NCBI RefSeq assembly: GCF_032118995.1
Contig: NC_092655.1
Location: forward strand, 14,461,223-14,525,222
Length of the DNA: 64,000 nt
Direction: 5' to 3'
Origin: Asterias amurensis
Lineage: Eukaryota
Shown: positions 1 through 64,000 of the stretch, piece by piece
Layout of the letters: each line of letters opens with the position of its first letter
Position numbering within the stretch: the stretch's first letter is position 1
Position numbers and translations under genes: made by a program
Notes under the pieces: generated by a model
Seen by the model: the letters and a program-made list of their open reading frames with translations, nothing else
Told to the model about the DNA's origin: nothing
Database searches by the model: none

Positions 1-755
1 CTTGTTCTGGAGTGAGGCTTGTGCAGTCTGTCAGTGTAGGTTCGGCTTGAAGGCTTTGGTTGGCGATGTTGCATGCTTCTTCGATTGATATGTTGGTGAA
101 CAGTGACACGACATCAAAACTGACAAGGATATCAGTTGGACGGAGATGTATGTGCTTGATGATGTCGACTAACTTGCTTGTGTTGTTGATGTGATGTTCA
201 GTGAGGCCAACTAGTCGATGGAGGTTCTTGGTGAGGTGTGTTGCAATGTTGTAAGAAGGTGAACCCTGGGAAGCCACGATGGGGCGGAGAGGACCATCTG
301 GCTTGTTGATCTTGGGTTGGCAGAAGAAACGTGGGCAGGTGAATGCGGATGGCTTGAGGTGACGGTACGTGGTGTTGTCTATGACTTGCGCTTGATAGAG
401 AGTACAGAGTTTGGTGGTGAGTGTGCGTTCAATGACTGGGCTGGGGTTCCTTGGCAGGCATTGGTAGCTATTAGTTGACAGGATTTCATTTACTTGGTGG
501 TCATAATCCGTTGTAGACATTACCATAGTGGCATTACCCTTGTCCGCTGACATGATGTGGATGGACTTGTCTTTGTGCAGGGCTCAGATATCAGCATTTT
601 CTCGCCTGCTTGTGTAGGGTCTTGGTAACTTGGCGTTTGAAGTCTTTGCAGAATTTGGATGCGGACTTGGTTGGCGACTGTCTTGTCCAGATGTTTGAGT
701 GCAGGTTCAGGGGACTGATTGATGTCTTTGACTTGAATCATGCGAGGTGTGCTGG
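1..755 (-). mobile_element. Penelope-like element of the N lineage. Only the 5' part is present (RT N-terminal region, cut off by the window edge). It lies head-to-head with the next element.
   Basis: The - strand ORF 520..783 is identical in type to 15786..16079 and 22545..22838. The sequence matches 15297-16050. Confidence 0.8.
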
Positions 756-1176
756 CGCCCACACATTGCACGATTCCAGTCAAAGATATTATTCAGTCTA
801 CCGAACCTGCGCTCAAACATCTAGACAAGACATTCGTCAACCATATCCGCATCCAGATTCTTCAAACTCTTCAAACACCAAGTTACCAAGACCCAACACA
901 AGCAAGCAAGAACACGCCGCTATCCGAGCCCTGCACAAAGACAAGTCTATCCACATCATTTCAACGAACATTGGTAATGCCACCGTGTTCATGTGCACAA
1001 CAGATTCTGACCACAAGGTAACCGACATCCTGTCAACTGATACCTACCGACGCCTGCCAAGTAACTCCTGTTCAGTCATCGAACGCACCCCCACTGCTAA
1101 ATTCTGCACTCTCTATCAAGCGCAGGTCATAGACAACACCATGTACCGTCACCTCAAGCCATCCGCATCCGCCTAA
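610..1176 (+). pseudogene. RT N-terminal segment of PLE P1a
   Basis: Its C-terminal half aligns to the N-lineage RT N-terminus 'MSADKGNATMVMSTTDYDHQVNEILSTNTYQCLPRNPSPVIERTLTTKLCTLYQAQVIDNTTYRHLKPSA'. Stops and frameshifts follow downstream at 1177-1440. Confidence 0.75.
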
Positions 1177-2917
1177 TCACGTTTTTTTGGCCAACCTTAA
1201 GAGCCACAAGCCAGATGTTCCTCTCCGTCCCATCGTGGCGTCCCGGGGTCACCCACCTACAATACTGCAAGACACCCCACCAAGACCCTTCATCCACTAG
1301 TTGGCCTCACTGAACATAACATTAACAACTCAAGCAAGTTCGTCGACATTATCAAATACATACATCTCCGCCCAACTGAGATCCTTGTCAGTTTTGACAT
1401 CATGTCACTATTCACCAACATACCAACTGAAGAAGCATGCAACATCGCCGAACAATGCCTTCAAGCCTAACCTACACTGACAGACCGCACAAGACTCACT
1501 CCAGAACAAGTCCACGACCTCCTTATCACATGTTCTCCGCTTTTAGATTCAGGTGGCGAGACAAATTCTACGAACAAACCTCTGGGGCCACCATGGGATC
1601 TCCTCTATCCCCGGTCCTGATGGATTTGTTCATGGAGGAGTTTTAACTTGACGGTATCAAGAACGCCAATCTTAGCCCCAACCTCAGGTTCCGCTACATT
1701 GACGACACCTTTGTGGTTTTGGCCCAACGGCAAGACAGCACTCCAAAAGTTCTTCCATCAACTGAACAGTCATTATCTACGTATCCGATTCAACATGGAA
1801 CAAGAACAAAACAATGCTATCTCCTTCCTAGGTGCCGAAGTAACAAGACAAGCTGATGGCACTCTAGCCCACACGGTACATCACAAGCCAACGCACACCA
1901 ACAGATACATTCACAACTCATTATTCCACCATCCTCGCATCAAGTCTGCTGTCTCCAACACCTTGGTCCGTTGGACCTTGGACACCTGTGACAAGGGCAG
2001 CTTGAAGCAGGAACTACAACACATCAAGACATCACGTCAACCTAATGGCTACAAAACTTTCAACCTCAGCGAGCCCAAGCCAAGTCTCACACCAGATGAA
2101 CTACCAGAGTTCAAGGCTGCAATCTCCCTCCCAAACATTGGCCTATCTTCTCACAAGCTTCAACGTATCTTCATTCAAGCTGAAGTCAAGACCTTCCATA
2201 CAGCATCAAACAAGATTCAAGCATCGCTCCACACACACAAGGACAAGCAAGACACTCGAGACAAAGCCAGCGTTTACCACATTCCCTGCGATTACTGTGA
2301 AGTATACATCGTGGAACCAGGGCGCAATATCTCAACAAGAATCAAGGAACACAAAGCACATGGCACACTGGAACACCTCAACAATTCAGCCATCATCAAA
2401 TATTCACACGAACACGACAGCATCATCAAGTGGAATCAAGCCAAACTCATAGCTCATGTACAGTCCTGTCACCAATGCAGAGTCGGGGAGGCCATCGATA
2501 TACAAGCACGCCATACAGTTCCAGAAGACATCGGTTTCTTCATTAACGACATCTGGTCACACATCCTCAAGCCAACCCTTCCAGCAGCAGCTCACCACAA
2601 GAATGTCACACTCCAATGCACACACATCCAGCCAGCAATCAACTCACATGCATTACCGGCCAAGAACAGCTTTGATCCATCCCGCCCAAATGCTCATCCA
2701 TCCAGCACTTCTAAAGTTCGACCATTGCCTGTAGTCCAACATTCTCCTGAAGACGAGCAGAATAAACTGTTAGAAACATCGAGACCAAACCTGCTCTTTC
2801 CAGAGCCAATACTCACCTTAAGAGGTTTACACATGGTTGTCCCTGTAAATTCTTATTTCTCCACACCATGCAAAGCTTCAAACAATACATATCCAAGATG
2901 GGATTAAATCGCAACAA
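755..2917 (+). mobile_element. Penelope-like retroelement of the P lineage (copy P1a). It is degenerate and carries RT plus a C-terminal GIY-YIG endonuclease.
   Basis: The RT N-terminal region (ORF 610..1176 '...DHKVTDILSTDTYRRLP...CTLYQAQVIDNTMYRHLKPS') is followed by a stop- and frameshift-riddled '(F)FGQP*...PLRPIV' region. The N lineage shows this region intact as 'FFCQPKIHKPDGPLRPIMAS'. RT motifs 'GSPLSPVLMDLFMEEF' and 'RYIDDTFVV' lie at about 1590-1715. A 419-aa ORF (1648..2907) holds the thumb and the GIY-YIG motif 'VYHIPCDYCEVYIVEPGRNISTRIKEHK...SAIIKYSHEHDSIIKW...RVGEAIDI'. Confidence 0.85.
1648..2907 (+). pseudogene. PLE P1a ORF covering the RT thumb, linker, GIY-YIG endonuclease and C-tail. 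It is out of frame with the upstream RT because of a 1-nt insertion after YIDDTFVV.
   Basis: The GIY-YIG core lies at about 2272-2560. The N lineage reads DTFVV-RPYDKTALQEFF continuously, whereas P has 'ttttgg' in place of 'ttagg'. An in-frame TAA at about 1645-1647 follows MEEF in this copy. Confidence 0.8.
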
Positions 2918-4110
2918 ACCTAGGTAGAATAGCTAGAGAATGATCTCTTTATACTCAAAACTCTATTTCGAGATGCATTTTTCTCATTGTCTGTATTTTT
3001 TCTTTAATTTTTTTACGGCGACGGTGAACCATCTGCCTATTGGAGACCAATGGAAACTGCACCATTCCAGTTGCGGCCATGAAGACATCAATGGGAGCTG
3101 TGTATCTTTGAGGAAAACGACAGAAAAAGGTAAGTTTACATTAAGGGACCGTAAGTTGTTGAGATTTATCCGGAAATCAAGATTATGTCTAGATTTAAAA
3201 GGGGCTCCATGCTAAAATTTAGCTTTGAAAATCACCAGTTTTCCAATTGCTAGAGTCCTCATGAAAAAAATCTAAACCTCGCAGCATGAATATTGTTCTA
3301 TGGTGAAAAGTATTTAATGAGAATAGTGATTTTGTAATAACTTGATTGGCATATATTTCAGGAGTCTGCAGTTCTGCTGGGGATGTGGTGTGCTACCTGC
3401 CGATGACCAAAAGCCATGATGCAACAGTGCCTGACTATGCGGACAGCATCCCAGCTGTCATTTAAGTGCACCAAACATAGGTAGATAGCTGGAGAATGAT
3501 CTCTTTAATCTCTAAACTCTGTTGGGGAAGTGCATTTTGCTAATAGTTTGTATTTGTCGTTTATTTTTTACGGCGACGGTGAACTGGTTAAATGTTTAAC
3601 CATCTGCCCATGGGAGTCCAGTGGAAACTGCACATGCCGGCCATGAAGTAATCATTGGGACCTTTGTACGCTGTGAGCAAAATGACAAGACAGGGTAAGT
3701 TTATTTTTAGTTTGATTGTTGGCAAATTTTGTGATTTTGACTGGAGCATAACTATTTTCCTCTTCTGGATTAGTGATGTGAAAAAAATAACATTGTATTA
3801 CATAAATGTGCCAAATACAACCTTGCAACATGAACTATAATTGTTCTACAGTAAAAAGTATTTGGTGAAAATAATTTCACTGAAATGTCTTAATTGACAT
3901 ATATTTCAGGAGTCTGCAGATCTGCTTGGGACACCTGCTGATAACAAGCACCAACATGAAAACAGCCGAGAGGATGCCTGCCTATGCGGACAACATCCCA
4001 GTTGTCATTGAAGTGCACCAAACATAGGTAGATAGCTAGAGAATGATCTCTTTAATCTCGAAACTTCATTTCGCAGTGCATTTCATTTGCTTGGATCCTT
4101 TTTGTTCTTA
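2918..4110 (+). repeat. Three tandem M modules (2918-3478, 3479-4025, and a truncated one at 4026-about 4110) that follow the PLE 3' end. Each has an exon-like block, a donor AG|GTAAGTTT, an intron of about 230 bp and an acceptor TTTCAG|GAGTCTGCAG. The boundary motif is 'ataggtagatagctagagaatgatctctttaatctc'.
   Basis: Donors lie at about 3130 and 3699. Acceptors lie at about 3361 and 3903. The boundary motif lies at 2918, 3478 and 4025. The modules are about 70% identical to each other, yet the splice-signal blocks are conserved. Confidence 0.7.
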
Positions 4111-4439
4111 AGCAGCTCTATGAAAGTTGGCCCTGATGATCCAAGTCTTGATATGGTACTGATGCGAGTACATTGTAATTTTGTTGTAGATGATTGTGAC
4201 GACTGCGTGTCAACATGGACCATGAAGATGTGACGTCACAGTACAGAAAGATACATCATGGCTTGGGGAGATAGACTTATTCCTCAGCTACTCACCAGGG
4301 TCCTAAGTGGAATTTGAAGGTATGATCTGTTTTAGCGAAGCTTGAGATGAAAGTTTAGAAATCCATACAAGTGCAGACAATAGAAATTTCTTAGGTTTCA
4401 TTATTCAAACATAGTCCCATATACCTTAATAATAATAAT

Positions 4440-4760
4440 AAACAGTTCTTATATAGCGCAAATTACAAAATAAAGTCTCTAAGGGCTTCTATGATTGAAA
4501 AGATGGGTTTTAAGTTTAGATTTAAATGTTCGTAGCGTGGCACAGTCTATGATATTGTTGGGAAGAGAGTTCCAAAGTCTTGGAGAAGCATATTTGAAGG
4601 AGCGATGACCGTTGACCTTGTCTGAAAAATGTATGTTAAAGCGTGCGCCAGGAGGGTCACTGAGTGAGGGATATGCATACTTAATAAAAAGCAATTCTTG
4701 ATATAGTATACACACATCTTTGACCTTTAAATCCAAATCTCGCTCTAATGAGTTTTTTCT
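4440..4760 (-). repeat. Dispersed repeat fragment (SINE/TE-like) encoding a 'PRLWNSLP...FKSKLKTHLF' peptide, followed on the - strand by an (ATT)n-rich tail
   Basis: The - strand ORF 4479..4736 contains a motif that I recall as recurring in repeat-derived predicted proteins of aquatic animals, although I have not verified this against a database. Identical copies lie at 26496-26816 and 49001-49321 within the higher-order repeat. Confidence 0.4.
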
Positions 4761-5164
4761 TTCTTTTTGATCATATTTAATACAGGATTAACACGTTCGA
4801 ACATCTTCAAGTTGGATGCATGAAGATGCTGTGCCACCTTATGCAACACCAATAAAACACTTGCTTCACCACCTCATCTAAGGCATCATGACAACAGATG
4901 AACATTGTCAACAGAATGAACCCAAAGAACACAAACGAGACGAAGAGGCAGACCAAGTTGGCGTTAGATGGATGACATCAGAGAATTTGGAAGCGTCACT
5001 TGGATGCGACAAGTGCAAGAACGATCAAGGTGGAATGGTGAAGAGGCCTTACTTCTGCAGTATGTAGCGACATTATCTAGATAGATATTTTGCCACTTAC
5101 ACAAAAATATTTACTCTGTACAAAGGCAAGACAACATAAGGTTATTTGTAAAAGTAAACTCACT

Positions 5165-7330
5165 ACCAATAAAAAGTAAACAAGTGTGTTAAGGACTGTA
5201 TATAAGTGGTGATTTATGTAATGAAGTTTTGTGTTGTAATAATGAATTAAATATAAATTGTAACTTTTATTTTGTGTCACTCTGTAATTCAATTATTTGT
5301 TATTCTTATTGTTTACATGGTATCTGTTCTGGGGTACCCTCACATGGTGGCCACCATGTTTTTTTTACTGGTTACTATATGAAGACATGTAAATATTGTG
5401 ACACACTTGGGGTTTAGTAACTCTTGTTAAAGTTTGTAATGTCAAAGGTCATGACCTTGTGTGTGTTTGAGTACTCATTAACCAGGTTTATTATTACAAA
5501 GGTCTAGACATTGTTCATGGTATTTGTTAGGGATAATCAGTCCAGTTTTTGAGTACTCTTAACGACGTTAAACAAGTGTGTTAAGGACTGTATATAAGTG
5601 GCGATTTATGTAATGAAGTTTTGTATTGTAATAATGAATTAAATATAAATTGTGACTTTTGTTTCGTGTCACTCTGTAATTCAATTATTTATTATTTTAA
5701 TTATTAACATGGTATCTCTTCTGGGGTACCCTCACATGGTGGCCACCATGTTTTTTTACTGGTTACTATATGAAGACATGTAAATATTGTGACACACTTG
5801 GGGTTTAGAACTCTTTTTAAAGTTTGTTATGTCAAAGGTCATGACCTTGTGTGTGTGTTTGAGTACTCATTAACCAGGTTTATTATTACAATGGTCTAGA
5901 CATATTGTTCATGGTATTTATTAAGGATAATCAGTCCAGTTTTTGAGTACTCTTAACGACGTTAGAAAAATGTGTTAAGGACTGTATATAAGTGGTGATT
6001 TATGTAATAAAGTTTGGTATTGTAATAATGAATTAAATATAAATTGTAACTTTTATTTTGTGTCACTCTGTAATTCAATTATTTGTTATTCTAATTGTTT
6101 ACATGGTATCTGTTCTGGGGTACCCTCACATAGTGGCCAGCATGTTTCTTTACTGGTTACTATATGAAGACATGTAAATATTGTGACACACTTGGGGTTT
6201 AGTAACTCTTGTTAAAGTTTGTAATATCAAAGTTTTTGAGTACTCTTAACGACGTTAAACAAGTTTGTTAAGGACTGTATATAAGTGGGGATTTATGTAA
6301 TAAAGTTTGGTATTGTAATAATGAATTAATTATAAATTGTAACTTTTATTTTGTGTCACTCTGTAATTCAATTATTTGTTATTCTAATTGTTTACATGGT
6401 ATCTATTCTGGGGTACCCTCACATGGTGGCCACCATGTTTTTTTACTGGTTACTATATGAAGACATGTAAATATTGTGACACACTTGGGGTTTAGTAACT
6501 CTTGTTAAAGTTTGTAATATCAAAGTTTTTGAGTACTCTTAACGACGTTAAACAAGTTTGTTAAGGACTGTATATAAGTGGTGATTTATGTAATAAAGTT
6601 TGGTATTGTAATAATGAATTAATTATAAATTGTAACTTTTATTTTGTGTCACTCTGTAATTCAATTATTTGTTATTCTAATTGTTTACATGGTATCTATT
6701 CTGGGGTACCCTCACATGGTGGCCACCATGTTTTTTTACTGGTTACTATATGAAGACATGTAAATATTGTGACACACTTGGGGTTTAGTAACTCTTGTTA
6801 AAGTTTGTTATGTCAAAGGTCATGACCTTGTGTGTGTTTGAGTACTCATTAACCAGGTTTATAATTACAAAGGTCTAGCCATTGTCCATGGTATTTATAT
6901 GGATAATCAGTCCAGTTTGTGAGTACTTTAAGAGTCTTAACGACGTTAAAAAAGTGTGTTAAGGACTGTATATAAGTGTTGATTTATGTAATGAAGTTTT
7001 GTATCGTAATAATGAATTAATTATAAATTGTAACCTTTTATTTTGTGTCACTCTGTAATTCAATTATTTATTATTCTAATTATTAACATGGTATCTGTTC
7101 TGGGGTACCCTCACATGGTGGCCACCATGTTTTTTACTGGTTACTATAGGAAGACATGTAAATATTGTGACACACTTGGGGTTTGTAGTAACTCTTTTTC
7201 AAAGGTCATGACCTTGTGTGTGTTTGAGTACTCAATAACCAGGTTTATTATTACAAAGGTCTAGACATTTTCCACGGTATTTATTAAGGGTATGCAGTCC
7301 ATTTTTGGAGTACTCTTAACGACGTTATTT
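5165..7330. repeat. Satellite array with monomers of about 390-400 bp, about 5.5 monomers in copy A. Two are shortened variants of about 300 bp.
   Basis: 'aaacaagtgtgttaaggactgtatataagtgg' recurs at 5170, 5570, 5958, 6265, 6548 and 6948. The conserved core is 'ctggggtaccctcacatggtggccaccatgttttttt'. Confidence 0.92.
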
Positions 7331-8150
7331 GATAACAAGGTTATGACATTGTTTATGGTGTTTACATGTATATACGGTTTCGAGTACTCATTAACGAGGT
7401 TTTGTAATTACAAAGGTCATGCCATTTTCTATGGTTTTTATTAAGGGTGTTTGATTCAGGGAATGACCGGGTTGGTGGCTGGCGCTGTAAGGTTGACATT
7501 GTTTGCAGTGTTGTTAATTATGGGTGTTTGAGTACTCATTAACGATGTATTATGATCTCTTTTCACTGTTAATTGTGGGGTGGGAGATGACAACCTTCAC
7601 GTGGTCCACCCTGTTGTTAACTAATTGTCATCAAACAATAGAGCTTTATAACCATGTTTATAAAGCTCTATGCACCAAACCAATTTGTTAATGACATTGT
7701 GATGACATTTTCTTTGGTGTTTATTTAGAGAGTTTGAGTACTCATTAAGGTTGACATTGTTTGCAGTGTTAATTTAGTGTGTTTGAGTACTCATTAACGA
7801 TGTATTAGGATCTCTTTTAACTGTTAATTGTGGGGTGGGAGATGACAACCTTCACGTGGTCCACCCTGTTGTTAACTAATTGTCATCAAACAATAGAGCT
7901 ATATAAACAAAGCTCTATGCAGCAAAAACAAAATTTTAATTACAAGGTCATGACATTTTCCTTGGTGTTTATCTAGGGGATTTGAGTACTTATTAACGAT
8001 GTAGATTTTAAACGATCTCTTTAAACTGTTATTTGTGGGGTGGGAGGTGACAACCTTCACGTGGTCCATATCCTGTTGTTAACTAATTGTCATCAAACAT
8101 TAGAGCTATGAATATACAAGTTTAAAGCTCTATGCATCAAACCATACCCT
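7331..8150. repeat. A diverged partial 390-bp monomer, then a related 250-bp satellite in 3 copies (about 7525, 7775, 7985) with internal palindromes
   Basis: 'gtttgagtactcattaacgatgta...gttaattgtggggtgggagatgacaaccttcacgtggtccaccctgttgttaactaattgtcatcaaacaatagagct' occurs three times. It shares the 'tttgagtactcattaac' motif with the 390-bp satellite. It contains the palindromes 'atagagctttata...tataaagctctat' and CACGTG. Confidence 0.85.
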
Positions 8151-8234
8151 TTTCATGAAATGCCCGCAGTAGATTTGAACAAATGTGTGGAAATGTTGTT
8201 TGTTCTTTTATGCAAATCACTTGTTTATTTTGTA

Positions 8235-8620
8235 AGATGTTACGGGAAACAGCAGGGTCACGGCAAACGTGCGGCGTGCGCCGTCTCCGTTTTTAAGTAA
8301 ACTCATTTTGGGGAAGATGTATGCTGTTTAGTGTAACCCGTTCGTATGTACGCAAAAGAAACAAAACAAAGCGCCCGCCTAGCGCGTTAGCGCTGCTGGA
8401 ATAGAACGCGCGTATGTCATGTAACCCTGACGTCATAATCAATTCCATAAAAAAAATTACGAAATTGTAACATTTTGCCCATTTTTTTGACACCGAAAAA
8501 ATATGTTTCCCGCAGTAAAAATGTAAAAAGCTAACAACGGCAAAATTCTTCAAGATACTAAAAATATGCATTAAAATCTCTAACGTAATGGGAAACAGTC
8601 AGGGTCACGGCAAACGTGAA
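8235..8620. repeat. CpG-rich block bounded by the direct repeats 'gggaaacag(c/t)cagggtcacggcaaacgtg' at about 8243 and about 8589. It contains the CRE palindrome TGACGTCA at about 8428.
   Basis: Read directly from the sequence. Present again in copies B (about 30685-31066) and C (about 55970-56350). Confidence 0.6.
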
Positions 8621-11189
8621 GGGTTCATCAAAAAGGAGTTATATTCATAACACACTTTGCGACGGTTTTTCTTTAAAATGTGCATACGGTTAAACAAATT
8701 TGACAACCCTTCATTTAGCAAAACATCTCAAGATAATCCTCCTTCATTTTAAGTGTTGTTCAAATATTTCCCACCAAGCGGAGCGTTTTACTGACGTGCT
8801 TATGAACACTCGGATTTTCTCATGAATTCTCAAAGGGTCTGGGAGCGCCTATTCTGATCACGATTTTGCAAAGAAACGCTGCGCGTCAGCTTCATTATCT
8901 CGTAGTTGTGCACTGACTGAGCCAAAAGGGAATTAATGACTTGATGAACTTTTAAGAATGTTCATGATCAGTCCATGCATCAAACAGTTCATGACATGTT
9001 CATCACATCAGTTCATGAACCAAGTTCATGAACTGATCCATTCCATTAATGGACAAGTTAAAAAAGTTTTGTGTGTTTTCATAAAAGTCAATTTATAAGC
9101 TTTCTTTGCAGTTAATGAACTCTAATGAATAATCGTAACTCAACTGTGTATTAACTTAACTCCCTGTTTACAAATTGGTATACATTTTTCTTCTAACTTT
9201 AATTATTTACAGTTTCTGTATGTCAGTGATAGTAGTGATCATTAGTATCATAATTACCAAGCACTTTACTCTGACAATTTTTTTTCCTGCCCTTTAGGTG
9301 TACAGTATAAATTAGTTTTAAAAATTTCAATTTATTTGCCAGGTTAACATTACGCATTTATAAAATAAAGACATTGATCATGTGAAACAAGAAACAACTG
9401 TGTGATGTAGAATGATCATTGTAAAGTAATAGAAAACACCCTGCCCTGTAAAACACTCTGCATTGTTTTTTTGTCAAATGAAAATGTGCCTGTGTGAATT
9501 ATGATTAATTTTGTTCACCTAAAAGAACTCGGGCAAAATCCGAGTCGGTTTCCCTTGATTTTGAAACTTGGCACGGTGACAGTTTTATTAAAGAGATAGT
9601 TACACAGTAAGTAGTAGTGTTTGTTTTGAAGAACATCGTTGGTTATCAACTCTTATTCTAGAAATTAAAACGTCACTTTGTATACAACATAAATTTGTCT
9701 TGCAACAGTCTCTTTAAATCCTCCATAACAACACATCGAACAAATGGAAGAAACAAATCAAGCAGGGACAATCTTCATAATTTGCACAAATTTAAAGTTG
9801 TCATTTTTGCCGCTATTTAGACTAATGTATGTATACATAAGCCGTGATAGTAGTAAAATTTACGTATATAATTTTCACCTAAAATCTTCAAGCAAATGTT
9901 TCTTGAAACAACCCCAAACAAAAGTGTCAATAACATAGACAAAAGGAATGACGGGAGGTTTTATATGGCCTCAACATTATTACTTATTTTTCTACCTTGT
10001 AGAAATGCCGAAAACTACAAACTTTTTGCATTAACAAGTGCAAACAACCAGTGGAGCCTTACGTGTTTCTAAGTTTTGCTCTTTGCTTGGCAAATAAAAC
10101 CATATTTGTTGTAATCTAGCGACTGTTTACATCGCGCACAGAGAGGTAAAAGATTTGTCACGATTTTACGGACACCTTGAAAACAGGACCTCCTCCTTAT
10201 CGCACATATTATTACAGTTAATCGCATACATATTACAATTTATTGCAAAATATTACATTTTTTGCATACATAAATGAATATCGCACATTATGTGACAATA
10301 CTGTGACGTCATACTCTTATAAGAGATCAGCGATTATGCAAGACCAGCGCTTTTTGGATCCATCAGTTTCTTTGTTATTTGGGTGCGGTGATTGCATGCT
10401 CCTTGGCTAATTTAAATGTGAATAACCCAGTTGTGAAAGATTTACAATAGTTTTTCTGTAAGCTTGTGATTGAGTGGAAATTTCCGTTATGGTCCAATAG
10501 ACTCGCTGATATGCCACGGTTGGGAGTGCTTGTTTGTGGACCTATGTGCTGTGCTTTTCTTTGCTTTGCTGTCCTGTTTTGTGAGTACTGGTTTCTTCGA
10601 TATTTTCAGGTTTCTTTAGGACTCCTAGATTTATAACGACTACAATATAACCGTATTGAGTGTTTTGAAACTGGATCTCAAAAAAATAAGTCTCGAAGTG
10701 TGGAATAATTCACAGACGCGGCACATTGCTTGCCGTTCTGTGGCAATGGAAAAAAAGAATTATATAAATTAAACAAATTTGTATAGGACATAGTGCATAT
10801 TATACATAATTTATAAATTATACTATATAAATTCATAGTTTTTATAGGAATATATATTCCCACAGGTTCCTCATACCTATGTTTAATAAATCATCCTCTC
10901 CTTTCATGGACCATTCTTTGTCCTCATCACTTTACTCTCATTGGTTCATAGCCACCCACAAAGACTTTGATTTACTAGAATCTAACCCTTTTTCTGGTTC
11001 CTTCCTTTAAAACCTTTCTCCTCTTTTTCTAGGGAAATGTAATTGTTTGAACATTCATAAAGCATTAATATTAAGTTTAAATATTAAGTTTAAATATATA
11101 TAAAGTTTACAATAGTAATTATTAAACAAAAAAGTTTTAACAAAAAAAAAATTAACAAAATGTATATAAAAACAATTTTTTTAATGAAA

Positions 11190-11470
11190 GTCTCTGATTG
11201 GTCAAAACCCAGTCACGTGTGAGAGTGTTAACGGTGGTATAAATACCGGCTTTGGAAAATAGCGAACAAGTGGCCACTTAACCAGCATACATTGTGTAAA
11301 CCTTGCGCGTTGCACTGTATCGCACGCTTATTTATATCCCTGTTAGTTTTATTGCAACTTCGCGCACTTACGCGTACGCGCGCTGAAAATGTATCAATTT
11401 TGAGTGCGCGCGTGTAACATGTGCGCGCGTATAAACTGACGCCGAGCTCATGCGCGCGTTTTAATGCACA
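11190..11470 (+). promoter_or_regulatory. Promoter-like module with an inverted CCAAT ('gattggtca'), an E-box CACGTG and 'ggTATAAATAcc', followed by a CpG island rich in GCGCGC and ACGCGT
   Basis: 'tgattggtcaaaacccagtcacgtgtgagagtgttaacggtggtataaataccgg' lies at about 11195-11255. Downstream are 'cgcgcacttacgcgtacgcgcgctg' and 'gagtgcgcgcgtgtaacatgtgcgcgcgtat'. Copies lie at about 33640-33915 and 58935-59215. No coding exon could be tied to it. Confidence 0.35.
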
Positions 11471-13028
11471 AGGAACAGCTATCGTCCAATCATTTGCCTC
11501 CTTTGACCCCAGTGAAGGCGCTGAACAGATCGTTAATTAAAAGAGTCACTGGTCTCAAAGATCAGTAATGTGATTAACGCACGAAAGAGATTGGAACCAT
11601 CAAAAGCTCAAAATATGACCCATTCGGCTCGGTCCGTTAACAGCGCCAGCCACCAACCCGGTCATTACCACGCAGTGAAGACCGGGTACGAACACTGTTA
11701 TTCCCTAAATAAACCACAAGGGAAGTTGACTGGGTACCTTTTTAAAATGACTGTGGGATGAACACAGACAAATTGACTAGAGCGGGATTTCAACCAACGA
11801 CCTCCGGTTTAACGATTATTTTACAATCATTTAAAAGTTTATAAAACGTAAAGGGTTTACAAAGAAAAATTTACAAGTTAACAATTAAATATAGTTTAGG
11901 CAACATTTAATGCTGGAAATATACAAAGTTTACAAAATATATATCGTTTTAAAATAATATATATATATATAAATTATTGGCGAAAGTAACTTTATCTCTC
12001 TCTCTCTGCGTCCACGTCCTTGCATAGCAACAGTTAAACAACAAGGCTGTAAGATCACGTCTTTCCCAAACGGAACAGTGTCCTGACCATAGAGCTATGC
12101 CTTTCTGCAGAGGGGCTCGCAACAACACAACTCCACACTGACGCTGTGTTATTGTGCCAAATCAAACACATTATCATTAAAAAGATGAATTGTATTCCCA
12201 TATGCAAAAATAATTGTTCTTAAGCACCTCGTACCGGCTCATGCTGTGCTCCGGCTGTGCTCTGATTTTTGTTGTCTTATTTAGAAATGTCACCCTTTTT
12301 CCCTACATGCAATGACTGAGTCTGGTTACCTGGTATGGAGTCCTTCTCATCTTCACATGCCCTGTAACCACTAGAATCCTGTTGATGGTAAAGCGGTACT
12401 CTATTACTTGGACACACCTTTAAATCATGGAACTCTACTGAGTTGTATTACCGCACAGAGGGATCACGTCCACCAAGAAAGGTATATTATCACCCCTACT
12501 ATCAGTAATGTAACTCTACTAACCAAACTTGCAAGTCCTATACCCAGTTACTGCATGCGCAGCGTTGCACACTAACCTAAATCTACCAAGCTCATATCCG
12601 AGCACGCTTGCGTGTGACATCTTAATCTCCAACTTCACACCATTCGTCATTGTCTACACGTCGTGTAACAACCACGCACCCCATTTACTACACGTTCATT
12701 CTTAAACTAAAATGGAATAACTCCATTCGAAGTGCACTTTTCTCATTTTTTATTTTGTTTTGTCTCATATTTTTTCGAAGACGGTGTCATGCCATTCCAG
12801 TACCGACCAAGAAGACATCATTGGGAGCTATGTACGCTGTGAGGAAAACGACAGGACCAGGTAAGTTTATTTTCAGTCTGATTAATAGCTTGGAAAGTAA
12901 TGAGGGAGCGTAATTTGTTAAGGTTTATCCTAAAATAAACATTTTGTTCAGATTTAAAGGGGGCTCCATGCTCTAATTTAGCTTTGTAATTCACAAATTT
13001 TCCATTTGCTGGAGTCAAGATGAAAATT

Positions 13029-13040
13029 GGGGGGGGGGGG
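13029..13040. repeat. G12 homopolymer run inside the M intron. Other G runs lie at 18625-18632, 19784-19796, 35470-35484 and 42288-42298.
   Basis: 'attggggggggggggactcgattatgtaagatgc', read directly. Confidence 0.9.
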
Positions 13041-13406
13041 ACTCGATTATGTAAGATGCTATTGTGTTTGATACCGTTCAATTGCAATTCAAATATAAAG
13101 GGCCATACATTTTTTGACAGAAATTCTTCAGTTTCATTTCCAAATTGTAATCAAAAGGACATCAAGTCTGGGTTAATGTACCGACCAATGGGGAGAGGGT
13201 GATGGTATGAAACGTTGCGAGAACCAACTCCCTCTGAATTAACATAGTTTTCGATTAAGAAGTAATTTCCATGAATTTGGAAATTCTTGATATGTGCGTA
13301 TTATATTGTTCCTTTACTAATTTATGCGGGTTTACTGTATTAATGTTTATTATAATGGTATTCGCTTTTGTACAGTTTATGGAGTGGGCGCAATGTAAAT
13401 GAACAA

Positions 13407-13850
<444 letters not shown>

Positions 13851-14436
13851 ACTCAAGGACCCAATTTTGGGATGCTCTTTGAAATAATGGACCAATTTAA
13901 GGTGAAGGTTTTACAAATTGATATTTTGACTTGATTGACATATTTTCAGGAGTCTGCAGTTCTGCTGGGAATGTGGTGTACTACCTGTCGATGACTGAAG
14001 CTCACAAAACATAGGTACATAGCTAGAGAATTATCTCTTTAATCTCGTCTTCAGGGGAATGCTGGAATGCAGGCGGCGCCGGTGGTGGAGCTTAAGTTGC
14101 GCTGGATGGATGAGCATTTGGGAGGGAAGGATCAGAGCTGTTCTTGGCCGGTGATGCATGAGAGTTAATTGCTGGCTGGATGTGAATTGCATTGGAGTGT
14201 GACATTCTTTAGGTGAGCTGCTGCTGGGAGGGTTGGCTCGAGGATGGGTGACCAGATGTCCATAATGAAGAAACCTATGTCTCGTGGAACTTTATGATGT
14301 GCTTGTTTCTCGATTGCCTCCCTGACTCTGCATTGGTGTCAGGACTGTACAGGAGCTTCGAGTTCGGCTTGATTCCAATTGATGATGTGGTCGTGTTCTT
14401 GTGAATGTTTGATGATGGCTGATTTGTCGAGGTGTC

Positions 14437-15213
14437 TCAGTCTGCCATGTGCTTTGTGTCCTTGCTTCTTGTCGAGATGCTGCGCCAGGTTTCCGCGAAG
14501 TACACTTTACCGCAATCACAGGGAATGCGGTAAACGCCTGCTTTGTCTTGAGTGTCTCGCTTGTCCTTGTGTGTGTGGAGTGATGCTTGAATCTTGTTTG
14601 GTGCTGTGTGGAAGATCTTGACTTGAGCTTGACTGCAGATACTTTGAAACTTGTGAGAAGTGTGGCCGATATATGGGAGGGTGATTGCAGCCTTGAACTC
14701 TGGTTGTTCTTCTGTTGTGAGACTTGGCTTGGGCTGGCTAAGATTGAATGTCTTGTAGTCGTTAAGTTGAAGTGAAGTCTTGATGTGGTGTAGTTCCTGC
14801 TTCAAGCTGCCTTTGTCACAGGTGTTGAAGGCCCAGCAAACCAAGGTGTTGCAGACAGCAGACTTGAAGCGAGGATGATGGAATGATGAGTTGTGAAGGT
14901 ATCTATCGGGGTGTTTTGGCTTGCGATGTACCGTTTGGGCTATAGTGCCATCAGCTTGTCTTGTTACTTGGACGTCTAGGACGGAGATAGTGTTGTTTTG
15001 TTCTTGTTCCATGGTGAATTGGATGTGTGGATGTTGACTGTTCGGGTGATGGAAGAACTCTTGGAGTGCTGTCTTGTCGTAAGGCCTAACCACAAAGGTG
15101 TCGTTAATGTAGCGGAGCCAGAGGTTAGGGCAAAGATTGACCTTCTCGATGCTGTCAAGTTCAAACTCCCCCATGAACAAATCTGCCAGGACCGAGGATA
15201 GAGGATATCTCAT
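14437..15213 (-). pseudogene. PLE N1a RT core, thumb and start of GIY-YIG. The GIY-YIG domain is disrupted by a 1-nt deletion ('ggaacac' to 'ggacac').
   Basis: After the deletion the frame reads 'KDTKHMADWDTSTNQPSSNIH' in place of the P-lineage 'KEHKAHGTLEHLNNSAIIKYSHEH'. N2a (21034..21852) carries the same lesion. Confidence 0.75.
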
Positions 15214-15246
15214 GGCGGCCCCAGAGGTTTGTTCATAGAATTTGTC

Positions 15247-15849
15247 TCAACACCTGAAGCCGGAAGCGTAGACGCTGGTGATGAGGAGGTCGTGGACTTG
15301 TTCTGGAGTGAGGCTTGTGCGGTCTGTCAGTGTAGGTTCGGCTTGAAGGCTTTGGTTGGCGATGTTGCATGCTTCTTCGATTGGTATGTTGGTGAACAGT
15401 GACACGACATCAAAACTGACAAGGATATCAGTTGGACGGAGATGTATGTGCTTGATGATGTCGACTAACTTGCTTGTGTTGTTGATGTGATGTTCAGTGA
15501 GGCCAACTAGTCGATGGAGTTTCTTGGTGAGGTGTGTTGCAATGTTGTAAGAAGGTGAACCCTGGGAAGCCATGATGGGGCGGAGAGGACCATCTGGCTT
15601 GTGGATCTTGGGTTGGCAGAAGAAACGTGGGCAGGTGAATGCGGATGGCTTGAGGTGACGGTACGTGGTGTTGTCTATGACTTGCGCTTGATAGAGAGTA
15701 CAGAGTTTGGTGGTGAGTGTGCGTTCAATGACTGGGCTGGGGTTCCTTGGCAGGCATTGGTAGGTATTAGTTGACAGGATTTCATTTACTTGGTGGTCAT
15801 AATCCGTTGTAGACATGACCATAGTGGCATTACCCTTGTCCGCTGACAT
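15247..15849 (-). pseudogene. PLE N1a RT N-terminal segment (200 aa, open)
   Basis: 'MSADKGNATMVMSTTDYDHQVNEILS...FFCQPKIHKPDGPLRPIMASQGSPSYNIATHLTKKL...ILVSFDVVSLFTNIPIEEA'. Confidence 0.75.
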
Positions 15850-16033
15850 GATGTGGATGGACTTGTCTTTGTGCAGGGCTCAGATATCAGCATTTTCTCG
15901 CCTGCTTGTGTAGGGTCTTGGTAACTTGGCGTTTGAAGTCTTTGCAGAATTTGGATGCGGACTTGGTTGGCGACTGTCTTGTCCAGATGTTTGAGTGCAG
16001 GTTCAGGGGACTGATTGATGTCTTTGACTTGAA

Positions 16034-16069
16034 TCATGCGAGGTGTGCTGGCGCCCACACATTGCACGA
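16034..16069. other. Inversion junction between the head-to-head N1a and P2a 5' ends, centred on the palindrome GGCGCC
   Basis: N homology runs leftward from about 16034 ('IQVKDINQSPEPALKHLDKT' on the - strand). P homology runs rightward from about 16069 ('IPVKDMIQSTEPALKHLDKT' on the + strand). The spacer 'gtgtgctggcgcccacac' is nearly self-complementary. Confidence 0.7.
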
Positions 16070-18214
16070 TTCCAGTCAAAGATATGATTCAGTCTACCGA
16101 ACCTGCACTCAAACATCTAGACAAGACATTCGTCAACCATGTCCGCATCCAGATTCTTCAAACTCTTCAAACACCAAGTTACCAAGACCCAACACAAGCA
16201 AGCAAGAACATGCCGCTATCCGAGCCCTGCACATAGACAAGTCTATCCACATCATTTCAACGAACATTGGTAATGCCACCGTGTTCATGTGCACAACAGA
16301 TTCTGACCACAAGGTAACCGACATCCTGTCAACTGATACCTATTGACGCCTGCCAAGTAACTCCTGTTCAGTCATCGAACGCACCCCCACTGCTAAATTC
16401 TGCACTCTCTATCAAGCGCAGGTCATGGACAACACCATGTACCGTCACCTCAAGCCATACGCATCCGCCTAATCACGTTTTTTTGGCCAACCTTAAGGGC
16501 CACAAGCCAGATGTTCCTCTCCGTCCCATCGTGGCGTCCCGGGGTCACCCACCTACAATACTGCAAGACACCCCACCAAGACCCTTCATCCACTAGTTGG
16601 CCTCACTGAACATAACATTAACAACTCAAGCAAGTTCGTCGACATTATCAAATACATACATCTCCGTCCAACTGAGATCCTTGTCAGTTTTGACATCATG
16701 TCACTATTCACCAACATACCAACTGAAGAAGCATGCAACATCGCCGAACATTGCCTTCAAGCCTAACCTACACTTACACACCGCACAAGACTCACTCCAG
16801 AACAAGTCCACGACCTCCTTATCACCTGCTTCTCCGCTTTTAGATTCAGGTGGCGAGACAAATTCTACGAACAAACCTCTGGGGCCACCATGGGATCTCC
16901 TCTATCCCCAGTCCTGATGGATTTGTTCATGGAGGAGTTTTAACTTGACGGTATCAAGAACGCCAATCTTAGCCCCAACCTCAGGTTCCGCTACATTGAC
17001 GACACCTTTGTGGTTTTGGCCCAACAGCAAGACAGCACTCCAAAAGTTTTTCCATCAACTGAACAGTCAATATCTACGTATCCGATTCAACATGGAACAA
17101 GAACAAAACAATGCTATCTCCTTCCTAGGTGCCGAAGTAACAAGACAAGCTGATGGCACTCTAGCCCACACGATACATCACAAGCCAACGCACACCAACA
17201 GATACGTTCACAACTCATTATTCCACCATTCTCGCTTCAAGTCTGCTGTCTCCATCACCTTGGTCCGTTGGACCTTGGACACCTGTGACAAGGGCAGCTT
17301 GAAGCAGGAACTACAACACATCAAGACATCACGTCAACTTAATGGCTACAAAACTTTCAACCTCAGCGAGCCCAAGCCAAGTCTCACAACAGATGAACTA
17401 CCAGAGTTCAAGGCTGCAATCTCCCTCTCAAACATTGGCCTATCTTCTCACAAGCTTCAACGTATCTTCATTCAAGCTCAAGTCAAGACCTTCCATACAG
17501 CATCAAACAAGATTCAAGCATCACTCCACACACACAAGGACAAGCAAGACACTCGAGACAAAGCCAGCGTTTACCACATTCCCTGCGATTACTGTGAAGT
17601 ATACATCGTGGAACCAGGGCGCAATATCTCAACAAGAATCAAGGAACACAAAGCACATGGCACACTGGAACACCTCAACAATTCAGCCATCATCAAATAT
17701 TCACACGAACACGACAGCATCATCAAGTGGAATCAAGCCAAACTCATAGCTCATGTACAGTCCTGTCACCAATGCAGAGTCCGGGAGGCCATCGATATAC
17801 AAGCACGCCATACAGTTCCAGAAGACATCGGTTTCTTCATTAACGACATCTGGTCACACATCCTCAAGCCAACCCTTCCAGCAGCAGCTCACCACAAGAA
17901 TGTCACACTCCAATGCACACACATCCAGCCAGCAATCAACTCACATGCATTACCGGCCAAGAACAGCTTTGATCCATCCCGCCCAAATGCTCATCCATCC
18001 AGCACTTCTAAAGTTCGACCATCGCCTGTAGTCCAGCATTCTCCTGAAGACGAGCAGAATATACTGTTAGAAACATCAAGGCCAAACCTGCTCTTTCCAG
18101 AGCCAATACTCACCTTAAGAGGTTTACACATGGTTGTCCCCGTAAATTCTTATTTCTCCACACCATGCAAAGCTTCAAACAATACATATCCAAGATGGGA
18201 TTAAATCGCAACAA
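16051..18214 (+). mobile_element. Penelope-like retroelement of the P lineage (P2a). It is degenerate and about 97% aa identical to P1a in the 419-aa thumb and GIY-YIG ORF.
   Basis: ORFs 16036..16236 and 15906..16346 (in-frame stop at about 16343), and 16945..18204 (419 aa). The frameshift after YIDDTFVV is the same as in P1a. Confidence 0.85.
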
Positions 18215-20806
18215 ATCTAGGTAGAATAGCTAAAGAATGATTTCTTTATACTCAAAACTCTATTTCGAGATGCATTTTTCTCATTGTCTGTATTTTTTCT
18301 TTAATTTTTTTACGGCGACGGTGATCCATCTGCCTATTGGAGACCAACGGAAACTGCACCATTCCAGTTGCGGCCATGAAGACATCAATGGGAGCTGTGT
18401 ATCTTCGAGGAAAACGACAGGAAAAGGTAAGTTTATTTTAAGGTGGATTGATAGCTTGGGAAGTAATGAGGGACCGTATTGATAGCTTGGGAAGTAATGA
18501 GGGACCGTAAGTTGTTGAGATTTATCCTGAAATCAAGATTATGTCTAGATTTAAAAGGGGCTCCATGCTCAAATTTAGCTTTGTAATTCACAAATTTTCC
18601 ATTTGCTGGAGTCAAGATGAAAACTGGGGGGGGACTCGATTATGTAAGATGCTATTGTGTTTGATACCCTTCAATTGCAATTCAAATATAAAGGGCCATA
18701 CATTTTTGGACAGAAATTCTACAGTTTCATTTCCAAAATGTAATCAAAAGGACATCAAGTCTGAGCTTATGTACAGACCAATTTGTTTTTGCTGTATGAT
18801 GATGTCATGCTCTGAAAGAGCGCAATTTGTTTTCTGCACCATTTTAACTTGACATAGAGTCATGCGGTGTCCCCAAACTCCACTCACATGTTGGAAAATG
18901 AATGCATCACAAAACTCAAATTCACAAAAACTCAAAACTCAAGATCCACATCATTTACATTTTTGAGCGAAACTGTTTGCTTTTTTGGATTTTGGATTTT
19001 GAAGCAAACACTTTGGTACATGAGAAAATAAATACAGTGAAAAGTATTTGACGTGAGTGTATATATATGGTGTCCTGATTGAAATGTATTTCAGGAGTCT
19101 GCGTTTATGGTTTAAAGGCAGTGGACACTATTGTTAGTTACTCAAAATAATTATTATCGTCAAACCTTACTTGGTAACTAGGAATGGGGAGAGGGTGATG
19201 GTATAAAACATTGCGAGAACCAACTCCCTCTGAATTAACGTAGTTTTCGATAAAGAAGTAGTTTTCCCTGAATTTGGTGCTCTGATTTTTGTCCTACCAA
19301 TTTATGCATGCGCAGCGTTGCACACTAACCTAAATCTACCAAGCTCATATCCGAGCATGCTTGCGTGTGACATCTTAATCTCCAACTTCACACCATTCGT
19401 CATTGTCTACACGTCGTGTAACAACCACGCACCCCTTTTATTACACCTTCATTCTTAAACTAAAATGGAATAACTCTGATTCGAAGTGCACTTTCCTCAG
19501 TTTTTGTTTTGTTTTGTCTTATATTTTTTCGAAGACGGTGTCATGCCATTCCAGTACCGACCAAGAAGACATCATTGGGAGCTATGTACGCTGTGAGGAA
19601 ACCGACAGGACAGGTAAGTTCATTTTCAGTTTGAATGATAGCTTAGAAAGTAATGAGGGAGAGTAATTTGTTAAGGTTTATCTTAAAATAAACATTTTGT
19701 TCAGATTTAAAAGGGGCTCCACGCTCTAATTTAGCTTGGTTATTCACAAATTTTCCATTTGCTGGAGTCAAGATGAAAATTGGGGGGGGGGGGGACTCGA
19801 TTATGTAAGATGCTATCGTGTTTGATACCCTTCAATTGCAATTCAAATATAAAGGGCCATACATTTTTGGACAGAAATTCTTCAGTTTCATTTCCAAATT
19901 GTCATCAAAAGGACATCAAGTCTGAGTTAATGTACCGACCAATGGGGAGAGGGTGATGGTATAAAACGTTGCGAGAACCAACTCCCTCTGAATTAAAATA
20001 GTTTTCGATTAAGAAGTAATTTTCCATGAATTTGGAAATTCTTGGATTGTGCATATATTGTTCCTTTACTAATATGTGGGTTTACTGTATTAATGTTTTG
20101 CAATTTGTCCTGTAAGGTTCTTGTTCATTCAATTGTTTGGATTATTATAATGTTATCCGCTTTTGTACAGCTTATGGAATGGGCGCAATGGTAATGAACA
20201 AACTATTATTATTAATATTACTATTATTATTAGTTTTTGTTTCGAGACCTCAGCATTTGATTTTGAGGTTTCGAAATCAAGCATCTGAAAGCACATAAGT
20301 TTGTGTAACAAGGGTGGGTGTGCTTTCTTTCATTATTGTCTTGCAACTTCGACGATCAATTGAGCTCAAAGTTTCACAAGTTTTTACTTCATGCATATGT
20401 TGACATACGTCACCAAGAGTGAGGACTGGGCTTTGACAATTACCTATAGTGTCCAGTGTCTTTAAGCCTTTAGTCCACAAACTGTCCTGTCGGTTTCTTC
20501 GCAAAAAGTTCTTGAAAGTTGGTTTAATGGAAATAACAAGTTCATGACAATTGTTCGACTGTAAAGAAAATTTGAGAGAAAGAAAGCATAACAAATTATC
20601 ATCGAAAAACTCAAGGACCCAATTTTGGGATGCTCTTTGTAATAATGGACCAATTTAAGGTGGAGGTTTTACACTTAATATTTTGACTTGATTGACATAT
20701 TTTCAGGAGTCTGCAGTTCTGCTGGGAATGTGGTGTACTACCTGTCGATGACTGAAGCTCACAAAACATAGGTACATAGCTAGAGATTTATCTCTTTATA
20801 ATCTCG
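18215..20806 (+). repeat. Two long M modules (about 18215-19300 and about 19300-20806). Donors GTAAGTT lie at about 18427 and about 19617. Acceptors lie at about 19090 and about 20706. A G13 run lies at about 19784. A degenerate microsatellite remnant lies at about 20195-20250.
   Basis: Homology to 12505-14040 and 2918-4110. 'ctattattattaatattactattattattagtttttgtttcgag' is the eroded counterpart of the (ATT)n/(GTT)n tract. Confidence 0.6.
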
Positions 20807-22811
20807 TCTTCAGGGGAATGCTGGAATGCAGGCGGCGCCGGTGGTGGAGCTTAAGTTGCGCTGGATGGATGAGCATTTGGGAGGGAAGGATCAGAGCTGT
20901 TCTTGGCCGGTGATGCGTGAACGTTGATTGCTGGCTGGATGTGAATTGCATTGGAGTGTAACATTCTTTAGGTGAGCTGCTGCTGGGAGGGTTGGCTCGA
21001 GGATTGGTGACCAGATGTCCATAATGAAGAAACCTATGTCTCGTGGAACTTTATGATGTGCTTGTATCTCGATGGCCTCCCTGACTCTGCATTGGTGTCA
21101 GGACTGTACAGGAGCTTTGAGTTCGGCTTGATTCCAATTGATGATGTGGTCGTGTTCTTGTGAATGTTTGATGATGGCTGATTTGTCGAGGTGTCCCAGT
21201 CTGCCATGTGCTTTGTGTCCTTGATTCTTGTTGAGATGCTGCGCCAGGTTTCCGCGAAGTACACTTTACTGCAATCACAGGGAATGCGGTAAACGCCTGC
21301 TTTGTCTTGAGTGTCTCGCTTGTCCTTGTGTGTGTGGAGTGATGCTTGAATCTTGTTTGGTGCTGTGTGGAAGATCTTGACTTGAGCTTGACTGAAGATA
21401 CTTTGAAACTTGTGAGAAGTGTGGCCGATATCTGGGAGGGTGATTGCAGCCTTGAACTCTGGTTGTTCATCTGTTGTGAGACTTGGCTTGGGCCGGCTAA
21501 GATTGAATGTCTTGTAGTCGTTAAGTTGAAGTGAAGTCTTGATGTGGTGTAGTTCCTGCTTCAAGCTGCCTTTGTCACAGATGTTGAAGGCCCAGCAAAC
21601 CAAGGTGTTGCAGACAGCAGACTTGAAGCGAGGATGATGGAATGATGAGTTGTGAAGGTATCTATCGGGGTGTTTTGGCTTGCGATGTACCGTTTGGGCT
21701 ATAGTGCCATCAGCTTGTCTTGTTACTTGGACGTCTAGGACAGAGATAGTGTTGTTTTGTTCTTGTTCCATGGTGAATTGGATGTGTGGATGTTGACTGT
21801 TCAGGTGATGGAAGAACTCTTGGAGTGCTGTCTTGTCGTAAGGCCTAACCACAAAGGTGTCGTTAATGTAGCGGAGCTAGAGGTTAGGGCAAAGATTGAC
21901 CTTCTCGATGCTGTCAAGTTCAAACTCCTCCATGAACAAATCTGCCAGGACCGGGGATAGAGGATATCTCATGGCGGCCCCAGAGGTTTGTTCATAGAAT
22001 TTGTCTCACCACCTGAAGCTGGAAGCGTAGACGCTGGTGATGAGGAGGTCGTGGACTTGTTCTGGAGTGAGGCTTGTGCAGTCTGTCAGTGTAGGTTCGG
22101 CTTGAAGGCTTTGGTTGGCGATGTTGCATGCTTCTTCGATTGATATGTTGGTGAACAGTGACACGACATCAAAACTGACAAGGATATCAGTTGGACGGAG
22201 ATGTATGTGCTTGATGATGTCGACTAACTTGCTTGTGTTGTTGATGTGATGTTCAGTGAGGCCAACTAGTCGATGGAGGTTCTTGGTGAGGTGTGTTGCA
22301 ATGTTGTAAGAAGGTGAACCCTGGGAAGCCACGATGGGGCGGAGAGGACCATCTGGCTTGTTGATCTTGGGTTGGCAGAAGAAACGTGGGCAGGTGAATG
22401 CGGATGGCTTGAGGTGACGGTACGTGGTGTTGTCTATGACTTGCGCTTGATAGAGAGTACAGAGTTTGGTGGTGAGTGTGCGTTCAATGACTGGGCTGGG
22501 GTTCCTTGGCAGGCATTGGTAGCTATTAGTTGACAGGATTTCATTTACTTGGTGGTCATAATCCGTTGTAGACATGACCATAGTGGCATTACCCTTGTCC
22601 GCTGACATGATGTGGATGGACTTGTCTTTGTGCAGGGCTCAGATATCAGCATTTTCTCGCCTGCTTGTGTAGGGTCTTGGTAACTTGGCGTTTGAAGTCT
22701 TTGCAGAATTTGGATGCGGACTTGGTTGGCGACTGTCTTGTCCAGATGTTTGAGTGCAGGTTCAGTGGACTGATTGATGTCTTTGACTTGAATCATGCGA
22801 GGTGTGCTGGC
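20800..22811 (-). mobile_element. Penelope-like retroelement of the N lineage (N2a), head-to-head with P1b
   Basis: The - strand ORFs are 22545..22838, 22006..22608 and 21034..21852. The last reads through to 'GVYRIPCDCSKVYFAETWRSISTRIKDTKHMADWDTS...' and shows the shared GIY-YIG frameshift. Confidence 0.85.
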
Positions 22812-24973
22812 GCCCACACATTGCACGATTCCAGTCAAAGATATTATTCAGTCTACCGAACCTGCGCTCAAACATCTAGACAAGACATTCGTCAACCATA
22901 TCCGCATCCAGATTCTTCAAACTCTTCAAACACCAAGTTACCAAGACCCAACACAAGCAAGCAAGAACACGCCGCTATCCGAGCCCTGCACAAAGACAAG
23001 TCTATCCACATCATTTCAACGAACATTGGTAATGCCACCGTGTTCATGTGCACAACAGATTCTGACCACAAGGTAACCGACATCCTGTCAACTGATACCT
23101 ACCGACGCCTGCCAAGTAACTCCTGTTCAGTCATCGAACGCACCCCCACTGCTAAATTTTGCACTCTCTATCAAGCGCAGGTCATAGACAACACCATGTA
23201 CCGTCACCTCAAGCCATCCGCATCCGCCTAATCACGTTTTTTTGGCCAACCTTAAGAGCCACAAGCCAGATGTTCCTCTCCGTCCCATCGTGGCGTCCCG
23301 GGGTCACCCACCTACAATACTGCAAGACACCCCACCAAGACCCTTCATCCACTAGTTGGCCTCACTGAACATAACATTAACAACTCAAGCAAGTTCGTCG
23401 ACATTATCAAATACATACATCTCCGCCCAACTGAGATCCTTGTCAGTTTTGACATCATGTCACTATTCACCAACATACCAACTGAAGAAGCATGCAACAT
23501 CGCCGAACAATGCCTTCAAGCCTAACCTACACTGACAGACCGCACAAGACTCACTCCAGAACAAGTCCACGACCTCCTTATCACCTGCTTCTCCGCTTTT
23601 AGATTCAGGTGGCGAGACAAATTCTACGAACAAACCTCTGGGGCCACCATGGGATCTCCTCTATCCCCGGTCCTGATGGATTTGTTCATGGAGGAGTTTT
23701 AACTTGACGGTATCAAGAACGCCAATCTTAGCCCCAACCTCAGGTTCCGCTACATTGACGACACCTTTGTGGTTTTGGCCCAACGGCAAGACAGCACTCC
23801 AAAAGTTCTTCCATCAACTGAACAGTCATTATCTACGTATCCGATTCAACATGGAACAAGAACAAAACAATGCTATCTCCTTCCTAGGTGCCGAAGTAAC
23901 AAGACAAGCTGATGGCACTCTAGCCCACACGGTACATCACAAGCCAACGCACACCAACAGATACATTCACAACTCATTATTCCACCATCCTCGCATCAAG
24001 TCTGCTGTCTCCAACACCTTGGTCCGTTGGACCTTGGACACCTGTGACAAGGGCAGCTTGAAGCAGGAACTACAACACATCAAGACATCACGTCAACCTA
24101 ATGGCTACAAAACTTTCAACCTCAGCGAGCCCAAGCCAAGTCTCACACCAGATGAACTACCAGAGTTCAAGGCTGCAATCTCCCTCCCAAACATTGGCCT
24201 ATCTTCTCACAAGCTTCAACGTATCTTCATTCAAGCTCAAGTCAAGACCTTCCATACAGCATCAAACAAGATTCAAGCATCGCTCCACACACACAAGGAC
24301 AAGCAAGACACTCGAGACAAAGCCAGCGTTTACCACATTCCCTGCGATTACTGTGAAGTATACATCGTGGAACCAGGGCGCAATATCTCAACAAGAATCA
24401 AGGAACACAAAGCACATGGCACACTGGAACACCTCAACAATTCAGCCATCATCAAATATTCACACGAACACGACAGCATCATCAAGTGGAATCAAGCCAA
24501 ACTCATAGCTCATGTACAGTCCTGTCACCAATGCAGAGTCGGGGAGGCCATCGATATACAAGCACGCCATACAGTTCCAGAAGACATCGGTTTCTTCATT
24601 AACGACATCTGGTCACACATCCTCAAGCCAACCCTTCCAGCAGCAGCTCACCACAAGAATGTCACACTCCAATGCACACACATCCAGCCAGCAATCAACT
24701 CACATGCATTACCGGCCAAGAACAGCTTTGATCCATCCCGCCCAAATGCTCATCCATCCAGCACTTCTAAAGTTCGACCATTGCCTGTAGTCCAACATTC
24801 TCCTGAAGACGAGCAGAATAAACTGTTAGAAACATCGAGACCAAACCTGCTCTTTCCAGAGCCAATACTCACCTTAAGAGGTTTACACATGGTTGTCCCT
24901 GTAAATTCTTATTTCTCCACACCATGCAAAGCTTCAAACAATACATATCCAAGATGGGATTAAATCGCAACAA
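22812..24973 (+). mobile_element. PLE of the P lineage (P1b), the copy-B counterpart of 755-2917
   Basis: ORFs 22665..23231 and 23704..24963 are near-identical to 610..1176 and 1648..2907. Confidence 0.85.
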
Positions 24974-26166
24974 ACCTAGGTAGAATAGCTAGAGAATGAT
25001 CTCTTTATACTCAAAACTCTATTTCGAGATGCATTTTTCTCATTGTCTGTATTTTTTCTTTAATTTTTTTACGGCGACGGTGAACCATCTGCCTATTGGA
25101 GACCAATGGAAACTGCACCATTCCAGTTGCGGCCATGAAGACATCAATGGGAGCTGTGTATCTTTGAGGAAAACGACAGAAAAAGGTAAGTTTACATTAA
25201 GGGACCGTAAGTTGTTGAGATTTATCCGGAAATCAAGATTATGTCTAGATTTAAAAGGGGCTCCATGCTAAAATTTAGCTTTGAAAATCACCAGTTTTCC
25301 AATTGCTAGAGTCCTCATGAAAAAAATCTAAACCTCGCAGCATGAATATTGTTCTATGGTGAAAAGTATTTAATGAGAATAGTGATTTTGTAATAACTTG
25401 ATTGGCATATATTTCAGGAGTCTGCAGTTCTGCTGGGGATGTGGTGTGCTACCTGCCGATGACCAAAAGCCATGATGCAACAGTGCCTGACTATGCGGAC
25501 AGCATCCCAGCTGTCATTTAAGTGCACCAAACATAGGTAGATAGCTGGAGAATGATCTCTTTAATCTCTAAACTCTGTTGGGGAAGTGCATTTTGCTAAT
25601 AGTTTGTATTTGTCGTTTATTTTTTACGGCGACGGTGAACTGGTTAAATGTTTAACCATCTGCCCATGGGAGTCCAGTGGAAACTGCACATGCCGGCCAT
25701 GAAGTAATCATTGGGACCTTTGTACGCTGTGAGCAAAATGACAAGACAGGGTAAGTTTATTTTTAGTTTGATTGTTGGCAAATTTTGTGATTTTGACTGG
25801 AGCATAACTATTTTCCTCTTCTGGATTAGTGATGTGAAAAAAATAACATTGTATTACATAAATGTGCCAAATACAACCTTGCAACATGAACTATAATTGT
25901 TCTACAGTAAAAAGTATTTGGTGAAAATAATTTCACTGAAATGTCTTAATTGACATATATTTCAGGAGTCTGCAGATCTGCTTGGGACACCTGCTGATAA
26001 CAAGCACCAACATGAAAACAGCCGAGAGGATGCCTGCCTATGCGGACAACATCCCAGTTGTCATTGAAGTGCACCAAACATAGGTAGATAGCTAGAGAAT
26101 GATCTCTTTAATCTCGAAACTTCATTTCGCAGTGCATTTCATTTGCTTGGATCCTTTTTGTTCTTA
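24974..26166 (+). repeat. Tandem M modules, the copy-B counterpart of 2918-4110
   Basis: Colinear identity. Donors 'ggtaagttta' lie at about 25186 and about 25755. Acceptors 'tttcaggagtctgcag' lie at about 25417 and about 25959. Confidence 0.7.
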
Positions 26167-26495
26167 AGCAGCTCTATGAAAGTTGGCCCTGATGATCCAA
26201 GTCTTGATATGGTACTGATGCGAGTACATTGTAATTTTGTTGTAGATGATTGTGACGACTGCGTGTCAACATGGACCATGAAGATGTGACGTCACAGTAC
26301 AGAAAGATACATCATGGCTTGGGGAGATAGACTTATTCCTCAGCTACTCACCAGGGTCCTAAGTGGAATTTGAAGGTATGATCTGTTTTAGCGAAGCTTG
26401 AGATGAAAGTTTAGAAATCCATACAAGTGCAGACAATAGAAATTTCTTAGGTTTCATTATTCAAACATAGTCCCATATACCTTAATAATAATAAT

Positions 26496-26816
26496 AAACA
26501 GTTCTTATATAGCGCAAATTACAAAATAAAGTCTCTAAGGGCTTCTATGATTGAAAAGATGGGTTTTAAGTTTAGATTTAAATGTTCGTAGCGTGGCACA
26601 GTCTATGATATTGTTGGGAAGAGAGTTCCAAAGTCTTGGAGAAGCATATTTGAAGGAGCGATGACCGTTGACCTTGTCTGAAAAATGTATGTTAAAGCGT
26701 GCGCCAGGAGGGTCACTGAGTGAGGGATATGCATACTTAATAAAAAGCAATTCTTGATATAGTATACACACATCTTTGACCTTTAAATCCAAATCTCGCT
26801 CTAATGAGTTTTTTCT
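26496..26816 (-). repeat. PRLWNSLP-type repeat fragment (copy B)
   Basis: ORF 26535..26792 is identical to 4479..4736. Confidence 0.4.
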
Positions 26817-27220
26817 TTCTTTTTGATCATATTTAATACAGGATTAACACGTTCGAACATCTTCAAGTTGGATGCATGAAGATGCTGTGCCACCTTATGC
26901 AACACCAATAAAACACTTGCTTCACCACCTCATCTAAGGCATCATGACAACAGATGAACATTGTCAACAGAATGAACCCAAAGAACACAAACGAGACGAA
27001 GAGGCAGACCAAGTTGGCGTTAGATGGATGACATCAGAGAATTTGGAAGCGTCACTTGGATGCGACAAGTGCAAGAACGATCAAGGTGGAATGGTGAAGA
27101 GGCCTTACTTCTGCAGTATGTAGCCACATTATCTAGATAGATATTTTGCCACTTACACAAAAATATTTACTCTGTACAAAGTCAAGACAACATAAGGTTA
27201 TTTGTAAAAGTAAACTCACT

Positions 27221-29775
27221 ACCAATAAAAAGTAAACAAGTGTGTTAAGGACTGTATATAAGTGGTGATTTATGTAATGAAGTTTTGTGTTGTAATAATG
27301 AATTAAATATAAATTGTAACTTTTATTTTGTGTCACTCTGTAATTCAATTATTTGTTATTCTTATTGTTTACATGGTATCTGTTCTGGGGTACCCTCACA
27401 TGGTGGCCACCATGTTTTTTTTACTGGTTACTATATGAAGACATGTAAATATTGTGACACACTTGGGGTTTAGTAACTCTTGTTAAAGTTTGTAATGTCA
27501 AAGGTAATGACCTTGTGTGTGTTTGAGTACTCATTAGCCAGGTTTATTATTACAAAAGTCTAGACATTGTTCATGGTATTTGTTAGGGATAATCAGTCCA
27601 GTTTTTGAGTACTCTTAACGACGTTAAACAAGTGTGTTAAGGACTGTATATAAGTGGCGATTTATGTAATGAAGTTTTGTATTGTAATAATGAATTAAAT
27701 ATAAATTGTGACTTTTGTTTTGTGTCACTCTGTAATTCAATTATTTATTATTTTAATTATTAACATGGTATCTCTTCTGGGGTACCCTCACATGGTGGCC
27801 ACCATGTTTCTTTACTGGTTACTATATGAAGACATGTAAATATTGTGACACACTTGGGGTTTAGAACTCTTTTTAAAGTTTGTTATGTCAAAGGTCATGA
27901 CCTTGTGTGTGTTTGAGTACTCATTAACCAGGTTTATTATTACAATGGTCTAGACATATTGTTCATGGTATTTATTAAGGATAATCAGTCCAGTTTTTGA
28001 GTACTCTTAACGACGTTAGAAAAATGTGTTAAGGACTGTATATAAGTGGTGATTTATGTAATGAAGTTTTGTATTGTAATAATGAATTAAATATAAATTG
28101 TAACTTTTATTTTGTGTCACTCTGTAATTCAATTATTTGTTATTCTAATTGTTTACATGGTATCTGTTCTGGGGTACCCTCACATAGTGGCCAGCATGTT
28201 TCTTTACTGGTTACTATATGAAGACATGTAAATATTGTGACACACTTGGGGTTTAGTAACTCTTGTTAAAGTTTGTAATATCAAAGTTTTTGAGTACTCT
28301 TAACGACGTTAAACAAGTTTGTTAAGGACTGTATATAAGTGGTGATTTATGTAATAAAGTTTGGTATTGTAATAATGAATTAATTATAAATTGTAACTTT
28401 TATTTTGTGTCACTCTGTAATTCAATTATTTGTTATTCTAATTGTTTACATGGTATCTATTCTGGGGTACCCTCACATGGTGGCCACCATGTTTTTTTAC
28501 TGGTTACTATATGAAGACATGTAAATATTGTGACACACTTGGGGTTTAGAACTCTTTTTAAAGTTTGTTATGTCAAAGGTCATGACCTTGTGTGTGTTTG
28601 AGTACTCATTAACCAGGTTTATTATTACAATGGTCTAGACATATTGTTCATGGTATTTATTAAGGATAATCAGTCCAGTTTTTGAGTACTCTTAACGACG
28701 TTAGAAAAATGTGTTAAGGACTGTATATAAGTGGTGATTTATGTAATGAAGTTTTGTATTGTAATAATGAATTAAATATAAATTGTAACTTTTATTTTGT
28801 GTCACTCTGTAATTCAATTATTTGTTATTCTAATTGTTTACATGGTATCTGTTCTGGGGTACCCTCACATAGTGGCCAGCATGTTTCTTTACTGGTTACT
28901 ATATGAAGACATGTAAATATTGTGACACACTTGGGGTTTAGTAACTCTTGTTAAAGTTTGTAATATCAAAGTTTTTGAGTACTCTTAACGACGTTAAACA
29001 AGTTTGTTAAGGACTGTATATAAGTGGTGATTTATGTAATAAAGTTTGGTATTGTAATAATGAATTAATTATAAATTGTAACTTTTATTTTGTGTCACTC
29101 TGTAATTCAATTATTTGTTATTCTAATTGTTTACATGGTATCTATTCTGGGGTACCCTCACATGGTGGCCACCATGTTTTTTTACTGGTTACTATATGAA
29201 GACATGTAAATATTGTGACACACTTGGGGTTTAGTAACTCTTGTTAAAGTTTGTTATGTCAAAGGTCATGACCTTGTGTGTGTTTGAGTACTCATTAACC
29301 AGGTTTATAATTACAAAGGTCTAGCCATTGTCCATGGTATTTATATGGATAATCAGTCCAGTTTGTGAGTACTTTAAGAGTCTTAACGACGTTAAAAAAG
29401 TGTGTTAAGGACTGTATATAAGTGTTGATTTATGTAATGAAGTTTTGTATCGTAATAATGAATTAATTATAAATTGTAACCTTTTATTTTGTGTCACTCT
29501 GTAATTCAATTATTTATTATTCTAATTATTAACATGGTATCTGTTCTGGGGTACCCTCACATGGTGGCCACCATGTTTTTTACTGGTTACTATAGGAAGA
29601 CATGTAAATATTGTGACACACTTGGGGTTTGTAGTAACTCTTTTTCAAAGGTCATGACCTTGTGTGTGTTTGAGTACTCAATAACCAGGTTTATTATTAC
29701 AAAGGTCTAGACATTTTCCACGGTATTTATTAAGGGTATGCAGTCCATTTTTGGAGTACTCTTAACGACGTTATT
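27221..29775. repeat. 390-bp satellite, about 6.5 monomers in copy B
   Basis: Same monomer as at 5165-7330. It has one more unit than copy A (the offset changes from 22056 to 22446). Confidence 0.9.
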
Positions 29776-30596
29776 TGATAACAAGGTTATGACATTGTTT
29801 ATGGTGTTTACATGTATATACGGTTTCGAGTACTCATTAACGAGGTTTTGTAATTACAAAGGTCATGCCATTTTCTATGGTTTTTATTAAGGGTGTTTGA
29901 TTCAGGGAATGACCGGGTTGGTGGCTGGCGCTGTAAGGTTGACATTGTTTGCAGTGTTGTTAATTATGGGTGTTTGAGTACTCATTAACGATGTATTATG
30001 ATCTCTTTTCACTGTTAATTGTGGGGTGGGAGATGACAACCTTCACGTGGTCCACCCTGTTGTTAACTAATTGTCATCAAACAATAGAGCTTTATAACCA
30101 TGTTTATAAAGCTCTATGCACCAAACCAATTTGTTAATGACATTGTGATGACATTTTCTTTGGTGTTTATTTAGAGAGTTTGAGTACTCATTAAGGTTGA
30201 CATTGTTTGCAGTGTTAATTTAGTGTGTTTGAGTACTCATTAACGATGTATTAGGATCTCTTTTAACTGTTAATTGTGGGGTGGGAGATGACAACCTTCA
30301 CGTGGTCCACCCTGTTGTTAACTAATTGTCATCAAACAATAGAGCTATATAAACAAAGCTCTATGCAGCAAAAACAAAATTTTAATTACAAGGTCATGAC
30401 ATTTTCCTTGGTGTTTATCTAGGGGATTTGAGTACTTATTAACGATGTAGATTTTAAACGATCTCTTTAAACTGTTATTTGTGGGGTGGGAGGTGACAAC
30501 CTTCACGTGGTCCATATCCTGTTGTTAACTAATTGTCATCAAACATTAGAGCTATGAATATACAAGTTTAAAGCTCTATGCATCAAACCATACCCT
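29776..30596. repeat. Partial monomer plus the 250-bp satellite in 3 copies (copy B)
   Basis: Colinear with 7331-8150. Confidence 0.85.
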
Positions 30597-33500
30597 TTTC
30601 ATGAAATGCCCGCAGTAGATTTGAACAAATGTGTGGAAATGTTGTTTGTTCTTTTATGCAAATCACTTGTTTATTTTGTAAGATGTTACGGGAAACAGCA
30701 GGGTCACGGCAAACGTGCGGCGTGCGCCGTCTCCGTTTTTAAGTAAACTCATTTTGGGGAAGATGTATGCTGTTTAGTGTAACCCGTTCGTATGTACGCA
30801 AAAGAAACAAAACAAAGCGCCCGCCTAGCGCGTTAGCGCTGCTGGAATAGAACGCGCGTATGTCATGTAACCCTGACGTCATAATCAATTCCATAAAAAA
30901 AATTACGAAATTGTAACATTTTGCCCATTTTTTTGACACCGAAAAAATATGTTTCCCGCAGTAAAAATGTAAAAAGCTAACAACGGCAAAATTCTTCAAG
31001 ATACTAAAAATATGCATTAAAATCTCTAACGTAATGGGAAACAGTCAGGGTCACGGCAAACGTGAAGGGTTCATCAAAAAGGAGTTATATTCATAACACA
31101 CTTTGCGACGGTTTTTCTTTAAAATGTGCATACGGTTAAACAAATTTGACAACCCTTCATTTAGCAAAACATCTCAAGATAATCCTCCTTCATTTTAAGT
31201 GTTGTTCAAATATTTCCCACCAAGCGGAGCGTTTTACTGACGTGCTTATGAACACTCGGATTTTCTCATGAATTCTCAAAGGGTCTGGGAGCGCCTATTC
31301 TGATCACGATTTTGCAAAGAAACGCTGCGCGTCAGCTTCATTATCTCGTAGTTGTGCACTGACTGAGCCAAAAGGGAATTAATGACTTGATGAACTTTTA
31401 AGAATGTTCATGATCAGTCCATGCATCAAACAGTTCATGACATGTTCATCACATCAGTTCATGAACCAAGTTCATGAACTGATCCATTCCATTAATGGAC
31501 AAGTTAAAAAAGTTTTGTGTGTTTTCATAAAAGTCAATTTATAAGCTTTCTTTGCAGTTAATGAACTCTAATGAATAATCGTAACTCAACTGTGTATTAA
31601 CTTAACTCCCTGTTTACAAATTGGTATACATTTTTCTTCTAACTTTAATTATTTACAGTTTCTGTATGTCAGTGATAGTAGTGATCATTAGTATCATAAT
31701 TACCAAGCACTTTACTCTGACAATTTTTTTTCCTGCCCTTTAGGTGTACAGTATAAATTAGTTTTAAAAATTTCAATTTATTTGCCAGGTTAACATTACG
31801 CATTTATAAAATAAAGACATTGATCATGTGAAACAAGAAACAACTGTGTGATGTAGAATGATCATTGTAAAGTAATAGAAAACACCCTGCCCTGTAAAAC
31901 ACTCTGCATTGTTTTTTTGTCAAATGAAAATGTGCCTGTGTGAATTATGATTAATTTTGTTCACCTAAAAGAACTCGGGCAAAATCCGAGTCGGTTTCCC
32001 TTGATTTTGAAACTTGGCACGGTGACAGTTTTATTAAAGAGATAGTTACACAGTAAGTAGTAGTGTTTGTTTTGAAGAACATCGTTGGTTATCAACTCTT
32101 ATTCTAGAAATTAAAACGTCACTTTGTATACAACATAAATTTGTCTTGCAACAGTCTCTTTAAATCCTCCATAACAACACATCGAACAAATGGAAGAAAC
32201 AAATCAAGCAGGGACAATCTTCATAATTTGCACAAATTTAAAGTTGTCATTTTTGCCGCTATTTAGACTAATGTATGTATACATAAGCCGTGATAGTAGT
32301 AAAATTTACGTATATAATTTTCACCTAAAATCTTCAAGCAAATGTTTCTTGAAACAACCCCAAACAAAAGTGTCAATAACATAGACAAAAGGAATGACGG
32401 GAGGTTTTATATGGCCTCAACATTATTACTTATTTTTCTACCTTGTAGAAATGCCGAAAACTACAAACTTTTTGCATTAACAAGTGCAAATAACCAGTGG
32501 AGCCTTACGTGTTTCTAAGTTTTGCTCTTTGCTTGGCAAATAAAACCATATTTGTTGTAATCTAGCGACTGTTTACATCGCGCACAGAGAGGTAAAAGAT
32601 TTGCCACGATTTTACGGACACCTTGAAAACAGGACCTCCTCCTTATCGCACATTATTACAGTTAATCGCATACATATTACAATTTATTGCAAAATATTAC
32701 ATTTTTTGCATACATAAATGAATATCGCACATTATGTGACAATACTGTGACGTCATACTCTTATAAGAGATCAGCGATTATGCAAGACCAGCGCTTTTTG
32801 GATCCATCAGTTTCTTTGTTATTTGGGTGCGGTGATTGCATGCTCCTTGGCTAATTTAAATGTGAATAACCCAGTTGTGAAAGATTTACAATAGTTTTTC
32901 TGTAAGCTTGTGATTGAGTGGAAATTTCCGTTATGGTCCAATAGACTCGCTGATATGCCACGGTTGGGAGTGCTTGTTTGTGGACCTATGTGCTGTGCTT
33001 TTCTTTGCTTTGCTGTCCTGTTTTGTGAGTACTGGTTTCTTCGATATTTTCAGGTTTCTTTAGGACTCCTAGATTTATAACGACTACAATATAACCGTAT
33101 TGAGTGTTTTGAAACTGGATCTCAAAAAAATAAGTCTCGAAGTGTGGAATAATTCACAGACGCGGCACATTGCTTGCCGTTCTGTGGCAATGGAAAAAAA
33201 GAATTATATAAATTAAACAAATTTGTATAGGACATAGTGCATATTATACATAATTTATAAATTATACTATATAAATTCATAGTTTTTATAGGAATATATA
33301 TTCCCACAGGTTCCTCATACCTATGTTTAATAAATCATCCTCTCCTTTCATGGACCATTGTTTGTCCTCATCACTTTACTCTCATTGGTTCATAGCCACC
33401 CACAAAGACTTTGATTTACTAGAATCTAACCCTTTTTCTGGTTCCTTCCTTTAAAACCTTTCTCCTCTTTTTCTAGGGAAATGTAATTGTTTGAACATTC

Positions 33501-34949
33501 ATAAAGCATTAATATTAAGTTTAAATATTAAGTTTAAATATATATAAAGTTTACAATAGTAATTATTAAACAAAAAAGTTTTAACAAAAAAAAAATTAAC
33601 AAAATGTATATAAAAACAATTTTTTTAATGAAAGTCTCTGATTGGTCAAAACCCAGTCACGTGTGAGAGTGTTAACGGTGGTATAAATACCGGCTTTGGA
33701 AAATAGCGAACAAGTGGCCACTTAACCAGCATACATTGTGTAAACCTTGCGCGTTGCACTGTATCGCACGCTTATTTATATCCCTGTTAGTTTTATTGCA
33801 ACTTCGCGCACTTACGCGTACGCGCGCTGAAAATGTATCAATTTTGAGTGCGCGCGTGTAACATGTGCGCGCGTATAAACTGACGCCGAGCTCATGCGCG
33901 CGTTTTAATGCACAAGGAACAGCTATCGTCCAATCATTTGCCTCCTTTGACCCCAGTGAAGGCGCTGAACAGATCGTTAATTAAAAGAGTCACTGGTCTC
34001 AAAGATCAGTAATGTGATTAACGCACGAAAGAGATTGGAACCATCAAAAGCTCAAAATATGACCCATTCGGCTCGGTCCGTTAACAGCGCCAGCCACCAA
34101 CCCGGTCATTACCACGCAGTGAAGACCGGGTACGAACACTGTTATTCCCTAAATAAACCACAAGGGAAGTTGACTGGGTACCTTTTTAAAATGACTGTGG
34201 GATGAACACAGACAAATTGACTAGAGCGGGATTTCAACCAACGACCTCCGGTTTAACGATTATTTTACAATCATTTAAAAGTTTATAAAACGTAAAGGGT
34301 TTACAAAGAAAAATTTACAAGTTAACAATTAAATATAGTTTAGGCAACATTTAATGCTGGAAATATACAAAGTTTACAAAATATATATCGTTTTAAAATA
34401 ATATATATATATATAAATTATTGGCGAAAGTAACTTTATCTCTCTCTCTCTGCGTCCACGTCCTTGCATAGCAACAGTTAAAACAACAAGGCTGTAAGAT
34501 CACGTCTTTCCCAAACGGAACAGTGTCCTGACCATAGAGCTATGCCTTTCTGCAGAGGGGCTCGCAACAACACAACTCCACACTTACGCTGTGTTATTGT
34601 GCCAAATCAAACACATTATCATTAAAAAGATGAATTGTATTCCCATATGCAAAAATAATTGTTCTTAAGCACCTCGTACCGGCTCATGCTGTGCTCCGGC
34701 TGTGCTCTGATTTTTGTTGTCTTATTTAGAAATGTCACCCTTTTTCCCTACATGCAATGACTGAGTCTGGTTACCTGGTATGGAGTCCTTCTCATCTTCA
34801 CATGCCCTGTAACCACTAGAATCCTGTTGATGGTAAAGCGGTACTCTATTACTTGGACACACCTTTAAATCATGGAACTCTACTGAGTTGTATTACCGCA
34901 CAGAGGGATCACGTCCACCAAGAAAGGTATATTATCACCCCTACTATCA

Positions 34950-36547
<1,598 letters not shown>

Positions 36548-38557
36548 AATCTCGTCTTCAGGGGAATGCTGGAATGCAGGCGGCGCCGGTGGTGGAGCTT
36601 AAGTTGCGCTGGATGGATGAGCATTTGGGAGGGAAGGATCAGAGCTGTTCTTGGCCGGTGATGCATGAGAGTTAATTGCTGGCTGGATGTGAATTGCATT
36701 GGAGTGTGACATTCTTTAGGTGAGCTGCTGCTGGGAGGGTTGGCTCGAGGATGGGTGACCAGATGTCCATAATGAAGAAACCTATGTCTCGTGGAACTTT
36801 ATGATGTGCTTGTTTCTCGATTGCCTCCCTGACTCTGCATTGGTGTCAGGACTGTACAGGAGCTTCGAGTTCGGCTTGATTCCAATTGATGATGTGGTCG
36901 TGTTCTTGTGAATGTTTGATGATGGCTGATTTGTCGAGGTGTCTCAGTCTGCCATGTGCTTTGTGTCCTTGCTTCTTGTCGAGATGCTGCGCCAGGTTTC
37001 CGCGAAGTACACTTTACCGCAATCACAGGGAATGCGGTAAACGCCTGCTTTGTCTTGAGTGTCTCGCTTGTCCTTGTGTGTGTGGAGTGATGCTTGAATC
37101 TTGTTTGGTGCTGTGTGGAAGATCTTGACTTGAGCTTGACTGCAGATACTTTGAAACTTGTGAGAAGTGTGGCCGATATATGGGAGGGTGATTGCAGCCT
37201 TGAACTCTGGTTGTTCTTCTGTTGTGAGACTTGGCTTGGGCTGGCTAAGATTGAATGTCTTGTAGTCGTTAAGTTGAAGTGAAGTCTTGATGTGGTGTAG
37301 TTCCTGCTTCAAGCTGCCTTTGTCACAGGTGTTGAAGGCCCAGCAAACCAAGGTGTTGCAGACAGCAGACTTGAAGCGAGGATGATGGAATGATGAGTTG
37401 TGAAGGTATCTATCGGGGTGTTTTGGCTTGCGATGTACCGTTTGGGCTATAGTGCCATCAGCTTGTCTTGTTACTTGGACGTCTAGGACGGAGATAGTGT
37501 TGTTTTGTTCTTGTTCCATGGTGAATTGGATGTGTGGATGTTGACTGTTCGGGTGATGGAAGAACTCTTGGAGTGCTGTCTTGTCGTAAGGCCTAACCAC
37601 AAAGGTGTCGTTAATGTAGCGGAGCCAGAGGTTAGGGCAAAGATTGACCTTCTCGATGCTGTCAAGTTCAAACTCCCCCATGAACAAATCTGCCAGGACC
37701 GAGGATAGAGGATATCTCATGGCGGCCCCAGGGGTTTGTTCATAGAATTTGTCTCACCACCTGAAGTTGGAAGCGTAGACGCTGGTGATGAGGAGGTCGT
37801 GGACTTGTTCTGGAGTGAGGCTTGTGCGGTCTGTCAGTGTAGGTTCGGCTTGAAGGCTTTGGTTGGCGATGTTGCATGCTTCTTCGATTGGTATGTTGGT
37901 GAACAGTGACACGACATCAAAACTGACAAGGATATCAGTTGGACGGAGATGTATGTGCTTGATGATGTCGACTAACTTGCTTGTGTTGTTGATGTGATGT
38001 TCAGTGAGGCCAACTAGTCGATGGAGTTTCTTGGTGAGGTGTGTTGCAATGTTGTAAGAAGGTGAACCCTGGGAAGCCATGATGGGGCGGAGAGGACCAT
38101 CTGGCTTGTGGATCTTGGGTTTGCAGAAGAAACGTGGGCAGGTGAATGCGGATGGCTTGAGGTGACGGTACGTGGTGTTGTCTATGACTTGCGCTTGATA
38201 GAGAGTACAGAGTTTGGTGGTGAGTGTGCGTTCAATGACTGGGCTGGGGTTCCTTGGCAGGCATTGGTAGGTATTAGTTGACAGGATTTCATTTACTTGG
38301 TGGTCATAATCCGTTGTAGACATGACCATAGTGGCATTACCCTTGTCCGCTGACATGATGTGGATGGACTTGTCTTTGTGCAGGGCTCAGATATCAGCAT
38401 TTTCTCGCCTGCTTGTGTAGGGTCTTGGTAACTTGGCGTTTGAAGTCTTTGCAGAATTTGGATGCGGACTTGGTTGGCGACTGTCTTGTCCAGATGTTTG
38501 AGTGCAGGTTCAGGGGACTGATTGATGTCTTTGACTTGAATCATGCGAGGTGTGCTG
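36548..38557 (-). mobile_element. PLE of the N lineage (N1b)
   Basis: The - strand ORFs 36944..37720, 37754..38356 and 38293..38586 are near-identical to the N1a ORFs. Confidence 0.85.
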
Positions 38558-40721
38558 GCGCCCACACATTGCACGATTCCAGTCAAAGATATTATTCAGT
38601 CTACCGAACCTGCACTCAAACATCTAGACAAGACATTCGTCAACCATGTCCGCATCCAGATTCTTCAAACTCTTCAAACACCAAGTTACCAAGACCCAAC
38701 ACAAGCAAGCAAGAACATGCCGCTATCCGAGCCCTGCACATAGACAAGTCTATCCACATCATTTCAACGAACATTGGTAATGCCACCGTGTTCATGTGCA
38801 CAACAGGTTCTGACCACAAGGTAACCGACATCCTGTCAACTGATACCTATTGACGCCTGCCAAGTAACTCCTGTTCAGTCATCGAACGCACCCCCACTGC
38901 TAAATTCTGCACTCTCTATCAAGCGCAGGTCATGGACAACACCATGTACCGTCACCTCAAGCCATCCGCATCCGCCTAATCACGTTTTTTTGGCCAACCT
39001 TAAGGGCCACAAGCCAGATGTTCCTCTCCGTCCCATCGTGGCGTCCCGGGGTCACCCACCTACAATACTGCAAGACACCCCACCAAGACCCTTCATCCAC
39101 TAGTTGGCCTCACTGAACATAACATTAACAACTCAAGCAAGTTCGTCGACATTATCAAATACATACATCTCCGTCCAACTGAAATCCTTGTCAGTTTTGA
39201 CATCATGTCACTATTCACCAACATACCAACTGAAGAAGCATGCAACATCGCCGAACATTGCCTTCAAGCCTAACCTACACTTACACACCGCACAAGACTC
39301 ACTCCAGAACAAGTCCACGACCTCCTTATCACCTGCTTCTCCGCTTTTAGATTCAGGTGGCGAGACAAATTCTACGAACAAACCTCTGGGGCCACCATGG
39401 GATCTCCTCTATCCCCAGTCCTGATGGATTTGTTCATGGAGGAGTTTTAACTTGACGGTATCAAGAACGCCAATCTTAGCCCCAACCTCAGGTTCCGCTA
39501 CATTGACGACACCTTTGTGGTTTTGGCCCAACAGCAAGACAGCACTCCAAAAGTTTTTCCATCAACTGAACAGTCAATATCTACGTATCCGATTCAACAT
39601 GGAACAAGAACAAAACAATGCTATCTCCTTCCTAGGTGCCGAAGTAACAAGACAAGCTGATGGCACTCTAGCCCACACGGTACATCACAAGCCAACGCAC
39701 ACCAACAGATACGTTCACAACTCATTATTCCACCATCCTCGCATCAAGTCTGCCGTCTCCAACACCTTGGTCCGTTGGACCTTGGACACCTGTGACAAGG
39801 GCAGCTTGAAGTAGGAACTACAACACATCAAGACATCACGTCAACCTAATGGCTACAAAACTTTCAACCTCAGCGAGCCCAAGCCAAGTCTCACACCAGA
39901 TGAACTACCAGAATTCAAGGCTGCAATCTCCCTCCCAAACATTGGCCTATCTTCTCACAAGCTTCAACGTATCTTCATTCAAGCTCAAGTCAAGACCTTC
40001 CATACAGCATCAAACAAGATTCAAGCATCACTCCACACACACAAGGACAAGCAAGACACTCGAGACAAAGCCGTCGTTTACCACATTCCCTGCGATTACT
40101 GTGAAGTATACATCGTGGAACCAGGGCGCAATATCTCAACAAGAATCAAGGAACACAAAGCACATGGCACACTGGAACACCTCAACAATTCAGCCATCAT
40201 CAAATATTCACACGAACACGACAGCATCATCAAGTGGAATCAAGCCAAACTCATAGCTCATGTACAGTCCTGTCACCAATGCAGAGTCCGGGAGGCCATC
40301 GATATACAAGCACGCCATACAGTTCCAGAAGACATCGGTTTCTTCATTAGCGACATCTGGTCACACATCCTCAAGCCAACCCTTCCAGCAGAAGCTCACC
40401 ACAAGAATGTCACACTCCAATGCACACACATCCAGCCAGCAATCAACTCACATGCATTACCGGCCAAGAACAGCTTTGATCCATCCCGCCCAAATGCTCA
40501 TCCATCCAGCACTTCTAAAGTTCGACCATCGCCTGTAGTCCAGCATTCTCCTGAAGACGAGCAGAATATACTGTTAGAAACATCAAGGCCAAACCTGCTC
40601 TTTCCAGAGCCAATACTCACCTTAAGAGGTTTACACATGGTTGTCCCCGTAAATTCTTATTTCTCCACACCATGCAAAGCTTCAAACAATACATATCCAA
40701 GATGGGATTAAATCGCAACAA
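38558..40721 (+). mobile_element. PLE of the P lineage (P2b). An additional TAG at about 39812-39814 splits the 419-aa ORF.
   Basis: ORFs 39452..39814 ('...CDKGSLK*', where the other copies read CAG) and 40115..40711. Confidence 0.85.
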
Positions 40722-43310
40722 ATCTAGGTAGAATAGCTAAAGAATGATTTCTTTATACTCAAAACTCTATTTCGAGATGCATTTTTCTCATTGTCTGTAT
40801 TTTTTCTTTAATTTTTTTACGGCGACGGTGATCCATCTGCCTATTGGAGACCAACGGAAACTGCACCATTCCAGTTGCGGCCATGAAGACATCAATGGGA
40901 GCTGTGTATCTTCGAGGAAAACGACAGGAAAAGGTAAGTTTATTTTAAGGTGGATTGATAGCTTGGGAAGTAATGAGGGACCGTATTGATAGCTTGGGAA
41001 GTAATGAGGGACCGTAAGTTGTTGAGATTTATCCTGAAATCAAGATTATGTCTAGATTTAAAAGGGGCTCCATGCTCAAATTTAGCTTTGTAATTCACAA
41101 ATTTTCCATTTGCTGGAGTCAAGATGAAAACTGGGGGGGGACTCGATTATGTAAGATGCTATTGTGTTTGATACCCTTCAATTGCAATTCAAATATAAAG
41201 GGCCATACATTTTTGGACAGAAATTCTACAGTTTCATTTCCAAATTGTAATCAAAAGGACATCAAGTCTGAGCTTATGTACAGACCAATTTGTTTTTGCT
41301 GTATGATGATGTCATGCTCTGAAAGAGCGCAATTTGTTTTCTGCACCATTTTAACTTGACATAGAGTCATGCGGTGTCCCCAAACTCCACTCACATGTTG
41401 GAAAATGAATGCATCACAAAACTCAAATTCACAAAAACTCAAAACTCAAGATCCACATCATTTACATTTTTGAGCGAAACTGTTTGCTTTTTTGGATTTT
41501 GGATTTTGAAGCAAACACTTTGGTACATGAGAAAATAAATACAGTGAAAAATATTTGACGTGAGTGTATATATGGTGTCCTGATTGAAATGTATTTCAGG
41601 AGTCTGCGTTTATGGTTTAAAGGCAGTGGACACTATTGTTAGTTACTCAAAATAATTATTATCGTCAAACCTTACTTGGTAACTAGGAATGGGGAGAGGG
41701 TGATGGTATAAAACATTGCGAGAACCAACTCCCTCTGAATTAACGTAGTTTTCGATAAAGAAGTAGTTTTCCCTGAATTTGGTGCTCTGATTTTTGTCCT
41801 ACTAATTTATGCATGCGCAGCGTTGCACACTAACCTAAATCTACCAAGCTCATATCCGAGCATGCTTGCGTGTGACATCTTAATCTCCAACTTCACACCA
41901 TTCGTCATTGTCTACACGTCGTGTAACAACCACGCACCCCTTTTATTACACCTTCATTCTTAAACTAAAATGGAATAACTCTGATTCGAAGTGCACTTTC
42001 CTCAGTTTTTGTTTTGTTTTGTCTTATATTTTTTCGAAGACGGTGTCATGCCATTCCAGTACCGACCAAGAAGACATCATTGGGAGCTATGTACGCTGTG
42101 AGGAAACCGACAGGACAGGTAAGTTCATTTTCAGTTTGAATGATAGCTTAGAAAGTAATGAGGGAGAGTAATTTGTTAAGGTTTATCTTAAAATAAACAT
42201 TTTGTTCAGATTTAAAAGGGGCTCCACGCTCTAATTTAGCTTGGTTATTCACAAATTTTCCATTTGCTGGAGTCAAGATGAAAATTGGGGGGGGGGGGAC
42301 TCGATTATGTAAGATGCTATCGTGTTTGATACCCTTCAATTGCAATTCAAATATAAAGGGCCATACATTTTTGGACAGAAATTCTTCAGTTTCATTTCCA
42401 AATTGTCATCAAAAGGACATCAAGTCTGAGTTAATGTACCGACCAATGGGGAGAGGGTGATGGTATAAAACGTTGCGAGAACCAACTCCCTCTGAATTAA
42501 AATAGTTTTCGATTAAGAAGTAATTTTCCATGAATTTGGAAATTCTTGGATTGTGCATATATTGTTCCTTTACTAATATGTGGGTTTACTGTATTAATGT
42601 TTTGCAATTTGTCCTGTAAGGTTCTTGTTCATTCAATTGTTTGGATTATTATAATGTTATCCGCTTTTGTACAGCTTATGGAATGGGCGCAATGTTAATG
42701 AACAAACTATTATTATTAATATTACTATTATTATTAGTTTTTGTTTCGAGACCTCAGCATTTGATTTTGAGGTTTCGAAATCAAGCATCTGAAAGCACAT
42801 AAGTTTGTGTAACAAGGGTGGGTGTGCTTTCTTTCATTATTGTCTTGCAACTTCGACGATCAATTGAGCTCAAAGTTTCACAAGTTTTTACTTCATGCAT
42901 ATGTTGACATACGTCACCAAGAGTGAGGACTGGGCTTTGACAATTACCTATAGTGTCCAGTGTCTTTAAGCCTTTAGTCCACAAACTGTCCTGTCGGTTT
43001 CTTCGCAAAAAGTTCTTGAAAGTTGGTTTAATGGAAATAACAAGTTCATGACAATTGTTCGACTGTAAAGAAAATTTGAGAGAAAGAAAGCATAACAAAT
43101 TATCATCGAAAAACTCAAGGACCCAATTTTGGGATGCTCTTTGTAATAATGGACCAATTTAAGGTGGAGGTTTTACACTTAATATTTTGACTTGATTGAC
43201 ATATTTTCAGGAGTCTGCAGTTCTGCTGGGAATGTGGTGTACTACCTGTCGATGACTGAAGCTCACAAAACATAGGTACATAGCTAGAGATTTATCTCTT
43301 TATAATCTCG
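40722..43310 (+). repeat. Two long M modules (copy B)
   Basis: Colinear with 18215-20806. Confidence 0.6.
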
Positions 43311-45316
43311 TCTTCAGGGGAATGCTGGAATGCAGGCGGCGCCGGTGGTGGAGCTTAAGTTGCGCTGGATGGATGAGCATTTGGGAGGGAAGGATCAGAG
43401 CTGTTCTTGGCCGGTGATGCGTGAACGTTGATTGCTGGCTGGATGTGAATTGCATTGGAGTGTAACATTCTTTAGGTGAGCTGCTGCTGGGAGGGTTGGC
43501 TCGAGGATTGGTGACCAGATGTCCATAATGAAGAAACCTATGTCTCGTGGAACTTTATGATGTGCTTGTATCTCGATGGCCTCCCTGACTCTGCATTGGT
43601 GTCAGGACTGTACAGGAGCTTTGAGTTCGGCTTGATTCCAATTGATGATGTGGTCGTGTTCTTGTGAATGTTTGATGATGGCTGATTTGTCGAGGTGTCC
43701 CAGTCTGCCATGTGCTTTGTGTCCTTGATTCTTGTTGAGATGCTGCGCCAGGTTTCCGCGAAGTACACTTTACTGCAATCACAGGGAATGCGGTAAACGC
43801 CTGCTTTGTCTTGAGTGTCTCGCTTGTCCTTGTGTGTGTGGAGTGATGCTTGAATCTTGTTTGGTGCTGTGTGGAAGATCTTGACTTGAGCTTGACTGAA
43901 GATACTTTGAAACTTGTGAGAAGTGTGGCCGATATCTGGGAGGGTGATTGCAGCCTTGAACTCTGGTTGTTCATCTGTTGTGAGACTTGGCTTGGGCCGG
44001 CTAAGATTGAATGTCTTGTAGTCGTTAAGTTGAAGTGAAGTCTTGATGTGGTGTAGTTCCTGCTTCAAGCTGCCTTTGTCACAGATGTTGAAGGCCCAGC
44101 AAAACCAAGGTGTTGCAGACAGCAGACTTGAAGCGAGGATGATGGAATGATGAGTTGTGAAGGTATCTATCGGGGTGTTTTGGCTTGCAATGTAACGTTT
44201 GGGCTATAGTGCCATCAGCTTGTCTTGTTACTTGGACGTCTAGGACGGAGATAGTGTTGTTTTGTTCTTGTTCCATGGTGAATTGGATGTGTGGATGTTG
44301 ACTGTTCAGGTGATGGAAGAACTCTTGGAGTGCTGTCTTGTCGTAAGGCCTAACCACAAAGGTGTCGTTAATGTAGCGGAGCTAGAGGTTAGGGCAAAGA
44401 TTGACCTTCTCGATGCTGTCAAGTTCAAACTCCTCCATGAACAAATCTGCCAGGACCGGGGATAGAGGATATCTCATGGCGGCCCCAGAGGTTTGTTCAT
44501 AGAATTTGTCTCACCACCTGAAGCCGGAAGCGTAGACGCTGGTGATGAGGAGGTCGTGGACTTGTTCTGGAGTGAGGCTTGTGCAGTCTGTCAGTGTAGG
44601 TTCGGCTTGAAGGCTTTGGTTGGCGATGTTGCATGCTTCTTCGATTGATATGTTGGTGAACAGTGACACGACATCAAAACTGACAAGGATATCAGTTGGA
44701 CGGAGATGTATGTGCTTGATGATGTCGACTAACTTGCTTGTGTTGTTGATGTGATGTTCAGTGAGGCCAACTAGTCGATGGAGGTTCTTGGTGAGGTGTG
44801 TTGCAATGTTGTAAGAAGGTGAACCCTGGGAAGCCACGATGGGGCGGAGAGGACCATCTGGCTTGTTGATCTTGGGTTGGCAGAAGAAACGTGGGCAGGT
44901 GAATGCGGATGGCTTGAGGTGACGGTACGTGGTGTTGTCTATGACTTGCGCTTGATAGAGAGTACAGAGTTTGGTGGTGAGTGTGCGTTCAATGACTGGG
45001 CTGGGGTTCCTTGGCAGGCATTGGTAGCTATTAGTTGACAGGATTTCATTTACTTGGTGGTCATAATCCGTTGTAGACATGACCATAGTGGCATTACCCT
45101 TGTCCGCTGACATGATGTGGATGGACTTGTCTTTGTGCAGGGCTCAGATATCAGCATTTTCTCGCCTGCTTGTGTAGGGTCTTGGTAACTTGGCGTTTGA
45201 AGTCTTTGCAGAATTTGGATGCGGACTTGGTTGGCGACTGTCTTGTCCAGATGTTTGAGTGCAGGTTCAGTGGACTGATTGATGTCTTTGACTTGAATCA
45301 TGCGAGGTGTGCTGGC
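43304..45316 (-). mobile_element. PLE of the N lineage (N2b). An extra stop relative to N2a splits the RT ORF into 44079..44357 and 43538..44068.
   Basis: The - strand ORFs 45050..45343, 44511..45113, 44079..44357 and 43538..44068. Confidence 0.85.
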
Positions 45317-47478
45317 GCCCACACATTGCACGATTCCAGTCAAAGATATTATTCAGTCTACCGAACCTGCGCTCAAACATCTAGACAAGACATTCGTCAA
45401 CCATATCCGCATCCAGATTCTTCAAATTCTTCAAACACCAAGTTACCAAGACCCAACACAAGCAAGCAAGAACACGCCGCTATCCGAGCCCTGCACAAAG
45501 ACAAGTCTATCCACATCATTTCAACGAACATTGGTAATGCCACCGTGTTCATGTGCACAACAGATTCTGACCACAAGGTAACCGACATCCTGTCAACTGA
45601 TACCTACCGACGCCTGCCAAGTAACTCCTGTTCAGTCATCGAACGCACCCCCACTGCTAAATTCTGCACTCTCTATCAAGCGCAGGTCATAGACAACACC
45701 ATGTACCGTCACCTCAAGCCATCCGCATCCGCCTAATCACGTTTTTTTGGCCAACCTTAAGAGCCACAAGCCAGATGTTCCTCTCCGTCCCATCGTGGCG
45801 TCCCGGGGTCACCCACCTACAATACTGCAAGACACCCCACCAAGACCCTTCATCCACTAGTTGGCCTCACTGAACATAACATTAACAACTCAAGCAAGTT
45901 CGTCGACATTATCAAATACATACATCTCCGCCCAACTGAGATCCTTGTCAGTTTTGACATCATGTCACTATTCACCAACATACCAACTGAAGGAGCATGC
46001 AACATCGCCGAACAATGCCTTCAATCCTAACCTACACTGACAGACCGCACAAGACTCACTCCAGAACAAGTCCACGACCTCCTTATCACCTGCTTCTCCG
46101 CTTTTAGATTCAGGTGGCGAGACTAATTCTACGAACAAACCTCTGGGGCCACCATGGGATCTCCTCTATCCCCGGTCCTGATGGATTTGTTCATGGAGGA
46201 GTTTTTACTTGACGGTATCAAGAACGCCAATCTTCGCCCCAACCTCAGGTTCCGCTACATTGACGACACCTTTGTGGTTTTGGCCCAACGGCAAGACAGC
46301 ACTCCAAAAGTTCTTCCATCAACTGAACAGTCAATATCTACGTATCCGATTCAACATGGAACAAGAACAAAACAATGCTATCTCCTTCCTAGGTGCCGAA
46401 GTAACAAGACAAGCTGATGGCACTCTAGCCCACACGGTACATCACAAGCCAACGCACACCAACAGATACGTTCACAACTCATTATTCCACCATCCTCGCT
46501 TCAAGTCTGCTGTCTCCAACACCTTGGTCCGTTGGACCTTGGACACCTGTGACAAGGGCAGCTTGAAGCAGGAACTACAACACATCAAGACATCACGTCA
46601 ACTTAATGGCTACAAAACTTTCAACCTCAGCGAGCCCAAGCCAAGTCTCACACCAGATGAACTACCAGAGTTCAAGGCTGCAATCTCCCTCCCAAACATT
46701 GGCCTATCTTCTCACAAGCTTCAACGTATCTTCATTCAAGCTCAAGTCAAGACCTTCCATACAGCATCAAACAAGATTCAAGCATCACTCCACACACACA
46801 AGGACAAGCAAGACACTCGAGACAAAGCCAGCGTTTACCACATTCCCTGCGATTACTGTGAAGTATACATCGTGGAACCAGGGCGCAATATCTCAACAAG
46901 AATCAAGGAACACAAAGCACATGGCACACTGGAACACCTCAACAATTCAGCCATCATCAAATATTCACACGAACACGACAGCATCATCAAGTGGAATCAA
47001 GCCAAACTCATAGCTCATGTACAGTCCTGGCACCAATGCAGAGTCGGGGAGGCCATCGATATACAAGCACGCCATACAGTTCCAGAAGACATCGGTTTCT
47101 TCATTAACGACATCTGGTCACACATCCTCAAGCCAACCCTTCCAGCAGCAGCTCACCACAAGAATGTCACACTCCAATGCACACACATCCAGCCAGCAAT
47201 CAACTCACATGCATTACCGGCCAAGAACAGCTTTGATCCATCCCGCCCAAATGCTCATCCATCCAGCACTTCTAAAGTTCGACCATCGCCTGTAGTCCAA
47301 CATTCTCCTGAAGACGAGCAGAATAAACTGTTAGAAACATCGAGACCAAACCTGCTCTTTCCAGAGCCAATACTCACCTTAAGAGGTTTGCACATGGTTG
47401 TCCCCGTAAATTCTTATTTCTCCACACCATGCAAAGCTTCAAACAATACATATCCAAGATGGGATTAAATCGCAACAA
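45317..47478 (+). mobile_element. PLE of the P lineage (P1c). This copy has TTA (L) in place of the TAA stop after MEEF, but the post-YIDD frameshift is retained.
   Basis: ORFs 45170..45736, 46154..46417 ('MGSPLSPVLMDLFMEEFLLDGIKNANLRPNLRFRYIDDTFVVLAQRQ...') and 46209..47468. Confidence 0.85.
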
Positions 47479-48671
47479 ACCTAGGTAGAATAGCTAGAGA
47501 ATGATCTCTTTATACTCAAAACTCTATTTCGAGATGCATTTTTCTCATTGTCTGTATTTTTTCTTTAATTTTTTTACGGCGACGGTGATCCATCTGCCTA
47601 TTGGAGACCAATGGAAACTGCACCATTCCAGTTGCGGCCATGAAGACATCAATGGGAGCTGTGTATCTTTGAGGAAAACGACAGGAAAAGGTAAGTTTAC
47701 TTTAAGGGACCGTAAGTTGTTGAGATTTATCCTGAAATCAAGATTATGTCTAGATTTAAAAGGGGCTCCATGCTAAAATTTAGCTTTGAAAATCACCAGT
47801 TTTCCAATTGCTAGAGTCCTCATGAAAAAAATCTAAACCTCGCAGCATGAATATTGTTCTATGGTGAAAAGTATTTAATGAGAATAGTGATTTTGTAATA
47901 ACTTGATTGGCATATATTTCAGGAGTCTGCAGTTCTGCTGGGGATGTGGTGTGCTACCTGCCGATGACCAAAAGCCATGATGCAACAGTGCCTGACTATG
48001 CGGACAGCATCCCAGCTGTCATTTAAGTGCACCAAACATAGGTAGATAGCTGGAGAATGATCTCTTTAATCTCTAAACTCTGTTGGGGAAGTGCATTTTG
48101 CTAATAGTTTGTATTTGTCGTTTATTTTTTACGGCGACGGTGAACTGGTTAAATGTTTAACCATCTGCCCATGGGAGTCCAGTGGAAACTGCACATGCCG
48201 GCCATGAAGTAATCATTGGGACCTTTGTACGCTGTGAGCAAAATGACAAGACAGGGTAAGTTTATTTTTAGTTTGATTGTTGGCAAATTTTGTGATTTTG
48301 ACTGGAGCATAACTGTTTTCCTCTTCTGGATTAGTGATGTGAAAAAAATAACATTGTATTACATAAATGTGCCAAATACAACCTTGCAACATGAACTATA
48401 ATTGTTCTACAGTAAAAAGTATTTGGTGAAAATAATTTCACTGAAATGTCTTAATTGACATATATTTCAGGAGTCTGCAGATCTGCTTGGGACACCTGCT
48501 GATAACAAGCACCAACATGAAAACAGCCGAGAGGATGCCTGCCTATGCGGACAACATCCCAGTTGTCATTGAAGTGCACCAAACATAGGTAGATAGCTAG
48601 AGAATGATCTCTTTAATCTCGAAACTTCATTTCGCAGTGCATTTCATTTGCTTGGATCCTTTTTGTTCTTA
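47479..48671 (+). repeat. Tandem M modules (copy C)
   Basis: Colinear with 2918-4110. Confidence 0.7.
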
Positions 48672-49000
48672 AGCAGCTCTATGAAAGTTGGCCCTGATGA
48701 TCCAAGTCTTGATATGGTACTGATGCGAGTACATTGTAATTTTGTTGTAGATGATTGTGACGACTGCGTGTCAACATGGACCATGAAGATGTGACGTCAC
48801 AGTACAGAAAGATACATCATGGCTTGAGGAGATAGACTTATTCCTCAGCTACTCACCAGGGTCCTAAGTGGAATTTGAAGGTATGATCTGTTTTAGCGAA
48901 GCTTGAGATGAAAGTTTAGAAATCCATACAAGTGCAGACAATAGACATTTCTTAGGTTTCATTATTCAAACATAGTCCCATATACCTTAATAATAATAAT

Positions 49001-49321
49001 AAACAGTTCTTATATAGCGCAAATTACAAAATAAAGTCTCTAAGGGCTTCTATGATTGAAAAGATGGGTTTTAAGTTTAGATTTAAATGTTCGTAGCGTG
49101 GCACAGTCTATGATATTGTTGGGAAGAGAGTTCCAAAGTCTTGGAGAAGCATATTTGAAGGAGCGATGACCATTGACCTTGTCTGAAAAATGTATGTTAA
49201 AGCGTGCGCCAGGAGGGTCACTGAGTGAGGGATATGCATACTTAATAAAAAGCAATTCTTGATATAGTATACACACATCTTTGACCTTTAAATCCAAATC
49301 TCGCTCTAATTAGTTTTTTCT
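49001..49321 (-). repeat. PRLWNSLP-type repeat fragment (copy C)
   Basis: ORF 49040..49297. Confidence 0.4.
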
Positions 49322-49724
49322 TTCTTTTTTGATCATATTTAATACAGGATTAACACGTTCGAACATCTTCAAGTTGGATGCATGAAGATGCTGTGCCACC
49401 TTATGCAACACCAATAAAACACTTGCTTCACCACCTCATCTAAGGCATCATGACAACAGATGAACATTGTCAACAGAATGAACCCAAAGAACACAAACGA
49501 GACGAAGAGGCAGACCAAGTTGGCGTTAGATGGATGACATCAGAGAATTTGGAAGCGTCACTTGGATGCGAAAAGTGCAAGAACGATCAAGGTGGAATGG
49601 TGATGGCCTTACTTCTGCAGTATGTAGCGGCATTATCTAGATAGATATTTTGCCACTTACACAAAAATATTTACTCTGTACAAAGTCAAGACAACATAAG
49701 GTTATTTGTAAAAGTAAACTCACT

Positions 49725-52700
49725 ACCAATAAAAAGTAAACAAGTGTGTTAAGGACTGTATATAAGTGGTGATTTATGTAATGAATTTTTGTATTGTAAT
49801 AATGAATTAAATATAAATTGTAACTTTTATTTTGTGTCACTCTGTAATTCAATTATTTGTTATTCTTATTGTTTACATGGTATCTGTTCTGGGGTACCCT
49901 CACATGGTGGCCACCATGTTTTTTTTACTGGTTACTATATGAAGACATGTAAATATTGTGACACACTTGGGGTTTAGTAACTCTTGTTAAAGTTTGTAAT
50001 GTCAAAGGTAATGACCTTGTGTGTGTTTGAGTACTCATTAACCAGGTTTATTATTACAAAGGTCTAGACATTGTTCATGGTATTTGTTAGGGATAATCAG
50101 TCCAGTTTTTGAGTACTCTTAACGACGTTAAACAAGTGTGTTAAGGACTGTATATAAGTGGCGATTTATGTAATGAAGTTTTGTATTGTAATAATGAATT
50201 AAATATAAATTGTAACTTTTGTTTTGTGTCACTCTGTAATTCAATTATTTATTATTTTAATTATTAACATGGTATCTCTTCTGGGGTACCCTCACATGGT
50301 GGCCACCATGTTTTTTTACTGGTTACTATATGAATACATGTAAATATTGTGACACACTTGGGGTTTAGAACTCTTTTTAAAGTTTGTTATGTCAAAGGTC
50401 ATGACCTTGTGTGTGTTTGAGTACTCATTAACCAGGTTTATTATTACAATGGTCTAGACATATTGTTCATGGTATTTATTAAGGATAATCAGTCCAGTTT
50501 TTGAGTACTCTTAACGACGTTAGAAAAATGTGTTAAGGACTGTATATAAGTGGTGATTTATGTAATGAAGTTTTGTATTGTAATAATGAATTAAATATAA
50601 ATTGTAACTTTTATTTTGTGTCACTCTGTAATTCAATTATTTGTTATTCTAATTGTTTACATGGTATCTGTTCTGGGGTACCCTCACATAGTGGCCAGCA
50701 TGTTTCTTTACTGGTTACTATATGAAGACATGTAAATATTGTGACACACTTGGGGTTTAGTAACTCTTGTTAAAGTTTGTAGTATCAAAGTTTTTGAGTA
50801 CTCTTAACGACGTTAAACAAGTGTGTTAACGACTGTATATAAGTGGTGATTTATGTAATAAAGTTTGGTATTGTAATAATGAATTAATTATAAATTGTAA
50901 CTTTTATTTTGTGTCACTCTGTAATTAAATTATTTATTATTTTAATTATTAACATGGTATCTCTTCTGGGGTACCCTCACATGGTGGCCACCATGTTTTT
51001 TTACTGGTTACTATATGAAGACATGTAAATATTGTGACACACTTGGGGTGTAGTAACTCTTGTTAAAGTTTGTAATGTCAAAGGTCATGACCTTGTGTGT
51101 GTTTGAGTACTCATTAACCAGGTTTATTATTACAAAGGTCTAGACATTGTTCATGGTATTTGTTAGGGATAATCAGTCCAGTTTTTGAGTACTCTTAACG
51201 ACGTTAAACAAGTGTGTTAAGGACTGTATATAAGTGGCGATTTATGTAATGAAGTTTTGTATTGTAATAATGAATTAAATATAAATTGTAACTTTTGTTT
51301 TGTGTCACTCTGTAATTAAATTATTTATTATTTTAATTATTAACATGGTATCTCTTCTGGGGTACCCTCACATGGTGGCCACCATGTTTTTTTACTGGTT
51401 ACTATATGAAGACATGTAAATATTGTGACACACTTGGGGTTTAGAACTCTTTTTAAAGTTTGTTATGTCAAAGGTCATGACATTGTGTGTGTTTGAGTAC
51501 TCATTAACCAGGTTTATTATTACAATGGTCCAGACATATTGTTCATGGTATTTATTAAGGATAATCAGTCCAGTTTTTGAGTACTCTTAACGACGTTAGA
51601 AAAATGTGTTAAGGACTGTATGTAAGTGGTGATTTATGTAATGAAGTTTTGTATTGTAATAATGAATTAAATATAAATTGTAACTTTTATTTTGTGTCAC
51701 TCTGTAATTCAATTATTTGTTATTCTAATTGTTTACATGGTATCTGTTCTGGGGTACCCTCACATAGTGGCCAGCATGTTTCTTTACTGGTTACTATATG
51801 AAGACATGTAAATATTGTGACACACTTGGGGTTTAGTAACTCTTGTTAAAGTTTGTAGTATCAAAGTTTTTGAGTACTCTTAACGACGTTAAACAAGTGT
51901 GTTAACGACTGTATATAAGTGGTGATTTATGTAATAAAGTTTGGTATTGTAATAATGAATTAATTATAAATTGTAACTTTTATTTTGTGTCACTCTGTAA
52001 TTCAATTATTTGTTATTCTAATTGTTTACATGGTATCTATTCTGGGGTACCCTCACATGGTGGCCACCATGTTTTTTTACTGGTTACTATATGAAGACAT
52101 GTAAATATTGTGACACACTTGGGGTTTAGTAACTCTTGTTAAAGTTTGTTATGTCAAAGGTCATGACCTTGTGTGTGTTTGAGTACTCATTAACCAGGTT
52201 TATAATTACAAAGGTCTAGCCATTGTCCATGGTATTTATATGGATAATCAGTCCAGTTTGTGAGTACTCTAAGAGTCTTAACGACGTTAAAAAAGTGTGT
52301 TAAGGACTGTATATAAGTGTTGATTTATGTAATGAAGTTTTGTAACGTAATAATGAATTAATTATTAATTGTAACCTTTTATTTTATGTCACTCTGTAAT
52401 TCAATTATTTGTTATTCTAATTGTTTACATGGTATCTATTCTGGGGTACCCTCACATGGTGGCCACCATGTTTTTTTACTGGTTACTATATGAAGACATG
52501 TAAATATTGTGACACACTTGGGGTTTAGTAACTCTTGTTAAAGTTTGTTATGTCAAAGGTCATGACCTTGTGTGTGTTTGAGTACTCATTAACCAGGTTT
52601 ATAATTACAAAGGTCTAGCCATTGTCCATGGTATTTATATGGATAATCAGTCCAGTTTGTGAGTACTCTAAGAGTCTTAACGACGTTAAAAAAGTGTGTT

Positions 52701-55060
52701 AAGGACTGTATATAAGTGTTGATTTATGTAATGAAGTTTTGTAACGTAATAATGAATTAATTATTAATTGTAACCTTTTATTTTATGTCACTCTGTAATT
52801 CAATTATTTGTTATTCTAATTGTTTACATGGTATCTATTCTGGGGTACCCTCACATGGTGGCCACCATGTTTTTTTACTGGTTACTATATGAAGACATGT
52901 AAATATTGTGACACACTTGGGGTTTAGTAACTCTTGTTAAAGTTTGTTATGTCAAAGGTCATGACCTTGTGTGTGTTTGAGTACTCATTAACCAGGTTTA
53001 TAATTACAAAGGTCTAGCCATTGTCCATGGTATTTATATGGATAATCAGTCCAGTTTGTGAGTACTCTAAGAGTCTTAACGACGTTAAAAAAGTGTGTTA
53101 AGGACTGTATATAAGTGTTGATTTATGTAATGAAGTTTTGTAACGTAATAATGAATTAATTATTAATTGTAACCTTTTATTTTATGTCACTCTGTAATTC
53201 AATTATTTGTTATTCTAATTGTTTACATGGTATCTATTCTGGGGTACCCTCACATGGTGGCCACCATGTTTTTTTACTGGTTACTATATGAAGACATGTA
53301 AATATTGTGACACACTTGGGGTTTAGTAACTCTTGTTAAAGTTTGTTATGTCAAAGGTCATGACCTTGTGTGTGTTTGAGTACTCATTAACCAGGTTTAT
53401 AATTACAAAGGTCTAGCCATTGTCCATGGTATTTATATGAATAATCAGTCCCGTTTGTGAGTACTCTAAGAGTCTTAACGACGTTAAAAAAGTGTGTTAA
53501 GGACTGTATATAAGTGTTGATTTATGTAATGAAGTTTTGTAACGTAATAATGAATTAATTATTAATTGTAACCTTTTATTTTATGTCACTCTGTAATTCA
53601 ATTATTTGTTATTCTAATTGTTTACATGGTATCTATTCTGGGGTACCCTCACATGGTGGCCACCATGTTTTTTTACTGGTTACTATATGAAGACATGTAA
53701 ATATTGTGACACACTTGGGGTTTAGTAACTCTTGTTAAAGTTTGTTATGTCAAAGGTCATGACCTTGTGTGTGTTTGAGTACTCATTAACCAGGTTTATA
53801 ATTACAAAGGTCTAGCCATTGTCCATGGTATTTATATGGATAATCAGTCCAGTTTGTGAGTACTCTAAGAGTCTTAACGACGTTAAAAAAGTGTGTTAAG
53901 GACTGTATATAAGTGTTGATTTATGTAATGAAGTTTTGTAACGTAATAATGAATTAATTATTAATTGTAACCTTTTATTTTATGTCACTCTGTAATTCAA
54001 TTATTTGTTATTCTAATTGTTTACATGGTATCTATTCTGGGGTACCCTCACATGGTGGCCACCATGTTTTTTTTACTGGTTACTATATGAAGACATGTAA
54101 ATATTGTGACACACTTGGGGTTTAGTAACTCTTGTTAAAGTTTGTTATGTCAAAGGTCATGACCTTGTGTGTGTTTGAGTACTCATTAACCAGGTTTATA
54201 ATTACAAAGGTCTAGCCATTGTCCATGGTATTTATATGGATAATCAGTCCAGTTTGTGAGTACTCTAAGAGTCTTAACGACGTTAAAAAAGTGTGTTAAG
54301 GACTGTATATAAGTGTTGATTTATGTAATGAAGTTTTGTAACGTAATAATGAATTAATTATTAATTGTAACCTTTTATTTTATGTCACTCTGTAATTCAA
54401 TTATTTGTTATTCTAATTGTTTACATGGTATCTATTCTGGGGTACCCTCACATGGTGGCCACCATGTTTTTTTACTGGTTACTATATGAAGACATGTAAA
54501 TATTGTGACACACTTGGGGTTTAGTAACTCTTGTTAAAGTTTGTTATGTCAAAGGTCATGACCTTGTGTGTGTTTGAGTACTCATTAACCAGGTTTATAA
54601 TTACAAAGGTCTAGCCATTGTCCATGGTATTTATATGGATAATCAGTCCAGTTTGTGAGTACTCTAAGAGTCTTAACGACGTTAAAAAAGTGTGTTAAGG
54701 ACTGTATATAAGTGTTGATTTATGTAATGAAGTTTTGTATCGTAATAATGAATTAATTATTAATTGTAACCTTTTATTTTATGTCACTCTGTAATTCAAT
54801 TATTTATTATTCTAATTATTAACATGGTATCTGTTCTGGGGTACCCTCACATGGTGGCCACCATGTTTTTTACTGGTTACTATAGGAAGACATGTAAATA
54901 TTGTGACACACTTGGGGTTTGTAGTAACTCTTTTTCAAAGGTCATGACCTTGTGTGTGTTTGAGTACTCATTAACCAGGTTTATTATTACAAAGGTCTAG
55001 ACATTTTCCACGGTATTTATTAAGGGTATGCAGTCCATTTTTGGAGTACTCTTAACGACG
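49725..55060. repeat. 390-bp satellite, about 14 monomers in copy C. A block of 6 near-identical monomers spans about 52290-54700.
   Basis: The monomer period is about 390 bp (for example 52290, 52680, 53070, 53460, 53850, 54240). Array length is 5.3 kb here, against 2.2 kb in copy A and 2.5 kb in copy B. Confidence 0.9.
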
Positions 55061-55870
55061 TTATTTGATAACAAGGTTATGACATTGTTTATGGTGTTTA
55101 CATGTATATACGGTTTCGAGTACTCATTAACGAGGTTTTGTAATTACAAAGGTCATGCCATTTTCTATGGTTTTTATTAAGGGTGTTTGATTCAGGGAAT
55201 GACCGGGTTGGTGGCTGGCGCTGTAAGGTTGACATTGTTTGCAGTGTTAATTATGGGTGTTTGAGTACTCATTAACGATGTATTATGATCTCTTTTCACT
55301 GTTAATTGTGGGGTGGGAGATGACAACCTTCACGTGGTCCACCCTGTTGTTAACTAATTGTCATCAAACAATAGAGCTTTATAACCATGTTTATAAAGCT
55401 CTATGCACCAAACCAATTTGTTAATGACATTGTGATGACATTTTCTTTGGTGTTTATTTAGAGAGTTTGAGTACTCATTAAGGTTGACATTGTTTGCAGT
55501 GTTAATTTAGTGTGTTTGAGTACTCATTAACGATGTATTAGGATCTCTTTTAACTGTTAATTGTGGGGTGGGAGATGACAACCTTCACGTGGTCCACCCT
55601 GTTGTTAACTAATTGTCATCAAACAATAGAGCTATATAAACAAAGCTCTATGCAGCAAAAACAAAATTTTAATTACAAGGTCATGACATTTTCCTTGGTG
55701 TTTATCTAGGGGATTTGAGTACTCATTAACGATGTAGATTTTAAACGATCTCTTTAAACTGTTATTTGTGGGGTGGGAGGTGACAACCTTCACGTGGTCC
55801 ATCCTGTTGTTAACTAATTGTCATCAAACATTAGAGCTATGAATATACAAGTTTAAAGCTCTATACATCA
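55061..55870. repeat. Partial monomer plus the 250-bp satellite in 3 copies (copy C)
   Basis: Colinear with 7331-8150. Confidence 0.85.
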
Positions 55871-58800
55871 AACCATACCCTTTTCATGAAATGCCCGCAG
55901 TAGATTTGAACAAATGTGTGGAAATGTTGTTTGTTCTTTTATGCAAATCACTTGTTTATTTTGTAAGATGTTACGGGAAACAGCAGGGTCACGGCAAACG
56001 TGCGGCGTGCGCCGTCTCCGTTTTTAAGTAAACTCATTTTGGGGAAGATGTATGCTGTTTAGTGTAACCCGTTCGTATGTACGCAAAAGAAACAAAACAA
56101 AGCGCCCGCCTAGCGCGTTAGCGCTGCTGGAATAGAACGCGCGTATGTCATGTAACCCTGACGTCATAATCAATTCCATAAAAAAAATTACGAAATTGTA
56201 ACATTTTGCCCATTTTTTTGACACCGAAAAAATATGTTTCCCGCAGTAAAAATGTAAAAAGCTAACAAATGCAAAATTCTTCAAGATACTAAAAATATGC
56301 ATTAAAATCTCTAACGTAATGGGAAACAGTCAGGGTCACGGCAAACGTGAAGGGTTCATCAAAAAGGAGTTATATTCATAACACACTTTGCGACGGTTTT
56401 TCTTTAAAATGTGCATACGGTTAAACAAATTTGACAACCCTTCATTTAGCAAAACATCTCAAGATAATCCTCCTTCATTTTAAGTGTTGTTCAAATATTT
56501 CCCACCAAGCGGAGCGTTTTACTGACGTGCTTATGAACACTCGGATTTTCTCATGAATTCTCAAAGGGTCTGGGAGCGCCTATTCTGATCACGATTTTGC
56601 AAAGAAACGCTGCGCGTCAGCTTCATTATCTCGTAGTTGTGCACTGACTGAGCCAAAAGGGAATTAATGACTTGATGAACTTTTAAGAATGTTCATGATC
56701 AGTCCATGCATCAAACAGTTCATGACATGTTCATCACAGCAGTTCATGAACCAAGTTCATGAACTGATCCATTCCATTAATGGACAAGTTAAAAAAGTTT
56801 TGTGTGTTTTCATAAAAGTCAATTTATAAGCTTTCTTTGCAGTTAATGAACTCTAATGAATAATCATAACTCAACTGTGTATTAACTTAACTCCCTGTTT
56901 ACAAATTGGTATACATTTTTCTTCTAACTTTAATTATTTACAGTTTCTGTATGTCAGTGATAGTAGTGATGTATCATTAGTATCATGATTACCAAGCACT
57001 TTACTCTGACAATTTTTTTTCCTGCCCTTTAGGTGTACAGTATAAATTAGTTTTAAAAATTTCAATTTATTTGCCAGGTTAACATTACGCATTTATAAAA
57101 TAAAGACATTGATCATGTGAAACAAGAAACAACTGTGTGATGTAGAATGATCATTGTAAAGTAATAGAAAACACCCTGCCCTGTAAAACACTCTGCATTG
57201 TTTTTTTGTCAAATGAAAATGTGCCTGTGTGAATTATGATTAATTTTGTTCACCTAAAAGAACTCGGGCAAAATCCGAGTCGGTTTACCTTGATTTTGAA
57301 ACTTGGCACGGTGACAGTTTTATTAAAGAGATAGTTACACAGTAAGTAGTAGTGTTTGTTTTGAAGAACATCGTTGGTTATCAACTCTTATTCTAGAAAT
57401 TAAAACGTCACTTTGTATACAACATAAATTTGTTATGCAACAGTCTCTTTAAATCCTCCATAACAACACATCGAACAAATGGAAGAAACAAATCAAGCAG
57501 GGACAATCTTCATAATTTGCACAAATTTAAAGTTGTCATTTTTGCCACTATTTACACAAATGTATGTATACATAAGCCGTGATAGTAGTAAAATTTACGT
57601 ATATAATTTTCACCTAAAATCTTCAAGCAAATGTTTCTTGAAACAACCCCAAACAAAAGTGTCAATAACATAGACAAAAGGAATGACGGGAGGTTTTATA
57701 TGGCCTCAACATTATTACTTATTTTTCTACCTTGTAGAAATGCCGAAAACTACAAACTTTTTGCATTAACAAGTGCAAATAACCAGTGGAGCCTTACGTG
57801 TTTCTAAGTTTTGCTCTTTGCTTGGCAAATAAAACCATATTTGTTGTAATCTAGCGACTGTTTACATCGCGCACAGAGAGGTAAAAGATTTGCCACGATT
57901 TTACGGACACCTTGAAAACAGGACCTCCTCCTTATCGCACATATTATTACAGTTAATCGCACACATATTACAATTTATTGCAAAATATTACATTTTTTGC
58001 ATACATAAATGAATATCGCACATTATGTGACAATACTGTGACGTCATACTCTTATAAGAGATCAGCGATTATGCAAGACCAGCGCTTTTTGGATCCATCA
58101 GTTTCTTTGTTATTTGGGTGCGGTGATTGCATGCTCCTTGGCTAATTTAAATGTGAATAACCCAGTTGTGAAAGATTTACAATAGTTTTTCTGTAAGCTT
58201 GTGATTGAGTGGAAATTTCCGTTATGGTCCAGTAGACTCGCTGATATGCCACGGTTGGGAGTGCTTGTTTGTGGACCTATGTGCTGTGCTTTTCTTTGCT
58301 TTGCTGTCCTGTTTTGTGAGTACTGGTTTCTTCGATATTTCCAGGTTTCTTTAGGACTCCTAGATTTATAACGACTACAATATAACCGTATTGAGTGTTT
58401 TGAAACTGGATCTCAAAAAAATAAGTCTCGAAGTGTGGAATAATTCACAGACGCGGCACATTGCTTGCCGTTCTGTGGCAATGGAAAAAAAGAATTATAT
58501 AAATTAAACAAATTTGTATAGGACATAGTGCATATTATACATAATTTATAAATTATACTATATAAATTCATAGTTTTTATAGGAATATATATTCCCACAG
58601 GTTCCTCATACCTATGTTTAATAAATCGTCCTCTCCTTTCATGGACCATTCTTTGTCCTCATCACTTTACTCTCATTGGTTCATAGCCACCCACAAAGAC
58701 TTTGATTTACTAGAATCTAACCCTTTTTTCTGGTTCCTTCCTTTAAAACCTTTCTCCTCTTTTTCTAGGGAAATGTAATTGTTTGAACATTCATAAAGCA

Positions 58801-59354
58801 TTAATATTAAGTTTAAATATTAAGTTTAAATATATATAAAGTTTACAATAGTAATTATTAAACAAAAAAGTTTTAACAAAAAAAAAATTAACAAAATGTA
58901 TATAAAAACAATTTTTTTAATGAAAGTCTCTGATTGGTCAAAACCCAGTCACATGTGAGAGTGTTAACGGTGGTATAAATACCGGCTTTGGAAAATAGCG
59001 AAGAAGTGGCCACTTAACCAGCATACATTGTGTAAACCTTGCGCGTTGCACTGTATCGCACGCTTATTTATATCCCTGTTAGTTTTATTGCAACTTCGCG
59101 CACTTACGCGTACGCGCGCTGAAAATGTATCAATTTTGAGTGCGCGCGTGTAACATGTGCGCGCGTATAAACTGACGCCGAGCTCATGCGCGCGTTTTAA
59201 TGCACAAGGAACAGCTATCGTCCAATCATTTGCCTCCTTTGACCCCAGTGAAGGCGCTGAACAGATCGTTAATTAAAAGAGTCACTGGTCTCAAAGATCA
59301 GTAATGTGATTAACGCACGAAAGAGATTGGAACCATCAAAAGCTCAAAATATGA

Positions 59355-59895
59355 GTAGGATTCTGGCCCTATGCTTTAGCACTGTGTAGGATTCTGTCCC
59401 TATGCTTTAGCATTTTTTTTGAGTAGGATTCTGGCCCTATGCTTTAGCACTGTGTAGGATTCTGTCCCTATGCTTTAGCACTGTGTAAGATTCTGTCCCT
59501 ATGCTTTAGCATTGAGTAGGATTCTGGCCCTATGCTTTAGCATTGAGTAGGATTCTGGCCCTATGCTTTAGCACTGTGTAGGATTCTGGCCCTATGCTTT
59601 AGCATTGTGTAGGATTCTGGCCCTATGCTTTAGCACTGTGTAGGATTCTGTCCCTATGCTTTAGCACTGTGTAGGATTCTGTCCCTATGCTTTAGCATTG
59701 ACTAGGATTCTGGCCCTATGCTTTAGCATTGAGTAGGATCAGTGCTGGCCCTATGCTTTAGCACTGTGTAGGATTCTGTCCCTATGCTTTAGCACTGTGT
59801 AGGATTCTGTCCCTATGCTTTAGCACTGTGTAGGATTCTTCCCCTATGCTTTAGCACCGTGTAGATTCTGTCCCTATGCTTTAGCATTGAGTAGC
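59355..59895. repeat. Minisatellite of about 17 copies of a 31-bp unit 'gtaggattctg(g/t)ccctatgctttagca(c/t)tg(t/a)'
   Basis: Read directly. It starts exactly where homology to the higher-order repeat unit ends. An inverted core copy 'gagtagagtagaatcctactt' lies at about 60063. Confidence 0.9.
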
Positions 59896-60213
59896 ATTCT
59901 CTGACACTTTCGTCATAAAAACTCATGCTATTCTGCAAACACATTATAATGATCCATGATTAACAAGGCAGAGGGCGCCCTATCTAGCCCTCCGTTGGTT
60001 TCAGCAATCATTGGTTTTGTACAGTACTATATGGAGTAGAGCAGAAAGCACAGAGGTCAATGAGTAGAGTAGAATCCTACTTCGCCTGTGTGGTAAAATT
60101 TTTGTTAACATATCTTGCAGGGTATAATCGAGCGAGCGAGAGTGTGTTGAGTGAGACGGGGAGACTGACAGTTTTTTTCCCCCAAAAACACATTTTTGGT
60201 CGATTCCTATATC

Positions 60214-60222
60214 TATATAAAG
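60214..60222 (+). promoter_or_regulatory. TATA box 'TATATAAAG', about 33-41 bp upstream of the ATG at 60255
   Basis: 'cctatatctatataaagtggggagagaaacattaaagtctactgcgaaaATGGCT'. Confidence 0.5.
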
Positions 60223-60254
60223 TGGGGAGAGAAACATTAAAGTCTACTGCGAAA

Positions 60255-60305
60255 ATGGCTTGCAATGTTTTGACATGTCTGACGAAAATGCGAGTGGCTG
60301 CAAAG
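60255..60305 (+). CDS. Exon 1 (coding part) of an NAD-dependent isocitrate dehydrogenase subunit gene (IDH3 beta/gamma-like). It encodes MACNVLTCLTKMRVAAK and has the donor AAG|GTAAGA.
   Basis: The ATG follows a TATA box. A canonical donor lies at 60306. The reading frame joins exons 2 and 3 in phase 0, giving an N-terminal presequence upstream of the conserved IDH3 block. Confidence 0.5.
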
Positions 60306-60387
60306 GTAAGATAAGAAGTTCAGAATCAAAAAGTTAATAAAACGAGAAACTGGTAACTAAACTAAATGAGCCTGATTAAAAAACTTT

Positions 60388-61059
60388 GGGGTCTCATATT
60401 TAGGGCCTTTTTAACGCTTTTCGTTTTTCAAATCAGATCGGTGCGCATGACAACCCAACAAGGTGGGACAAACAATTCTGTGGAAGGGGTGTTACAAGGG
60501 TACTACTACACAACGCGTTGGACAGGTGTTGAATATAGTTCGTAGTTTCACCACACGTGGCGGTGCTGTTCGAGAAGAGAGCACACCTGTCCAACGCGTT
60601 GTGTTGTAGTAGCCTTGTAACACCCCTTCCACAGAATTGTTTGTCCCACCTCGTTGGGTTGTCTTGCACACCGATCAGTGGTCATGCGCTGTGAGTGTGA
60701 GGTCATCGACTGATACCAGCAAGCACAGCGCTGGTGACCCACTACTAAAGCGTTGAACATATTGTGAGAGGTCACAGACGTGACCCCGACATGACAGAAC
60801 GTGTTGCCGTGACAACGAAGCAACGGACAGCAATCGTAATTACCGAGTAGAAAATTGCCTTTTTTGAAGAAATTATTGAACGTAACTCAACAAAAGGAAA
60901 ATACAAGCATTATGAATGTATTGAGTAGGATGGGGAAAGCTTTAGTGTACAGTACACATGAAAATTCAGTTCTGGCTGGCTAACGGTCCCAAAACTTTCA
61001 CCCATCAAGGCTGATTTGACAAACGTATAGTGTTAAAAAGCCCCTTAATTTGAGACCCC
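60388..61059. mobile_element. Candidate non-autonomous DNA transposon (MITE-like) bounded by imperfect 28-bp TIRs 'ggggtctcatatttagggcctttttaac' and 'gttaaaaagccccttaatttgagacccc'
   Basis: The TIRs lie at 60388-60415 and 61033-61059, with about 24 of 28 positions matching. No clear TSD is seen, which may mean TA or none. It lies in IDH3 intron 1. Confidence 0.4.
60436..60680. repeat. Near-perfect inverted repeat (hairpin) with arms of about 95 bp at about 95% identity and a loop of about 53 bp
   Basis: The left arm 'gatcggtgcgcatgacaacccaacaaggtgggacaaacaattctgtggaaggggtgttacaagggtactactacacaacgcgttggacaggtgt' is the reverse complement of the right arm '...acacctgtccaacgcgttgtgttgtagtagccttgtaacaccccttccacagaattgtttgtcccacctcgttgggttgtcttgcacaccgatc'. 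Confidence 0.85.
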
Positions 61060-62094
61060 TATAAGGCTCACAGGGGAGCCTTATAGTTTCTAGAAGTAGA
61101 CAGGGAAGCTAAACGAACGCACCCACTGCCACTTACACTTGCACGTGACATGTACTTATCGTAGCATCATACAATATCGACCCTCATATGTTTTCGAACC
61201 CCCAACTTTGATTATCGTTTACCGCGAGATTGTGCAAGCTGCACCGGTTGCAGAATCTATGCAGTTTACTCACGGTCTGTATTTTTATTAGGCTTAATCA
61301 TGCTGAGAACAAAGTTTCCTGACGTTGGTTGCTCAAATATTTATAAAATGATAGATTTTTGGTACAAAATACTAGTGCATTATGATGCCAACATTCAATT
61401 GAGTCAAAGAAACATCATCCAACCTCAAAAGTTCAAAACAAAATTACTATCTGCAAGATTGAGTTTCATTCTTTTTTAGTCACTAAACTAATAACATTTG
61501 TGGGCGACTTTAATTACTAAGGGGTAACTTTGTCAGAAGGCGACATTACCAGTGGGCGACTTTGTAACGACCCGGGGGCAAGCCAGTAATAGGGGGTTAT
61601 AGCAGGGGGTGACTTTGTTTGGGGCAAGCTGGCTAGGGGACAAGATGACCCTGAGCCCCCCCTCTTTAATCCTCCATCCTCCTGTGGGCTGACGGGATCG
61701 TCAAACACTGTCAAAGGAAGATGGAGGGCTATGACTTTAGTTATCATAGAAGAAGGTCCTCTACTGGTAGGGCGTTGAGTCCCTGTCTCGCTTGGTGGAG
61801 TATGGAGAGTCTGTTGGTAGTTCCTCTGTCCTTTAACCCTTCTACTGATACACCATTCAAAACCATTCAAAATTCACTAACGTTTACAACCCCATCGGTT
61901 TTGTACACACATGACAGTACCATTTGAGCAGGGTTGATGATAAGCTGTACTATCACTCAAAACCATTCAGATGGTTTCGAGCTGTGCATAACCTGTACAT
62001 GTGTGCATTACCATAGCCGAATGGTTTCAGATGGTCAGCAAGCTGTTTAACAAATCCTGTAGTGTCTATGACATAGTGTGTGGTAACCTCGTAG

Positions 62095-62565
62095 CCAAGG
62101 CGAGATTGGTCACCCCCACACCGCCTGGTATCACTCAGTCATGACAAAGTGGGATCCTTGATGCACCACTTAAAACAATCCTCATGGGGTTCTATACCAG
62201 CTGCACCACCATTCAGGATTTTAGTTATACTGCTATGACGTGAGTAGTCGTTTACTACAAATCTGGCAGCCCTGTGTTGAACCTGTTCAATTTTCATTGA
62301 TGAGAATCTGTCTGGGTGGATCCCAAACAGAAGATGAATATATTCAAGTAAGGGATGGACCAGAGTAAGACAAGCATTTTCTTTGAAGTGTTTGGGACAG
62401 GAGTAGAGGTTCCTTTTAATGAAACCGAGAGATCTATTTACGGATGCAGTAACTATGTTAGGTGTTTATTCTAGGAAATATTGTTGGTGAGCTCAACTCC
62501 AAGATAAGTGTGATGCTTATTTGTCTCTAGTGTTGACTGACAGAGGGTGTAATCACAGAGCATGG
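62095..62565 (-). mobile_element. Degenerate 3' fragment of a non-LTR retrotransposon (CR1/L2/Rex-like LINE ORF2 C-terminal region)
   Basis: The - strand translation 'CQSTLETNKHHTYLGVELTNNIS' and 'LVHPLLEYIHLLFGIHPDRFSSMKIEQVQHRAARFVVNDYSRHSSITKIL' matches the conserved LINE ORF2 tail '...YLGV.ID..L.W...LVRPHLEYC...VQRRAARF(V)...DY.R.SSVT.ML'. It contains stops and lies inside IDH3 intron 1. Confidence 0.6.
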
Positions 62566-62665
62566 GACTTTTTGGCATTTAGGCGCAAAAGAGAACACAA
62601 CTTACAAGAAAACATGATTTAGGGCCTACCTATTTAATATCATTTTGCCTAATTTTGTTTTTCAG

Positions 62666-62725
62666 TTGCCGTCAAGTCAATTGGTGAGAGCTCTGTCAAC
62701 TGGCCAATATTGTATGAAACCTGCA
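62666..62725 (+). CDS. Exon 2 of the IDH3-like gene (LPSSQLVRALSTGQYCMKPA)
   Basis: Acceptor 'ttttgtttttcag|TTGCCG' and donor 'CCTGCA|gtaagt'. The length is 60 nt (phase 0 to 0). Confidence 0.5.
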
Positions 62726-63413
62726 GTAAGTTTGCATTTGTTAATAACAAGTCAATAGGAAAGGCATGATTCATGGAGAGAGAAAACAAGTCCATGTTAG
62801 AGTAATTATTTTCATAAATACAAGTTAAATTAAAGGAACATTACAGACTTGGTTTTGCTAGCAAAAAATTTGCTGGCAGTGTAAGCACTTTATGTAATCC
62901 ACCATATACATTTAAACTGAAACTGACAAACGTGTAGAAGTTTGAGATTGATCGGCCATCTGGGTCACAAGAGAATAGTGAAAATTTTTGCATTGCATTG
63001 ATGCCAAAACGAAAATGAATAAACTGTAAACTCAAAACGCAAAATTAGATTATTTATTTTTTATCAAATATGAAATTTCAGACAGAAATATTTCAAGGGA
63101 TATTTTCTACTATCATTATCATTAGACGGTGTAAGTTTTATGTAAATTTGTGATCTTCACGAGTTTTGTTTATTACCAATTCTGGAACGTTCCTTTAAGA
63201 CAGTAAACTGTCCAAATATAATATAGCAATGGCTGTTGGTTCCAGTTCAATCATGTGACCTGTGACATGAGAAAATGTATCAAATTTGTCTTCACGAGCA
63301 TCCTGAAATTCGCCCCTGGTATACCTTTCATCATCTTTGATATCGACAATCATGTGAAGATGATGTCTCTATATAAAATAAACCAAATACCGAATTTGAA
63401 TATTTTTTGTCAG

Positions 63414-63553
63414 ACACCAGCTGTTAAGCCAGAAACCAGAAGGACTGTGACGTTAATCCCAGGAGATGGGGTAGGACCAGAGCTCATGCAGTCCGTACGG
63501 GAGGTTTTTAAAGGTGCTGGGGTACCTGTAGATTTTGAAGAGCTTTTTGTCAG
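63414..63553 (+). CDS. Exon 3 of the IDH3-like gene ([46 protein letters not shown]), coordinates +/-2
   Basis: '[17 protein letters not shown]...F..A.VPVDFEE' is the conserved N-terminal block of mature NAD-IDH regulatory subunits. Compare human IDH3B/IDH3G 'TVTM(L/I)PGDG(V/I)GPELM...VPV(E/D)F(Q/E)E'. The acceptor is 'tttttgtcag|ACACC' and the donor is 'GTCAG|gtaggt'. Confidence 0.65.
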
Positions 63554-64000
63554 GTAGGTCATTTATTTTACCAGCCTAGCTACATGTACCATGGGCAGCG
63601 TGCCATATCGATACCTCTCGTCACAAACCACTGGAATGGATGTCATGAGAAACAACGCTGATTGGCTCATGAAGTTGGTTTTTGCATCTATAGATGTAAA
63701 GTAAATATTTGCATGTTGATCACGCCCACATTTTTTATGGCACGAACACGCTTTTAAAAACAAAAACACATGTATGCATGCGTAGAAAGGATTTAATATA
63801 GATTCTAGCACATTTTAATGAACACTTTCCAGGGCTTATGATCGAGTAAGGCATGCTGGGAAAAAATGGCACGGTGAGATCGATCCCCTGGGAACGAGGT
63901 TGCACCGATCCTACAAGAATGGCTACCCTTTAGACAGAATCATCTTACAGGATCCTTGTCTATGTATATCATTCATCAAAAGTCACTTAACCACCATAAA

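Follow-up and report, generated by a model that had tools for sequence, protein, structure and literature searches.

Introduction

Macrosatellites and other tandem segmental duplications, such as human D4Z4 and DXZ4, are composed of multi-kb units arranged head to tail, and the human alpha-satellite arrays are an example of centromeric higher-order repeats (HORs). For Penelope-like elements (PLEs), inverted 5'-truncated copies and a microsatellite insertion bias have been reported, and PLE structures have been found to cause assembly problems (PMC8557442). Animal non-LTR retrozymes are presented as short tandem repeats that contain hammerhead ribozymes and are linked to PLEs (bioRxiv 10.64898/2026.07.22.740005).

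Here we analyzed a stretch of 64,000 nucleotides from Asterias amurensis (referred to as the window), most of which is occupied by a repeat array. We propose that this locus is probably a young, low-copy tandem segmental duplication (macrosatellite-like) of 22.4-kb gene-free, repeat-rich DNA.

Results

Self-megablast of the window revealed that positions 1-59354 form a head-to-tail array of a partial unit 0 followed by the complete units 1 and 2 (Table 1). Positions 6231-28971 matched 28677-51473 colinearly over 22.8 kb (99.13%), positions 1-6525 matched 22056-28578 (99.66%) and 44561-51083 (99.11%), and positions 6537-11618 matched 28983-34062 and 54272-59354 at 99.1%. The array has a period of 22,444-22,507 bp with 2.6 units visible in the window, and 22 kb at more than 99% identity is beyond the reach of chance. 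The first-pass annotation, which was made from the letters and their open reading frames (ORFs), had proposed about 2.7 copies, about 99% identical, of a 22.5-kb unit whose building blocks were pairs of inactive PLEs, a satellite of about 390 bp and other sequence. The tandem organization, the colinear offsets and the identity (99.1-99.66%) agree with that proposal, and the PLE pairs, the satellite and the lesions shared by the units are all present; the multiplicity of copies also stands, with the measured number being 2.6.

Both internal unit junctions (11618/11619 and 34062/34063) are identical in sequence, and the right end of the array is exact at 59354/59355, where the three copies stay identical as far as ...AAAATATGA and diverge completely thereafter. 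The sequence beyond 59354 matched nothing in the units, and therefore the right end shows no flanking direct repeat. Because the left window edge falls within a palindrome copy, the repeat continues past that edge, as had been suggested. Thus, the count of 2.6 units is a lower bound for an array whose left end lies outside the window and whose copy number and tandem order are taken from one assembly. An exact look-up of the 48-aa ORF over the 11618/11619 junction and a scan of JGI metagenomes for a 27-mer found no independent contig across that junction. The window contains no N characters and therefore no scaffold gap.

Outside the satellites, the units differ from each other by 0.06-0.6%, with substitutions between unit 2 and either of the other two at 0.45-0.62%, and the satellite blocks account for most of the approximately 1% between-unit difference. 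Unit 2 is longer than unit 1 because its satellite has expanded.

Table 1. Features of the window and their coordinates.
Feature	Coordinates	Strand	Remarks
Unit 0, partial, cut by left window edge	1..11618	+	matches unit 1; 0.06-0.14% substitutions vs unit 1
Unit 1, complete, 22,444 bp	11619..34062	+	junctions at both ends have the same sequence
Unit 2, complete, last, 25,292 bp	34063..59354	+	from self-megablast, junction comparison and satellite counts
Sub-repeat a (0.9-kb left flank, palindrome, 0.2-kb tail)	12541..18625	+	pairs with 19295-25325
Sub-repeat b	19295..25325	+	pairs with 12541-18625
PLE palindrome Eb0, right 3.1 kb only	1..3146	.	0.16% from Eb1
PLE palindrome Ea1	13830..18443	.	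minus arm 16052 down to 13830, plus arm from 16053 to 18443
PLE palindrome Eb1	20588..25202	.	1.76% from Ea1, 0.50% from Eb2
PLE palindrome Ea2	36337..40950	.	0.50% from Ea1; private stop at equivalent of 17305
PLE palindrome Eb2	43092..47707	.	private 1-bp insertion
Satellite block of unit 0, 6 monomers of ~395 bp	5177..7316	+	includes ~282-293-bp deletion variants
Satellite block of unit 1, 7 monomers	27233..29762	+
Satellite block of unit 2, 14 monomers	49737..55052	+
(ATT)n and (GCTGTC)n microsatellites	13407..13829	+	directly abut left arm of Ea1; unit-2 copy 35854-36336, longer
Solo ~400-bp element	12792..13189	+	also the plus-arm PLE 3' tail (18359-18782); 82-83% identity
LINE-tail-like fragment, motif '...WNSLP...LKTHLF'	26538..26843	-	in every unit; weak similarity
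SINE-like piece	11619..11826	-	by eye, B-box-like GGTTGAAATCC; ARAGORN calls no tRNA
31-bp minisatellite, 17 copies	59355..59900	+	directly after array, outside unit
APE-type non-LTR retrotransposon fragment, C-terminal region	62139..62350	-	outside array; 56% identity to P0171 residues 746-792
NAD-dependent isocitrate dehydrogenase exon (IDH3 beta/gamma-like)	63414..63556	+	4 kb from array end

Each unit contains two copies (a and b) of a 4.6-kb spacerless palindrome, and each palindrome consists of two dead PLEs placed head to head, with arms that are 85-86% identical (complementary). The centre of Ea1 is GGCGCC at 16050-16055, and both of its arms, which carry stops and frameshifts, align with Patiria miniata P0005 over residues ~88-717 of that protein. 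The point at which both arms begin, the equivalent of P0005 residue ~88, is located some 8 codons upstream of where the intact relative P0001 (636-aa ORF) starts.

The arm translation matched 270 proteins (best E 7e-169, 55% identity), nearly all the longer ones having an RVT_1 domain, and had 49% identity to protein P0014 over the RVT_1 region. The reverse transcriptase (RT) motifs FDVVSLFTNIP and RY(I/V)(N/D)DTF are visible in the arm translations. At the C-terminus, GVYRIPCDCGKVYFAETWRSISTR from the minus arm and SVYHIPCDYCEVYIVEPGRNISTRIKEHK from the plus arm pair with P0014 from residue 358 to 401 or further, a region in which Pfam places GIY-YIG (residues 365-402, E 4e-6), and key residues of the GIY-YIG endonuclease are mutated in the window copies. 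Both arms can be aligned over almost the full length of intact PLE proteins from echinoderms, including the RVT_1 and GIY-YIG regions. Because the copies are too decayed, Pfam found no domain above threshold in the individual window ORFs, and the PLE identity was therefore established through homologues, of which the nearest named PLE proteins (45-51% identity) are from Asterias, Patiria, Acanthaster, Lytechinus and Anneissia. Comparison of P0001 with PDB sequences returned weak matches to group II intron and telomerase RTs (E 0.009-0.9), which are compatible with a PLE and are not decisive. Two relatives, the intact L004 and the truncated, 80%-identical L005, both occur as solitary elements; therefore, the palindrome is not universal in this PLE family.

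No hammerhead ribozyme was found in the whole window at the Rfam gathering threshold, in positions 11000-36500 at E<=1, or with the pattern CTGATGA..GAAA (0 matches). None is expected, since the truncated copies do not have the 5' region where pseudo-LTRs lie. Direct copies of the PLE 3' tail flank palindrome a in a pseudo-LTR-like manner. The window has no other Rfam RNA, with two sub-threshold miRNA chance matches at E<=1 in 11000-36500, and zero tRNAs by ARAGORN.

The presence in each unit of two long transposable-element inverted repeats that have no spacer, together with intact relatives such as P0001 in other assemblies, would fit an array with a function in small-RNA production (as a piRNA cluster or a hairpin endo-siRNA locus), in which the PLE palindromes would give long hairpins that silence active relatives. 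Amplification of such a source could, as a speculation, be advantageous. Nevertheless, the arms are just 85% complementary, the closest intact relative found (55% protein identity, ~64% DNA identity) is too distant for RNA-guided targeting, and no sequence feature requires a function. We consider a small-RNA source very unlikely.

All five palindrome copies share three minus-arm stops, three plus-arm stops (equivalents of 15882, 15249, 14341, 16470, 16494 and 16764) and every frameshift. Other lesions are specific to copy type (15120 in b and 16344 in a), and others again are private: Ea2 carries a stop, Eb2 a 1-bp insertion and Eb0 a 1-bp deletion. The palindrome alignment has only 5 indel columns across 4.6 kb, and the palindrome tree groups Eb0 with Eb1 (0.16%), with Eb2 at 0.6-0.7%, and Ea1 with Ea2 (0.5%), while a and b are 1.7% apart. 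The non-PLE parts of the unit give a tree of matching shape, with units 0 and 1 closest (0.06-0.14%) and unit 2 apart from both (0.45-0.62%). Since the lesions are nested (in all copies, in a or b, or private), the units arose when elements already dead were duplicated as DNA. Growth by DNA-level duplication rather than by retrotransposition, as proposed in the first-pass annotation, is thus supported by the shared stops and frameshifts, the few indel columns and the identical junctions.

Sub-repeats a and b represent an older ~6.75-kb duplication and account for about 12-13.5 kb of the 22.4-kb unit (about 60%), with satellite and unrelated debris filling the remainder. The divergence between a and b is 1.76% in the core and 4.7% and 8.9% in the flanks, a significant excess for the flanks (Fisher p = 2e-6 and 2e-5). 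Together these form a hierarchy in which the older a/b duplication (1.8% core) is nested in units that are 0.1-0.6% apart. Palindrome b with its left flank also occurs, at 97.6-98.7% identity, in three ENA contigs that were assembled independently and that form a consistent third lineage; therefore, the arrangement is real DNA present in other samples. That they are collapsed a/b chimeras was rejected, as all three share one interleaved pattern from which 'neither' sites are absent, as expected for a third lineage.

Each unit also holds a ~395-bp satellite, microsatellites and LINE/SINE-like debris. Six consecutive 399-bp monomers in unit 2 only (52277-54671) are 99.5-100% identical, indicating a very recent local expansion. 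The satellite as a hammerhead-bearing retrozyme repeat was rejected after Rfam found no hammerhead and the core pattern gave 0 matches. Additional copies of the ~400-bp element are located at 19546-19943 and, in part, at 25118-25323. The LINE-tail-like fragment matched a repeat inside P0170 (E 2e-10) and, at its C-terminal end, the LINE protein P0171 (E 0.25, not significant for this second protein), and one end of the SINE-like piece is the unit junction. A search with the 'unique' unit ORFs and three flank ORFs as one joined query found no host gene and only weak LINE-related matches.

These differences between the units bear on whether the array could be an assembly artefact, in which a single 22-kb locus or its two haplotypes were falsely placed in tandem. 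The unit divergence of 0.1-0.6% resembles the allelic divergence expected of a highly heterozygous marine invertebrate, and allelic divergence of echinoderms is expected to span this range. Thus, one false duplication may be compatible with the unit divergence alone, and palindromes and satellites are hostile to assembly. On the other hand, the copies number three instead of two, and the window is free of gaps and Ns. The two internal junctions agree in sequence, the right end is clean, the units are set apart from each other by satellite structure (6, 7 and 14 monomers) and by private indels, and the divergence gives a consistent tree in every segment. It is therefore improbable that the array is an artefact, and we favor a genuine tandem segmental duplication.

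On the right side of the array, the retrotransposon fragment matches a protein (P0171) that carries RVT_1 and Exo_endo_phos_2. The IDH3 exon has canonical splice sites (acceptor ttttttgtcag/ and donor CAG/gtaggt), matches Pfam Iso_dh positions 1-26 (E 1e-3) and proteins named isocitrate dehydrogenase (NAD+), and aligns to residues ~28-88 of 340-394-aa proteins. A candidate IDH3 exon 1 was also noted at 60255-60305, MACNVLTCLTKMRVAAK/gtaaga.

The location next to a spliced exon is relevant to the suggestion of the first-pass annotation that the array is a centromere-style HOR in heterochromatin. In its extended form, the window would be the right edge of a far longer pericentromeric or centromere-like heterochromatic HOR domain of tens of units or more. 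Such a domain would agree with the continuation of the array off the left edge, with the HOR-like hierarchy of units (99.4-99.9% alike, against 98.2% for the internal a and b), and with a content of satellite and dead transposable elements. The ENA contigs hold a slightly older variant of palindrome b that could be another unit of the array, but it is equally explicable as an allele or a sister-population sequence. However, the array ends cleanly inside the window after the 2.6 units seen, a spliced housekeeping-gene exon lies 4 kb away, the divergence is nested as in a few successive duplications and not homogenised over units, and the a/b sub-repeat makes up only about 60% of the unit. We therefore do not adopt the centromeric interpretation and regard a long HOR domain as unlikely.

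A further scenario combines copy number with function: the visible units would be the edge of a larger, copy-number-variable macrosatellite upstream of or in the IDH3 first intron, with palindromes that would give rise to hairpin RNAs feeding small-RNA silencing. If so, amplification of the array would have been selected and not neutral. As a reading of the sequence, we find this highly improbable.

Discussion

We propose that the young, low-copy segmental duplication was built in four steps, whose order we infer from the nested divergence and lesions. First, a PLE would have inserted as a head-to-head pair beside the (ATT)n/(GCTGTC)n microsatellite, with the truncation lying a short way upstream of the ORF, after which the arms would have decayed to 85% identity, gathering stops and frameshifts. 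Second, a ~6.75-kb segment bearing the palindrome was likely duplicated nearby to produce copies a and b. The lower divergence of the core (1.8%) than of the flanks (4.7-8.9%) suggests later gene conversion between the a and b palindrome cores, although this contrast could instead reflect uneven mutation rates. Third, a non-homologous join of 11618 to the equivalent of 11619 would have created the 22.4-kb tandem duplication, and unequal homologous exchange or replication slippage between the units may then have added at least one unit, units 0 and 1 probably being the youngest pair. Fourth, the copy numbers of the satellite and microsatellites appear to have kept changing within single units.

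The array is real but ordinary, and its significance beyond annotation is small. It provides a clean example of hierarchical array building, from palindrome to 6.75-kb duplication to 22.4-kb tandem array to satellite expansion, in which each step can be dated via the nested lesions. The PLE copies in the array must not be counted as retrotransposition events, and the region is an assembly-risk spot. Because the array abuts the IDH3 gene, copy-number variation could in principle affect the IDH3 5' region, and if many more units exist, the array would become a candidate macrosatellite marker.

Compared with centromeric HORs, the array likewise has units that are more alike than the sub-repeats within a unit, but it has two sub-repeats covering ~60% of the unit instead of a string of monomers, few units are seen, and it ends 4 kb from a housekeeping-gene exon. 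As in the non-LTR retrozymes, a ~395-bp tandem repeat shares the locus with PLE copies, whereas neither this satellite nor the rest of the window has a hammerhead motif (bioRxiv 10.64898/2026.07.22.740005). Like the canonical EN+ PLEs of the clades Penelope/Poseidon, Neptune and Nematis (PMC8557442), the elements are 5'-truncated, have an inverted adjacent copy and a microsatellite neighbour, and carry a PLE-type RT and, at the C-terminus, a GIY-YIG in the same ORF. Unlike canonical EN+ PLEs, all copies here are dead, no hammerhead-bearing pseudo-LTR was found, the two arms share one truncation point and so give a spacerless palindrome, and the copies were multiplied by DNA duplication and not by retrotransposition. 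In comparison with macrosatellites, the 22.4-kb unit is far larger, consists of a mosaic of debris from transposable elements with no recognisable gene, and is seen 2.6 times. The array resembles macrosatellites in having multi-kb head-to-tail units that are more than 99% identical and share the same junction, in its position in gene-adjacent DNA, and in a copy number that was probably altered by unequal exchange.

Results

The first-pass annotation had described a tandem array at 1-59354 with a period of about 22.5 kb, running on past the left edge of the window. Its coordinates and period, as well as the colinearity expected in a self dot-plot, are borne out by comparison of the window with itself, which gave long direct colinear matches: 6231-28971 with 28677-51473 (22.8 kb, 99.13% identity), 1-6525 with 22056-28578 (99.66%) and 44561-51083 (99.11%), and 6537-11618 with 28983-34062 and 54272-59354 (99.1%). 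The continuation past the left edge is confirmed. Identity of the three copies runs up to ...AAAATATGA, ending at 11618, 34062 and 59354; past that boundary the first two copies share the same continuation, and the third enters an unrelated minisatellite. The window holds 2.6 copies of the unit, and no scaffold gap lies between them because only A, C, G and T occur.

Features of the array and its right flank
Feature	Position	Strand	Remarks
Unit 0	1-11618		partial
Unit 1	11619-34062		complete; 22,444 bp
Unit 2	34063-59354		complete, last; 25,292 bp
4.6-kb palindrome, Eb0	1-3146		cut copy
4.6-kb palindrome, Ea1	13830-18443		copy a, unit 1
4.6-kb palindrome, Eb1	20588-25202		copy b, unit 1
4.6-kb palindrome, Ea2	36337-40950		unit 2
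4.6-kb palindrome, Eb2	43092-47707		unit 2
Satellite	follows palindrome copies a, b in unit		~395-bp monomers and ~282-293-bp deletion variants
LINE-tail-like ORF	26538-26843	-	inside each unit; tail motif WNSLP...LKTHLF
SINE-like piece	11619-~11826	-	B-box-like GGTTGAAATCC; judged by eye only
31-bp minisatellite	59355-59900		17 copies, ~89% matches; begins at first base past array
APE-type LINE fragment (non-LTR retrotransposon)	62139-62350	-	C-terminal ...VQHRAARFVVNDYSRHSS... region; 56% identity to a LINE protein with RVT_1 and Exo_endo_phos_2 (P0171)
Candidate upstream (possible first) IDH3 exon	60255-60305	+	MACNVLTCLTKMRVAAK/gtaaga; phase-compatible; 0.9 kb from array end
IDH3 beta/gamma-like exon	63414-63556	+	canonical acceptor and donor; 4 kb right of array

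Each palindrome consists of a minus arm and a plus arm joined head to head without a spacer, with GGCGCC at the centre (16050-16055 in Ea1) and 85% self-complementarity over 14044-18054 by self-comparison. The minus-arm translation, with one stop masked, had 270 protein matches (best E 7e-169), and the nearest named ones (45-51% identity) were all echinoderm proteins, from Asterias amurensis, Patiria miniata, Anneissia japonica, Lytechinus pictus and Acanthaster planci. Both arms align to residues ~88-717 of the 749-aa Patiria protein and to the regions of a PLE relative (P0014) that Pfam assigns to RVT_1 and GIY-YIG. In canonical EN+ PLEs, by definition, one ORF encodes a reverse transcriptase with a GIY-YIG endonuclease C-terminal to it (PMC8557442). 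Judged by sequence, the arms are Penelope-like elements. Rfam and pattern searches found no hammerhead ribozyme, as expected of copies without the 5' pseudo-LTR region.

Scored in frames set by the protein alignments and given in Ea1 coordinates, the lesions form a nested set of three classes. Stops at 15882, 15249 and 14341 in the minus arm and at 16470, 16494 and 16764 in the plus arm are common to every copy, and so are the frameshifts, as the five 4.6-kb copies together show just 5 indel columns. A stop at 15120 is specific to sub-copy b (both b copies covering that position) and one at 16344 to sub-copy a (both a copies). Three lesions are private: Ea2 has a stop of its own, Eb2 has gained 1 bp and Eb0 has lost 1 bp. 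Substitution distances between palindromes (Eb0-Eb1 0.16%; Eb0 or Eb1 to Eb2 0.6-0.7%; Ea1-Ea2 0.50%; a-b 1.7%) give the same tree as the nested lesions, and the non-PLE parts agree, with 0.06-0.14% between units 0 and 1 and 0.45-0.62% between either and unit 2. Taken together, the PLE copies in the array are dead and were multiplied as DNA, and the first proposal, that the array grew through duplication of DNA rather than retrotransposition, is well supported.

Copies a and b belong to an older duplication of ~6.75 kb (12541-18625 vs 19295-25325). When each segment was compared with its b counterpart, the flanks diverged by 4.7% (left, 12560-13400) and 8.9% (right, 18500-18623), whereas the palindrome core (13830-18443) diverged by 1.76% (Fisher p = 2e-6 and 2e-5). 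The simplest reading suggests later gene conversion between the two cores. The locus thus preserves four steps: divergence is 15% between the arms, 2-9% for the a/b duplication, 0.1-0.6% among the units and 0-0.5% for the satellite expansion.

The satellite has 6, 7 and 14 monomers in units 0, 1 and 2. An assembly artefact is unlikely, because the three copies are gap-free, differ in satellite structure and show a consistent divergence tree; its full exclusion would take read-level data. Six successive 399-bp monomers at 52277-54671 (99.5-100% identical), present in the last unit only, represent local amplification of very recent date. A further degenerate internal repeat (offset ~258 bp, 78-83% identical) immediately follows the main satellite at 7488-8141. 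Directly left of palindrome copy a lie ATT x ~100 and then (GCTGTC)n. The 3' tail of the plus arm (18359-18782) is a ~400-bp element that also has solo copies at 12792-13189 and 19546-19943. In this PLE tail the 31-mer ATTGATAGCTTGGGAAGTAATGAGGGACCGT is tandemly duplicated in copy a (18447-18509) and single in copy b (25200). The end of the SINE-like piece coincides exactly with the unit junction 11618/11619. Searches of the unit found no tRNA gene, Rfam family or host-gene ORF.

Right of the array, the exon at 63414-63556 encodes ...VPVDFEE... and matches the N-terminal end of Pfam Iso_dh. It also hits entries annotated as isocitrate dehydrogenase (NAD+), and in proteins of 340-394 aa its alignment covers residues ~28-88. 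An upstream IDH3 exon must therefore exist. Should the true exon 1 turn out to be to the left of the array, the whole array would sit in an intron.

Host DNA in three metagenome assemblies, of three different samples, also has palindrome b, together with as much as 1.7 kb of its left flank. The ENA contigs concerned (L001-L003: ERZ4235598, ERZ23489148 and ERZ23488403) match at 97.6-98.7% identity. At the 60 a/b-distinguishing sites the three share almost one and the same mosaic, with 20-22 sites like a, 38-40 like b and none unlike both; private changes amount to 0.2-0.7%. A third lineage split off before the window's units diverged would look like this, whether as an allele, a sister population or an older unit. 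The contigs confirm palindrome and context as real DNA, and are silent on unit number; a search for a contig spanning the unit junction found none. L001 joins a flank of b type to ~57 additional bp at the 31-mer position, apparently the same duplication as in copy a.

Discussion

What the window shows is an ordinary tandem segmental duplication, recent and low in copy number, that consists of debris from transposable elements and satellites and adjoins a gene. The centromere-style reading put forward earlier is unsupported: the nearby housekeeping gene, the clean array end and the presence of only 2.6 units argue against a centromere-like satellite domain. The piRNA-cluster suggestion made alongside it is speculative. 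The array may be longer, extending further left of the window.

Beyond 59354 there is no match to any part of the units, so that no direct repeat flanks the unit at the visible end. The first junction would most likely have been made by a non-homologous event. Unequal homologous exchange, or else slippage in replication, would have supplied the further units.

The two arms share one truncation point, which lies ~8 codons upstream of where the ORF begins in P0001 (on L004), the nearest intact relative. Two relatives in other assemblies are solitary, and the palindrome therefore characterises this particular insertion rather than the family at large. The spacerless GGCGCC centre and the same-codon truncation may have arisen when two elements were joined head to head during PLE integration, or through a fold-back of the DNA. 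Truncated 5' ends, a neighbouring inverted copy that is itself 5'-truncated, and a bias toward insertion in microsatellites are described for PLEs (PMC8557442), and each of these fits the locus.

What the first reader, a model, noticed from the sequence alone, without database searches (positions are those of the whole stretch)
2918..4110. M modules: tandem and dispersed repeats that preserve a GT-AG intron-like architecture next to every PLE
The exon-like blocks are only about 70% identical between modules. Every module nevertheless keeps a strong donor ((A/C)AG|GTAAGTT(T/C)A) and the acceptor 'atatatttcag|GAGTCTGCAG'. Intron length ranges from about 230 bp to about 1.1 kb, with microsatellites inserted. 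The module boundary 'ACATAG|gtagatagctagag' also looks like a donor. Modules abut PLE 3' ends on both strands' pairs (2918, 14040, 18215, 20806). Penelope-type elements are unusual among retroelements in retaining a spliceosomal intron, and their terminal repeats can carry hammerhead ribozymes. M may be the lineage's intron-bearing UTR or pLTR, or a co-amplified spliced non-coding unit.
Basis: partly seen in the sequence, partly recalled or inferred. Interest (0 to 1): 0.6.

Follow-up and report, generated by a model that had tools for sequence, protein, structure and literature searches.

The report
Retroelement pair inserted into intron-like host repeat
The "M modules" are an old three-unit host tandem repeat with well-kept splice-site-like signals, into which a pair of Penelope-like retroelements inserted once; large DNA duplications then copied the arrangement, so M is not part of the retroelement and the case is mostly ordinary.

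Summary
Five distinct ~0.55-1.35 kb M copies per 22-kb unit keep an invariant donor (G|GTAAGTT(T/C)A) and acceptor (TTTCAG|GAGTCTGC). Intron-like gaps are 215-1093 nt, and M touches every PLE 3' end.

The link to the PLE is not supported.
- All M copies lie on the + strand on both sides of head-to-head PLE pairs, so the pair sits inside M, with ~50-60 bp of M repeated on both sides.
- The PLE's own terminus is complete in the right arm: endonuclease end, ~290-nt UTR, then the first codons of the next ORF (MQSFKQYI...). It contains no M.
- An independent related PLE copy on another contig ends at the same base and has no M.
- "M next to every PLE" is one old event (arms 85% identical) copied by a 6.8-kb duplication (98.2%) and a 22-kb tandem array (>99%).
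- No hammerhead ribozyme was found, no PLE sequence lies beyond M, and no reading frame is conserved in M.

M is best read as an old host tandem triplication of a non-coding two-exon-like cassette. Its splice-like motifs are conserved more than chance predicts (P~0.001). Whether it is spliced could not be tested.

The parts
1..755 (-). PLE pair A, left arm. It is cut by the window start. It is a 5'-truncated Penelope-like element on the minus strand. Full equivalents are 20806-22810 and 43310-45315.
   Evidence: It is the inverted partner of 756-2757 at 84-85% identity. tblastn to full-length RT+GIY-YIG homologs gives hits.
756..2893 (+). PLE pair A, right arm. The order is: RT from about residue 212 of an 863-aa homolog, the GIY-YIG region, ORF end near 2580, a ~290-nt UTR, then ATG 2868 with the first ~9-12 codons of the next ORF (MQSFKQYISKMG). 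This is the complete PLE 3' terminus. Equivalents are 16052-18190, 22811-24949, 38559-40697 and 45316-47454.
   Evidence: Homologs P0001-P0005 match at 49-54% identity with E down to 1e-190. P0002 has RVT_1 and GIY-YIG. The N-terminal motif is found only here, chance 0.04 per 22 kb. L003 shares the sequence up to 2893.
2894..2956 (+). Right-hand copy of the duplicated M target segment. It covers the end of exon B, the CTAG|GTAG boundary and ...TTTATACTC.
   Evidence: It aligns to the intact M1/M2 boundary at 3450-3515. L003 homology stops at 2893.
2904..3478 (+). M1 module. Exon-A-like block to 3129, intron-like 3130-3361, exon-B-like 3362-3478. Copies are at 24960-25534 and 47465-48039.
3479..4028 (+). 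M2 module. Exon-A-like block to 3694, intron-like 3695-3909, exon-B-like 3910-4028. Copies are at 25535-26084 and 48040-48589.
4029..4083 (+). Partial M unit (boundary plus ~55 nt) that closes the array.
   Evidence: M1 positions 1-63 match 4022-4083 at 84%
12700..14046 (+). M3, the first module of the ancestral array. Donor at 12860|12861, intron-like 12861-13949 with microsatellites and TE pieces, exon-B-like 13950-14014. The left-hand copy of the duplicated target segment is ~13996-14046. A copy is at ~35145-36553.
14047..16051 (-). PLE pair B, left arm. It reads almost entirely in one frame (2 stops and 1 frameshift in 549 codons). It lacks the last ~136 nt of the PLE 3' terminus. It joins M through a 3-nt microhomology (CTC/GAG).
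16052..18190 (+). PLE pair B, right arm. The palindrome centre is at GGCGCC ~16050, with no spacer.
18191..19102 (+). M4, 96.5% identical to M1. Donor at 18426|18427, intron-like 18427-19094, exon B cut off after 8 nt at 19102.
19452..20805 (+). M5, a paralog of M3. Donor at 19613|19614, intron-like 19614-20706, exon-B-like 20707-20771, then the duplicated target segment to 20805.
20806..24949 (.). Complete PLE pair A' (left arm minus strand, right arm plus strand). The block 20588-25202, which includes this pair, is 98.2% identical to the pair-B block 13830-18443.

Best explanation
M is not a component of the Penelope-like element. It is a pre-existing host sequence: an old tandem triplication (modules a, b, c plus a partial unit, ~70-80% identical) of a ~550-bp non-coding cassette. 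The cassette contains a GT-AG intron-like interval.

One canonical PLE with a C-terminal GIY-YIG endonuclease inserted once, at the boundary between modules a and b. It inserted as a head-to-head pair of 5'-truncated copies, which is the usual PLE insertion form. About 50-60 bp of M (roughly ATTTAAG...CATAG|GTAGATAGCTAGAGAATGATCTCTTTAATCTC) was left on both sides. The simplest cause is two nicks that far apart.

Much later the block U-M(a)-PLE pair-M(b) was duplicated at the DNA level (98.2% identity). The whole 22-kb unit was then amplified in tandem (99.2-99.7%). This is why every PLE end in the window touches an M.

Shown:
- the orientation of M
- the PLE terminus without M
- the independent copy without M
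- the duplication hierarchy
- the absence of a hammerhead
- the absence of a conserved ORF

Inferred:
- The ~50-60-bp flanking repeat is a target-site duplication.
- The donor, acceptor and boundary motifs are conserved because M is, or recently was, a set of exons of a non-coding host transcript. I put that last step at about 45%.
For: - All M matches are on the + strand, while the PLE arms alternate.
- M sequence in the same orientation flanks both outer ends of each pair.
- The right arm contains the ORF end, the UTR and the conserved PLE N-terminus (MxSLKxxIxxLYGE in P0002, P0020, P0036, P0038, P0040, P0080, P0056). That motif occurs nowhere else in the window.
- Published PLE biology places the insertion's 3' end inside the start of the next ORF (PMC11167929).
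- L003, an independent copy at 75-80% nucleotide identity, shares the UTR and ATG (MQIFKHH) up to window 2893. It then has an unrelated flank with no M.
- No PLE N-terminal homology is found in M.
- No PLE-like sequence lies outside the pairs.
- Arm-to-arm identity is 85%, pair A to pair B is 98.2%, and the 22-kb copies are above 99%.
- Head-to-head, 5'-truncated, palindromic-junction insertions are the described PLE norm (PMC8557442, PMC3846280).
- Both DNA strands are cleaved and extended in vitro (PMC11167929).
- Splice-like blocks are the longest invariant runs, P~0.001.
- A branch-point-like CTT(G/A)AT lies 15-20 nt upstream of each AG.
Against: - The two flanking M segments are only ~75% identical. 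That is no closer than each is to other module boundaries (81-84%). The target-site duplication is therefore the most economical reading, not a proven one.
- The TSD lengths I could cite for PLEs are 8-10 bp (PMC3846280), so 50-60 bp would be unusually long. PLE TSDs are, however, described as variable in length (PMC9977147).
- The left arms lack ~136 nt of the terminus, more than the published 30-40-nt 'tail'.
- For the splicing part there are no transcript data.
- Exon-like blocks are not consistently better conserved than the intron. For M1 vs M3, exon A is 78% and the intron 5' part is 82%.
- Between-sample differences do not discriminate.
- No promoter or poly(A) signal was identified.
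Confidence: 0.72

Rival explanations
1. M is the PLE lineage's own intron-bearing 5' UTR or pLTR. It would be carried along whenever the element transposes, as with the 75-bp intron in the D. virilis Penelope pLTR.
For: M starts within a few bases of the right-arm 3' ends. PLEs are known to keep introns in the 5' UTR/pLTR (PMC8557442).
Against: - M is inverted relative to the left arms.
- The actual UTR and ORF start are at 2580-2893 and hold no M.
- L003 ends at the same base without M.
- There is no nucleotide similarity between M and any PLE part.
- There is no PLE N-terminal coding in M.
- All contacts derive from one event.
Confidence: 0.03
2. M is an intron-containing host fragment that the PLE machinery mobilised or transduced. 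The precedent is the intron-containing NRPS gene framed by Penelope pLTRs in Adineta vaga. An alternative form is a 3' read-through template.
For: PLEs can disperse intron-containing host sequences in trans (PMC3846280). M1-M2 follow the right arm head-to-tail.
Against: - That mechanism leaves the cargo framed by pLTRs and a short TSD. No PLE-derived sequence lies beyond the M array.
- A homologous module (M3/M5) already sits on the other side of the pair in the same orientation. This needs insertion into M, not delivery of M.
- The modules are far older (70-80% identity) than would fit co-delivery with arms that are 85% identical to each other.
Confidence: 0.05
3. M is a tandem array of a non-autonomous PLE derivative, that is, a non-LTR retrozyme-like element. 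It would be amplified through the PLE and processed by a self-cleaving ribozyme.
For: M has a tandem head-to-tail arrangement with a partial last unit next to a PLE. Animal retrozymes are proposed to derive from PLE pLTRs (bioRxiv 10.64898/2026.07.22.740005).
Against: - No hammerhead or other ribozyme was found at Rfam gathering threshold or at E<=10.
- No CUGANGA...GAAA core with a helix II exists anywhere in the window.
- M has no similarity to the PLE UTR.
- There are only three old units, and no sign of a dispersed family in the protein or metagenome searches.
Confidence: 0.03
4. M is a transcriptionally inert tandem repeat or the remnant of a dead small gene. On this view the GT-AG signals are fossils kept by shared descent and local gene conversion, not by present-day splicing.
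For: - No reading frame is conserved. The frames are broken by 1-, 7- and 52-nt indels, a lost ATG and stops.
- The intron is as conserved as the exon between M1 and M3.
- Between-sample differences in the exon-like blocks (1.6%) equal those in the decayed PLE (1.7%).
- There is no unusual RNA structure.
- No spliced model or transcript ORF was found. The only hit is an unspliced genomic ORF, P0121.
Against: - Invariant positions are significantly clustered on the donor, the acceptor and a second donor-like boundary.
- All five copies keep both sites despite 0.45-0.86 kb of insertions inside the interval and none inside the exon-like blocks.
- CpG is retained in exon A, observed/expected 0.9-1.15 against a window median of 0.60.
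Confidence: 0.35

Closest known systems
Canonical endonuclease-positive Penelope-like elements (RT plus C-terminal GIY-YIG) inserted as inverted, 5'-truncated pairs
   Same: - RT and GIY-YIG homology and the DKG motif (SADKGNAT).
- 5' truncation.
- A head-to-head pair with a palindromic junction and no spacer.
- A 3' end lying just inside the start of the next ORF.
- Flanking direct repeats of target DNA.
   Different: - No hammerhead motif was detectable in the UTR.
- The arms differ by ~136 nt at their 3' ends rather than by the 30-40-nt tail.
- The flanking repeat is ~50-60 bp, longer than the 8-10 bp reported in A. vaga.
- Both copies are decayed.
The 5'-UTR intron inside the Penelope pLTR (D. 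virilis, 75 bp) and in Chlamys-3_cRei (398 bp)
   Same: A GT-AG interval lies physically close to a PLE end.
   Different: Those introns lie inside PLE sequence between the pLTR and the ORF start. Here the ORF-end to ORF-start interval is contiguous (2580-2893) and holds no M. M lies outside the element and in a fixed genomic orientation, not a fixed PLE orientation.
PLE-mediated mobilisation of intron-containing host genes (Adineta vaga NRPS framed by Pen3a pLTRs; PMC3846280)
   Same: A host sequence that contains an intron sits adjacent to PLE sequence.
   Different: No pLTRs frame M and there is no short TSD around M. M flanks the PLE rather than the reverse.
Non-LTR retrozymes (tandem hammerhead-bearing non-autonomous PLE derivatives)
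   Same: Short tandem units near a PLE.
   Different: There is no ribozyme and no similarity to the PLE pLTR. Only three diverged units exist.
Tandemly duplicated non-coding exon cassettes of host long non-coding RNA or small-RNA host genes (from general knowledge, for example the repeated units of the mammalian SNURF-SNRPN/SNORD116 host transcript)
   Same: Repeated units have poorly conserved, non-coding exons but well-kept splice sites. Their introns tolerate large insertions.
   Different: No transcript evidence exists and no conserved intronic small RNA was detected. This is an analogy for how M may work, not a membership claim.

Membership tests
Penelope-like element (canonical EN+), applied to the GC-rich blocks | Reverse transcriptase of the PLE/telomerase-like clade, with the DKG motif upstream | tested here: met
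   The stitched 549-aa ORF hits full-length homologs at E=1e-190 and 54% identity. The homologs carry RVT_1. SADKGNATMVM is present. Pfam on the decayed copy itself was not significant.
Penelope-like element (canonical EN+), applied to the GC-rich blocks | C-terminal GIY-YIG endonuclease | tested here: met
   GVYRIPCDCGKVYFAETWRSISTRSKDTKH aligns to GVYRIPCECGKVYIGETGR...RLKEH of P0001 and P0002. P0002 scores PF01541.
Penelope-like element (canonical EN+), applied to the GC-rich blocks | 5' truncation with tandem or inverted (head-to-head) copies, and a 3' end inside the start of the next ORF | tested here: met
   The arms start at homolog residue ~212 at the palindrome centre. The ORF start MQSFKQYI lies at 2868-2893. 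The described architecture is in PMC8557442 and PMC11167929.
Penelope-like element (canonical EN+), applied to the GC-rich blocks | Hammerhead ribozyme in the pLTR/UTR (typical of Penelope/Poseidon, Neptune and Nematis, but not universal) | tested here: not met
   Rfam gathering and E<=10 scans found none. A custom core scan found none. The copies are decayed, so loss by mutation is possible.
M as PLE pLTR/UTR | Fixed orientation relative to the PLE ORF at every end | tested here: not met
   M is + at both the minus-strand and plus-strand arm ends.
M as PLE pLTR/UTR | Located between ORF end and ORF start of tandem units, and present at independent copies | tested here: not met
   The interval 2580-2893 has no M. 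L003 lacks M.
PLE-mobilised intron-containing host gene | Cargo framed by PLE terminal repeats and a target-site duplication | tested here: not met
   No PLE-like sequence lies outside the pairs at word size 7 and E<=0.01.
Non-LTR retrozyme | A self-cleaving hammerhead in each tandem monomer | tested here: not met
Spliceosomal (U2-type GT-AG) intron | Consensus 5' splice site, branch point, pyrimidine tract and AG at the sequence level | tested here: met
   G|GTAAGTT in all copies, with AG|GTAAGT in four of the five modules, which is fully complementary to the U1 5' end (general knowledge). CTT(G/A)AT...TATATTTCAG| precedes each acceptor.
Spliceosomal (U2-type GT-AG) intron | Removal from RNA in vivo | not testable with these tools
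   No transcript data were available. The only database relative of the spliced peptide is an unspliced genomic ORF. The host species is not among the annotated proteomes.
Protein-coding exons | A reading frame conserved across paralogs | tested here: not met
   Stops, a lost ATG and 1-, 7- and 52-nt indels are present.

The most novel reading that the evidence does not exclude
The M array is a lineage-specific, truly spliced non-coding host transcript built from tandemly duplicated exon pairs, with its splice sites under selection. The PLE pair then sits in one of its inter-module introns. The ~50-60-bp flanking repeat would record two PLE nicks made that far apart at inverted AT-rich sites (ATTTAA / TTTAAT). 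That would be an unusually long PLE target-site duplication. It would also be a natural footprint of the both-strand cleavage and extension seen in vitro.
Probability: 0.3. Interest if true: 0.35.

Novelty: new member of a known kind. Interest (0 to 1): 0.2.

Why it matters
The main value is corrective. An apparent "intron-bearing module attached to every PLE" would have suggested a new PLE architecture. It resolves instead into one ordinary PLE insertion multiplied by segmental duplication. This shows that adjacency counts inside a tandemly duplicated region must not be read as independent events.

Two smaller points may interest PLE specialists:
- The locus shows cleanly that this echinoderm PLE's 3' end lies ~26 nt into the next ORF. 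An independent copy confirms the position.
- It offers a candidate ~50-60-bp target duplication with a head-to-head pair, which fits both-strand nicking.

The M cassette itself is a candidate spliced non-coding locus, but nothing yet sets it apart from many lineage-specific repeats.

Tried and rejected
- **Hammerhead or other ribozyme.** I ran Rfam at gathering threshold on the whole window. I ran it at E<=10 on 2300-4300 and 12500-21300. I also ran a custom CUGANGA/helix II/GAAA scan. Nothing was found.
- **tRNA or SINE head in M.** None was found.
- **Coding potential of M.** I examined three frames of five spliced modules, and an ancestral-consensus ORF read by eye from the same alignments. 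No frame is conserved.
- **Spliced gene model or transcript ORF.** The search with the spliced M1 peptide found only P0121, an unspliced genomic ORF.
- **Independent M loci.** L001 and L002 proved to be the same locus from other samples. Two JGI metagenome scans with M motifs found nothing.
- **PLE sequence beyond M, or PLE N-terminal coding inside M.** None was found.
- **Exon versus intron conservation and between-sample polymorphism.** Both tests were inconclusive.
- **RNA structure in the exon-like blocks, the boundary and the PLE terminus.** No z-score was below -1.5. An earlier script of my own for this timed out.
- **Promoter search by CpG content.** The strongest peak (11200-11800) looks like TE sequence and gave no usable promoter evidence.
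- **Host identification through the IDH exon.** The best match is only 76% identical, so the species was not identified beyond echinoderm-like.
- **Pfam on the decayed PLE ORFs.** These scans gave no significant hits. Identity rests on homologs.
- **"Both PLE ends abut ATTAAA".** I considered and dropped this as a firm claim. It is clear for the left arm. The right junction can only be placed within 2893-2903.

Full report
**Setting**

The window is eukaryotic. It consists of a ~22.06-kb unit repeated in tandem about 2.7 times at 99.2-99.7% identity. The array ends at ~59354, followed by a 31-bp minisatellite and an NAD-isocitrate-dehydrogenase exon. The nearest relatives of the retroelement proteins come from starfish, sea urchins and a crinoid, so the host is an echinoderm-like animal. 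The species is not among the annotated proteomes searched.

**Observation**

Within one unit there are five distinct M copies and one partial unit, all on the + strand:
- M1 2904-3478
- M2 3479-4028
- partial unit 4029-4083
- M3 ~12700-14046
- M4 18191-19102
- M5 ~19452-20805

M1/M4 (96.5%) and M3/M5 (90-98%) are recent paralogs. There are therefore only three old lineages, a = M3/M5, b = M1/M4 and c = M2, at about 70-80% identity.

Every copy keeps G|GTAAGTT(T/C)A and TTTCAG|GAGTCTGC. The interval between them is 232, 215, 1089, 668 and 1093 nt. The long versions contain (ATT)n and (GCTGTC)n microsatellites and pieces of a MITE/SINE-like element.

The raw motif counts far exceed shuffles (9 against 0.67, and 12 against 0.46), but they are copies of one ancestor. 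The fairer test is across the three old lineages. There, 58.8% of ungapped columns are invariant and they are clustered. Four runs of at least 10 nt occur against 0.61 expected (P~0.001). These are the acceptor with the start of exon B (16 nt), two blocks at the module boundary (14 and 11 nt, the latter spanning CATAG|GTA), and the donor (10 nt). A branch-point-like CTT(G/A)AT precedes each acceptor.

**The neighbouring elements are real PLEs**

The GC-rich blocks are head-to-head inverted pairs. Pair B is 14047-18190 and pair A is 20806-24949; pair A's equivalent is cut by the window start. The arms are 85% identical and there is no spacer at the centre.

The left arm of pair B reads almost entirely in one frame. 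A stitched 549-aa product matches full-length proteins at E=1e-190 and 49-54% identity. The 863-aa homolog P0002 scores RVT_1 and GIY-YIG. The DKG and GIY-YIG motifs are visible directly. The arms begin at about residue 212 of P0002, exactly at the palindrome centre.

This matches the published PLE insertion form: 5'-truncated, often with an inverted copy, and a palindromic junction (PMC8557442, PMC3846280).

**Where the PLE ends**

Full-length homologs start with M-x-S-L-K-x-x-I-x-x-L-Y-G-E. The right arms carry ATG at 2868 encoding MQSFKQYISKMG, about 290 nt after the endonuclease domain ends. This motif occurs only at right-arm ends in the window. The chance expectation is 0.04 per 22 kb, and I defined the motif after seeing the sequences.

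An independent, 5'-truncated copy of a related PLE lies on another contig (L003; 75-80% nucleotide identity). It shares the same UTR and ORF start (MQIFKHH, compare MQTFKHH in P0020). Its similarity to the window stops at window base 2893, after which its flank is unrelated.

This fits the finding that PLE reverse transcription starts inside the beginning of the next tandem ORF (PMC11167929). The element's own ORF-end, UTR and ORF-start junction is thus contiguous at 2580-2893 and holds no M. The left arms stop ~136 nt short of this terminus and join M through a 3-nt microhomology.

**M is not part of the PLE**

1. M has the same genomic orientation at minus-strand and plus-strand arm ends. 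A PLE-borne UTR or pLTR would be mirrored.
2. M sequence lies on both sides of each pair. The left flank ends at ...CATAGGTACATAGCTAGAGAATTATCTCTTTAATCTC. The right flank restarts ~25-35 nt before the CTAG|GTAG boundary. Roughly 50-60 bp are therefore present twice, as expected for an insertion into M with a target duplication.
3. There is no nucleotide similarity between any PLE part and M. No PLE-like sequence lies beyond the M array. No PLE N-terminal coding is found in M.
4. L003 shows the same PLE terminus without M.
5. The block 13830-18443 equals 20588-25202 at 98.2% while the arms differ by 15%. The 22-kb copies are above 99% identical. All nine PLE-M contacts in the window (the left end of the first pair lies before the window start) therefore descend from one insertion.
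6. No hammerhead or other known RNA family is detectable.

**Caveats on the insertion model**

The two flanking M segments are ~75% identical. That is no closer than each is to other boundaries (81-84%). The duplication is the simplest reading, not a proven one.

The PLE duplications I could cite are 8-10 bp (PMC3846280), although PLE duplications are described as variable in length (PMC9977147). Both-strand cleavage and extension by a PLE protein in vitro (PMC11167929) would naturally give a head-to-head pair and a duplication equal to the nick spacing. The exactly shared truncation point of the arms fits snap-back copying better (PMC3846280). I cannot choose between these two.

**What M is**

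No reading frame survives across the modules. Exon A differs by 1-nt and 7-nt indels, exon B by a 52-nt deletion, the candidate ATG is AAG in M3, and M2 has stops.

The conceptual spliced peptide has one database relative, an unspliced genomic ORF from the same locus in another sample. Two metagenome scans found no M.

Exon-like blocks are not consistently better conserved than the intron. Differences between samples are 1.6% in exon-like blocks, 3.1% in introns and 1.7% in the decayed PLE. No block folds unusually well. CpG is retained in exon A and upstream of M3/M5, with observed/expected of 0.9-1.4 against a median of 0.60.

The positive evidence for function is therefore limited to three points:
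- the clustered invariance of the splice-like and boundary motifs
- the survival of both sites in all copies
- the fact that all large insertions fell inside the intron-like interval or at the boundary

I read M as an old host tandem triplication of a non-coding two-exon-like cassette. It may still be spliced (about 45%). Otherwise it is a fossil kept by descent and conversion (about 35%).

**Comparison with known systems**

The PLE part is a canonical endonuclease-positive PLE in its usual inverted-pair form. The notable deviations are a long flanking repeat, a ~136-nt arm difference and no detectable ribozyme.

M fails the defining tests for three families:
- a pLTR/UTR (orientation, position, presence at independent copies)
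- PLE-mobilised host cargo (no framing pLTRs)
- a retrozyme (no ribozyme)

It resembles tandemly duplicated non-coding exon cassettes of host RNA genes. This is an analogy only.

**Verdict**

The PLE-linked interpretation is rejected, and the weak fallback (a co-amplified non-coding unit) is retained only in the sense of DNA-level co-duplication. The finding is largely ordinary, and interest is low.

Noticed in passing
5045-7330, 27101-29773, 49605-55063: A satellite with 293-, 392- and 399-bp unit variants. The third 22-kb copy has expanded to eight near-identical 399-bp units (51878-55052).
   Followed up: no
59355-59900: A 31-bp minisatellite (17 copies) lies exactly where the 22-kb tandem array stops. 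The third copy ends at unit coordinate ~11618.
   Followed up: no
63390-63557 (+): An exon of an NAD-dependent isocitrate dehydrogenase subunit ([34 protein letters not shown]). The best database match is only 76% identical, so the host species is not among the annotated proteomes.
   Followed up: partly
20236-20283 and 20230-20470; related pieces at 19103-19290, 13170-13260, 19935-20020: A hairpin-containing MITE/SINE-like element, with a weak mir-3036-like Rfam hit at E=0.13. It is inserted in the long M3/M5 introns and at the truncation point of M4 exon B.
   Followed up: partly
14047-16051 (-) versus 16052-18190 (+): The left arms are much less decayed than the right arms (2 stops and 1 frameshift in 549 codons, against many frameshifts). 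The left arms also lack the last ~136 nt of the PLE terminus, more than the published 30-40-nt 'tail'.
   Followed up: partly
11200-11800 and 8100-8900: CpG-island-like peaks, with observed/expected up to 1.93 and 1.80. The first contains CCAAT, E-box and TATA-like motifs. It also has a tRNA B-box-like sequence on the minus strand (~11770-11800), so it may be a young TE rather than a promoter.
   Followed up: partly
13407-13829 versus 35854-36336: The (ATT)n and (GCTGTC)n microsatellites inside the M3 intron differ in length between the 22-kb copies.
   Followed up: no
18447-18509: A perfect 31-bp tandem duplication lies in the M4 intron just after the donor. It is absent from M1.
   Followed up: no
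L002 1-262 (ENA ERZ23486795 scaffold): In another sample the sequence upstream of window position 3248 (inside the M1 intron) is replaced by unrelated DNA. This is either a structural variant lacking M1 exon A and the PLE, or a chimeric short-read scaffold.
   Followed up: partly
3450-3495: A hairpin can form across the end of exon B and the module boundary (CCAGCTGTCATTTA / TAGGTAGATAGCTGG). The fold z-score is only -1.5.
   Followed up: partly

Follow-up and report, generated by a model that had tools for sequence, protein, structure and literature searches.

A mirror-image pair of Penelope-like element copies in Asterias amurensis, probably derived from one ancient insertion and multiplied by segmental duplication

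The DNA analysed here (the window) was a 64,000-nucleotide stretch of contig NC_092655.1 from Asterias amurensis (assembly GCF_032118995.1, positions 14,461,223 to 14,525,222). Five head-to-head inverted pairs of Penelope-like element (PLE) copies were located in the window, each with arms of about 2.0 kb and with symmetry axes at 756/757, 16052/16053, 22811/22812, 38559/38560 and 45316/45317. The arms of the pair centred on 16052/16053 are designated N (minus strand) and P (plus strand), and carry the following features:

14044 to 16052, minus strand: N arm, a 5'-truncated PLE copy with decayed reverse transcriptase (RT) and GIY-YIG domains, beginning at about residue 213-215 of full-length P0002
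14457 to 14461, minus strand: 1-nt (-1) deletion private to N, at about 14459 in the GIY-YIG domain, polarised with L004
15931 to 15934, minus strand: 1-nt deletion (frameshift) in N, common to P; L004 reads CTCAAGAACGCCAAG and N reads CTTCAA-ACGCCAAG
16050 to 16055, no strand: symmetry axis 16052/16053 within GGCGCC, the reverse complement of GCC followed by GCC, without a spacer; a 2-nt indel lies 3 nt from the axis
16053 to 18054, plus strand: the N-homologous part of the P arm, a mirror-image 5'-truncated PLE copy (RVT_1, 35 bits)
16168 to 16171, plus strand: 1-nt deletion (frameshift) in P, the same as in N; P reads CTTCAA-ACACCAAG
17012 to 17016, plus strand: +1 insertion private to P, at about 17014 after YIDDTFVV, polarised with L004

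The earlier note had described the arms as PLEs that meet 5'-to-5', and both were confirmed to encode RT and GIY-YIG domains. The 863-residue protein P0002 aligned to both arms as far as the axis, and the translations contained PLE-type RT signatures, SADKGNATMVM in N and YIDDTFVV in P. In a Pfam profile search, the RVT_1 match on the P arm exceeded the cut-off of 29.6 bits. A homologue search at E ≤ 1e-20 gave 1,030 proteins (best E-value 4.6e-204), all of which carried RVT_1, DUF8422 and HTH_animal, as PLE proteins do. The GIY-YIG domain was C-terminal to the RT and had two core cysteines (GVYRIPCDCSKVYFAET..R...R.KEH in N, GVYHIPCDYCEVYIVEPGRNISTRIKEH in P); the corresponding Pfam family (PF01541) was recorded for several close homologues and was not detected on the decayed N and P arms themselves. 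Membership of the Neptune clade was argued against by the lack of a visible CX2-5CxxC linker upstream of the GIY-YIG domain. The insertion is a canonical (C-terminal GIY-YIG, EN+) PLE.

When the reverse complement of N was aligned against P, a check suggested in the earlier note, the arms were found to be homologous in a single BLAST HSP. Positions 14044-18054 matched their own reverse complement over 4,024 columns (85.1% identity, E = 0) and the alignment crossed the axis without interruption, confirming that the head-to-head pairs are real. The arms were more similar than the 75-80% that had been estimated by eye, since identity was 85.1% in the raw alignment and 87.1% once the arms had been reconstructed as they were before duplication. 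The proposed non-homologous spacer of about 35 bp was absent; homology starts at the axis, where 28 of the first 35 and 31 of the first 40 columns are identical, with one 2-nt indel. Both arms end there at the same element nucleotide, at about residue 213-215 of P0002, so that the insertion is truncated identically on its two sides. The 66-bp context of the axis is centred on GGCGCC and identical in all five copies, as had been suggested for the junction, but the hexamer, simply GCC preceded by its reverse complement, is no special motif, because any inverted junction without a spacer is palindromic. An assembly artefact was excluded because L001, from an independent public assembly (ENA ERZ4235598), has a matching 4,011-bp quasi-palindrome with an arm identity of 85.9%.

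The N/P composite sits exactly between two copies of a target-site duplication (TSD), and the arms hold element sequence only. The target features are:

3448 to 4109, plus strand: 3448-3584 and 3995-4109, a pair of uninterrupted target paralogues (empty sites) in a tandem repeat of about 557 bp
13982 to 14046, no strand: left TSD copy, with a high-confidence core at 14004-14046 and a probable extension back to 13982
18188 to 18253, no strand: right TSD copy, with its core at 18211-18253

The TSD has a core of 41-43 bp and is perhaps about 66 bp long. Its direct-repeat score of 18.5-24.5 exceeded the maxima of two controls of 1,000 sequences each, 11.5 for shuffles and 10.0 for genomic windows (p < 0.001), and it encloses the whole composite in all four complete units. 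The last 3 nt of the left copy (CTC) are microhomologous with the end of the N arm. The derived limits of the insertion are 14044 or 14047 on the left and 18187 or 18210 on the right, compared to 14041 and 18214 in the earlier note, which was 3-6 nt off on the left and 4-27 nt off on the right. The empty-site paralogues, copies of which lie at 25504-26165 and 48008-48669, carry the target sequence once and argue against the flanking direct repeat being mere local satellite periodicity. The two TSD copies are 82-87% identical to each other, the same as the arms. This equal divergence is an internal clock, the TSD-based age estimate having a resolution of about 40 nt.

The private frameshifts had been taken as a sign that N and P are different lineages and not sister copies. 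Both frameshifts exist and both are derived; private lesions of this kind are also what in-place decay predicts, and they are therefore no evidence of separate lineages. The 1-nt deletion common to both arms is missing from the relatives P0002, P0012 and L004, which have one open frame across its site. Relative to the outgroup L004, 291 changes were common to N and P, 91 were specific to N and 122 to P; judged from these changes, the two arms are each other's closest relatives. Differences between N and P amounted to 16.0, 11.2 and 16.8% at codon positions 1, 2 and 3, and the NG86 omega was 0.68 (CI 0.51-0.91). Neutral simulation with the observed transition bias gave an omega of 0.77 (0.58-1.02), and 23-34% of the simulations fell at or below the observed value. 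Seven stop codons, all of them private, were observed in the arms when 8-9 were expected under neutrality, and identity was uniform along the arms (SD 3.26, compared to a binomial value of 3.35). The neutral pattern and the stop count fully account for the divergence between N and P.

It is extremely improbable that N and P evolved as separate PLE lineages and were placed head-to-head by two insertions or by the co-insertion of two RNAs. Such a history would be in keeping with the 13-15% difference between the arms, with the private frameshifts and stops in each, with the slightly larger number of private changes in P and with an omega nominally below 1. The asymmetry was mild in a relative-rate test (p = 0.034); equal numbers would be expected if both arms had decayed neutrally over strictly the same time. 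Strand-asymmetric mutation or reconstruction noise could explain it, but the arms may also have differed by a few per cent before the insertion. Codon position 2 was slightly depleted in differences (p = 0.012); this depletion and the low omega are within the simulated neutral range, yet allow a small selected component. Two independent lineages would not be expected to share a truncation nucleotide without a spacer, a frameshift that their relatives lack and so many changes relative to the nearest outgroup. A single TSD surrounds both arms, neither of which has its own, and its copies are as diverged as the arms; the conserved PLE tail is found at the P end only, and the young head-to-head pairs of relatives have arms that are 98.9-99.9% identical. 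Together with the neutral divergence and the empty sites, these results refuted the claim of different lineages.

The outer ends of the two arms are not equivalent. The N arm stops at ...CCTGAAGACGAG, within a hammerhead-like motif, and both the tail and the last 105 nt or so of the element body are missing from it. The P side continues with the following features:

18039 to 18082 (approximate), plus strand: minimal-hammerhead-like motif, the 3' half of which falls within the P-only segment
18055 to 18159, plus strand: 3'-terminal element segment found on the P side only, homologous to the 3' ends of L003, L004 and L005
18084 to 18109 (approximate), plus strand: decayed histone-type stem-loop in the P-only segment
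18128 to 18133, plus strand: ACATGG, an ORF-start-like motif in the P-only segment
18160 to 18187, plus strand: one-sided PLE tail (CACACCATGCAAAGCTTCAAACAATACAT) present only at the P end, extending to 18210 if the TSD consists of the 41-43-bp core only

The loss of the 3'-terminal 130 nt or so from N, together with the 3-nt microhomology at its outer junction, is what template switching predicts, and it raised the possibility that a single 5'-truncated P inserted first and that N arose later by a non-PLE, DNA-level inverted duplication (template switch or fold-back repair). Such a duplication would likewise yield a palindrome without a spacer, a shared frameshift and neutral divergence, and the exact symmetry of the pair is atypical of PLE insertions in relatives. 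Both ends of the duplicated segment would, however, have had to coincide exactly with existing borders, the element/target junction at its start and the TSD boundary at its end, and no host DNA could have been taken along. Neither host DNA in the arms nor arbitrary arm ends, either of which would mark a fold-back event, were found. Divergence between the TSD copies does not exceed that between the arms, which indicates, at the resolution of about 40 nt, that the arms date from the insertion itself. Since PLEs are documented to form head-to-head pairs commonly as they insert, an extra mechanism is unneeded, and a later DNA-level origin of N is considered unlikely.

The tail motif CACCATGCAAAG.TTCAAA of the P end recurs as a tail at one end each of L007 (31 nt) and L005 (35 nt). 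For the hammerhead there was no match to an Rfam model, even at E ≤ 10. The minimal hammerhead layout, which has been described previously (PMC4209133), was recognised by eye in L004inv, L003, L006 and L007 (CUGANGA, a bulged base, a 6-bp helix II, GAAA and a palindromic helix III of 2-4 nt) and in decayed form in the window. The L004 stem-loop scored 34.8 in one copy and 33.6 in the other against Rfam Histone3 (gathering score 34), and the 6-bp stem and 4-nt loop are kept in other elements through compensatory changes. From the sequence it is conceivable, although doubtful, that the P-only 3' module represents, in this echinoderm PLE clade, a functional compound RNA element with a minimal hammerhead immediately before a histone-mRNA-type stem-loop. 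If so, the SLBP/U7 pathway would serve these retrotransposons as a borrowed, poly(A)-independent route to 3'-end formation or translation.

The remaining pairs in the window are copies of the same insertion:

1 to 2890: unit 1, B type, axis 756/757, with the N arm cut by the start of the window
20803 to 24946: unit 3, B type, axis 22811/22812, a duplicate with the same TSD
36551 to 40694: unit 4, A type, axis 38559/38560, the copy in the 22.5-kb duplication of the unit with axis 16052
43307 to 47451: unit 5, B type, axis 45316/45317, a further duplicate

The A-type units (axes 16052 and 38559) were 98.3% identical to the B-type units (axes 756, 22811 and 45316), and units within one type were 99.1-99.9% identical. 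The duplication history follows from this identity matrix and from the shared flanks: the junctions of the five pairs are identical because one locus, flanks included, was segmentally duplicated. Differing junctions, which the earlier note had named as a sign of independent origins, were not found, but the five junctions are copies of a single locus and not five junction events. The central 66 bp do not vary among the five copies, which speaks against continuing instability in the middle of the pair. The duplicated segments include several kb of satellite and other repeats.

The hairpin-forming potential suggested for the pair was supported by structure prediction. A read-through transcript was predicted to fold into one imperfect hairpin of about 2 kb, with all 1,794 predicted pairs across the axis, a predicted energy of -3109 kcal/mol compared to about -1250 kcal/mol for shuffles, and 13 perfect runs of at least 21 nt (23 if G:U pairs are allowed). 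Hairpin RNA is thus physically possible according to the model, and, separately from the 3' module, the amplified hairpin may tentatively be regarded as a candidate small-RNA source. It is very unlikely that the pair was maintained or amplified as a source of endo-siRNA or piRNA that silences this PLE family. The locus is present in five or more copies, and in Adineta vaga the polarity of small-RNA profiles switches from one half of inverted PLE copies to the other (PMC3846280), but decay of the arms has kept to the neutral rate, neither conservation nor concerted evolution is apparent in them, and the amplification, which takes in the neighbouring satellite and other repeats, looks like passive segmental duplication.

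The segment from 14044/14047 to 18187/18210 is therefore very probably the product of one ancient PLE retrotransposition that was head-to-head at birth, decayed neutrally and was later segmentally duplicated. We infer the enzymatic steps by analogy with purified PLE protein, which cleaves and extends both strands and for which two RT start sites define the tail (PMC11167929). The target was the tandem repeat of about 557 bp, both strands of which the PLE enzyme would have nicked and extended, with reverse transcription from two sites. The P arm would have been primed at the true 3' end of the element, keeping the one-sided tail, and the N arm at an internal site with 3-nt microhomology to the target. 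At the 5' end of the template, self-priming or template jumping would then have joined the two cDNAs or allowed one to be copied off the other, which gives a perfect palindrome. The sequence itself shows the anatomy, the single origin and the later history of the locus. The insertion began as two identical 5'-truncated copies with no spacer, both ending at one and the same nucleotide (near residue 213 of an ORF of about 860 residues) and both already carrying the 1-nt frameshift, and a long TSD (at least 41 bp, probably about 66 bp) brackets the composite. After insertion the arms decayed neutrally to 87% identity, gaining private stops and frameshifts. A first duplication of the whole locus and its flanks, at a spacing of about 6.8 kb, produced the A and B units (1.7% divergence), and a second, within a 22.45-kb tandem repeat (0.1-0.9% divergence), gave the five copies in the window.

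Some observations fit this single-event origin less well, among them the asymmetry of private changes, the low omega and the absence of an Rfam hammerhead match. The N arm lacks about 105 nt of body in addition to the tail, whereas the arms of young relatives differ by the tail only; this loss implies either unusually internal priming or trimming of the N end. Exact truncation symmetry is also atypical for PLEs, as L004, L005, L006 and L007 are all asymmetric.

The inverted pair is an ordinary, textbook-type PLE insertion, old and dead, that was multiplied by segmental duplication; it reflects known PLE behaviour, and, with the unusual two-lineage element failing, the finding as originally posed matters little. 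The locus serves instead as a worked example, in which a symmetric palindrome without a spacer, a pre-existing shared frameshift, a one-sided tail, a long TSD and empty sites in the same window together indicate that a whole mirror-image pair was made in one integration event, in agreement with the biochemical finding that PLE enzyme primes on both target strands. For annotation, diverged inverted arms should not be taken for separate subfamilies, and identical junctions within one region may simply reflect segmental duplication.

Young head-to-head pairs were available for comparison from GCA_949826985.1 (L007 and L006) and from Patiria miniata GCA_015706575.1 (L005). L007 has 2,110-bp arms that are 99.86% identical, a 31-nt tail, a 10-bp TSD and intact ORFs; L006 has 966-bp arms (99.6%), and L005 has 262-bp arms (98.9%), a 35-nt tail and an 11-bp TSD. 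They belong to the same protein clade (44-57% amino acid identity to P0002 or the query) and resemble the window pair in their inverted arms, tail motif and TSD around the composite. In contrast to the window pair, which is symmetric with 85-87% arm identity and lies within satellite DNA that was segmentally duplicated, these pairs are young (98.9-99.9%) and asymmetric. The TSD of at least 41 bp, perhaps about 66 bp, is also longer than the 8-11 bp seen in the relatives examined.

EN+ PLE insertions of the Penelope/Poseidon type with an adjacent inverted 5'-truncated copy were reportedly described by Evgen'ev and Arkhipova in 2005 and by Arkhipova in 2006. Craig et al. (2021) described the same arrangement for canonical EN+ PLEs, and inverted 5'-truncated copies with a one-sided tail are typical of these elements (PMC8557442); such a tail has also been described in PMC11167929. 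The earlier view of the 5'-to-5' arrangement as a PLE hallmark is thus documented (PMC8557442; PMC3846280). The window pair resembles Penelope/Poseidon-type elements in its coding order, with the RT ahead of a C-terminal GIY-YIG domain that has two core cysteines (IPCDC..VY..E). It also shares with them the head-to-head arrangement of 5'-truncated copies, a tail at one end only and a TSD, variable in length, that surrounds the whole unit, and its terminal region has a putative minimal-hammerhead-like motif. It differs in being a symmetric palindrome of 2 x 2.0 kb and not a short inverted pLTR beside a longer copy, in being old and dead, and in the missing 3' body and tail of its N arm. The Pen2 and Pen3 elements of Adineta vaga (Arkhipova et al. 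2013, PMC3846280) are likewise head-to-head, with a palindromic junction that was interpreted as self-priming in one insertion event and a TSD flanking the composite. These elements belong to another host and another PLE family, and their palindromes are 18-38 bp at the ends of inverted pLTRs of about 200 bp, whereas in the window the palindrome is the whole pair of 2-kb arms. Twin priming of LINE-1 is similar in that a single event involves reverse transcription primed from both target strands and the inversion lies within a single TSD-flanked insertion. LINE-1 is, however, another class of element with an APE endonuclease, and its inversion/deletion junctions join two parts of one copy and not two mirror copies.

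Self-comparison of the window revealed a nested duplication, in which a unit of about 4.6 kb was carried within a 22.45-kb tandem repeat (6231-28971 against 28677-51473, 99.1% identity). Five copies of this unit were found, each with its own symmetry axis:

1-3146 (cut by the window start): axis at 756|757, type B
13830-18443: axis at 16052|16053, type A
20588-25202: axis at 22811|22812, type B
36337-40950: axis at 38559|38560, type A
43092-47707: axis at 45316|45317, type B

All five units were quasi-palindromic, with a minus-strand (N) and a plus-strand (P) copy of a Penelope-like element (PLE) meeting head to head at the axis. The ten arms fell into the two unit types, A and B, which were 98.3% identical to each other and 99.1-99.9% identical within one type. 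Comparison of 14044-18054 with its own reverse complement gave a single BLAST HSP of 4,024 columns and 85.1% identity. The same locus was present in an independent assembly (L001; ENA ERZ4235598, SPAdes contig) at 97.6-98% identity, again as a 4,011-bp palindrome, with an arm identity of 85.9%. The quasi-palindrome thus cannot be put down to an error in a single assembly, and the head-to-head inverted pair described in the earlier note is real.

The proposed details of the junction did not survive alignment. The reported non-homologous spacer of about 35 bp was absent: in a base-by-base alignment of P with the reverse complement of N, matches made up 28 of the 35 columns nearest the axis and 31 of the nearest 40, the sole irregularity near the centre being one 2-nt indel three bases from the axis. 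The arms, previously estimated as 75-80% identical, aligned at 85%, and ancestral arms, reconstructed with post-duplication mutations removed, were 87.1% identical with 15 gap columns. GGCGCC was rejected as a meaningful site; it is GCC abutting its own reverse complement at the arm start, and it is palindromic because any inverted junction without a spacer is automatically mirror-symmetric. An Rfam match to mir-54 at the axis (24.9 bits, compared to a gathering score of 70) was dismissed as reflecting hairpin shape.

Both arms translated to a Penelope-type protein interrupted by stops and frameshifts. The repaired P protein scored over the Pfam cut-off for RVT_1. The repaired N protein matched no Pfam family because of decay; its search gave 1,030 homologues (E ≤ 1e-20), led by echinoderm PLE-type proteins (44-55% identity) from Asterias, Patiria, Acanthaster, Lytechinus, Strongylocentrotus, Diadema and Anneissia. 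Judged by these relatives of the element, an echinoderm host is probable. With either arm, the alignment of the related PLE protein P0002 (863 aa) reached the axis at residue ~213-215. Since full-length relatives align right to the axis, the arms are truly 5'-truncated inside the ORF, and they lack about 640 nt of it as well as the 5' UTR. No host protein-coding gene was found within the window, and ARAGORN found no tRNAs.

The 5' truncation points of the (+) copy in four head-to-head insertions all lay at about residues 168-215 of P0002:

Window: axis, 16052
L004 (nearest outgroup element): ~4917-4922
L006 (related PLE locus): 5725-5791
L007 (related PLE locus): 5963

This clustering may mark a template-switch hotspot or, alternatively, an effect of where conservation begins. 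The alignment starts of 120 homologues on P0002 were bimodal (0-24 and 175-224). A hotspot at residues ~190-215, as considered for these four loci, was not accepted; the evidence is not clean because at 175-224 the starts pile up where the conserved core begins.

The earlier note regarded the pair as a union of two different PLE lineages, a reading refuted by the geometry, a shared frameshift, the neutral differences, the changes rooted on L004 and a single target-site duplication (TSD). These five independent lines of sequence evidence agree on one origin for N and P. Both arms end at the same element nucleotide, without a spacer. In L004, a related element of 74-75% nucleotide identity, and in the PLE proteins P0002 and P0012, ..LQTLKNAKLPRP.. 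is read in a single frame (CTCAAGAACGCCAAG). The same base is missing from both arms (N, CTTCAA-ACGCCAAG at ~15933; P, CTTCAA-ACACCAAG at ~16170), and owing to this shared 1-nt loss they change frame at the identical place; the common ancestor thus already carried a dead ORF. The private frameshifts noted earlier do exist (P, +1 at ~17014; N, -1 at ~14459).

Differences between N and P affected 16.0%, 11.2% and 16.8% of first, second and third codon positions, respectively. The Nei-Gojobori omega was 0.68 (bootstrap 0.51-0.91), compared to 0.77 (0.58-1.02) in a neutral simulation that applied the observed transition bias and was passed through the same estimator; 23-34% of runs gave values at or below that observed. 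Seven stop codons were present over both arms, with 8-9 expected from the neutral simulation; every stop was private to one arm, as were four further indels. Gene conversion between the arms was rejected, since identity along them was uniform (SD 3.26, binomial 3.35) and no conversion tracts were apparent. Relative to L004, 291 differences were common to N and P. Private substitutions were more numerous in P (122) than in N (91; Tajima relative-rate test, p = 0.034), an excess that may reflect strand-asymmetric mutation on oppositely oriented copies. Codon position 2 was slightly depleted in N-P differences (p = 0.012). With this deficit and the rate asymmetry, a few per cent of the divergence may have a source other than simple symmetric decay.

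At the outer ends, element homology to L004 ran past 18054 on the P side, and N ended at ...CCTGAAGACGAG, lacking about 105 nt of 3' body besides the tail. P-side ends at 18054 and then at ~18133 were discarded, as no TSD was present there; comparison with the tails of L005-L007 gave the correct end, and the tail motif of L005 and L007 was located at 18163-18184. The sequence adjoining the N end (14004-14046) was found again in direct orientation at 18211-18253, a repeat shared by all four complete units and scoring 18.5-24.5, with control maxima of 11.5 (1,000 shuffles) and 10.0 (1,000 random genomic windows). An empty-site query, made by artificially joining the left and right flanks with a single TSD copy, found 3448-3584 and 3995-4109 of the window to be uninterrupted paralogues, with further copies one and two 22.5-kb periods away; in these the insertion point was crossed without a break. 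The paralogues are units of a tandem repeat of about 557 bp (units ~68-74% alike), which was the PLE insertion target:

2891-4560: ~557-bp tandem repeat
24947-26620: ~557-bp tandem repeat
47452-49120: ~557-bp tandem repeat

Right-flank homology to the paralogues began at 18188, so the TSD may be about 66 bp, which would leave a tail of about 28-32 nt, matching the relatives. Three bases at the N-side junction (CTC) were common to target and element. The TSD copies were 82-87% identical, equal to the arms; since they were identical at birth and are now as diverged as the arms, the arms were identical at birth too.

A single integration event was shown to have made the arrangement TSD-N(-)-P(+)-tail-TSD. 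PLEs typically have a tail at one end only and, next to the 5' end, inverted 5'-truncated copies (PMC8557442), and head-to-head junction palindromes have been read as self-priming (PMC3846280). In contrast to R2 and L1, a PLE protein studied in purified form cuts both strands of the target and extends each of them; it begins reverse transcription at two internal sites, the tail being the sequence between them (PMC11167929). By analogy, the anatomy of the window pair, with a tail on one arm and an internal start of the other, fits this published mechanism. Exact mirror symmetry would follow if a truncated template had been reverse-transcribed to its 5' end and synthesis had then carried on, through a template jump or snap-back, along the other cDNA or the nascent one. 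That a lone P copy was only later duplicated in inverted orientation at the DNA level is disfavoured; such an origin requires breakpoints exactly at the element/target boundaries, and the TSD clock speaks against it.

After this single integration, the arms diverged neutrally by about 13%; the locus and its flanks were next duplicated at ~6.8-kb spacing (A and B units, 1.7% divergence), and later again as part of the 22.45-kb unit (0.1-0.9% divergence). In agreement with the earlier note, the junction is the same in all pairs, the GGCGCC-centred 66-bp axis context being identical in all five units, and the cause is segmental duplication of one locus. As the locus was duplicated with its flanks, the identical junctions represent one ancestral event copied passively and not recurrent pairing. 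The identity of these 66 bp also means that the centre has not changed after the units were duplicated.

Other repeats in the window comprised satellite arrays (periods ~293, 392 and 399 bp), microsatellites, a minisatellite and a further dispersed family (82-90% identity) that flanks the PLE units and predates the A/B duplication:

5177-7327, 27233-29773 and 49737-55063: satellite arrays
13407-13715 (51 units) and 35854-36210 (60 units): (ATT)n, followed by CTGTCG/CTGTTG-type repeats up to ~13830 and ~36337
59355-59900: 31-bp minisatellite, 17 copies, 89% match
12541-13437, 19295-20232, 34986-35884 and 41810-42736: dispersed family
12792-13189, 18359-18782 and 19546-19943: dispersed family

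The third satellite array was expanded (399-bp unit, eight copies, 98% identity, 51878-55052), so satellite copy number differs between the 22.45-kb repeats. The long (ATT)n lay about 330 bp upstream of A-type units only, the sequence upstream of B-type units being different. A microsatellite target preference was rejected, as over 200 bp separate the end of (ATT)n from the insertion, whose target is the ~557-bp repeat.

The earlier note also raised a hairpin source of siRNA or piRNA. A transcript of 14044-18054 would form a single hairpin, all 1,794 pairs of the predicted fold spanning the axis, with a predicted energy of -3109 kcal/mol compared to about -1250 for shuffles. Perfect duplex runs of at least 21 nt numbered 13, rising to 23 when G:U pairs were allowed. 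A rotifer provides a precedent for small RNAs on inverted copies of PLEs (PMC3846280). No sign of selection is seen: the two arms have decayed neutrally and were co-amplified passively along with satellites.

Rfam searches at the gathering threshold (whole window) and at E ≤ 10 (13500-18700) found no hammerhead and no other credible RNA. PLE-type minimal hammerhead-like motifs (CUGANGA, one bulged base, a 6-bp helix II, GAAA and a 2-4-nt palindromic helix III) were recognised by eye, none being detected by the Rfam hammerhead covariance models:

Window ~18039-18082
L003 (related PLE locus) ~3611-3656
L004:6885-6925, and an inverted copy
L006 ~7867-7905
L007 ~7991-8030

The end of the N arm lies inside this motif, 3 nt into its helix II. 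In L001:5905-5945 (window 18039-18095), a cluster of changes against all five window copies was observed in this region (for example TCATGAAGA, GCGGAG and TTTACTACGTCGAGACC), together with some ancestral-looking states (ACGTCGAGACC, CCGG); elsewhere the identity was ~98%. L001 may be a sixth paralogue or come from another individual.

In several echinoderm-type PLEs, the hammerhead-like motif was separated from the ACATGG ORF start by a histone-mRNA-type 3' stem-loop. L004 had a canonical one directly 3' of the motif in the direct and inverted copies (Rfam Histone3, 34.8 and 33.6 bits, gathering score 34, E ~1e-7):

L004:6927-6972 (+) and L004:4697-4742 (-): histone-type stem-loop, Rfam Histone3
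Window ~18084-18109 (P tail), with equivalents in the other four units: decayed stem-loop
L003 ~3668-3683; L004 ~12063: 6-bp/4-nt hairpin, same position
L004 ~1681: histone-type stem-loop
L005 (Patiria miniata) ~8470 and, in a second Patiria fragment, ~15423: 6-bp/4-nt hairpin, same position

In an alignment of nine stem-loop sequences, 94% of cells paired and two of the six pairs had compensatory double changes, the stem variants kept by compensation being GGCUCU/AGAGCC, GGUUCU/AGAACC and AGUUCU/AGAACU. Among the relatives compared, L006 and L007 were without the stem-loop. Within the literature library searched in full text, no paper tied a histone stem-loop to Penelope elements or transposable elements.

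The structure belongs to a well-described kind of PLE insertion, of which it is an old and dead example that segmental duplication has multiplied. L007 and L006 (GCA_949826985.1) and L005 are likewise head-to-head PLE copies, with arm identities of 99.86% (2,110 bp), 99.6% (966 bp) and 98.9% (262 bp), respectively. L002 was rejected as a further example; a minus-strand ORF lies upstream of its PLE gene, but without an inverted repeat. Both ORFs of the L007 pair (L007:3384-8072, CATKWK010002964.1), 777 and 605 aa long, are intact, and the pair carries a 31-nt tail together with a 10-bp TSD (ATCACATATT); it is apparently young and possibly active, and it would be a good reference for the insertion mechanism. 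L007 and L005 share a 31-35-nt tail at one end only, with CACCATGCAAAG.TTCAAA, and a 10-11-bp TSD enclosing the whole composite. Compared to these relatives, the window pair is unusual in being exactly symmetric, and the loss of about 105 nt of 3' body is a feature of its N arm that the young relatives do not have.

Follow-up and report, generated by a model that had tools for sequence, protein, structure and literature searches.

A 22-kb tandem repeat array ends at a 31-bp minisatellite close upstream of the probable first exon of an IDH3 regulatory-subunit gene

The window analyzed, the whole stretch of 64,000 nt, contains a tandem repeat array, a 31-bp minisatellite, a short unique flank with promoter-like motifs and the start of an IDH3 gene, in that order (Table 1). 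The promoter region and exon 1 together form an island of unique DNA of ∼490 bp, flanked by the minisatellite on one side and by a MITE-like element of intron 1 on the other. The latter starts 82 bp past the exon 1 donor and has 49-nt terminal inverted repeats (86% complementary) and an internal foldback with 94-nt arms (60436-60529 and 60583-60676; 95% complementary).

Table 1. Features of the window between the repeat array and exon 2 of the IDH3 gene
Feature	Position	Strand	Basis
Tandem array, part in window	1-59354	.	Self-BLAST, TRF, ORFs, Pfam domains of homologues
CpG-rich, promoter-like end-of-unit module, ∼440 bp	58915-59354	+	CpG count, TATA scan
Array/flank junction	59352-59354	.	3-nt TGA common to unit end and many minisatellite unit ends
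31-bp minisatellite, consensus GTAGGATTCTGGCCCTATGCTTTAGCACTGT	59355-59900	+	TRF, unit map
Unique 354-bp 5' flank, putative IDH3 promoter and leader	59901-60254	+	Sequence, TATA scan
ATTGG motif in flank	60010-60014	+	Sequence
TATAAT motif in flank	60123-60128	+	Sequence
TATA motif TATATAAA	60214-60221	+	TATA scan
Coding exon 1 (predicted), 17 codons, MACNVLTCLTKMRVAAK	60255-60305	+	Splice logic, phase, Kozak context
Intron 1, 3.1 kb, repeat-rich	60306-63413	+	Exon limits, repeat search
MITE-like element in intron 1	60388-61059	.	Repeat search, self-BLAST
Exon 2, IDH3 gamma/beta type	63414-63556	+	PDB sequence search, alignment with homologous ORFs

The gene described as IDH3-like in the initial annotation could be defined more closely. 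In a PDB sequence search, exon 2 matched human IDH3G (E value, 8e-12), IDH3B (5e-11) and IDH3A (6e-7), aligning to mature residues 8 to 51 within the N-terminal Iso_dh core, including VPVDFEE. Judged by these matches, exon 2 clearly belongs to IDH3, and to the regulatory gamma/beta type rather than to the catalytic alpha subunit. Both of its borders (acceptor, ttttttgtcag/ACA; donor, AG/GTAGGT) fit the alignment with homologous ORFs, and a homologue carries the name 'isocitrate dehydrogenase (NAD+)' at JGI. No close relative turned up in the collections searched: the protein encoded by exons 1 and 2 returned only fragments from other eukaryotes, with identities of 82% or less, and the contigs of two of these fragments had no DNA in common with the window outside exon 2. 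Identity was at most 74% in a metagenome search for the locus, and an exact look-up of 10 ORFs of the tail found none.

Since no ATG precedes the conserved core in exon 2, the start codon must lie upstream. The candidate first exon begins with an ATG at 60255-60257 in a strong Kozak setting (AAAATGG) and ends at a phase 0 donor (AAG/GTAAGA, at 60306). Of the 271 GTs in 59355-63413, this donor scored highest, and its phase agrees with that of exon 2. The encoded peptide is basic and free of acidic residues, like the start of a mitochondrial presequence; the first 27 residues of the protein, of which the window shows exons 1 and 2 only, include 6 basic residues and 1 acidic residue. The assignment of exon 1 is thus well supported by its donor, phase, Kozak context and presumptive presequence.

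The role of the TATA box as the promoter of this exon is less certain. The motif is followed by an Inr-like sequence, CTACTGC (60244-60250), which matches YYANWYY at 6 of 7 positions. Its A, at 60246, is 32 nt downstream of the first T of the TATA box. This spacing is canonical, and a TATAWAWR element some 28 to 33 nt upstream of an Inr-like site is the sequence mark of a focused core promoter. With an observed/expected CpG ratio of 0.68, the putative promoter is not a CpG island. It is possible, though we think it on balance unlikely, that the assignment of exon 1 and its promoter is wrong or incomplete, with transcription starting upstream of 60214 (a start after the TATAAT at 60123, for instance, would make the leader ∼100 nt long) or from another first exon, and with the TATA box as a chance motif. 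A start ∼30 nt after 60214 would leave a leader of ∼9 nt, which is unusually short, and the ATG is preceded by 192 nt free of ATG (60063-60254), a length reached by only 1.9% of the gaps between ATGs in the window, as in a real leader; this stretch would allow an upstream start. In addition, the motif by itself carries little weight, as TATAWAWR occurs 99 times in the window versus 30.6 times expected from shuffling. Against a wrong assignment stand the canonical spacing of the TATA and Inr-like motifs and the best-scoring, phase-compatible donor, which indicates that the ATG and the 3' end of exon 1 are likely to be right for any start site. An upstream start codon is disfavored too: the Kozak context of the in-frame ATG at 60060 is poor, and translation from there would give an acidic N terminus unlike a presequence. 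A short-leader start codon of the TISU type is not claimed here; GAAAATGGCTTG fits what we take to be the TISU consensus, SAASATGGCGGC, at only 7 of 12 positions.

Upstream of the flank, TRF detected a repeat with a period of 31, 17.3 copies, 89% matches and a score of 806. When parsed, it yielded 17 units (one of 37 nt, one of 35 and one of 30) plus a 10-nt stub, GTAGCATTCT. Near-exact matches to the unit (three mismatches or fewer) numbered 15 in the window versus 0.00 expected, all of them inside 59355-59856. Pattern and profile searches found the minisatellite nowhere else in the window, and scanning JGI metagenome contigs for the exact pattern yielded 0 matches. The units vary at position 12 (G or T) and in their ends (CACTGT or CATTGA). 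In the unit map, a block of variants, a-c-d-e, recurs with a higher-order period of six units (∼186 to 192 bp), and the best internal self-match, of 93.4%, was obtained at a shift of 192 bp. The region thus combines the features of a minisatellite or VNTR, namely, many head-to-tail copies and variant repeats in higher-order blocks, which mark unequal exchange. Only one CpG was found in its 546 bp (observed/expected ratio, 0.04); this very low value results from a unit that itself contains no CpG and carries no information on methylation.

A different origin for the minisatellite is suggested by an 11-bp inverted match at 60071-60081, a length reached in 3 of 2,000 shuffles of a 500-bp region, and by a 12-bp direct match at 60920-60931: a transposon of the MITE kind, bounded by AGTAGGATTCT (59354-60081), would have cut the array short on insertion, and the minisatellite would have arisen by expansion of one of its ends. 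However, a profile search of the whole window with nhmmer gave these matches E values of 2.6 and 46, neither of them significant. There is no target-site duplication and no second copy in the window, and the array is not resumed after 60081; we therefore regard such an insertion as highly improbable. Decayed extra minisatellite units downstream were likewise rejected (nhmmer E value of 2.6 or worse).

The array itself was resolved by self-BLAST into units of 22.1 to 22.5 kb (period, 22,055 to 22,505 bp), arranged head to tail and 99.1 to 99.7% identical, of which the window holds ∼2.6 copies. Positions 1-6525 matched 22056-28578 (99.7%), 6231-28971 matched 28677-51473 (99.1%), and 6537-11618 matched 54272-59354 (99.1%). 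The left edge of the window cuts the array, whose left end lies beyond it. Every unit contains two 4.6-kb Penelope-like inverted dimers, satellites of 293, 392 and 399 bp, (ATTATT)n and (GCTGTC)n microsatellites, and ∼5 kb of AT-rich DNA. The internal 4.6-kb sub-repeat showed 98.2% identity, and the mutual identity of the Penelope-like inverted arms (14044-18054 and its copies, 4 kb) was only 85%; these arms adjoin the (ATTATT)n and (GCTGTC)n tracts at 13407-13829. The copy number of the satellites differs among units, with the 399-bp repeat present eight times in the last unit alone, which indicates that exchange is ongoing.

Homologues of the ORF at 16945-18204 bear RVT_1, GIY-YIG and HTH_animal domains (PF00078, PF01541 and PF26215, the last listed as HTH_animal), and one of them is named 'GIY-YIG superfamily endonuclease'. 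A Pfam scan made directly on the Penelope-like and LINE-like ORFs of the window gave 0 matches, so the Penelope-like identity rests on the homologues and on the architecture. The copies are decayed, with broken ORFs. In keeping with its kilobase-scale head-to-tail units of high identity, the array is a young tandem segmental duplication (macrosatellite) whose source already contained decayed Penelope-like elements and satellites, and it is not a classical satellite. An array of ribosomal DNA or of other RNA genes was rejected, as Rfam at the gathering level gave 0 matches over the whole window; scans by E value of 58400-61200 and 34000-59400 gave chance-level matches only. Rfam found no hammerhead ribozyme in the array, and a retrozyme identity for the 293- to 399-bp satellites, which had no Rfam match, was rejected as well.

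Long, near-identical repeats are error-prone in assemblies, and a mis-join, or an overexpansion of the array or of its junction with unique DNA, could in principle have produced the observed structure. However, the units differ by 0.3 to 0.9% and in satellite copy number, like real paralogous copies, and the window contains no N. Furthermore, contig NODE_3366 of ENA assembly ERZ4235598 provides an independent 6.3-kb match to the array unit (18880-25202, 97.6% identity; the match covers the unit and not the junction), and the repeat is thus not confined to the present assembly. The nearest homologue bearing a name came from Asterias rubens. An assembly artifact is accordingly very hard to credit.

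The array ends sharply. A three-way alignment of unit copies showed 70 of 70 bases identical up to 59354 and unrelated sequences beyond, where the inner units go on with CCCATTCGGCTCGG and the terminal unit goes on with GTAGGATTCTGG. The last bases of the unit are ...ATATGA, and ...CATTGA closes many of the minisatellite units, so the breakpoint is ambiguous by 3 nt. From 59355 to 64000, the DNA has nothing in common with the array according to self-BLAST, and the array therefore does not resume in the 3.7 kb of the gene that lie within the window. The initial annotation had placed the end of homology at 59354, about 17 copies of a 31-bp unit from 59355 onward, a TATA box at 60214 and an ATG at 60255, all within 900 bp. 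The positions were all recovered here, the gap between the end of the minisatellite and the TATA box being 314 bp; the end of the array, the minisatellite, the TATA motif and what is very probably the first exon do lie within 900 bp of each other.

We consider it probable, although far from certain, that this arrangement is a passive structural juxtaposition of array, minisatellite and gene. The starting state would have been a repeat-laden stretch of ∼22.5 kb just upstream of the gene for the IDH3 regulatory subunit, in which old Penelope-like dimers had inserted beside microsatellites, together with 293- to 399-bp satellites and an AT-rich spacer. Tandem segmental duplication and unequal exchange would recently have turned this stretch into a head-to-tail array. 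The right edge of the amplified DNA would coincide with the first base of a 31-bp minisatellite that already existed, at this one locus only, and the minisatellite itself would owe its growth to unequal exchange in which blocks of several units took part. The gene would have kept an intact and compact control region, made up of the 354 bp of unique DNA and the 51-nt first coding exon, with the minisatellite on one side and the MITE-like element of intron 1 hemming it in on the other. The order of old insertions followed by nested duplications is suggested by the identities of 85% for the dimer arms, 98.2% for the sub-repeat and 99.1 to 99.7% for the units.

Pure chance leaves unexplained why the breakpoint and the minisatellite coincide to the base, and a causal link between them may exist. 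Tandem repeats tend to stall replication forks and to break, and the minisatellite could itself have set the breakpoint: a stalled fork or a double-strand break at its edge would have led to a template switch or an unequal exchange with sequence ∼22 kb upstream, which made the first duplication that was amplified later, and the minisatellite would then be the cause of the end point of the array. A template switch might show as microhomology between the left flank of the array and ...AAAATATGA. This proposal agrees with passive juxtaposition in all other respects. It would account for an array that ends at the first base of the first unit, with an overlap of only the 3-nt TGA, and it accords with the unequal exchange undergone by the minisatellite itself, apparent in its higher-order block and in its units of 37, 35 and 30 nt. 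On the other hand, the junction made by the duplication is the inner one (11618/11619), and its partner flank is not part of the window; the events fit equally well in the opposite order, the minisatellite expanding once the array had formed; and a single locus provides no statistics. We thus hold a breakpoint set by the minisatellite to be a tentative and somewhat doubtful alternative.

Each unit of the array is closed by a CpG-rich module, other copies of which lie at 11180-11618 and 33625-34062. The module of the terminal unit is oriented toward the minisatellite and IDH3, and it carries an ATTGG at 58933, TATAAATA at 58974 and three copies of TGCGCGCGT (at 59141, 59158 and 59187). It has 30 CpG in 454 bp, an observed/expected ratio of 1.45 versus 0.62 for the array, and no RNA family was found in it with Rfam. 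A CpG-rich module facing the gene could matter, and it counts against an entirely passive reading. If, with its CCAAT and TATA motifs, it were a live promoter that fired rightwards across the minisatellite and reached the IDH3 promoter at a distance of 1.25 kb, the array would be an alternative upstream promoter or a source of transcriptional interference for IDH3, the read-through reaching the gene would be tuned by the length of the minisatellite, and the output of a housekeeping gene would depend on the copy number of a neighboring repeat. We consider such activity very unlikely.

Nor did the functional interpretation of the initial annotation fare as well as its geometry: the idea that the interval acts as a barrier against a heterochromatin-like array, or that the gene is subject to position effects, found no support in anything measurable in the sequence. 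What speaks for a silenced array, with the minisatellite and promoter interval protecting IDH3 or with IDH3 under position effects, is only the geometry, that is, an array 900 bp from the ATG, together with a sharp change in the observed/expected CpG ratio, from 1.45 in the last 454 bp of the array to 0.04 in the minisatellite and 0.68 in the promoter, and with the established ability of active housekeeping promoters to halt the spread of silencing by themselves. However, the heterochromatic state of the array is an assumption. Its CpG ratio of 0.62 equals that of the whole window (0.62) and is near that of the unique tail (0.53), and thus gives no signal either way. As for known barrier determinants, ARAGORN found 0 tRNA genes and Rfam found no family in the boundary and promoter interval. 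The sole CTCF-like site there (59965-59979) has three mismatches to the presumed consensus, CCASYAGRKGGCRSY, a level reached 56 times in the window versus 28 expected; a CTCF-type site at 59965 was therefore rejected as no better than chance. A scan for bacterial-type promoters and terminators, irrelevant here, found nothing. Moreover, intron 1 is also filled with repeats, so the gene already tolerates them on both flanks. Taken together, these data point to no dedicated boundary function, and we regard a barrier or a position effect as unlikely.

The layout is real, but the sequence gives no reason to see in it anything beyond an ordinary accident of genome structure; as it stands, it has little significance. 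It does offer an example of a gene start tightly boxed in, with ∼490 bp of unique DNA and a 22-kb repeat array beyond, in which the edge of a tandem duplication coincides exactly with a minisatellite. The locus would gain interest if population or chromatin data showed that the size of the array or of the minisatellite changed IDH3 expression. Similarly, a breakage mechanism would be indicated if many duplication breakpoints in this genome sat at minisatellite edges.

Several known systems invite comparison. Chromatin barrier insulators include tRNA/TFIIIC barriers, the CTCF/USF-type chicken HS4, and the sea urchin ArsI and sns5 elements. The present locus resembles them in position only, with a repeat block and an active-type gene separated by a short interval, and it differs from tRNA- and CTCF-type barriers in that the interval has no tRNA gene and its CTCF-like match is at chance level. 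The contents of the array are closer to a published pattern, as Penelope-like elements form inverted, 5'-truncated partners and show an insertion bias for microsatellites (PMC8557442). Like those complexes, the units here contain 4-kb inverted dimers with reverse-transcriptase-like and GIY-YIG-like ORF fragments, beside microsatellites. In contrast, the copies here are decayed and without a hammerhead ribozyme detectable by Rfam, and the 22-kb periodicity stems from segmental duplication and not from retrotransposition.

For its part, the minisatellite recalls the human INS VNTR, which has a 14- to 15-bp unit and lies upstream of the insulin gene at a distance of ∼0.6 kb (PMC3012191). The two units are unrelated in sequence, and no second copy of the present locus was found in the collections searched, but both are short-unit arrays with variant repeats close to a gene; the one described here has 17 units of 31 bp, and its distance is 314 bp to the TATA motif and 355 bp to the ATG. 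On a larger scale, the human D4Z4 macrosatellite has 3.3-kb units, and position effects on neighboring genes have been proposed for it. The unit here is 22.5 kb long, is a patchwork of dead transposons and satellites without an intact gene, and is visible in only ∼2.6 copies, in which it differs from D4Z4. Both arrays nevertheless consist of kilobase-scale head-to-tail units of very high identity with internal repeats, and in both cases a single-copy gene lies beside the end of the array.

The first 59,354 nucleotides of the window consisted of head-to-tail repeats of a 22.1- to 22.5-kb unit. Self-comparison of the window gave identities of 99.7% between 1-6525 and 22056-28578, and of 99.1% both between 6231-28971 and 28677-51473 and between 6537-11618 and 54272-59354. 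The array extends past the left edge of the window. Ribosomal DNA or another RNA gene array was ruled out, with no Rfam match at the gathering level and no tRNA by ARAGORN in the window.

Each unit carries two copies of an inverted dimer, together with satellites, microsatellites and AT-rich DNA. The domains RVT_1, GIY-YIG and HTH_animal were found in homologues of a 419-aa open reading frame (ORF) of this region (16945-18204); a direct Pfam search with the dimer ORF fragments yielded no match, and Rfam reported no hammerhead ribozyme at the dimers. An inverted dimer beside a microsatellite is a published signature of Penelope-like elements, for which an insertion bias toward microsatellites has also been described (PMC8557442). 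Decayed dimers of this type directly adjoin (ATTATT)n and (GCTGTC)n at 13407-18443, 20588-25202, 35854-40950 and 43092-47707, which fits that bias. The ranking of identities (85% for dimer arms, 98% for sub-repeats and over 99% for units) indicates that the retroelements are old and dead and were copied afterwards as passengers of nested segmental duplications. The array is thus a tandem segmental duplication of recent date in DNA rich in repeats, not a classical satellite.

The copy number of the 293/392/399-bp satellite block varies among units (51878-55052 versus 5177-6818 and 27233-29264), and in the terminal unit alone a 399-bp variant is repeated eight times (98% identity). Such variation between units indicates that unequal exchange inside the array went on after unit duplication. 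Independent data, from this species or a sister species, also contain the repeat: an ENA metagenome contig (ERZ4235598 NODE_3366, 6651 bp) showed 97.6% identity to 18880-25202 over 6.3 kb. About eight more ENA contigs came from the clusters of P0012 and P0015; the ENA metagenome assemblies with this 6.3-kb sub-repeat therefore include host DNA of this species or a sister species. The nearest named homologue of an array ORF was a protein of the sea star Asterias rubens (68% identity), a weak hint that the source is an echinoderm.

Features of the array, its boundary and the adjoining IDH3 gene
Feature	Position	Description
Segment of 4.6 kb		2 copies per unit, 98.2% identical; each an inverted dimer
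Inverted dimer arms	e.g., 14044-18054	85% identical
Satellites of 293, 392 and 399 bp		within each unit (TRF)
(ATTATT)n and (GCTGTC)n microsatellites		within each unit (TRF)
AT-rich DNA		~5 kb per unit
CpG-rich block	58915-59354, 11180-11618, 33625-34062	last ~440 bp of every unit; rightward-pointing
MITE-like nested repeat	60388-61059	starts 82 bp after exon 1 donor
Terminal inverted repeats	60388-60436 and 61011-61059	49 nt, 86% complementary
Near-perfect foldback	60436-60529 / 60583-60676	94-nt arms; enclosed by the 49-nt inverted termini
IDH3 exon 2	63414-63556	encodes 46 residues; acceptor ttttttgtcag/ACA, donor AG/GTAGGT

The initial annotation had placed the end of the array homology at 59354, and a three-way alignment bore this out: the last 70 positions were identical (70/70) in two inner copies and the terminal copy, and the sequences were unrelated beyond, where the inner copies read CCCATTCGGCTCGG and the terminal copy GTAGGATTCTGG. 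Because the last bases of the array unit (...ATATGA) and of many minisatellite units (...CATTGA) coincide in part, the breakpoint can be placed only to within 3 nt (59352-59354). No array homology was detected by self-comparison in 59355-64000; the array is not resumed in the visible part of the gene. Past the junction, the inner units include GGTCGTTGGTTGAAATCCCGC on the minus strand of 11619-11812 and in the equivalent from 34063, which on visual inspection resembles the T-arm/B-box in the head of a tRNA-derived SINE; neither ARAGORN nor Rfam made a call there.

The block ending each unit contained 30 CpGs in 454 bp (observed/expected, 1.45), along with ATTGG, TATAAATA and three TGCGCGCGT-TAA motifs. 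Neither an RNA family nor an ORF accounted for it. The block looks like a rightward promoter, and that of the terminal unit is directed at the IDH3 start over a distance of 1.25 kb. Transcription from this candidate promoter, if it is active, might cross the minisatellite and enter the IDH3 gene, a speculative scenario that we consider highly improbable.

The roughly 17 copies of a 31-bp repeat described right after the array were recovered by TRF at 59355-59900 (period 31, 17.3 copies, 89% matches) and resolved in a unit map into 17 units, three of them of deviating length (37, 35 and 30 nt), with the stub GTAGCATTCT after the last. Depending on the unit, position 12 is G or T and the 3' end reads CACTGT or CATTGA; the block of variants a-c-d-e repeats every six units, and the strongest internal self-match (93.4%) lay at a 192-bp shift, a pattern typical of growth by unequal exchange. 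All 15 matches of the unit in the window fell within the minisatellite (0 expected), and the unit was absent from JGI metagenome contigs. The minisatellite contains one CpG in 546 bp. Its derivation from an expanded MITE end was rejected: matches of 11 bp (inverted, 60071-60081) and 12 bp (direct, 60920-60931) were present, but a profile search scored them at E 2.6 and E 46, and there was no target-site duplication and no resumption of array homology.

The assignment of the downstream gene to IDH3 stood. Exon 2 matched human IDH3 gamma (mature residues 8 to 51) with an E value of 8e-12, beta with 5e-11 and alpha with 6e-7, an order that marks it as a regulatory-type subunit. In alignments with homologous eukaryote ORFs, similarity began just past the acceptor and stopped at the donor, and homologues lacking the intron read on into SEV..., in agreement with the AG+N prediction. 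Since no ATG precedes the conserved core within exon 2, translation must begin further upstream. The region 59355-63413 holds 74 open phase-0 ATG-to-GT segments; among its 271 GTs, the donor AAG/GTAAGA at 60306 scored highest with an approximate position weight matrix. The ATG at 60255, where it had been reported, lies in a strong Kozak context, with A at -3 and G at +4, and opens a frame encoding MACNVLTCLTKMRVAAK; with both exons joined, the first 27 residues include 6 basic and 1 acidic and are presequence-like. This putative exon 1 is well supported by sequence logic. Upstream, its frame stays open over 82 codons, as far as an ATG at 60060 that has a poor context and would begin an acidic peptide; the leader may be longer, or the protein may have an isoform extended at the N terminus (60060-60305).

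For its part, the proposed TATA promoter was only partly upheld. The motif TATATAAA is at 60214-60221, as claimed, and the A of an Inr-like CTACTGC (60244-60250) lies 32 nt after its first T, the canonical TATA-Inr spacing. The assignment is weakened, however, by the leader of only ~9 nt that this start predicts, by the frequency of TATAWAWR (99 in the window, 30.6 expected) and by the absence of ATG from the 192 nt before the start codon (60063-60254), a length reached by only 1.9% of the gaps between ATGs. This ATG-free stretch and a second TATA-like motif, TATAAT, at 60123 make a transcription start ~100 nt further upstream a serious alternative. The promoter region does not qualify as a CpG island (GC, 0.41; observed/expected CpG, 0.68).

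The MITE-like element of intron 1 showed no clear target-site duplication. With repeats on both sides, promoter and exon 1 form a ~490-bp unique island (59901-60387). Also in intron 1, the minus strand of 62139-62578 holds short ORFs (…QHRAARFVVNDYSRHSSITKIL… and …YLGVELTNN…) that by eye resemble a LINE ORF2 C terminus; Pfam gave no match to them.

Nothing in the window shows the array to be heterochromatin, as had been suggested. None of the known barrier determinants was present: ARAGORN and Rfam found no tRNA gene or RNA family, and the CTCF-type consensus was matched only with 3 mismatches at 59965, one of 56 such matches in the window (28 expected). No close relatives of the locus were found in the collections searched. 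The reported layout was confirmed; for or against a barrier or a position effect at IDH3, which could be proposed for any gene beside repeats, the results did not speak, and this interpretation stays unproven. The most likely account, which we moderately favor, is passive juxtaposition: DNA upstream of IDH3 would have been recently duplicated in tandem. The coincidence, to the base, of the duplication edge with the first minisatellite unit is the one feature calling for explanation; the minisatellite may have set the breakpoint through breakage or the stalling of replication forks, an idea that is unlikely but compatible with passive juxtaposition. With its minisatellite, tandem segmental duplication and compact promoter, the locus shows only features of familiar kinds and is an ordinary example of them.

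Follow-up and report, generated by a model that had tools for sequence, protein, structure and literature searches.

A 142-nt inverted repeat split by a 334-bp segment: a candidate foldback-type element relic in the predicted intron 1 of an IDH3-like gene from a sea star

A 64-kb stretch of DNA from the sea star Asterias amurensis (hereafter, the window) carries, in the predicted first intron of an IDH3-like gene, a 142-nt inverted repeat that encloses a 53-nt spacer and whose right arm is split by a non-repeated segment of 334 bp. The first-pass annotation of this DNA had described two objects at the site: a near-perfect hairpin of 245 bp and, surrounding it, an element of 672 bp with terminal inverted repeats (TIRs) of 28 bp. 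Realignment of the arms shows that “hairpin” and “TIRs” are parts of one inverted repeat, a structural re-parse that is secure, and that they derive from an ancestral foldback of 337 bp (142 + 53 + 142 nt), whose right arm was later split. With regard to its origin, we consider it somewhat probable that the locus is the decayed, non-coding relic of a foldback-type mobile element, with ends leaning toward the Helentron type, which was split by repair and is now passive in the intron of the IDH3-like gene. The features on which this account is based are listed in Table 1.

Table 1. Coordinates of the split inverted repeat, its flanks and the exons of the host gene (window positions).
Feature	Position	Strand	Basis
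Predicted IDH3-like exon 1, coding part (MACNVLTCLTKMRVAAK)	60255..60305	+	Prediction; ATG-initiated, donor AAG/GTAAGA at 60306
TTT run just outside the left repeat end	60385..60387	+	Sequence
Left arm of the continuous 142-nt inverted repeat	60388..60529	+	Aligns to the reverse complement of 60583-60676 + 61012-61059
53-nt spacer (loop)	60530..60582	+	Sequence, RNA fold, arm alignment
Right arm, inner 94 nt	60583..60676	+	5 mismatches to the left arm
Non-repeated segment splitting the right arm	60677..61010	+	Junction alignment
Right arm, outer 49 nt (earlier “right TIR”)	61011..61059	+	7 mismatches to 60388-60436
Perfect 11-bp stem with 6-nt loop (CTATAAGGCTC ACAGGG GAGCCTTATAG), abutting the right repeat	61059..61086	+	DNA fold
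IDH3-like exon 2	63414..63553	+	AG and GT splice sites; protein matches

The inner part of the structure was returned by an inverted-repeat search of the window as two 94-nt arms (60436-60529 and 60583-60676) that are 95% complementary and stand 53 nt apart. The arms differ at five paired positions (60444/60668, 60448/60664, 60460/60652, 60500/60612 and 60507/60605). The earlier description of arms of about 95 bp with 4-5 mismatches around a 53-bp loop containing CACGTG is borne out, and the hairpin is real, but pairing ends at 60676 and not at 60680, which gives a length of 241 nt. As RNA, this hairpin is predicted to fold at -184.6 kcal/mol on the + strand and at -188.9 kcal/mol on the - strand, compared with a mean of about -75 kcal/mol for shuffled sequences (z = -22 and -24, respectively); none of 200 shuffles was as stable. 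The potential to form dsRNA that had been proposed for the locus is confirmed by these values, and the stem is of the long, near-perfect intramolecular kind expected of an hpRNA or endo-siRNA source. Within the loop, the CACGTG hexamer occupies 60554-60559 and forms part of a mini-palindrome, CACC-A-CACGTG-GC-GGTG, which lies no more than 0.5 nt off the symmetry centre of the hairpin (60556). The rest of the loop is asymmetric, with 10-18 of about 52 positions matching its own reverse complement.

The outer inverted repeats are likewise real, and longer than previously described: 60388-60436 and 61011-61059 form 49-nt repeats with an identity of 86% and seven mismatches. When the window was searched with a 20-nt pattern of the TIR tip, allowing 3 mismatches, two sites were found, both of them the ends of the element, with 0 expected by chance. 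On the left side, the supposed TIR (60388-60436) and the hairpin arm (60436-60529) are contiguous and have base 60436 in common. On the right side, the hairpin arm ends with a C at 60676 and the outer repeat begins with a C at 61011, base 61011 being a duplicate of 60676. Once 60677-61011 is taken out, the right side aligns without a gap to the whole of the left block, with 130 of 142 positions matching (91.5%), and this alignment crosses the supposed boundary between TIR and arm, where CAAATCAGATCGGTG is found on both sides. Therefore, the hairpin and the outer repeats belong to one and the same inverted repeat, and the separate nested element of the first-pass annotation was a misparse. That the hairpin seemed to abut the left TIR so precisely on its inner side is explained by one event, the split of the right arm by 334 bp. 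In the reconstructed 337-mer, inverted repeats make up 284 of 337 bp, and the minimum free energy of its RNA fold is -243.9 kcal/mol.

A truly nested arrangement would consist of a young foldback MITE of 241 bp, flanked by a 3-bp CAG duplication, inside an older element of 430 bp with its own 49-bp TIRs. CAG is indeed present on both sides of the arms if the tips are taken to be ATCGGTG/CACCGAT, and the inner arms are less diverged (5/94, 5.3%) than the outer repeats (7/49, 14%). However, this difference is not significant (Fisher p = 0.11) and the inner and outer parts are, consequently, consistent with one age, while the CAG match comes down to two free bases of coincidence next to tips whose GATC is itself palindromic. 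Moreover, the insertion would have had to occur exactly at the edge of the left TIR, and the arm would have to run seamlessly into the right TIR upon removal of the 334 bp. The nested arrangement was dropped, as the gapless 142-nt alignment explains both boundaries by one event, and we regard it as most improbable.

The 334-bp segment breaks into the right arm at a distance of 94 nt from the spacer. At its left junction, CACCGATC is followed by AGTGG..., and at its right junction, ...CAAGG is followed by CTGATTTG, with a single duplicated base (C). No target-site duplication (TSD) was detected at these junctions, which share this one C only, and no inverted repeats were found at the termini of the segment. 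Its first half is GC-rich and its second half is AT-rich, and a protein search revealed no long open reading frame (ORF) with homologues in it. The first 12 nt of the segment (GTGGTCATGCGC) match arm sequence (GTTGTCATGCGC) at 11 of 12 positions; the match is to the left-arm version, and the matching arm sequence is situated 8-19 nt upstream. Because the junction homology is limited to one base and the first 12 nt copy nearby arm sequence, the segment looks like templated filler that would have been introduced by a later repair event at the palindrome. Alternatively, the left arm may have undergone a reciprocal deletion, in which case the segment would be the surviving copy rather than an insertion. 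A Helitron (TC...CTRR ends, A-T insertion) or an HLE2 element (T-T insertion) was also considered for the segment and rejected, since inspection of the junctions by eye revealed no fit.

In a separate, post hoc observation, the segment was found to contain four RGGTCA nuclear-receptor-type half-sites within 90 bp (60700-60786). Nowhere else in the 64-kb window, whose background is 1.4 per kb, are such half-sites clustered as densely, and the cluster includes the palindrome GGTCAC-AGAC-GTGACC as well as a 16-nt direct repeat (GTGWGAGGTCAYMGAC).

The outer ends of the inverted repeat were analyzed for traces of an insertion. No exact TSD of 3-10 bp was found within offsets of +/-4, and no approximate TSD of 6-10 bp either, though the criterion for the latter is passed by 52% of random position pairs. 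The dinucleotides that flank the outer repeats are TT and TA. The stem-loop that abuts the right repeat (DNA fold -9.6 kcal/mol, z = -3.3) is directly followed by a second TTT at 61087-61089, and the only exact direct repeat of at least 3 nt at the ends of the element is this TTT/TTT pair, provided that the element is taken to include the stem-loop. Perfect 10-bp stems are infrequent in the window, as only 22 were found in its entire 64 kb, many of them redundant.

Ends of this kind have been described for the HLE2 group of rolling-circle elements and their HINE derivatives, which terminate in inverted repeats, carry a stem-loop after the right repeat and insert between two T residues without generating a TSD (PMC4067079; PMC7492417; PMC11417382). 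In these families, the repeats measure 11-18 nt, the left one starts 2-4 nt from the 5' end, and a palindrome of 5-10 bp is found near the 3' end (PMC4067079; PMC7492417; PMC11417382). Among echinoderms, the group is represented by Helentron proteins reported from the sea star Patiria miniata and from sea urchins (PMC4067079, supplement 8). The layout of the locus resembles the published end definitions: the left repeat begins 3 nt after the start of the TTT run and its first 9 nt are perfect, although it extends well beyond the published length; the right repeat is followed by the perfect 11-bp stem; and the TTT runs on both sides, with no TSD, would be consistent with insertion between two T residues. 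In common with HINE, DINE-1 and Cg_HINE, the locus shows a stem-loop directly after the right repeat, T residues in the flanks and the lack of both a TSD and coding sequence. The missing TSD, the stem-loop behind the right repeat and the runs of T in both flanks speak more for a Helentron-type (HLE2) origin than for a cut-and-paste one.

Within the foldback-type reading, the specific proposal that the locus is a non-autonomous Helentron-type (HLE2/HINE-like) element, inserted between T and T without a TSD and recognised by way of its terminal inverted repeat and 3' stem-loop, nevertheless appears doubtful. The left repeat does not end after 11-18 nt, as in all described families, but extends to 142 nt. 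The stem-loop is nearer to the 3' end, at 1-4 nt from the putative terminus, compared with 8-35 nt in the HINEs of mites (PMC4067079). Central tandem repeats or microsatellites and a 5' inverted repeat, which are often found in HINE/HLE2 elements, are absent here, and GGGGTCTCA... showed no likeness to the tabulated subTIRs of mite, mosquito and fly HINEs. The argument from the T flanks, in turn, consists of 3 nt per side.

Foldback transposons provide a match for the architecture with long repeats, and they are known from sea urchin, as mentioned in PMC4079207 (citing Liebermann 1983). As in Drosophila FB, Tetris and Galileo and the sea-urchin TU element, the inverted repeats account for most of the element, the middle domain is short, and the whole is small and non-coding. 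Foldback elements generate TSDs of 7-10 bp and most of them are related to Mutator or P elements (PMC4079207); many, though not all, contain tandem sub-repeats in their arms. The locus differs in having neither a TSD nor sub-repeats, as a search of 60388-61059 for tandem repeats found none. Compared with cut-and-paste MITEs, it shows terminal inverted repeats (142 nt, 91.5%) and a short, non-coding body, again without a flanking TSD of the length specific to a superfamily. The element measured 337 bp in its ancestral form and measures 672 bp now, and its six-frame segments have no homologues. The class initially suggested for the locus, a foldback or MITE, remains the best one.

The main competitor to the mobile-element reading is a local inverted duplication that never was mobile. 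Here, a template switch would have copied 142 nt in reverse beside a native arm and spacer, and a second repair event would have added the 334 bp. Such a duplication predicts the lack of a TSD at the outer ends equally well, and it would agree with the finding of a single copy in the window and the collections searched. The mini-palindrome at the symmetry centre and the 11-bp stem-loop at the right breakpoint could have stalled replication or primed fold-back synthesis, and the junction of the insert, with its 1-nt homology and templated-looking 12-mer, points to a history of repair at this site. Fold-back priming at the central mini-palindrome would, however, have rendered the whole spacer symmetric, whereas it is asymmetric. 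Base composition is a further difficulty. GC content ranges from 0.45 to 0.54 inside the element and from 0.31 to 0.43 in the flanks, and the CpG observed/expected ratio is 0.83 in the element compared with 0.50 in the rest of the intron. Arms and spacer that exceed the intron around them in GC and CpG are unexpected if they are native, and this difference modestly favours a foreign origin. In invertebrate genomes, short inverted-repeat elements of such a size are overwhelmingly derived from transposons. Taken together, we rate a local duplication as an appreciable possibility, though an improbable one on balance.

A second copy of the element would speak for mobility, and none was found in the window or in the searchable collections. 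A blastn search of the 64-kb window (word size 7, E <= 10) returned only the element itself, and exact-pattern scans of viral, metagenome and prokaryote contigs with the arm core and a degenerate TIR tip gave zero matches. At the protein level, the stop-free six-frame segments of the element, joined into a chimeric query, had no match at E <= 0.001 among 5.8 billion proteins; an 82-aa read spanning the hairpin had none among 1.84 billion representatives that were searched exhaustively with phmmer; and exact look-up found none of the three ORFs of the element on record. The collections do not contain the source genome, as its IDH3 exon, the exon-2 ORF and even the high-copy Penelope ORF of the window are not on record in them. 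For this reason, the negative copy searches are uninformative and do not help to decide between a transposon family and a single duplication event.

The foldback-type reading, like its competitor, places the repeat in a host gene whose structure is known to different degrees. The peptide encoded by exon 2 (...VPVDFEE) matches proteins that are named isocitrate dehydrogenase (NAD+) by their sources, and it matches the N-terminus of the Pfam family Iso_dh with E = 0.0018, below the gathering cut-off. It is well supported that exon 2 encodes the N-terminal core of a subunit of NAD-dependent isocitrate dehydrogenase. Exon 1 is a prediction, and the length of its presequence agrees with that of the relative P0012. 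The predicted intron 1 spans 60306-63413 (3.1 kb), and the repeat begins 82 nt into it, on the sense strand. The location in intron 1 of IDH3 given by the first-pass annotation is judged to be correct, and the host-gene context is plausible. The orthologous intron was not found by way of IDH3 relatives, the best matches being fragments of 67-82% identity from distant animals whose loci share exon 2 only. In one of these IDH3 loci (L002, ENA contig ctg26374l), a gene for a piggyBac-type transposase of 641 aa (PF13843 DDE_Tnp_1_7) was noticed at 1036-2961; this gene precedes the IDH3 exon by about 7 kb and has no relation to the foldback.

An intronic position on the sense strand is also the starting point for a functional interpretation, according to which the locus is a small-RNA gene, either an intronic source of hpRNA or endo-siRNA or a miRNA precursor, that is co-expressed with IDH3. 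The very stable, near-perfect 94-bp stem in the predicted intron is in line with this interpretation, and small-RNA genes derived from MITEs or other inverted repeats are well documented, mainly in plants. The locus resembles MITE-derived hairpin RNA and proto-miRNA loci in that a transposon-like inverted repeat lies in a presumably transcribed region and could give rise to a long, near-perfect dsRNA. Precursors of animal miRNAs are hairpins that measure about 60-80 nt and contain an imperfect stem of some 33 bp, and a stem of 94-142 bp is far longer than, and incompatible with, this canonical form. A search of Rfam returned nothing at the gathering threshold and chance-level matches only at E <= 10, and ARAGORN detected no tRNA-like part in the element. 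Given the stem length and the chance-level Rfam matches, the earlier suggestion of a miRNA-precursor-like locus is not supported.

The differences between the arms are informative in this respect. Both transitions among them are CpG-to-TpG/CpA changes, which produce C-A and A-C mismatches on the + strand and are tolerated as G-U pairs only on the - strand. Judged from the sequence, this combination of CpG decay and transversions indicates a pattern of apparently neutral drift, in which pairing on the sense strand would not be maintained; signs of its upkeep are missing. Furthermore, no homologue was found in the protein collections searched, which are without the source genome, and hence no conservation was seen. 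A functional small-RNA locus is, accordingly, very unlikely.

Several other features were observed in the same intron. A second candidate miniature inverted-repeat element of about 369 bp is located at 62830-63198, with 24-nt inverted repeats that are 88% identical (TTAAAGGAACATTACAGACTTGGT / ACCAATTCTGGAACGTTCCTTTAA) and with TA (or TTAA-like) flanks that are compatible with a TA duplication of the Tc1/mariner type. A short ORF on the - strand at 62139-62297 (QHRAARFVVNDYSRHSSITKIL) has no Pfam match; we take it to resemble the C-terminal tail that is conserved among the LINE proteins of invertebrates. Finally, a GC-rich block (0.51-0.59 GC) at 61500-61870 contains an ORF of 117 aa, again without a Pfam match.

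The gene itself adjoins a large repeat region. Over positions 1-59,354 of the window, a 22.4-kb unit is repeated in tandem about 2.6 times, with approximately 99% identity between the copies. Each unit includes Penelope-like copies (RT + GIY-YIG-like), arranged as head-to-head inverted pairs of 4 kb that are about 85% identical. Satellite arrays with a period of about 400 bp, whose copies are 90-98% identical, occur at 5177-7327, 27233-29773 and 49737-55063, and the last of these has expanded to about 13 units directly before the unique gene region. Long trinucleotide microsatellites of the ATT/AAT type, which grade into other simple repeats and read as poly-Ile/poly-Asn ORFs, are found at 13368-13934 and 35815-36441, one per 22-kb unit. 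The boundary between the 22-kb repeats and the unique sequence is marked by a 31-bp minisatellite (59355-59900; unit GTAGGATTCTGGCCCTATGCTTTAGCACTGT) with 17.3 copies and 89% matches. The predicted start codon of the IDH3-like gene follows about 350 bp further downstream. A Penelope-like ORF of the window shares 95% identity with a protein encoded on an ENA metagenome contig (L003), which matches the repeat unit with 98% DNA identity over 6.3 kb, and it shows 69% protein identity and about 82-84% DNA identity to a locus of Asterias rubens (L004). No trace of the foldback element was detected in these two loci.

In the favoured scenario, a non-autonomous foldback-type DNA element would have landed 82 nt into intron 1 of the IDH3-like gene of a sea star. 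While active, it would have depended for its movement on an enzyme acting in trans that recognises its terminal repeats. The 334-bp segment would have been added later, by repair at the palindrome, and the locus today is most likely a neutral passenger. If the + strand is transcribed, the RNA could form the near-perfect 94-bp stem as well as an outer stem of 48 bp that closes over the insert. Such intronic dsRNA might then serve as a substrate for dsRNA-editing or dicing enzymes before the intron is turned over.

For annotation purposes, we suggest masking the locus as a foldback of repeat origin that is split by a 334-bp segment, and it should be listed neither as a nested element nor as an RNA gene. 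It is an ordinary repeat-derived feature of little importance beyond annotation. With a junction homology of 1 nt and a templated-looking 12-mer, the split right arm represents a small natural example of repair at a long palindrome. A more far-reaching interpretation, which we deem unlikely, holds that the foldback is the first recognised member of a sea-star Helentron-type family whose terminal inverted repeat is unusually long (142 nt), and/or that its 94-bp stem yields endo-siRNAs or undergoes heavy A-to-I editing upon transcription of IDH3. Should genome-wide copies confirm the combination of Helentron-type ends with a 142-nt repeat, the structural range of this group in echinoderms would be modestly widened, and if the stem were so processed or edited, the locus would constitute a transposon-born hairpin-RNA locus in an echinoderm.
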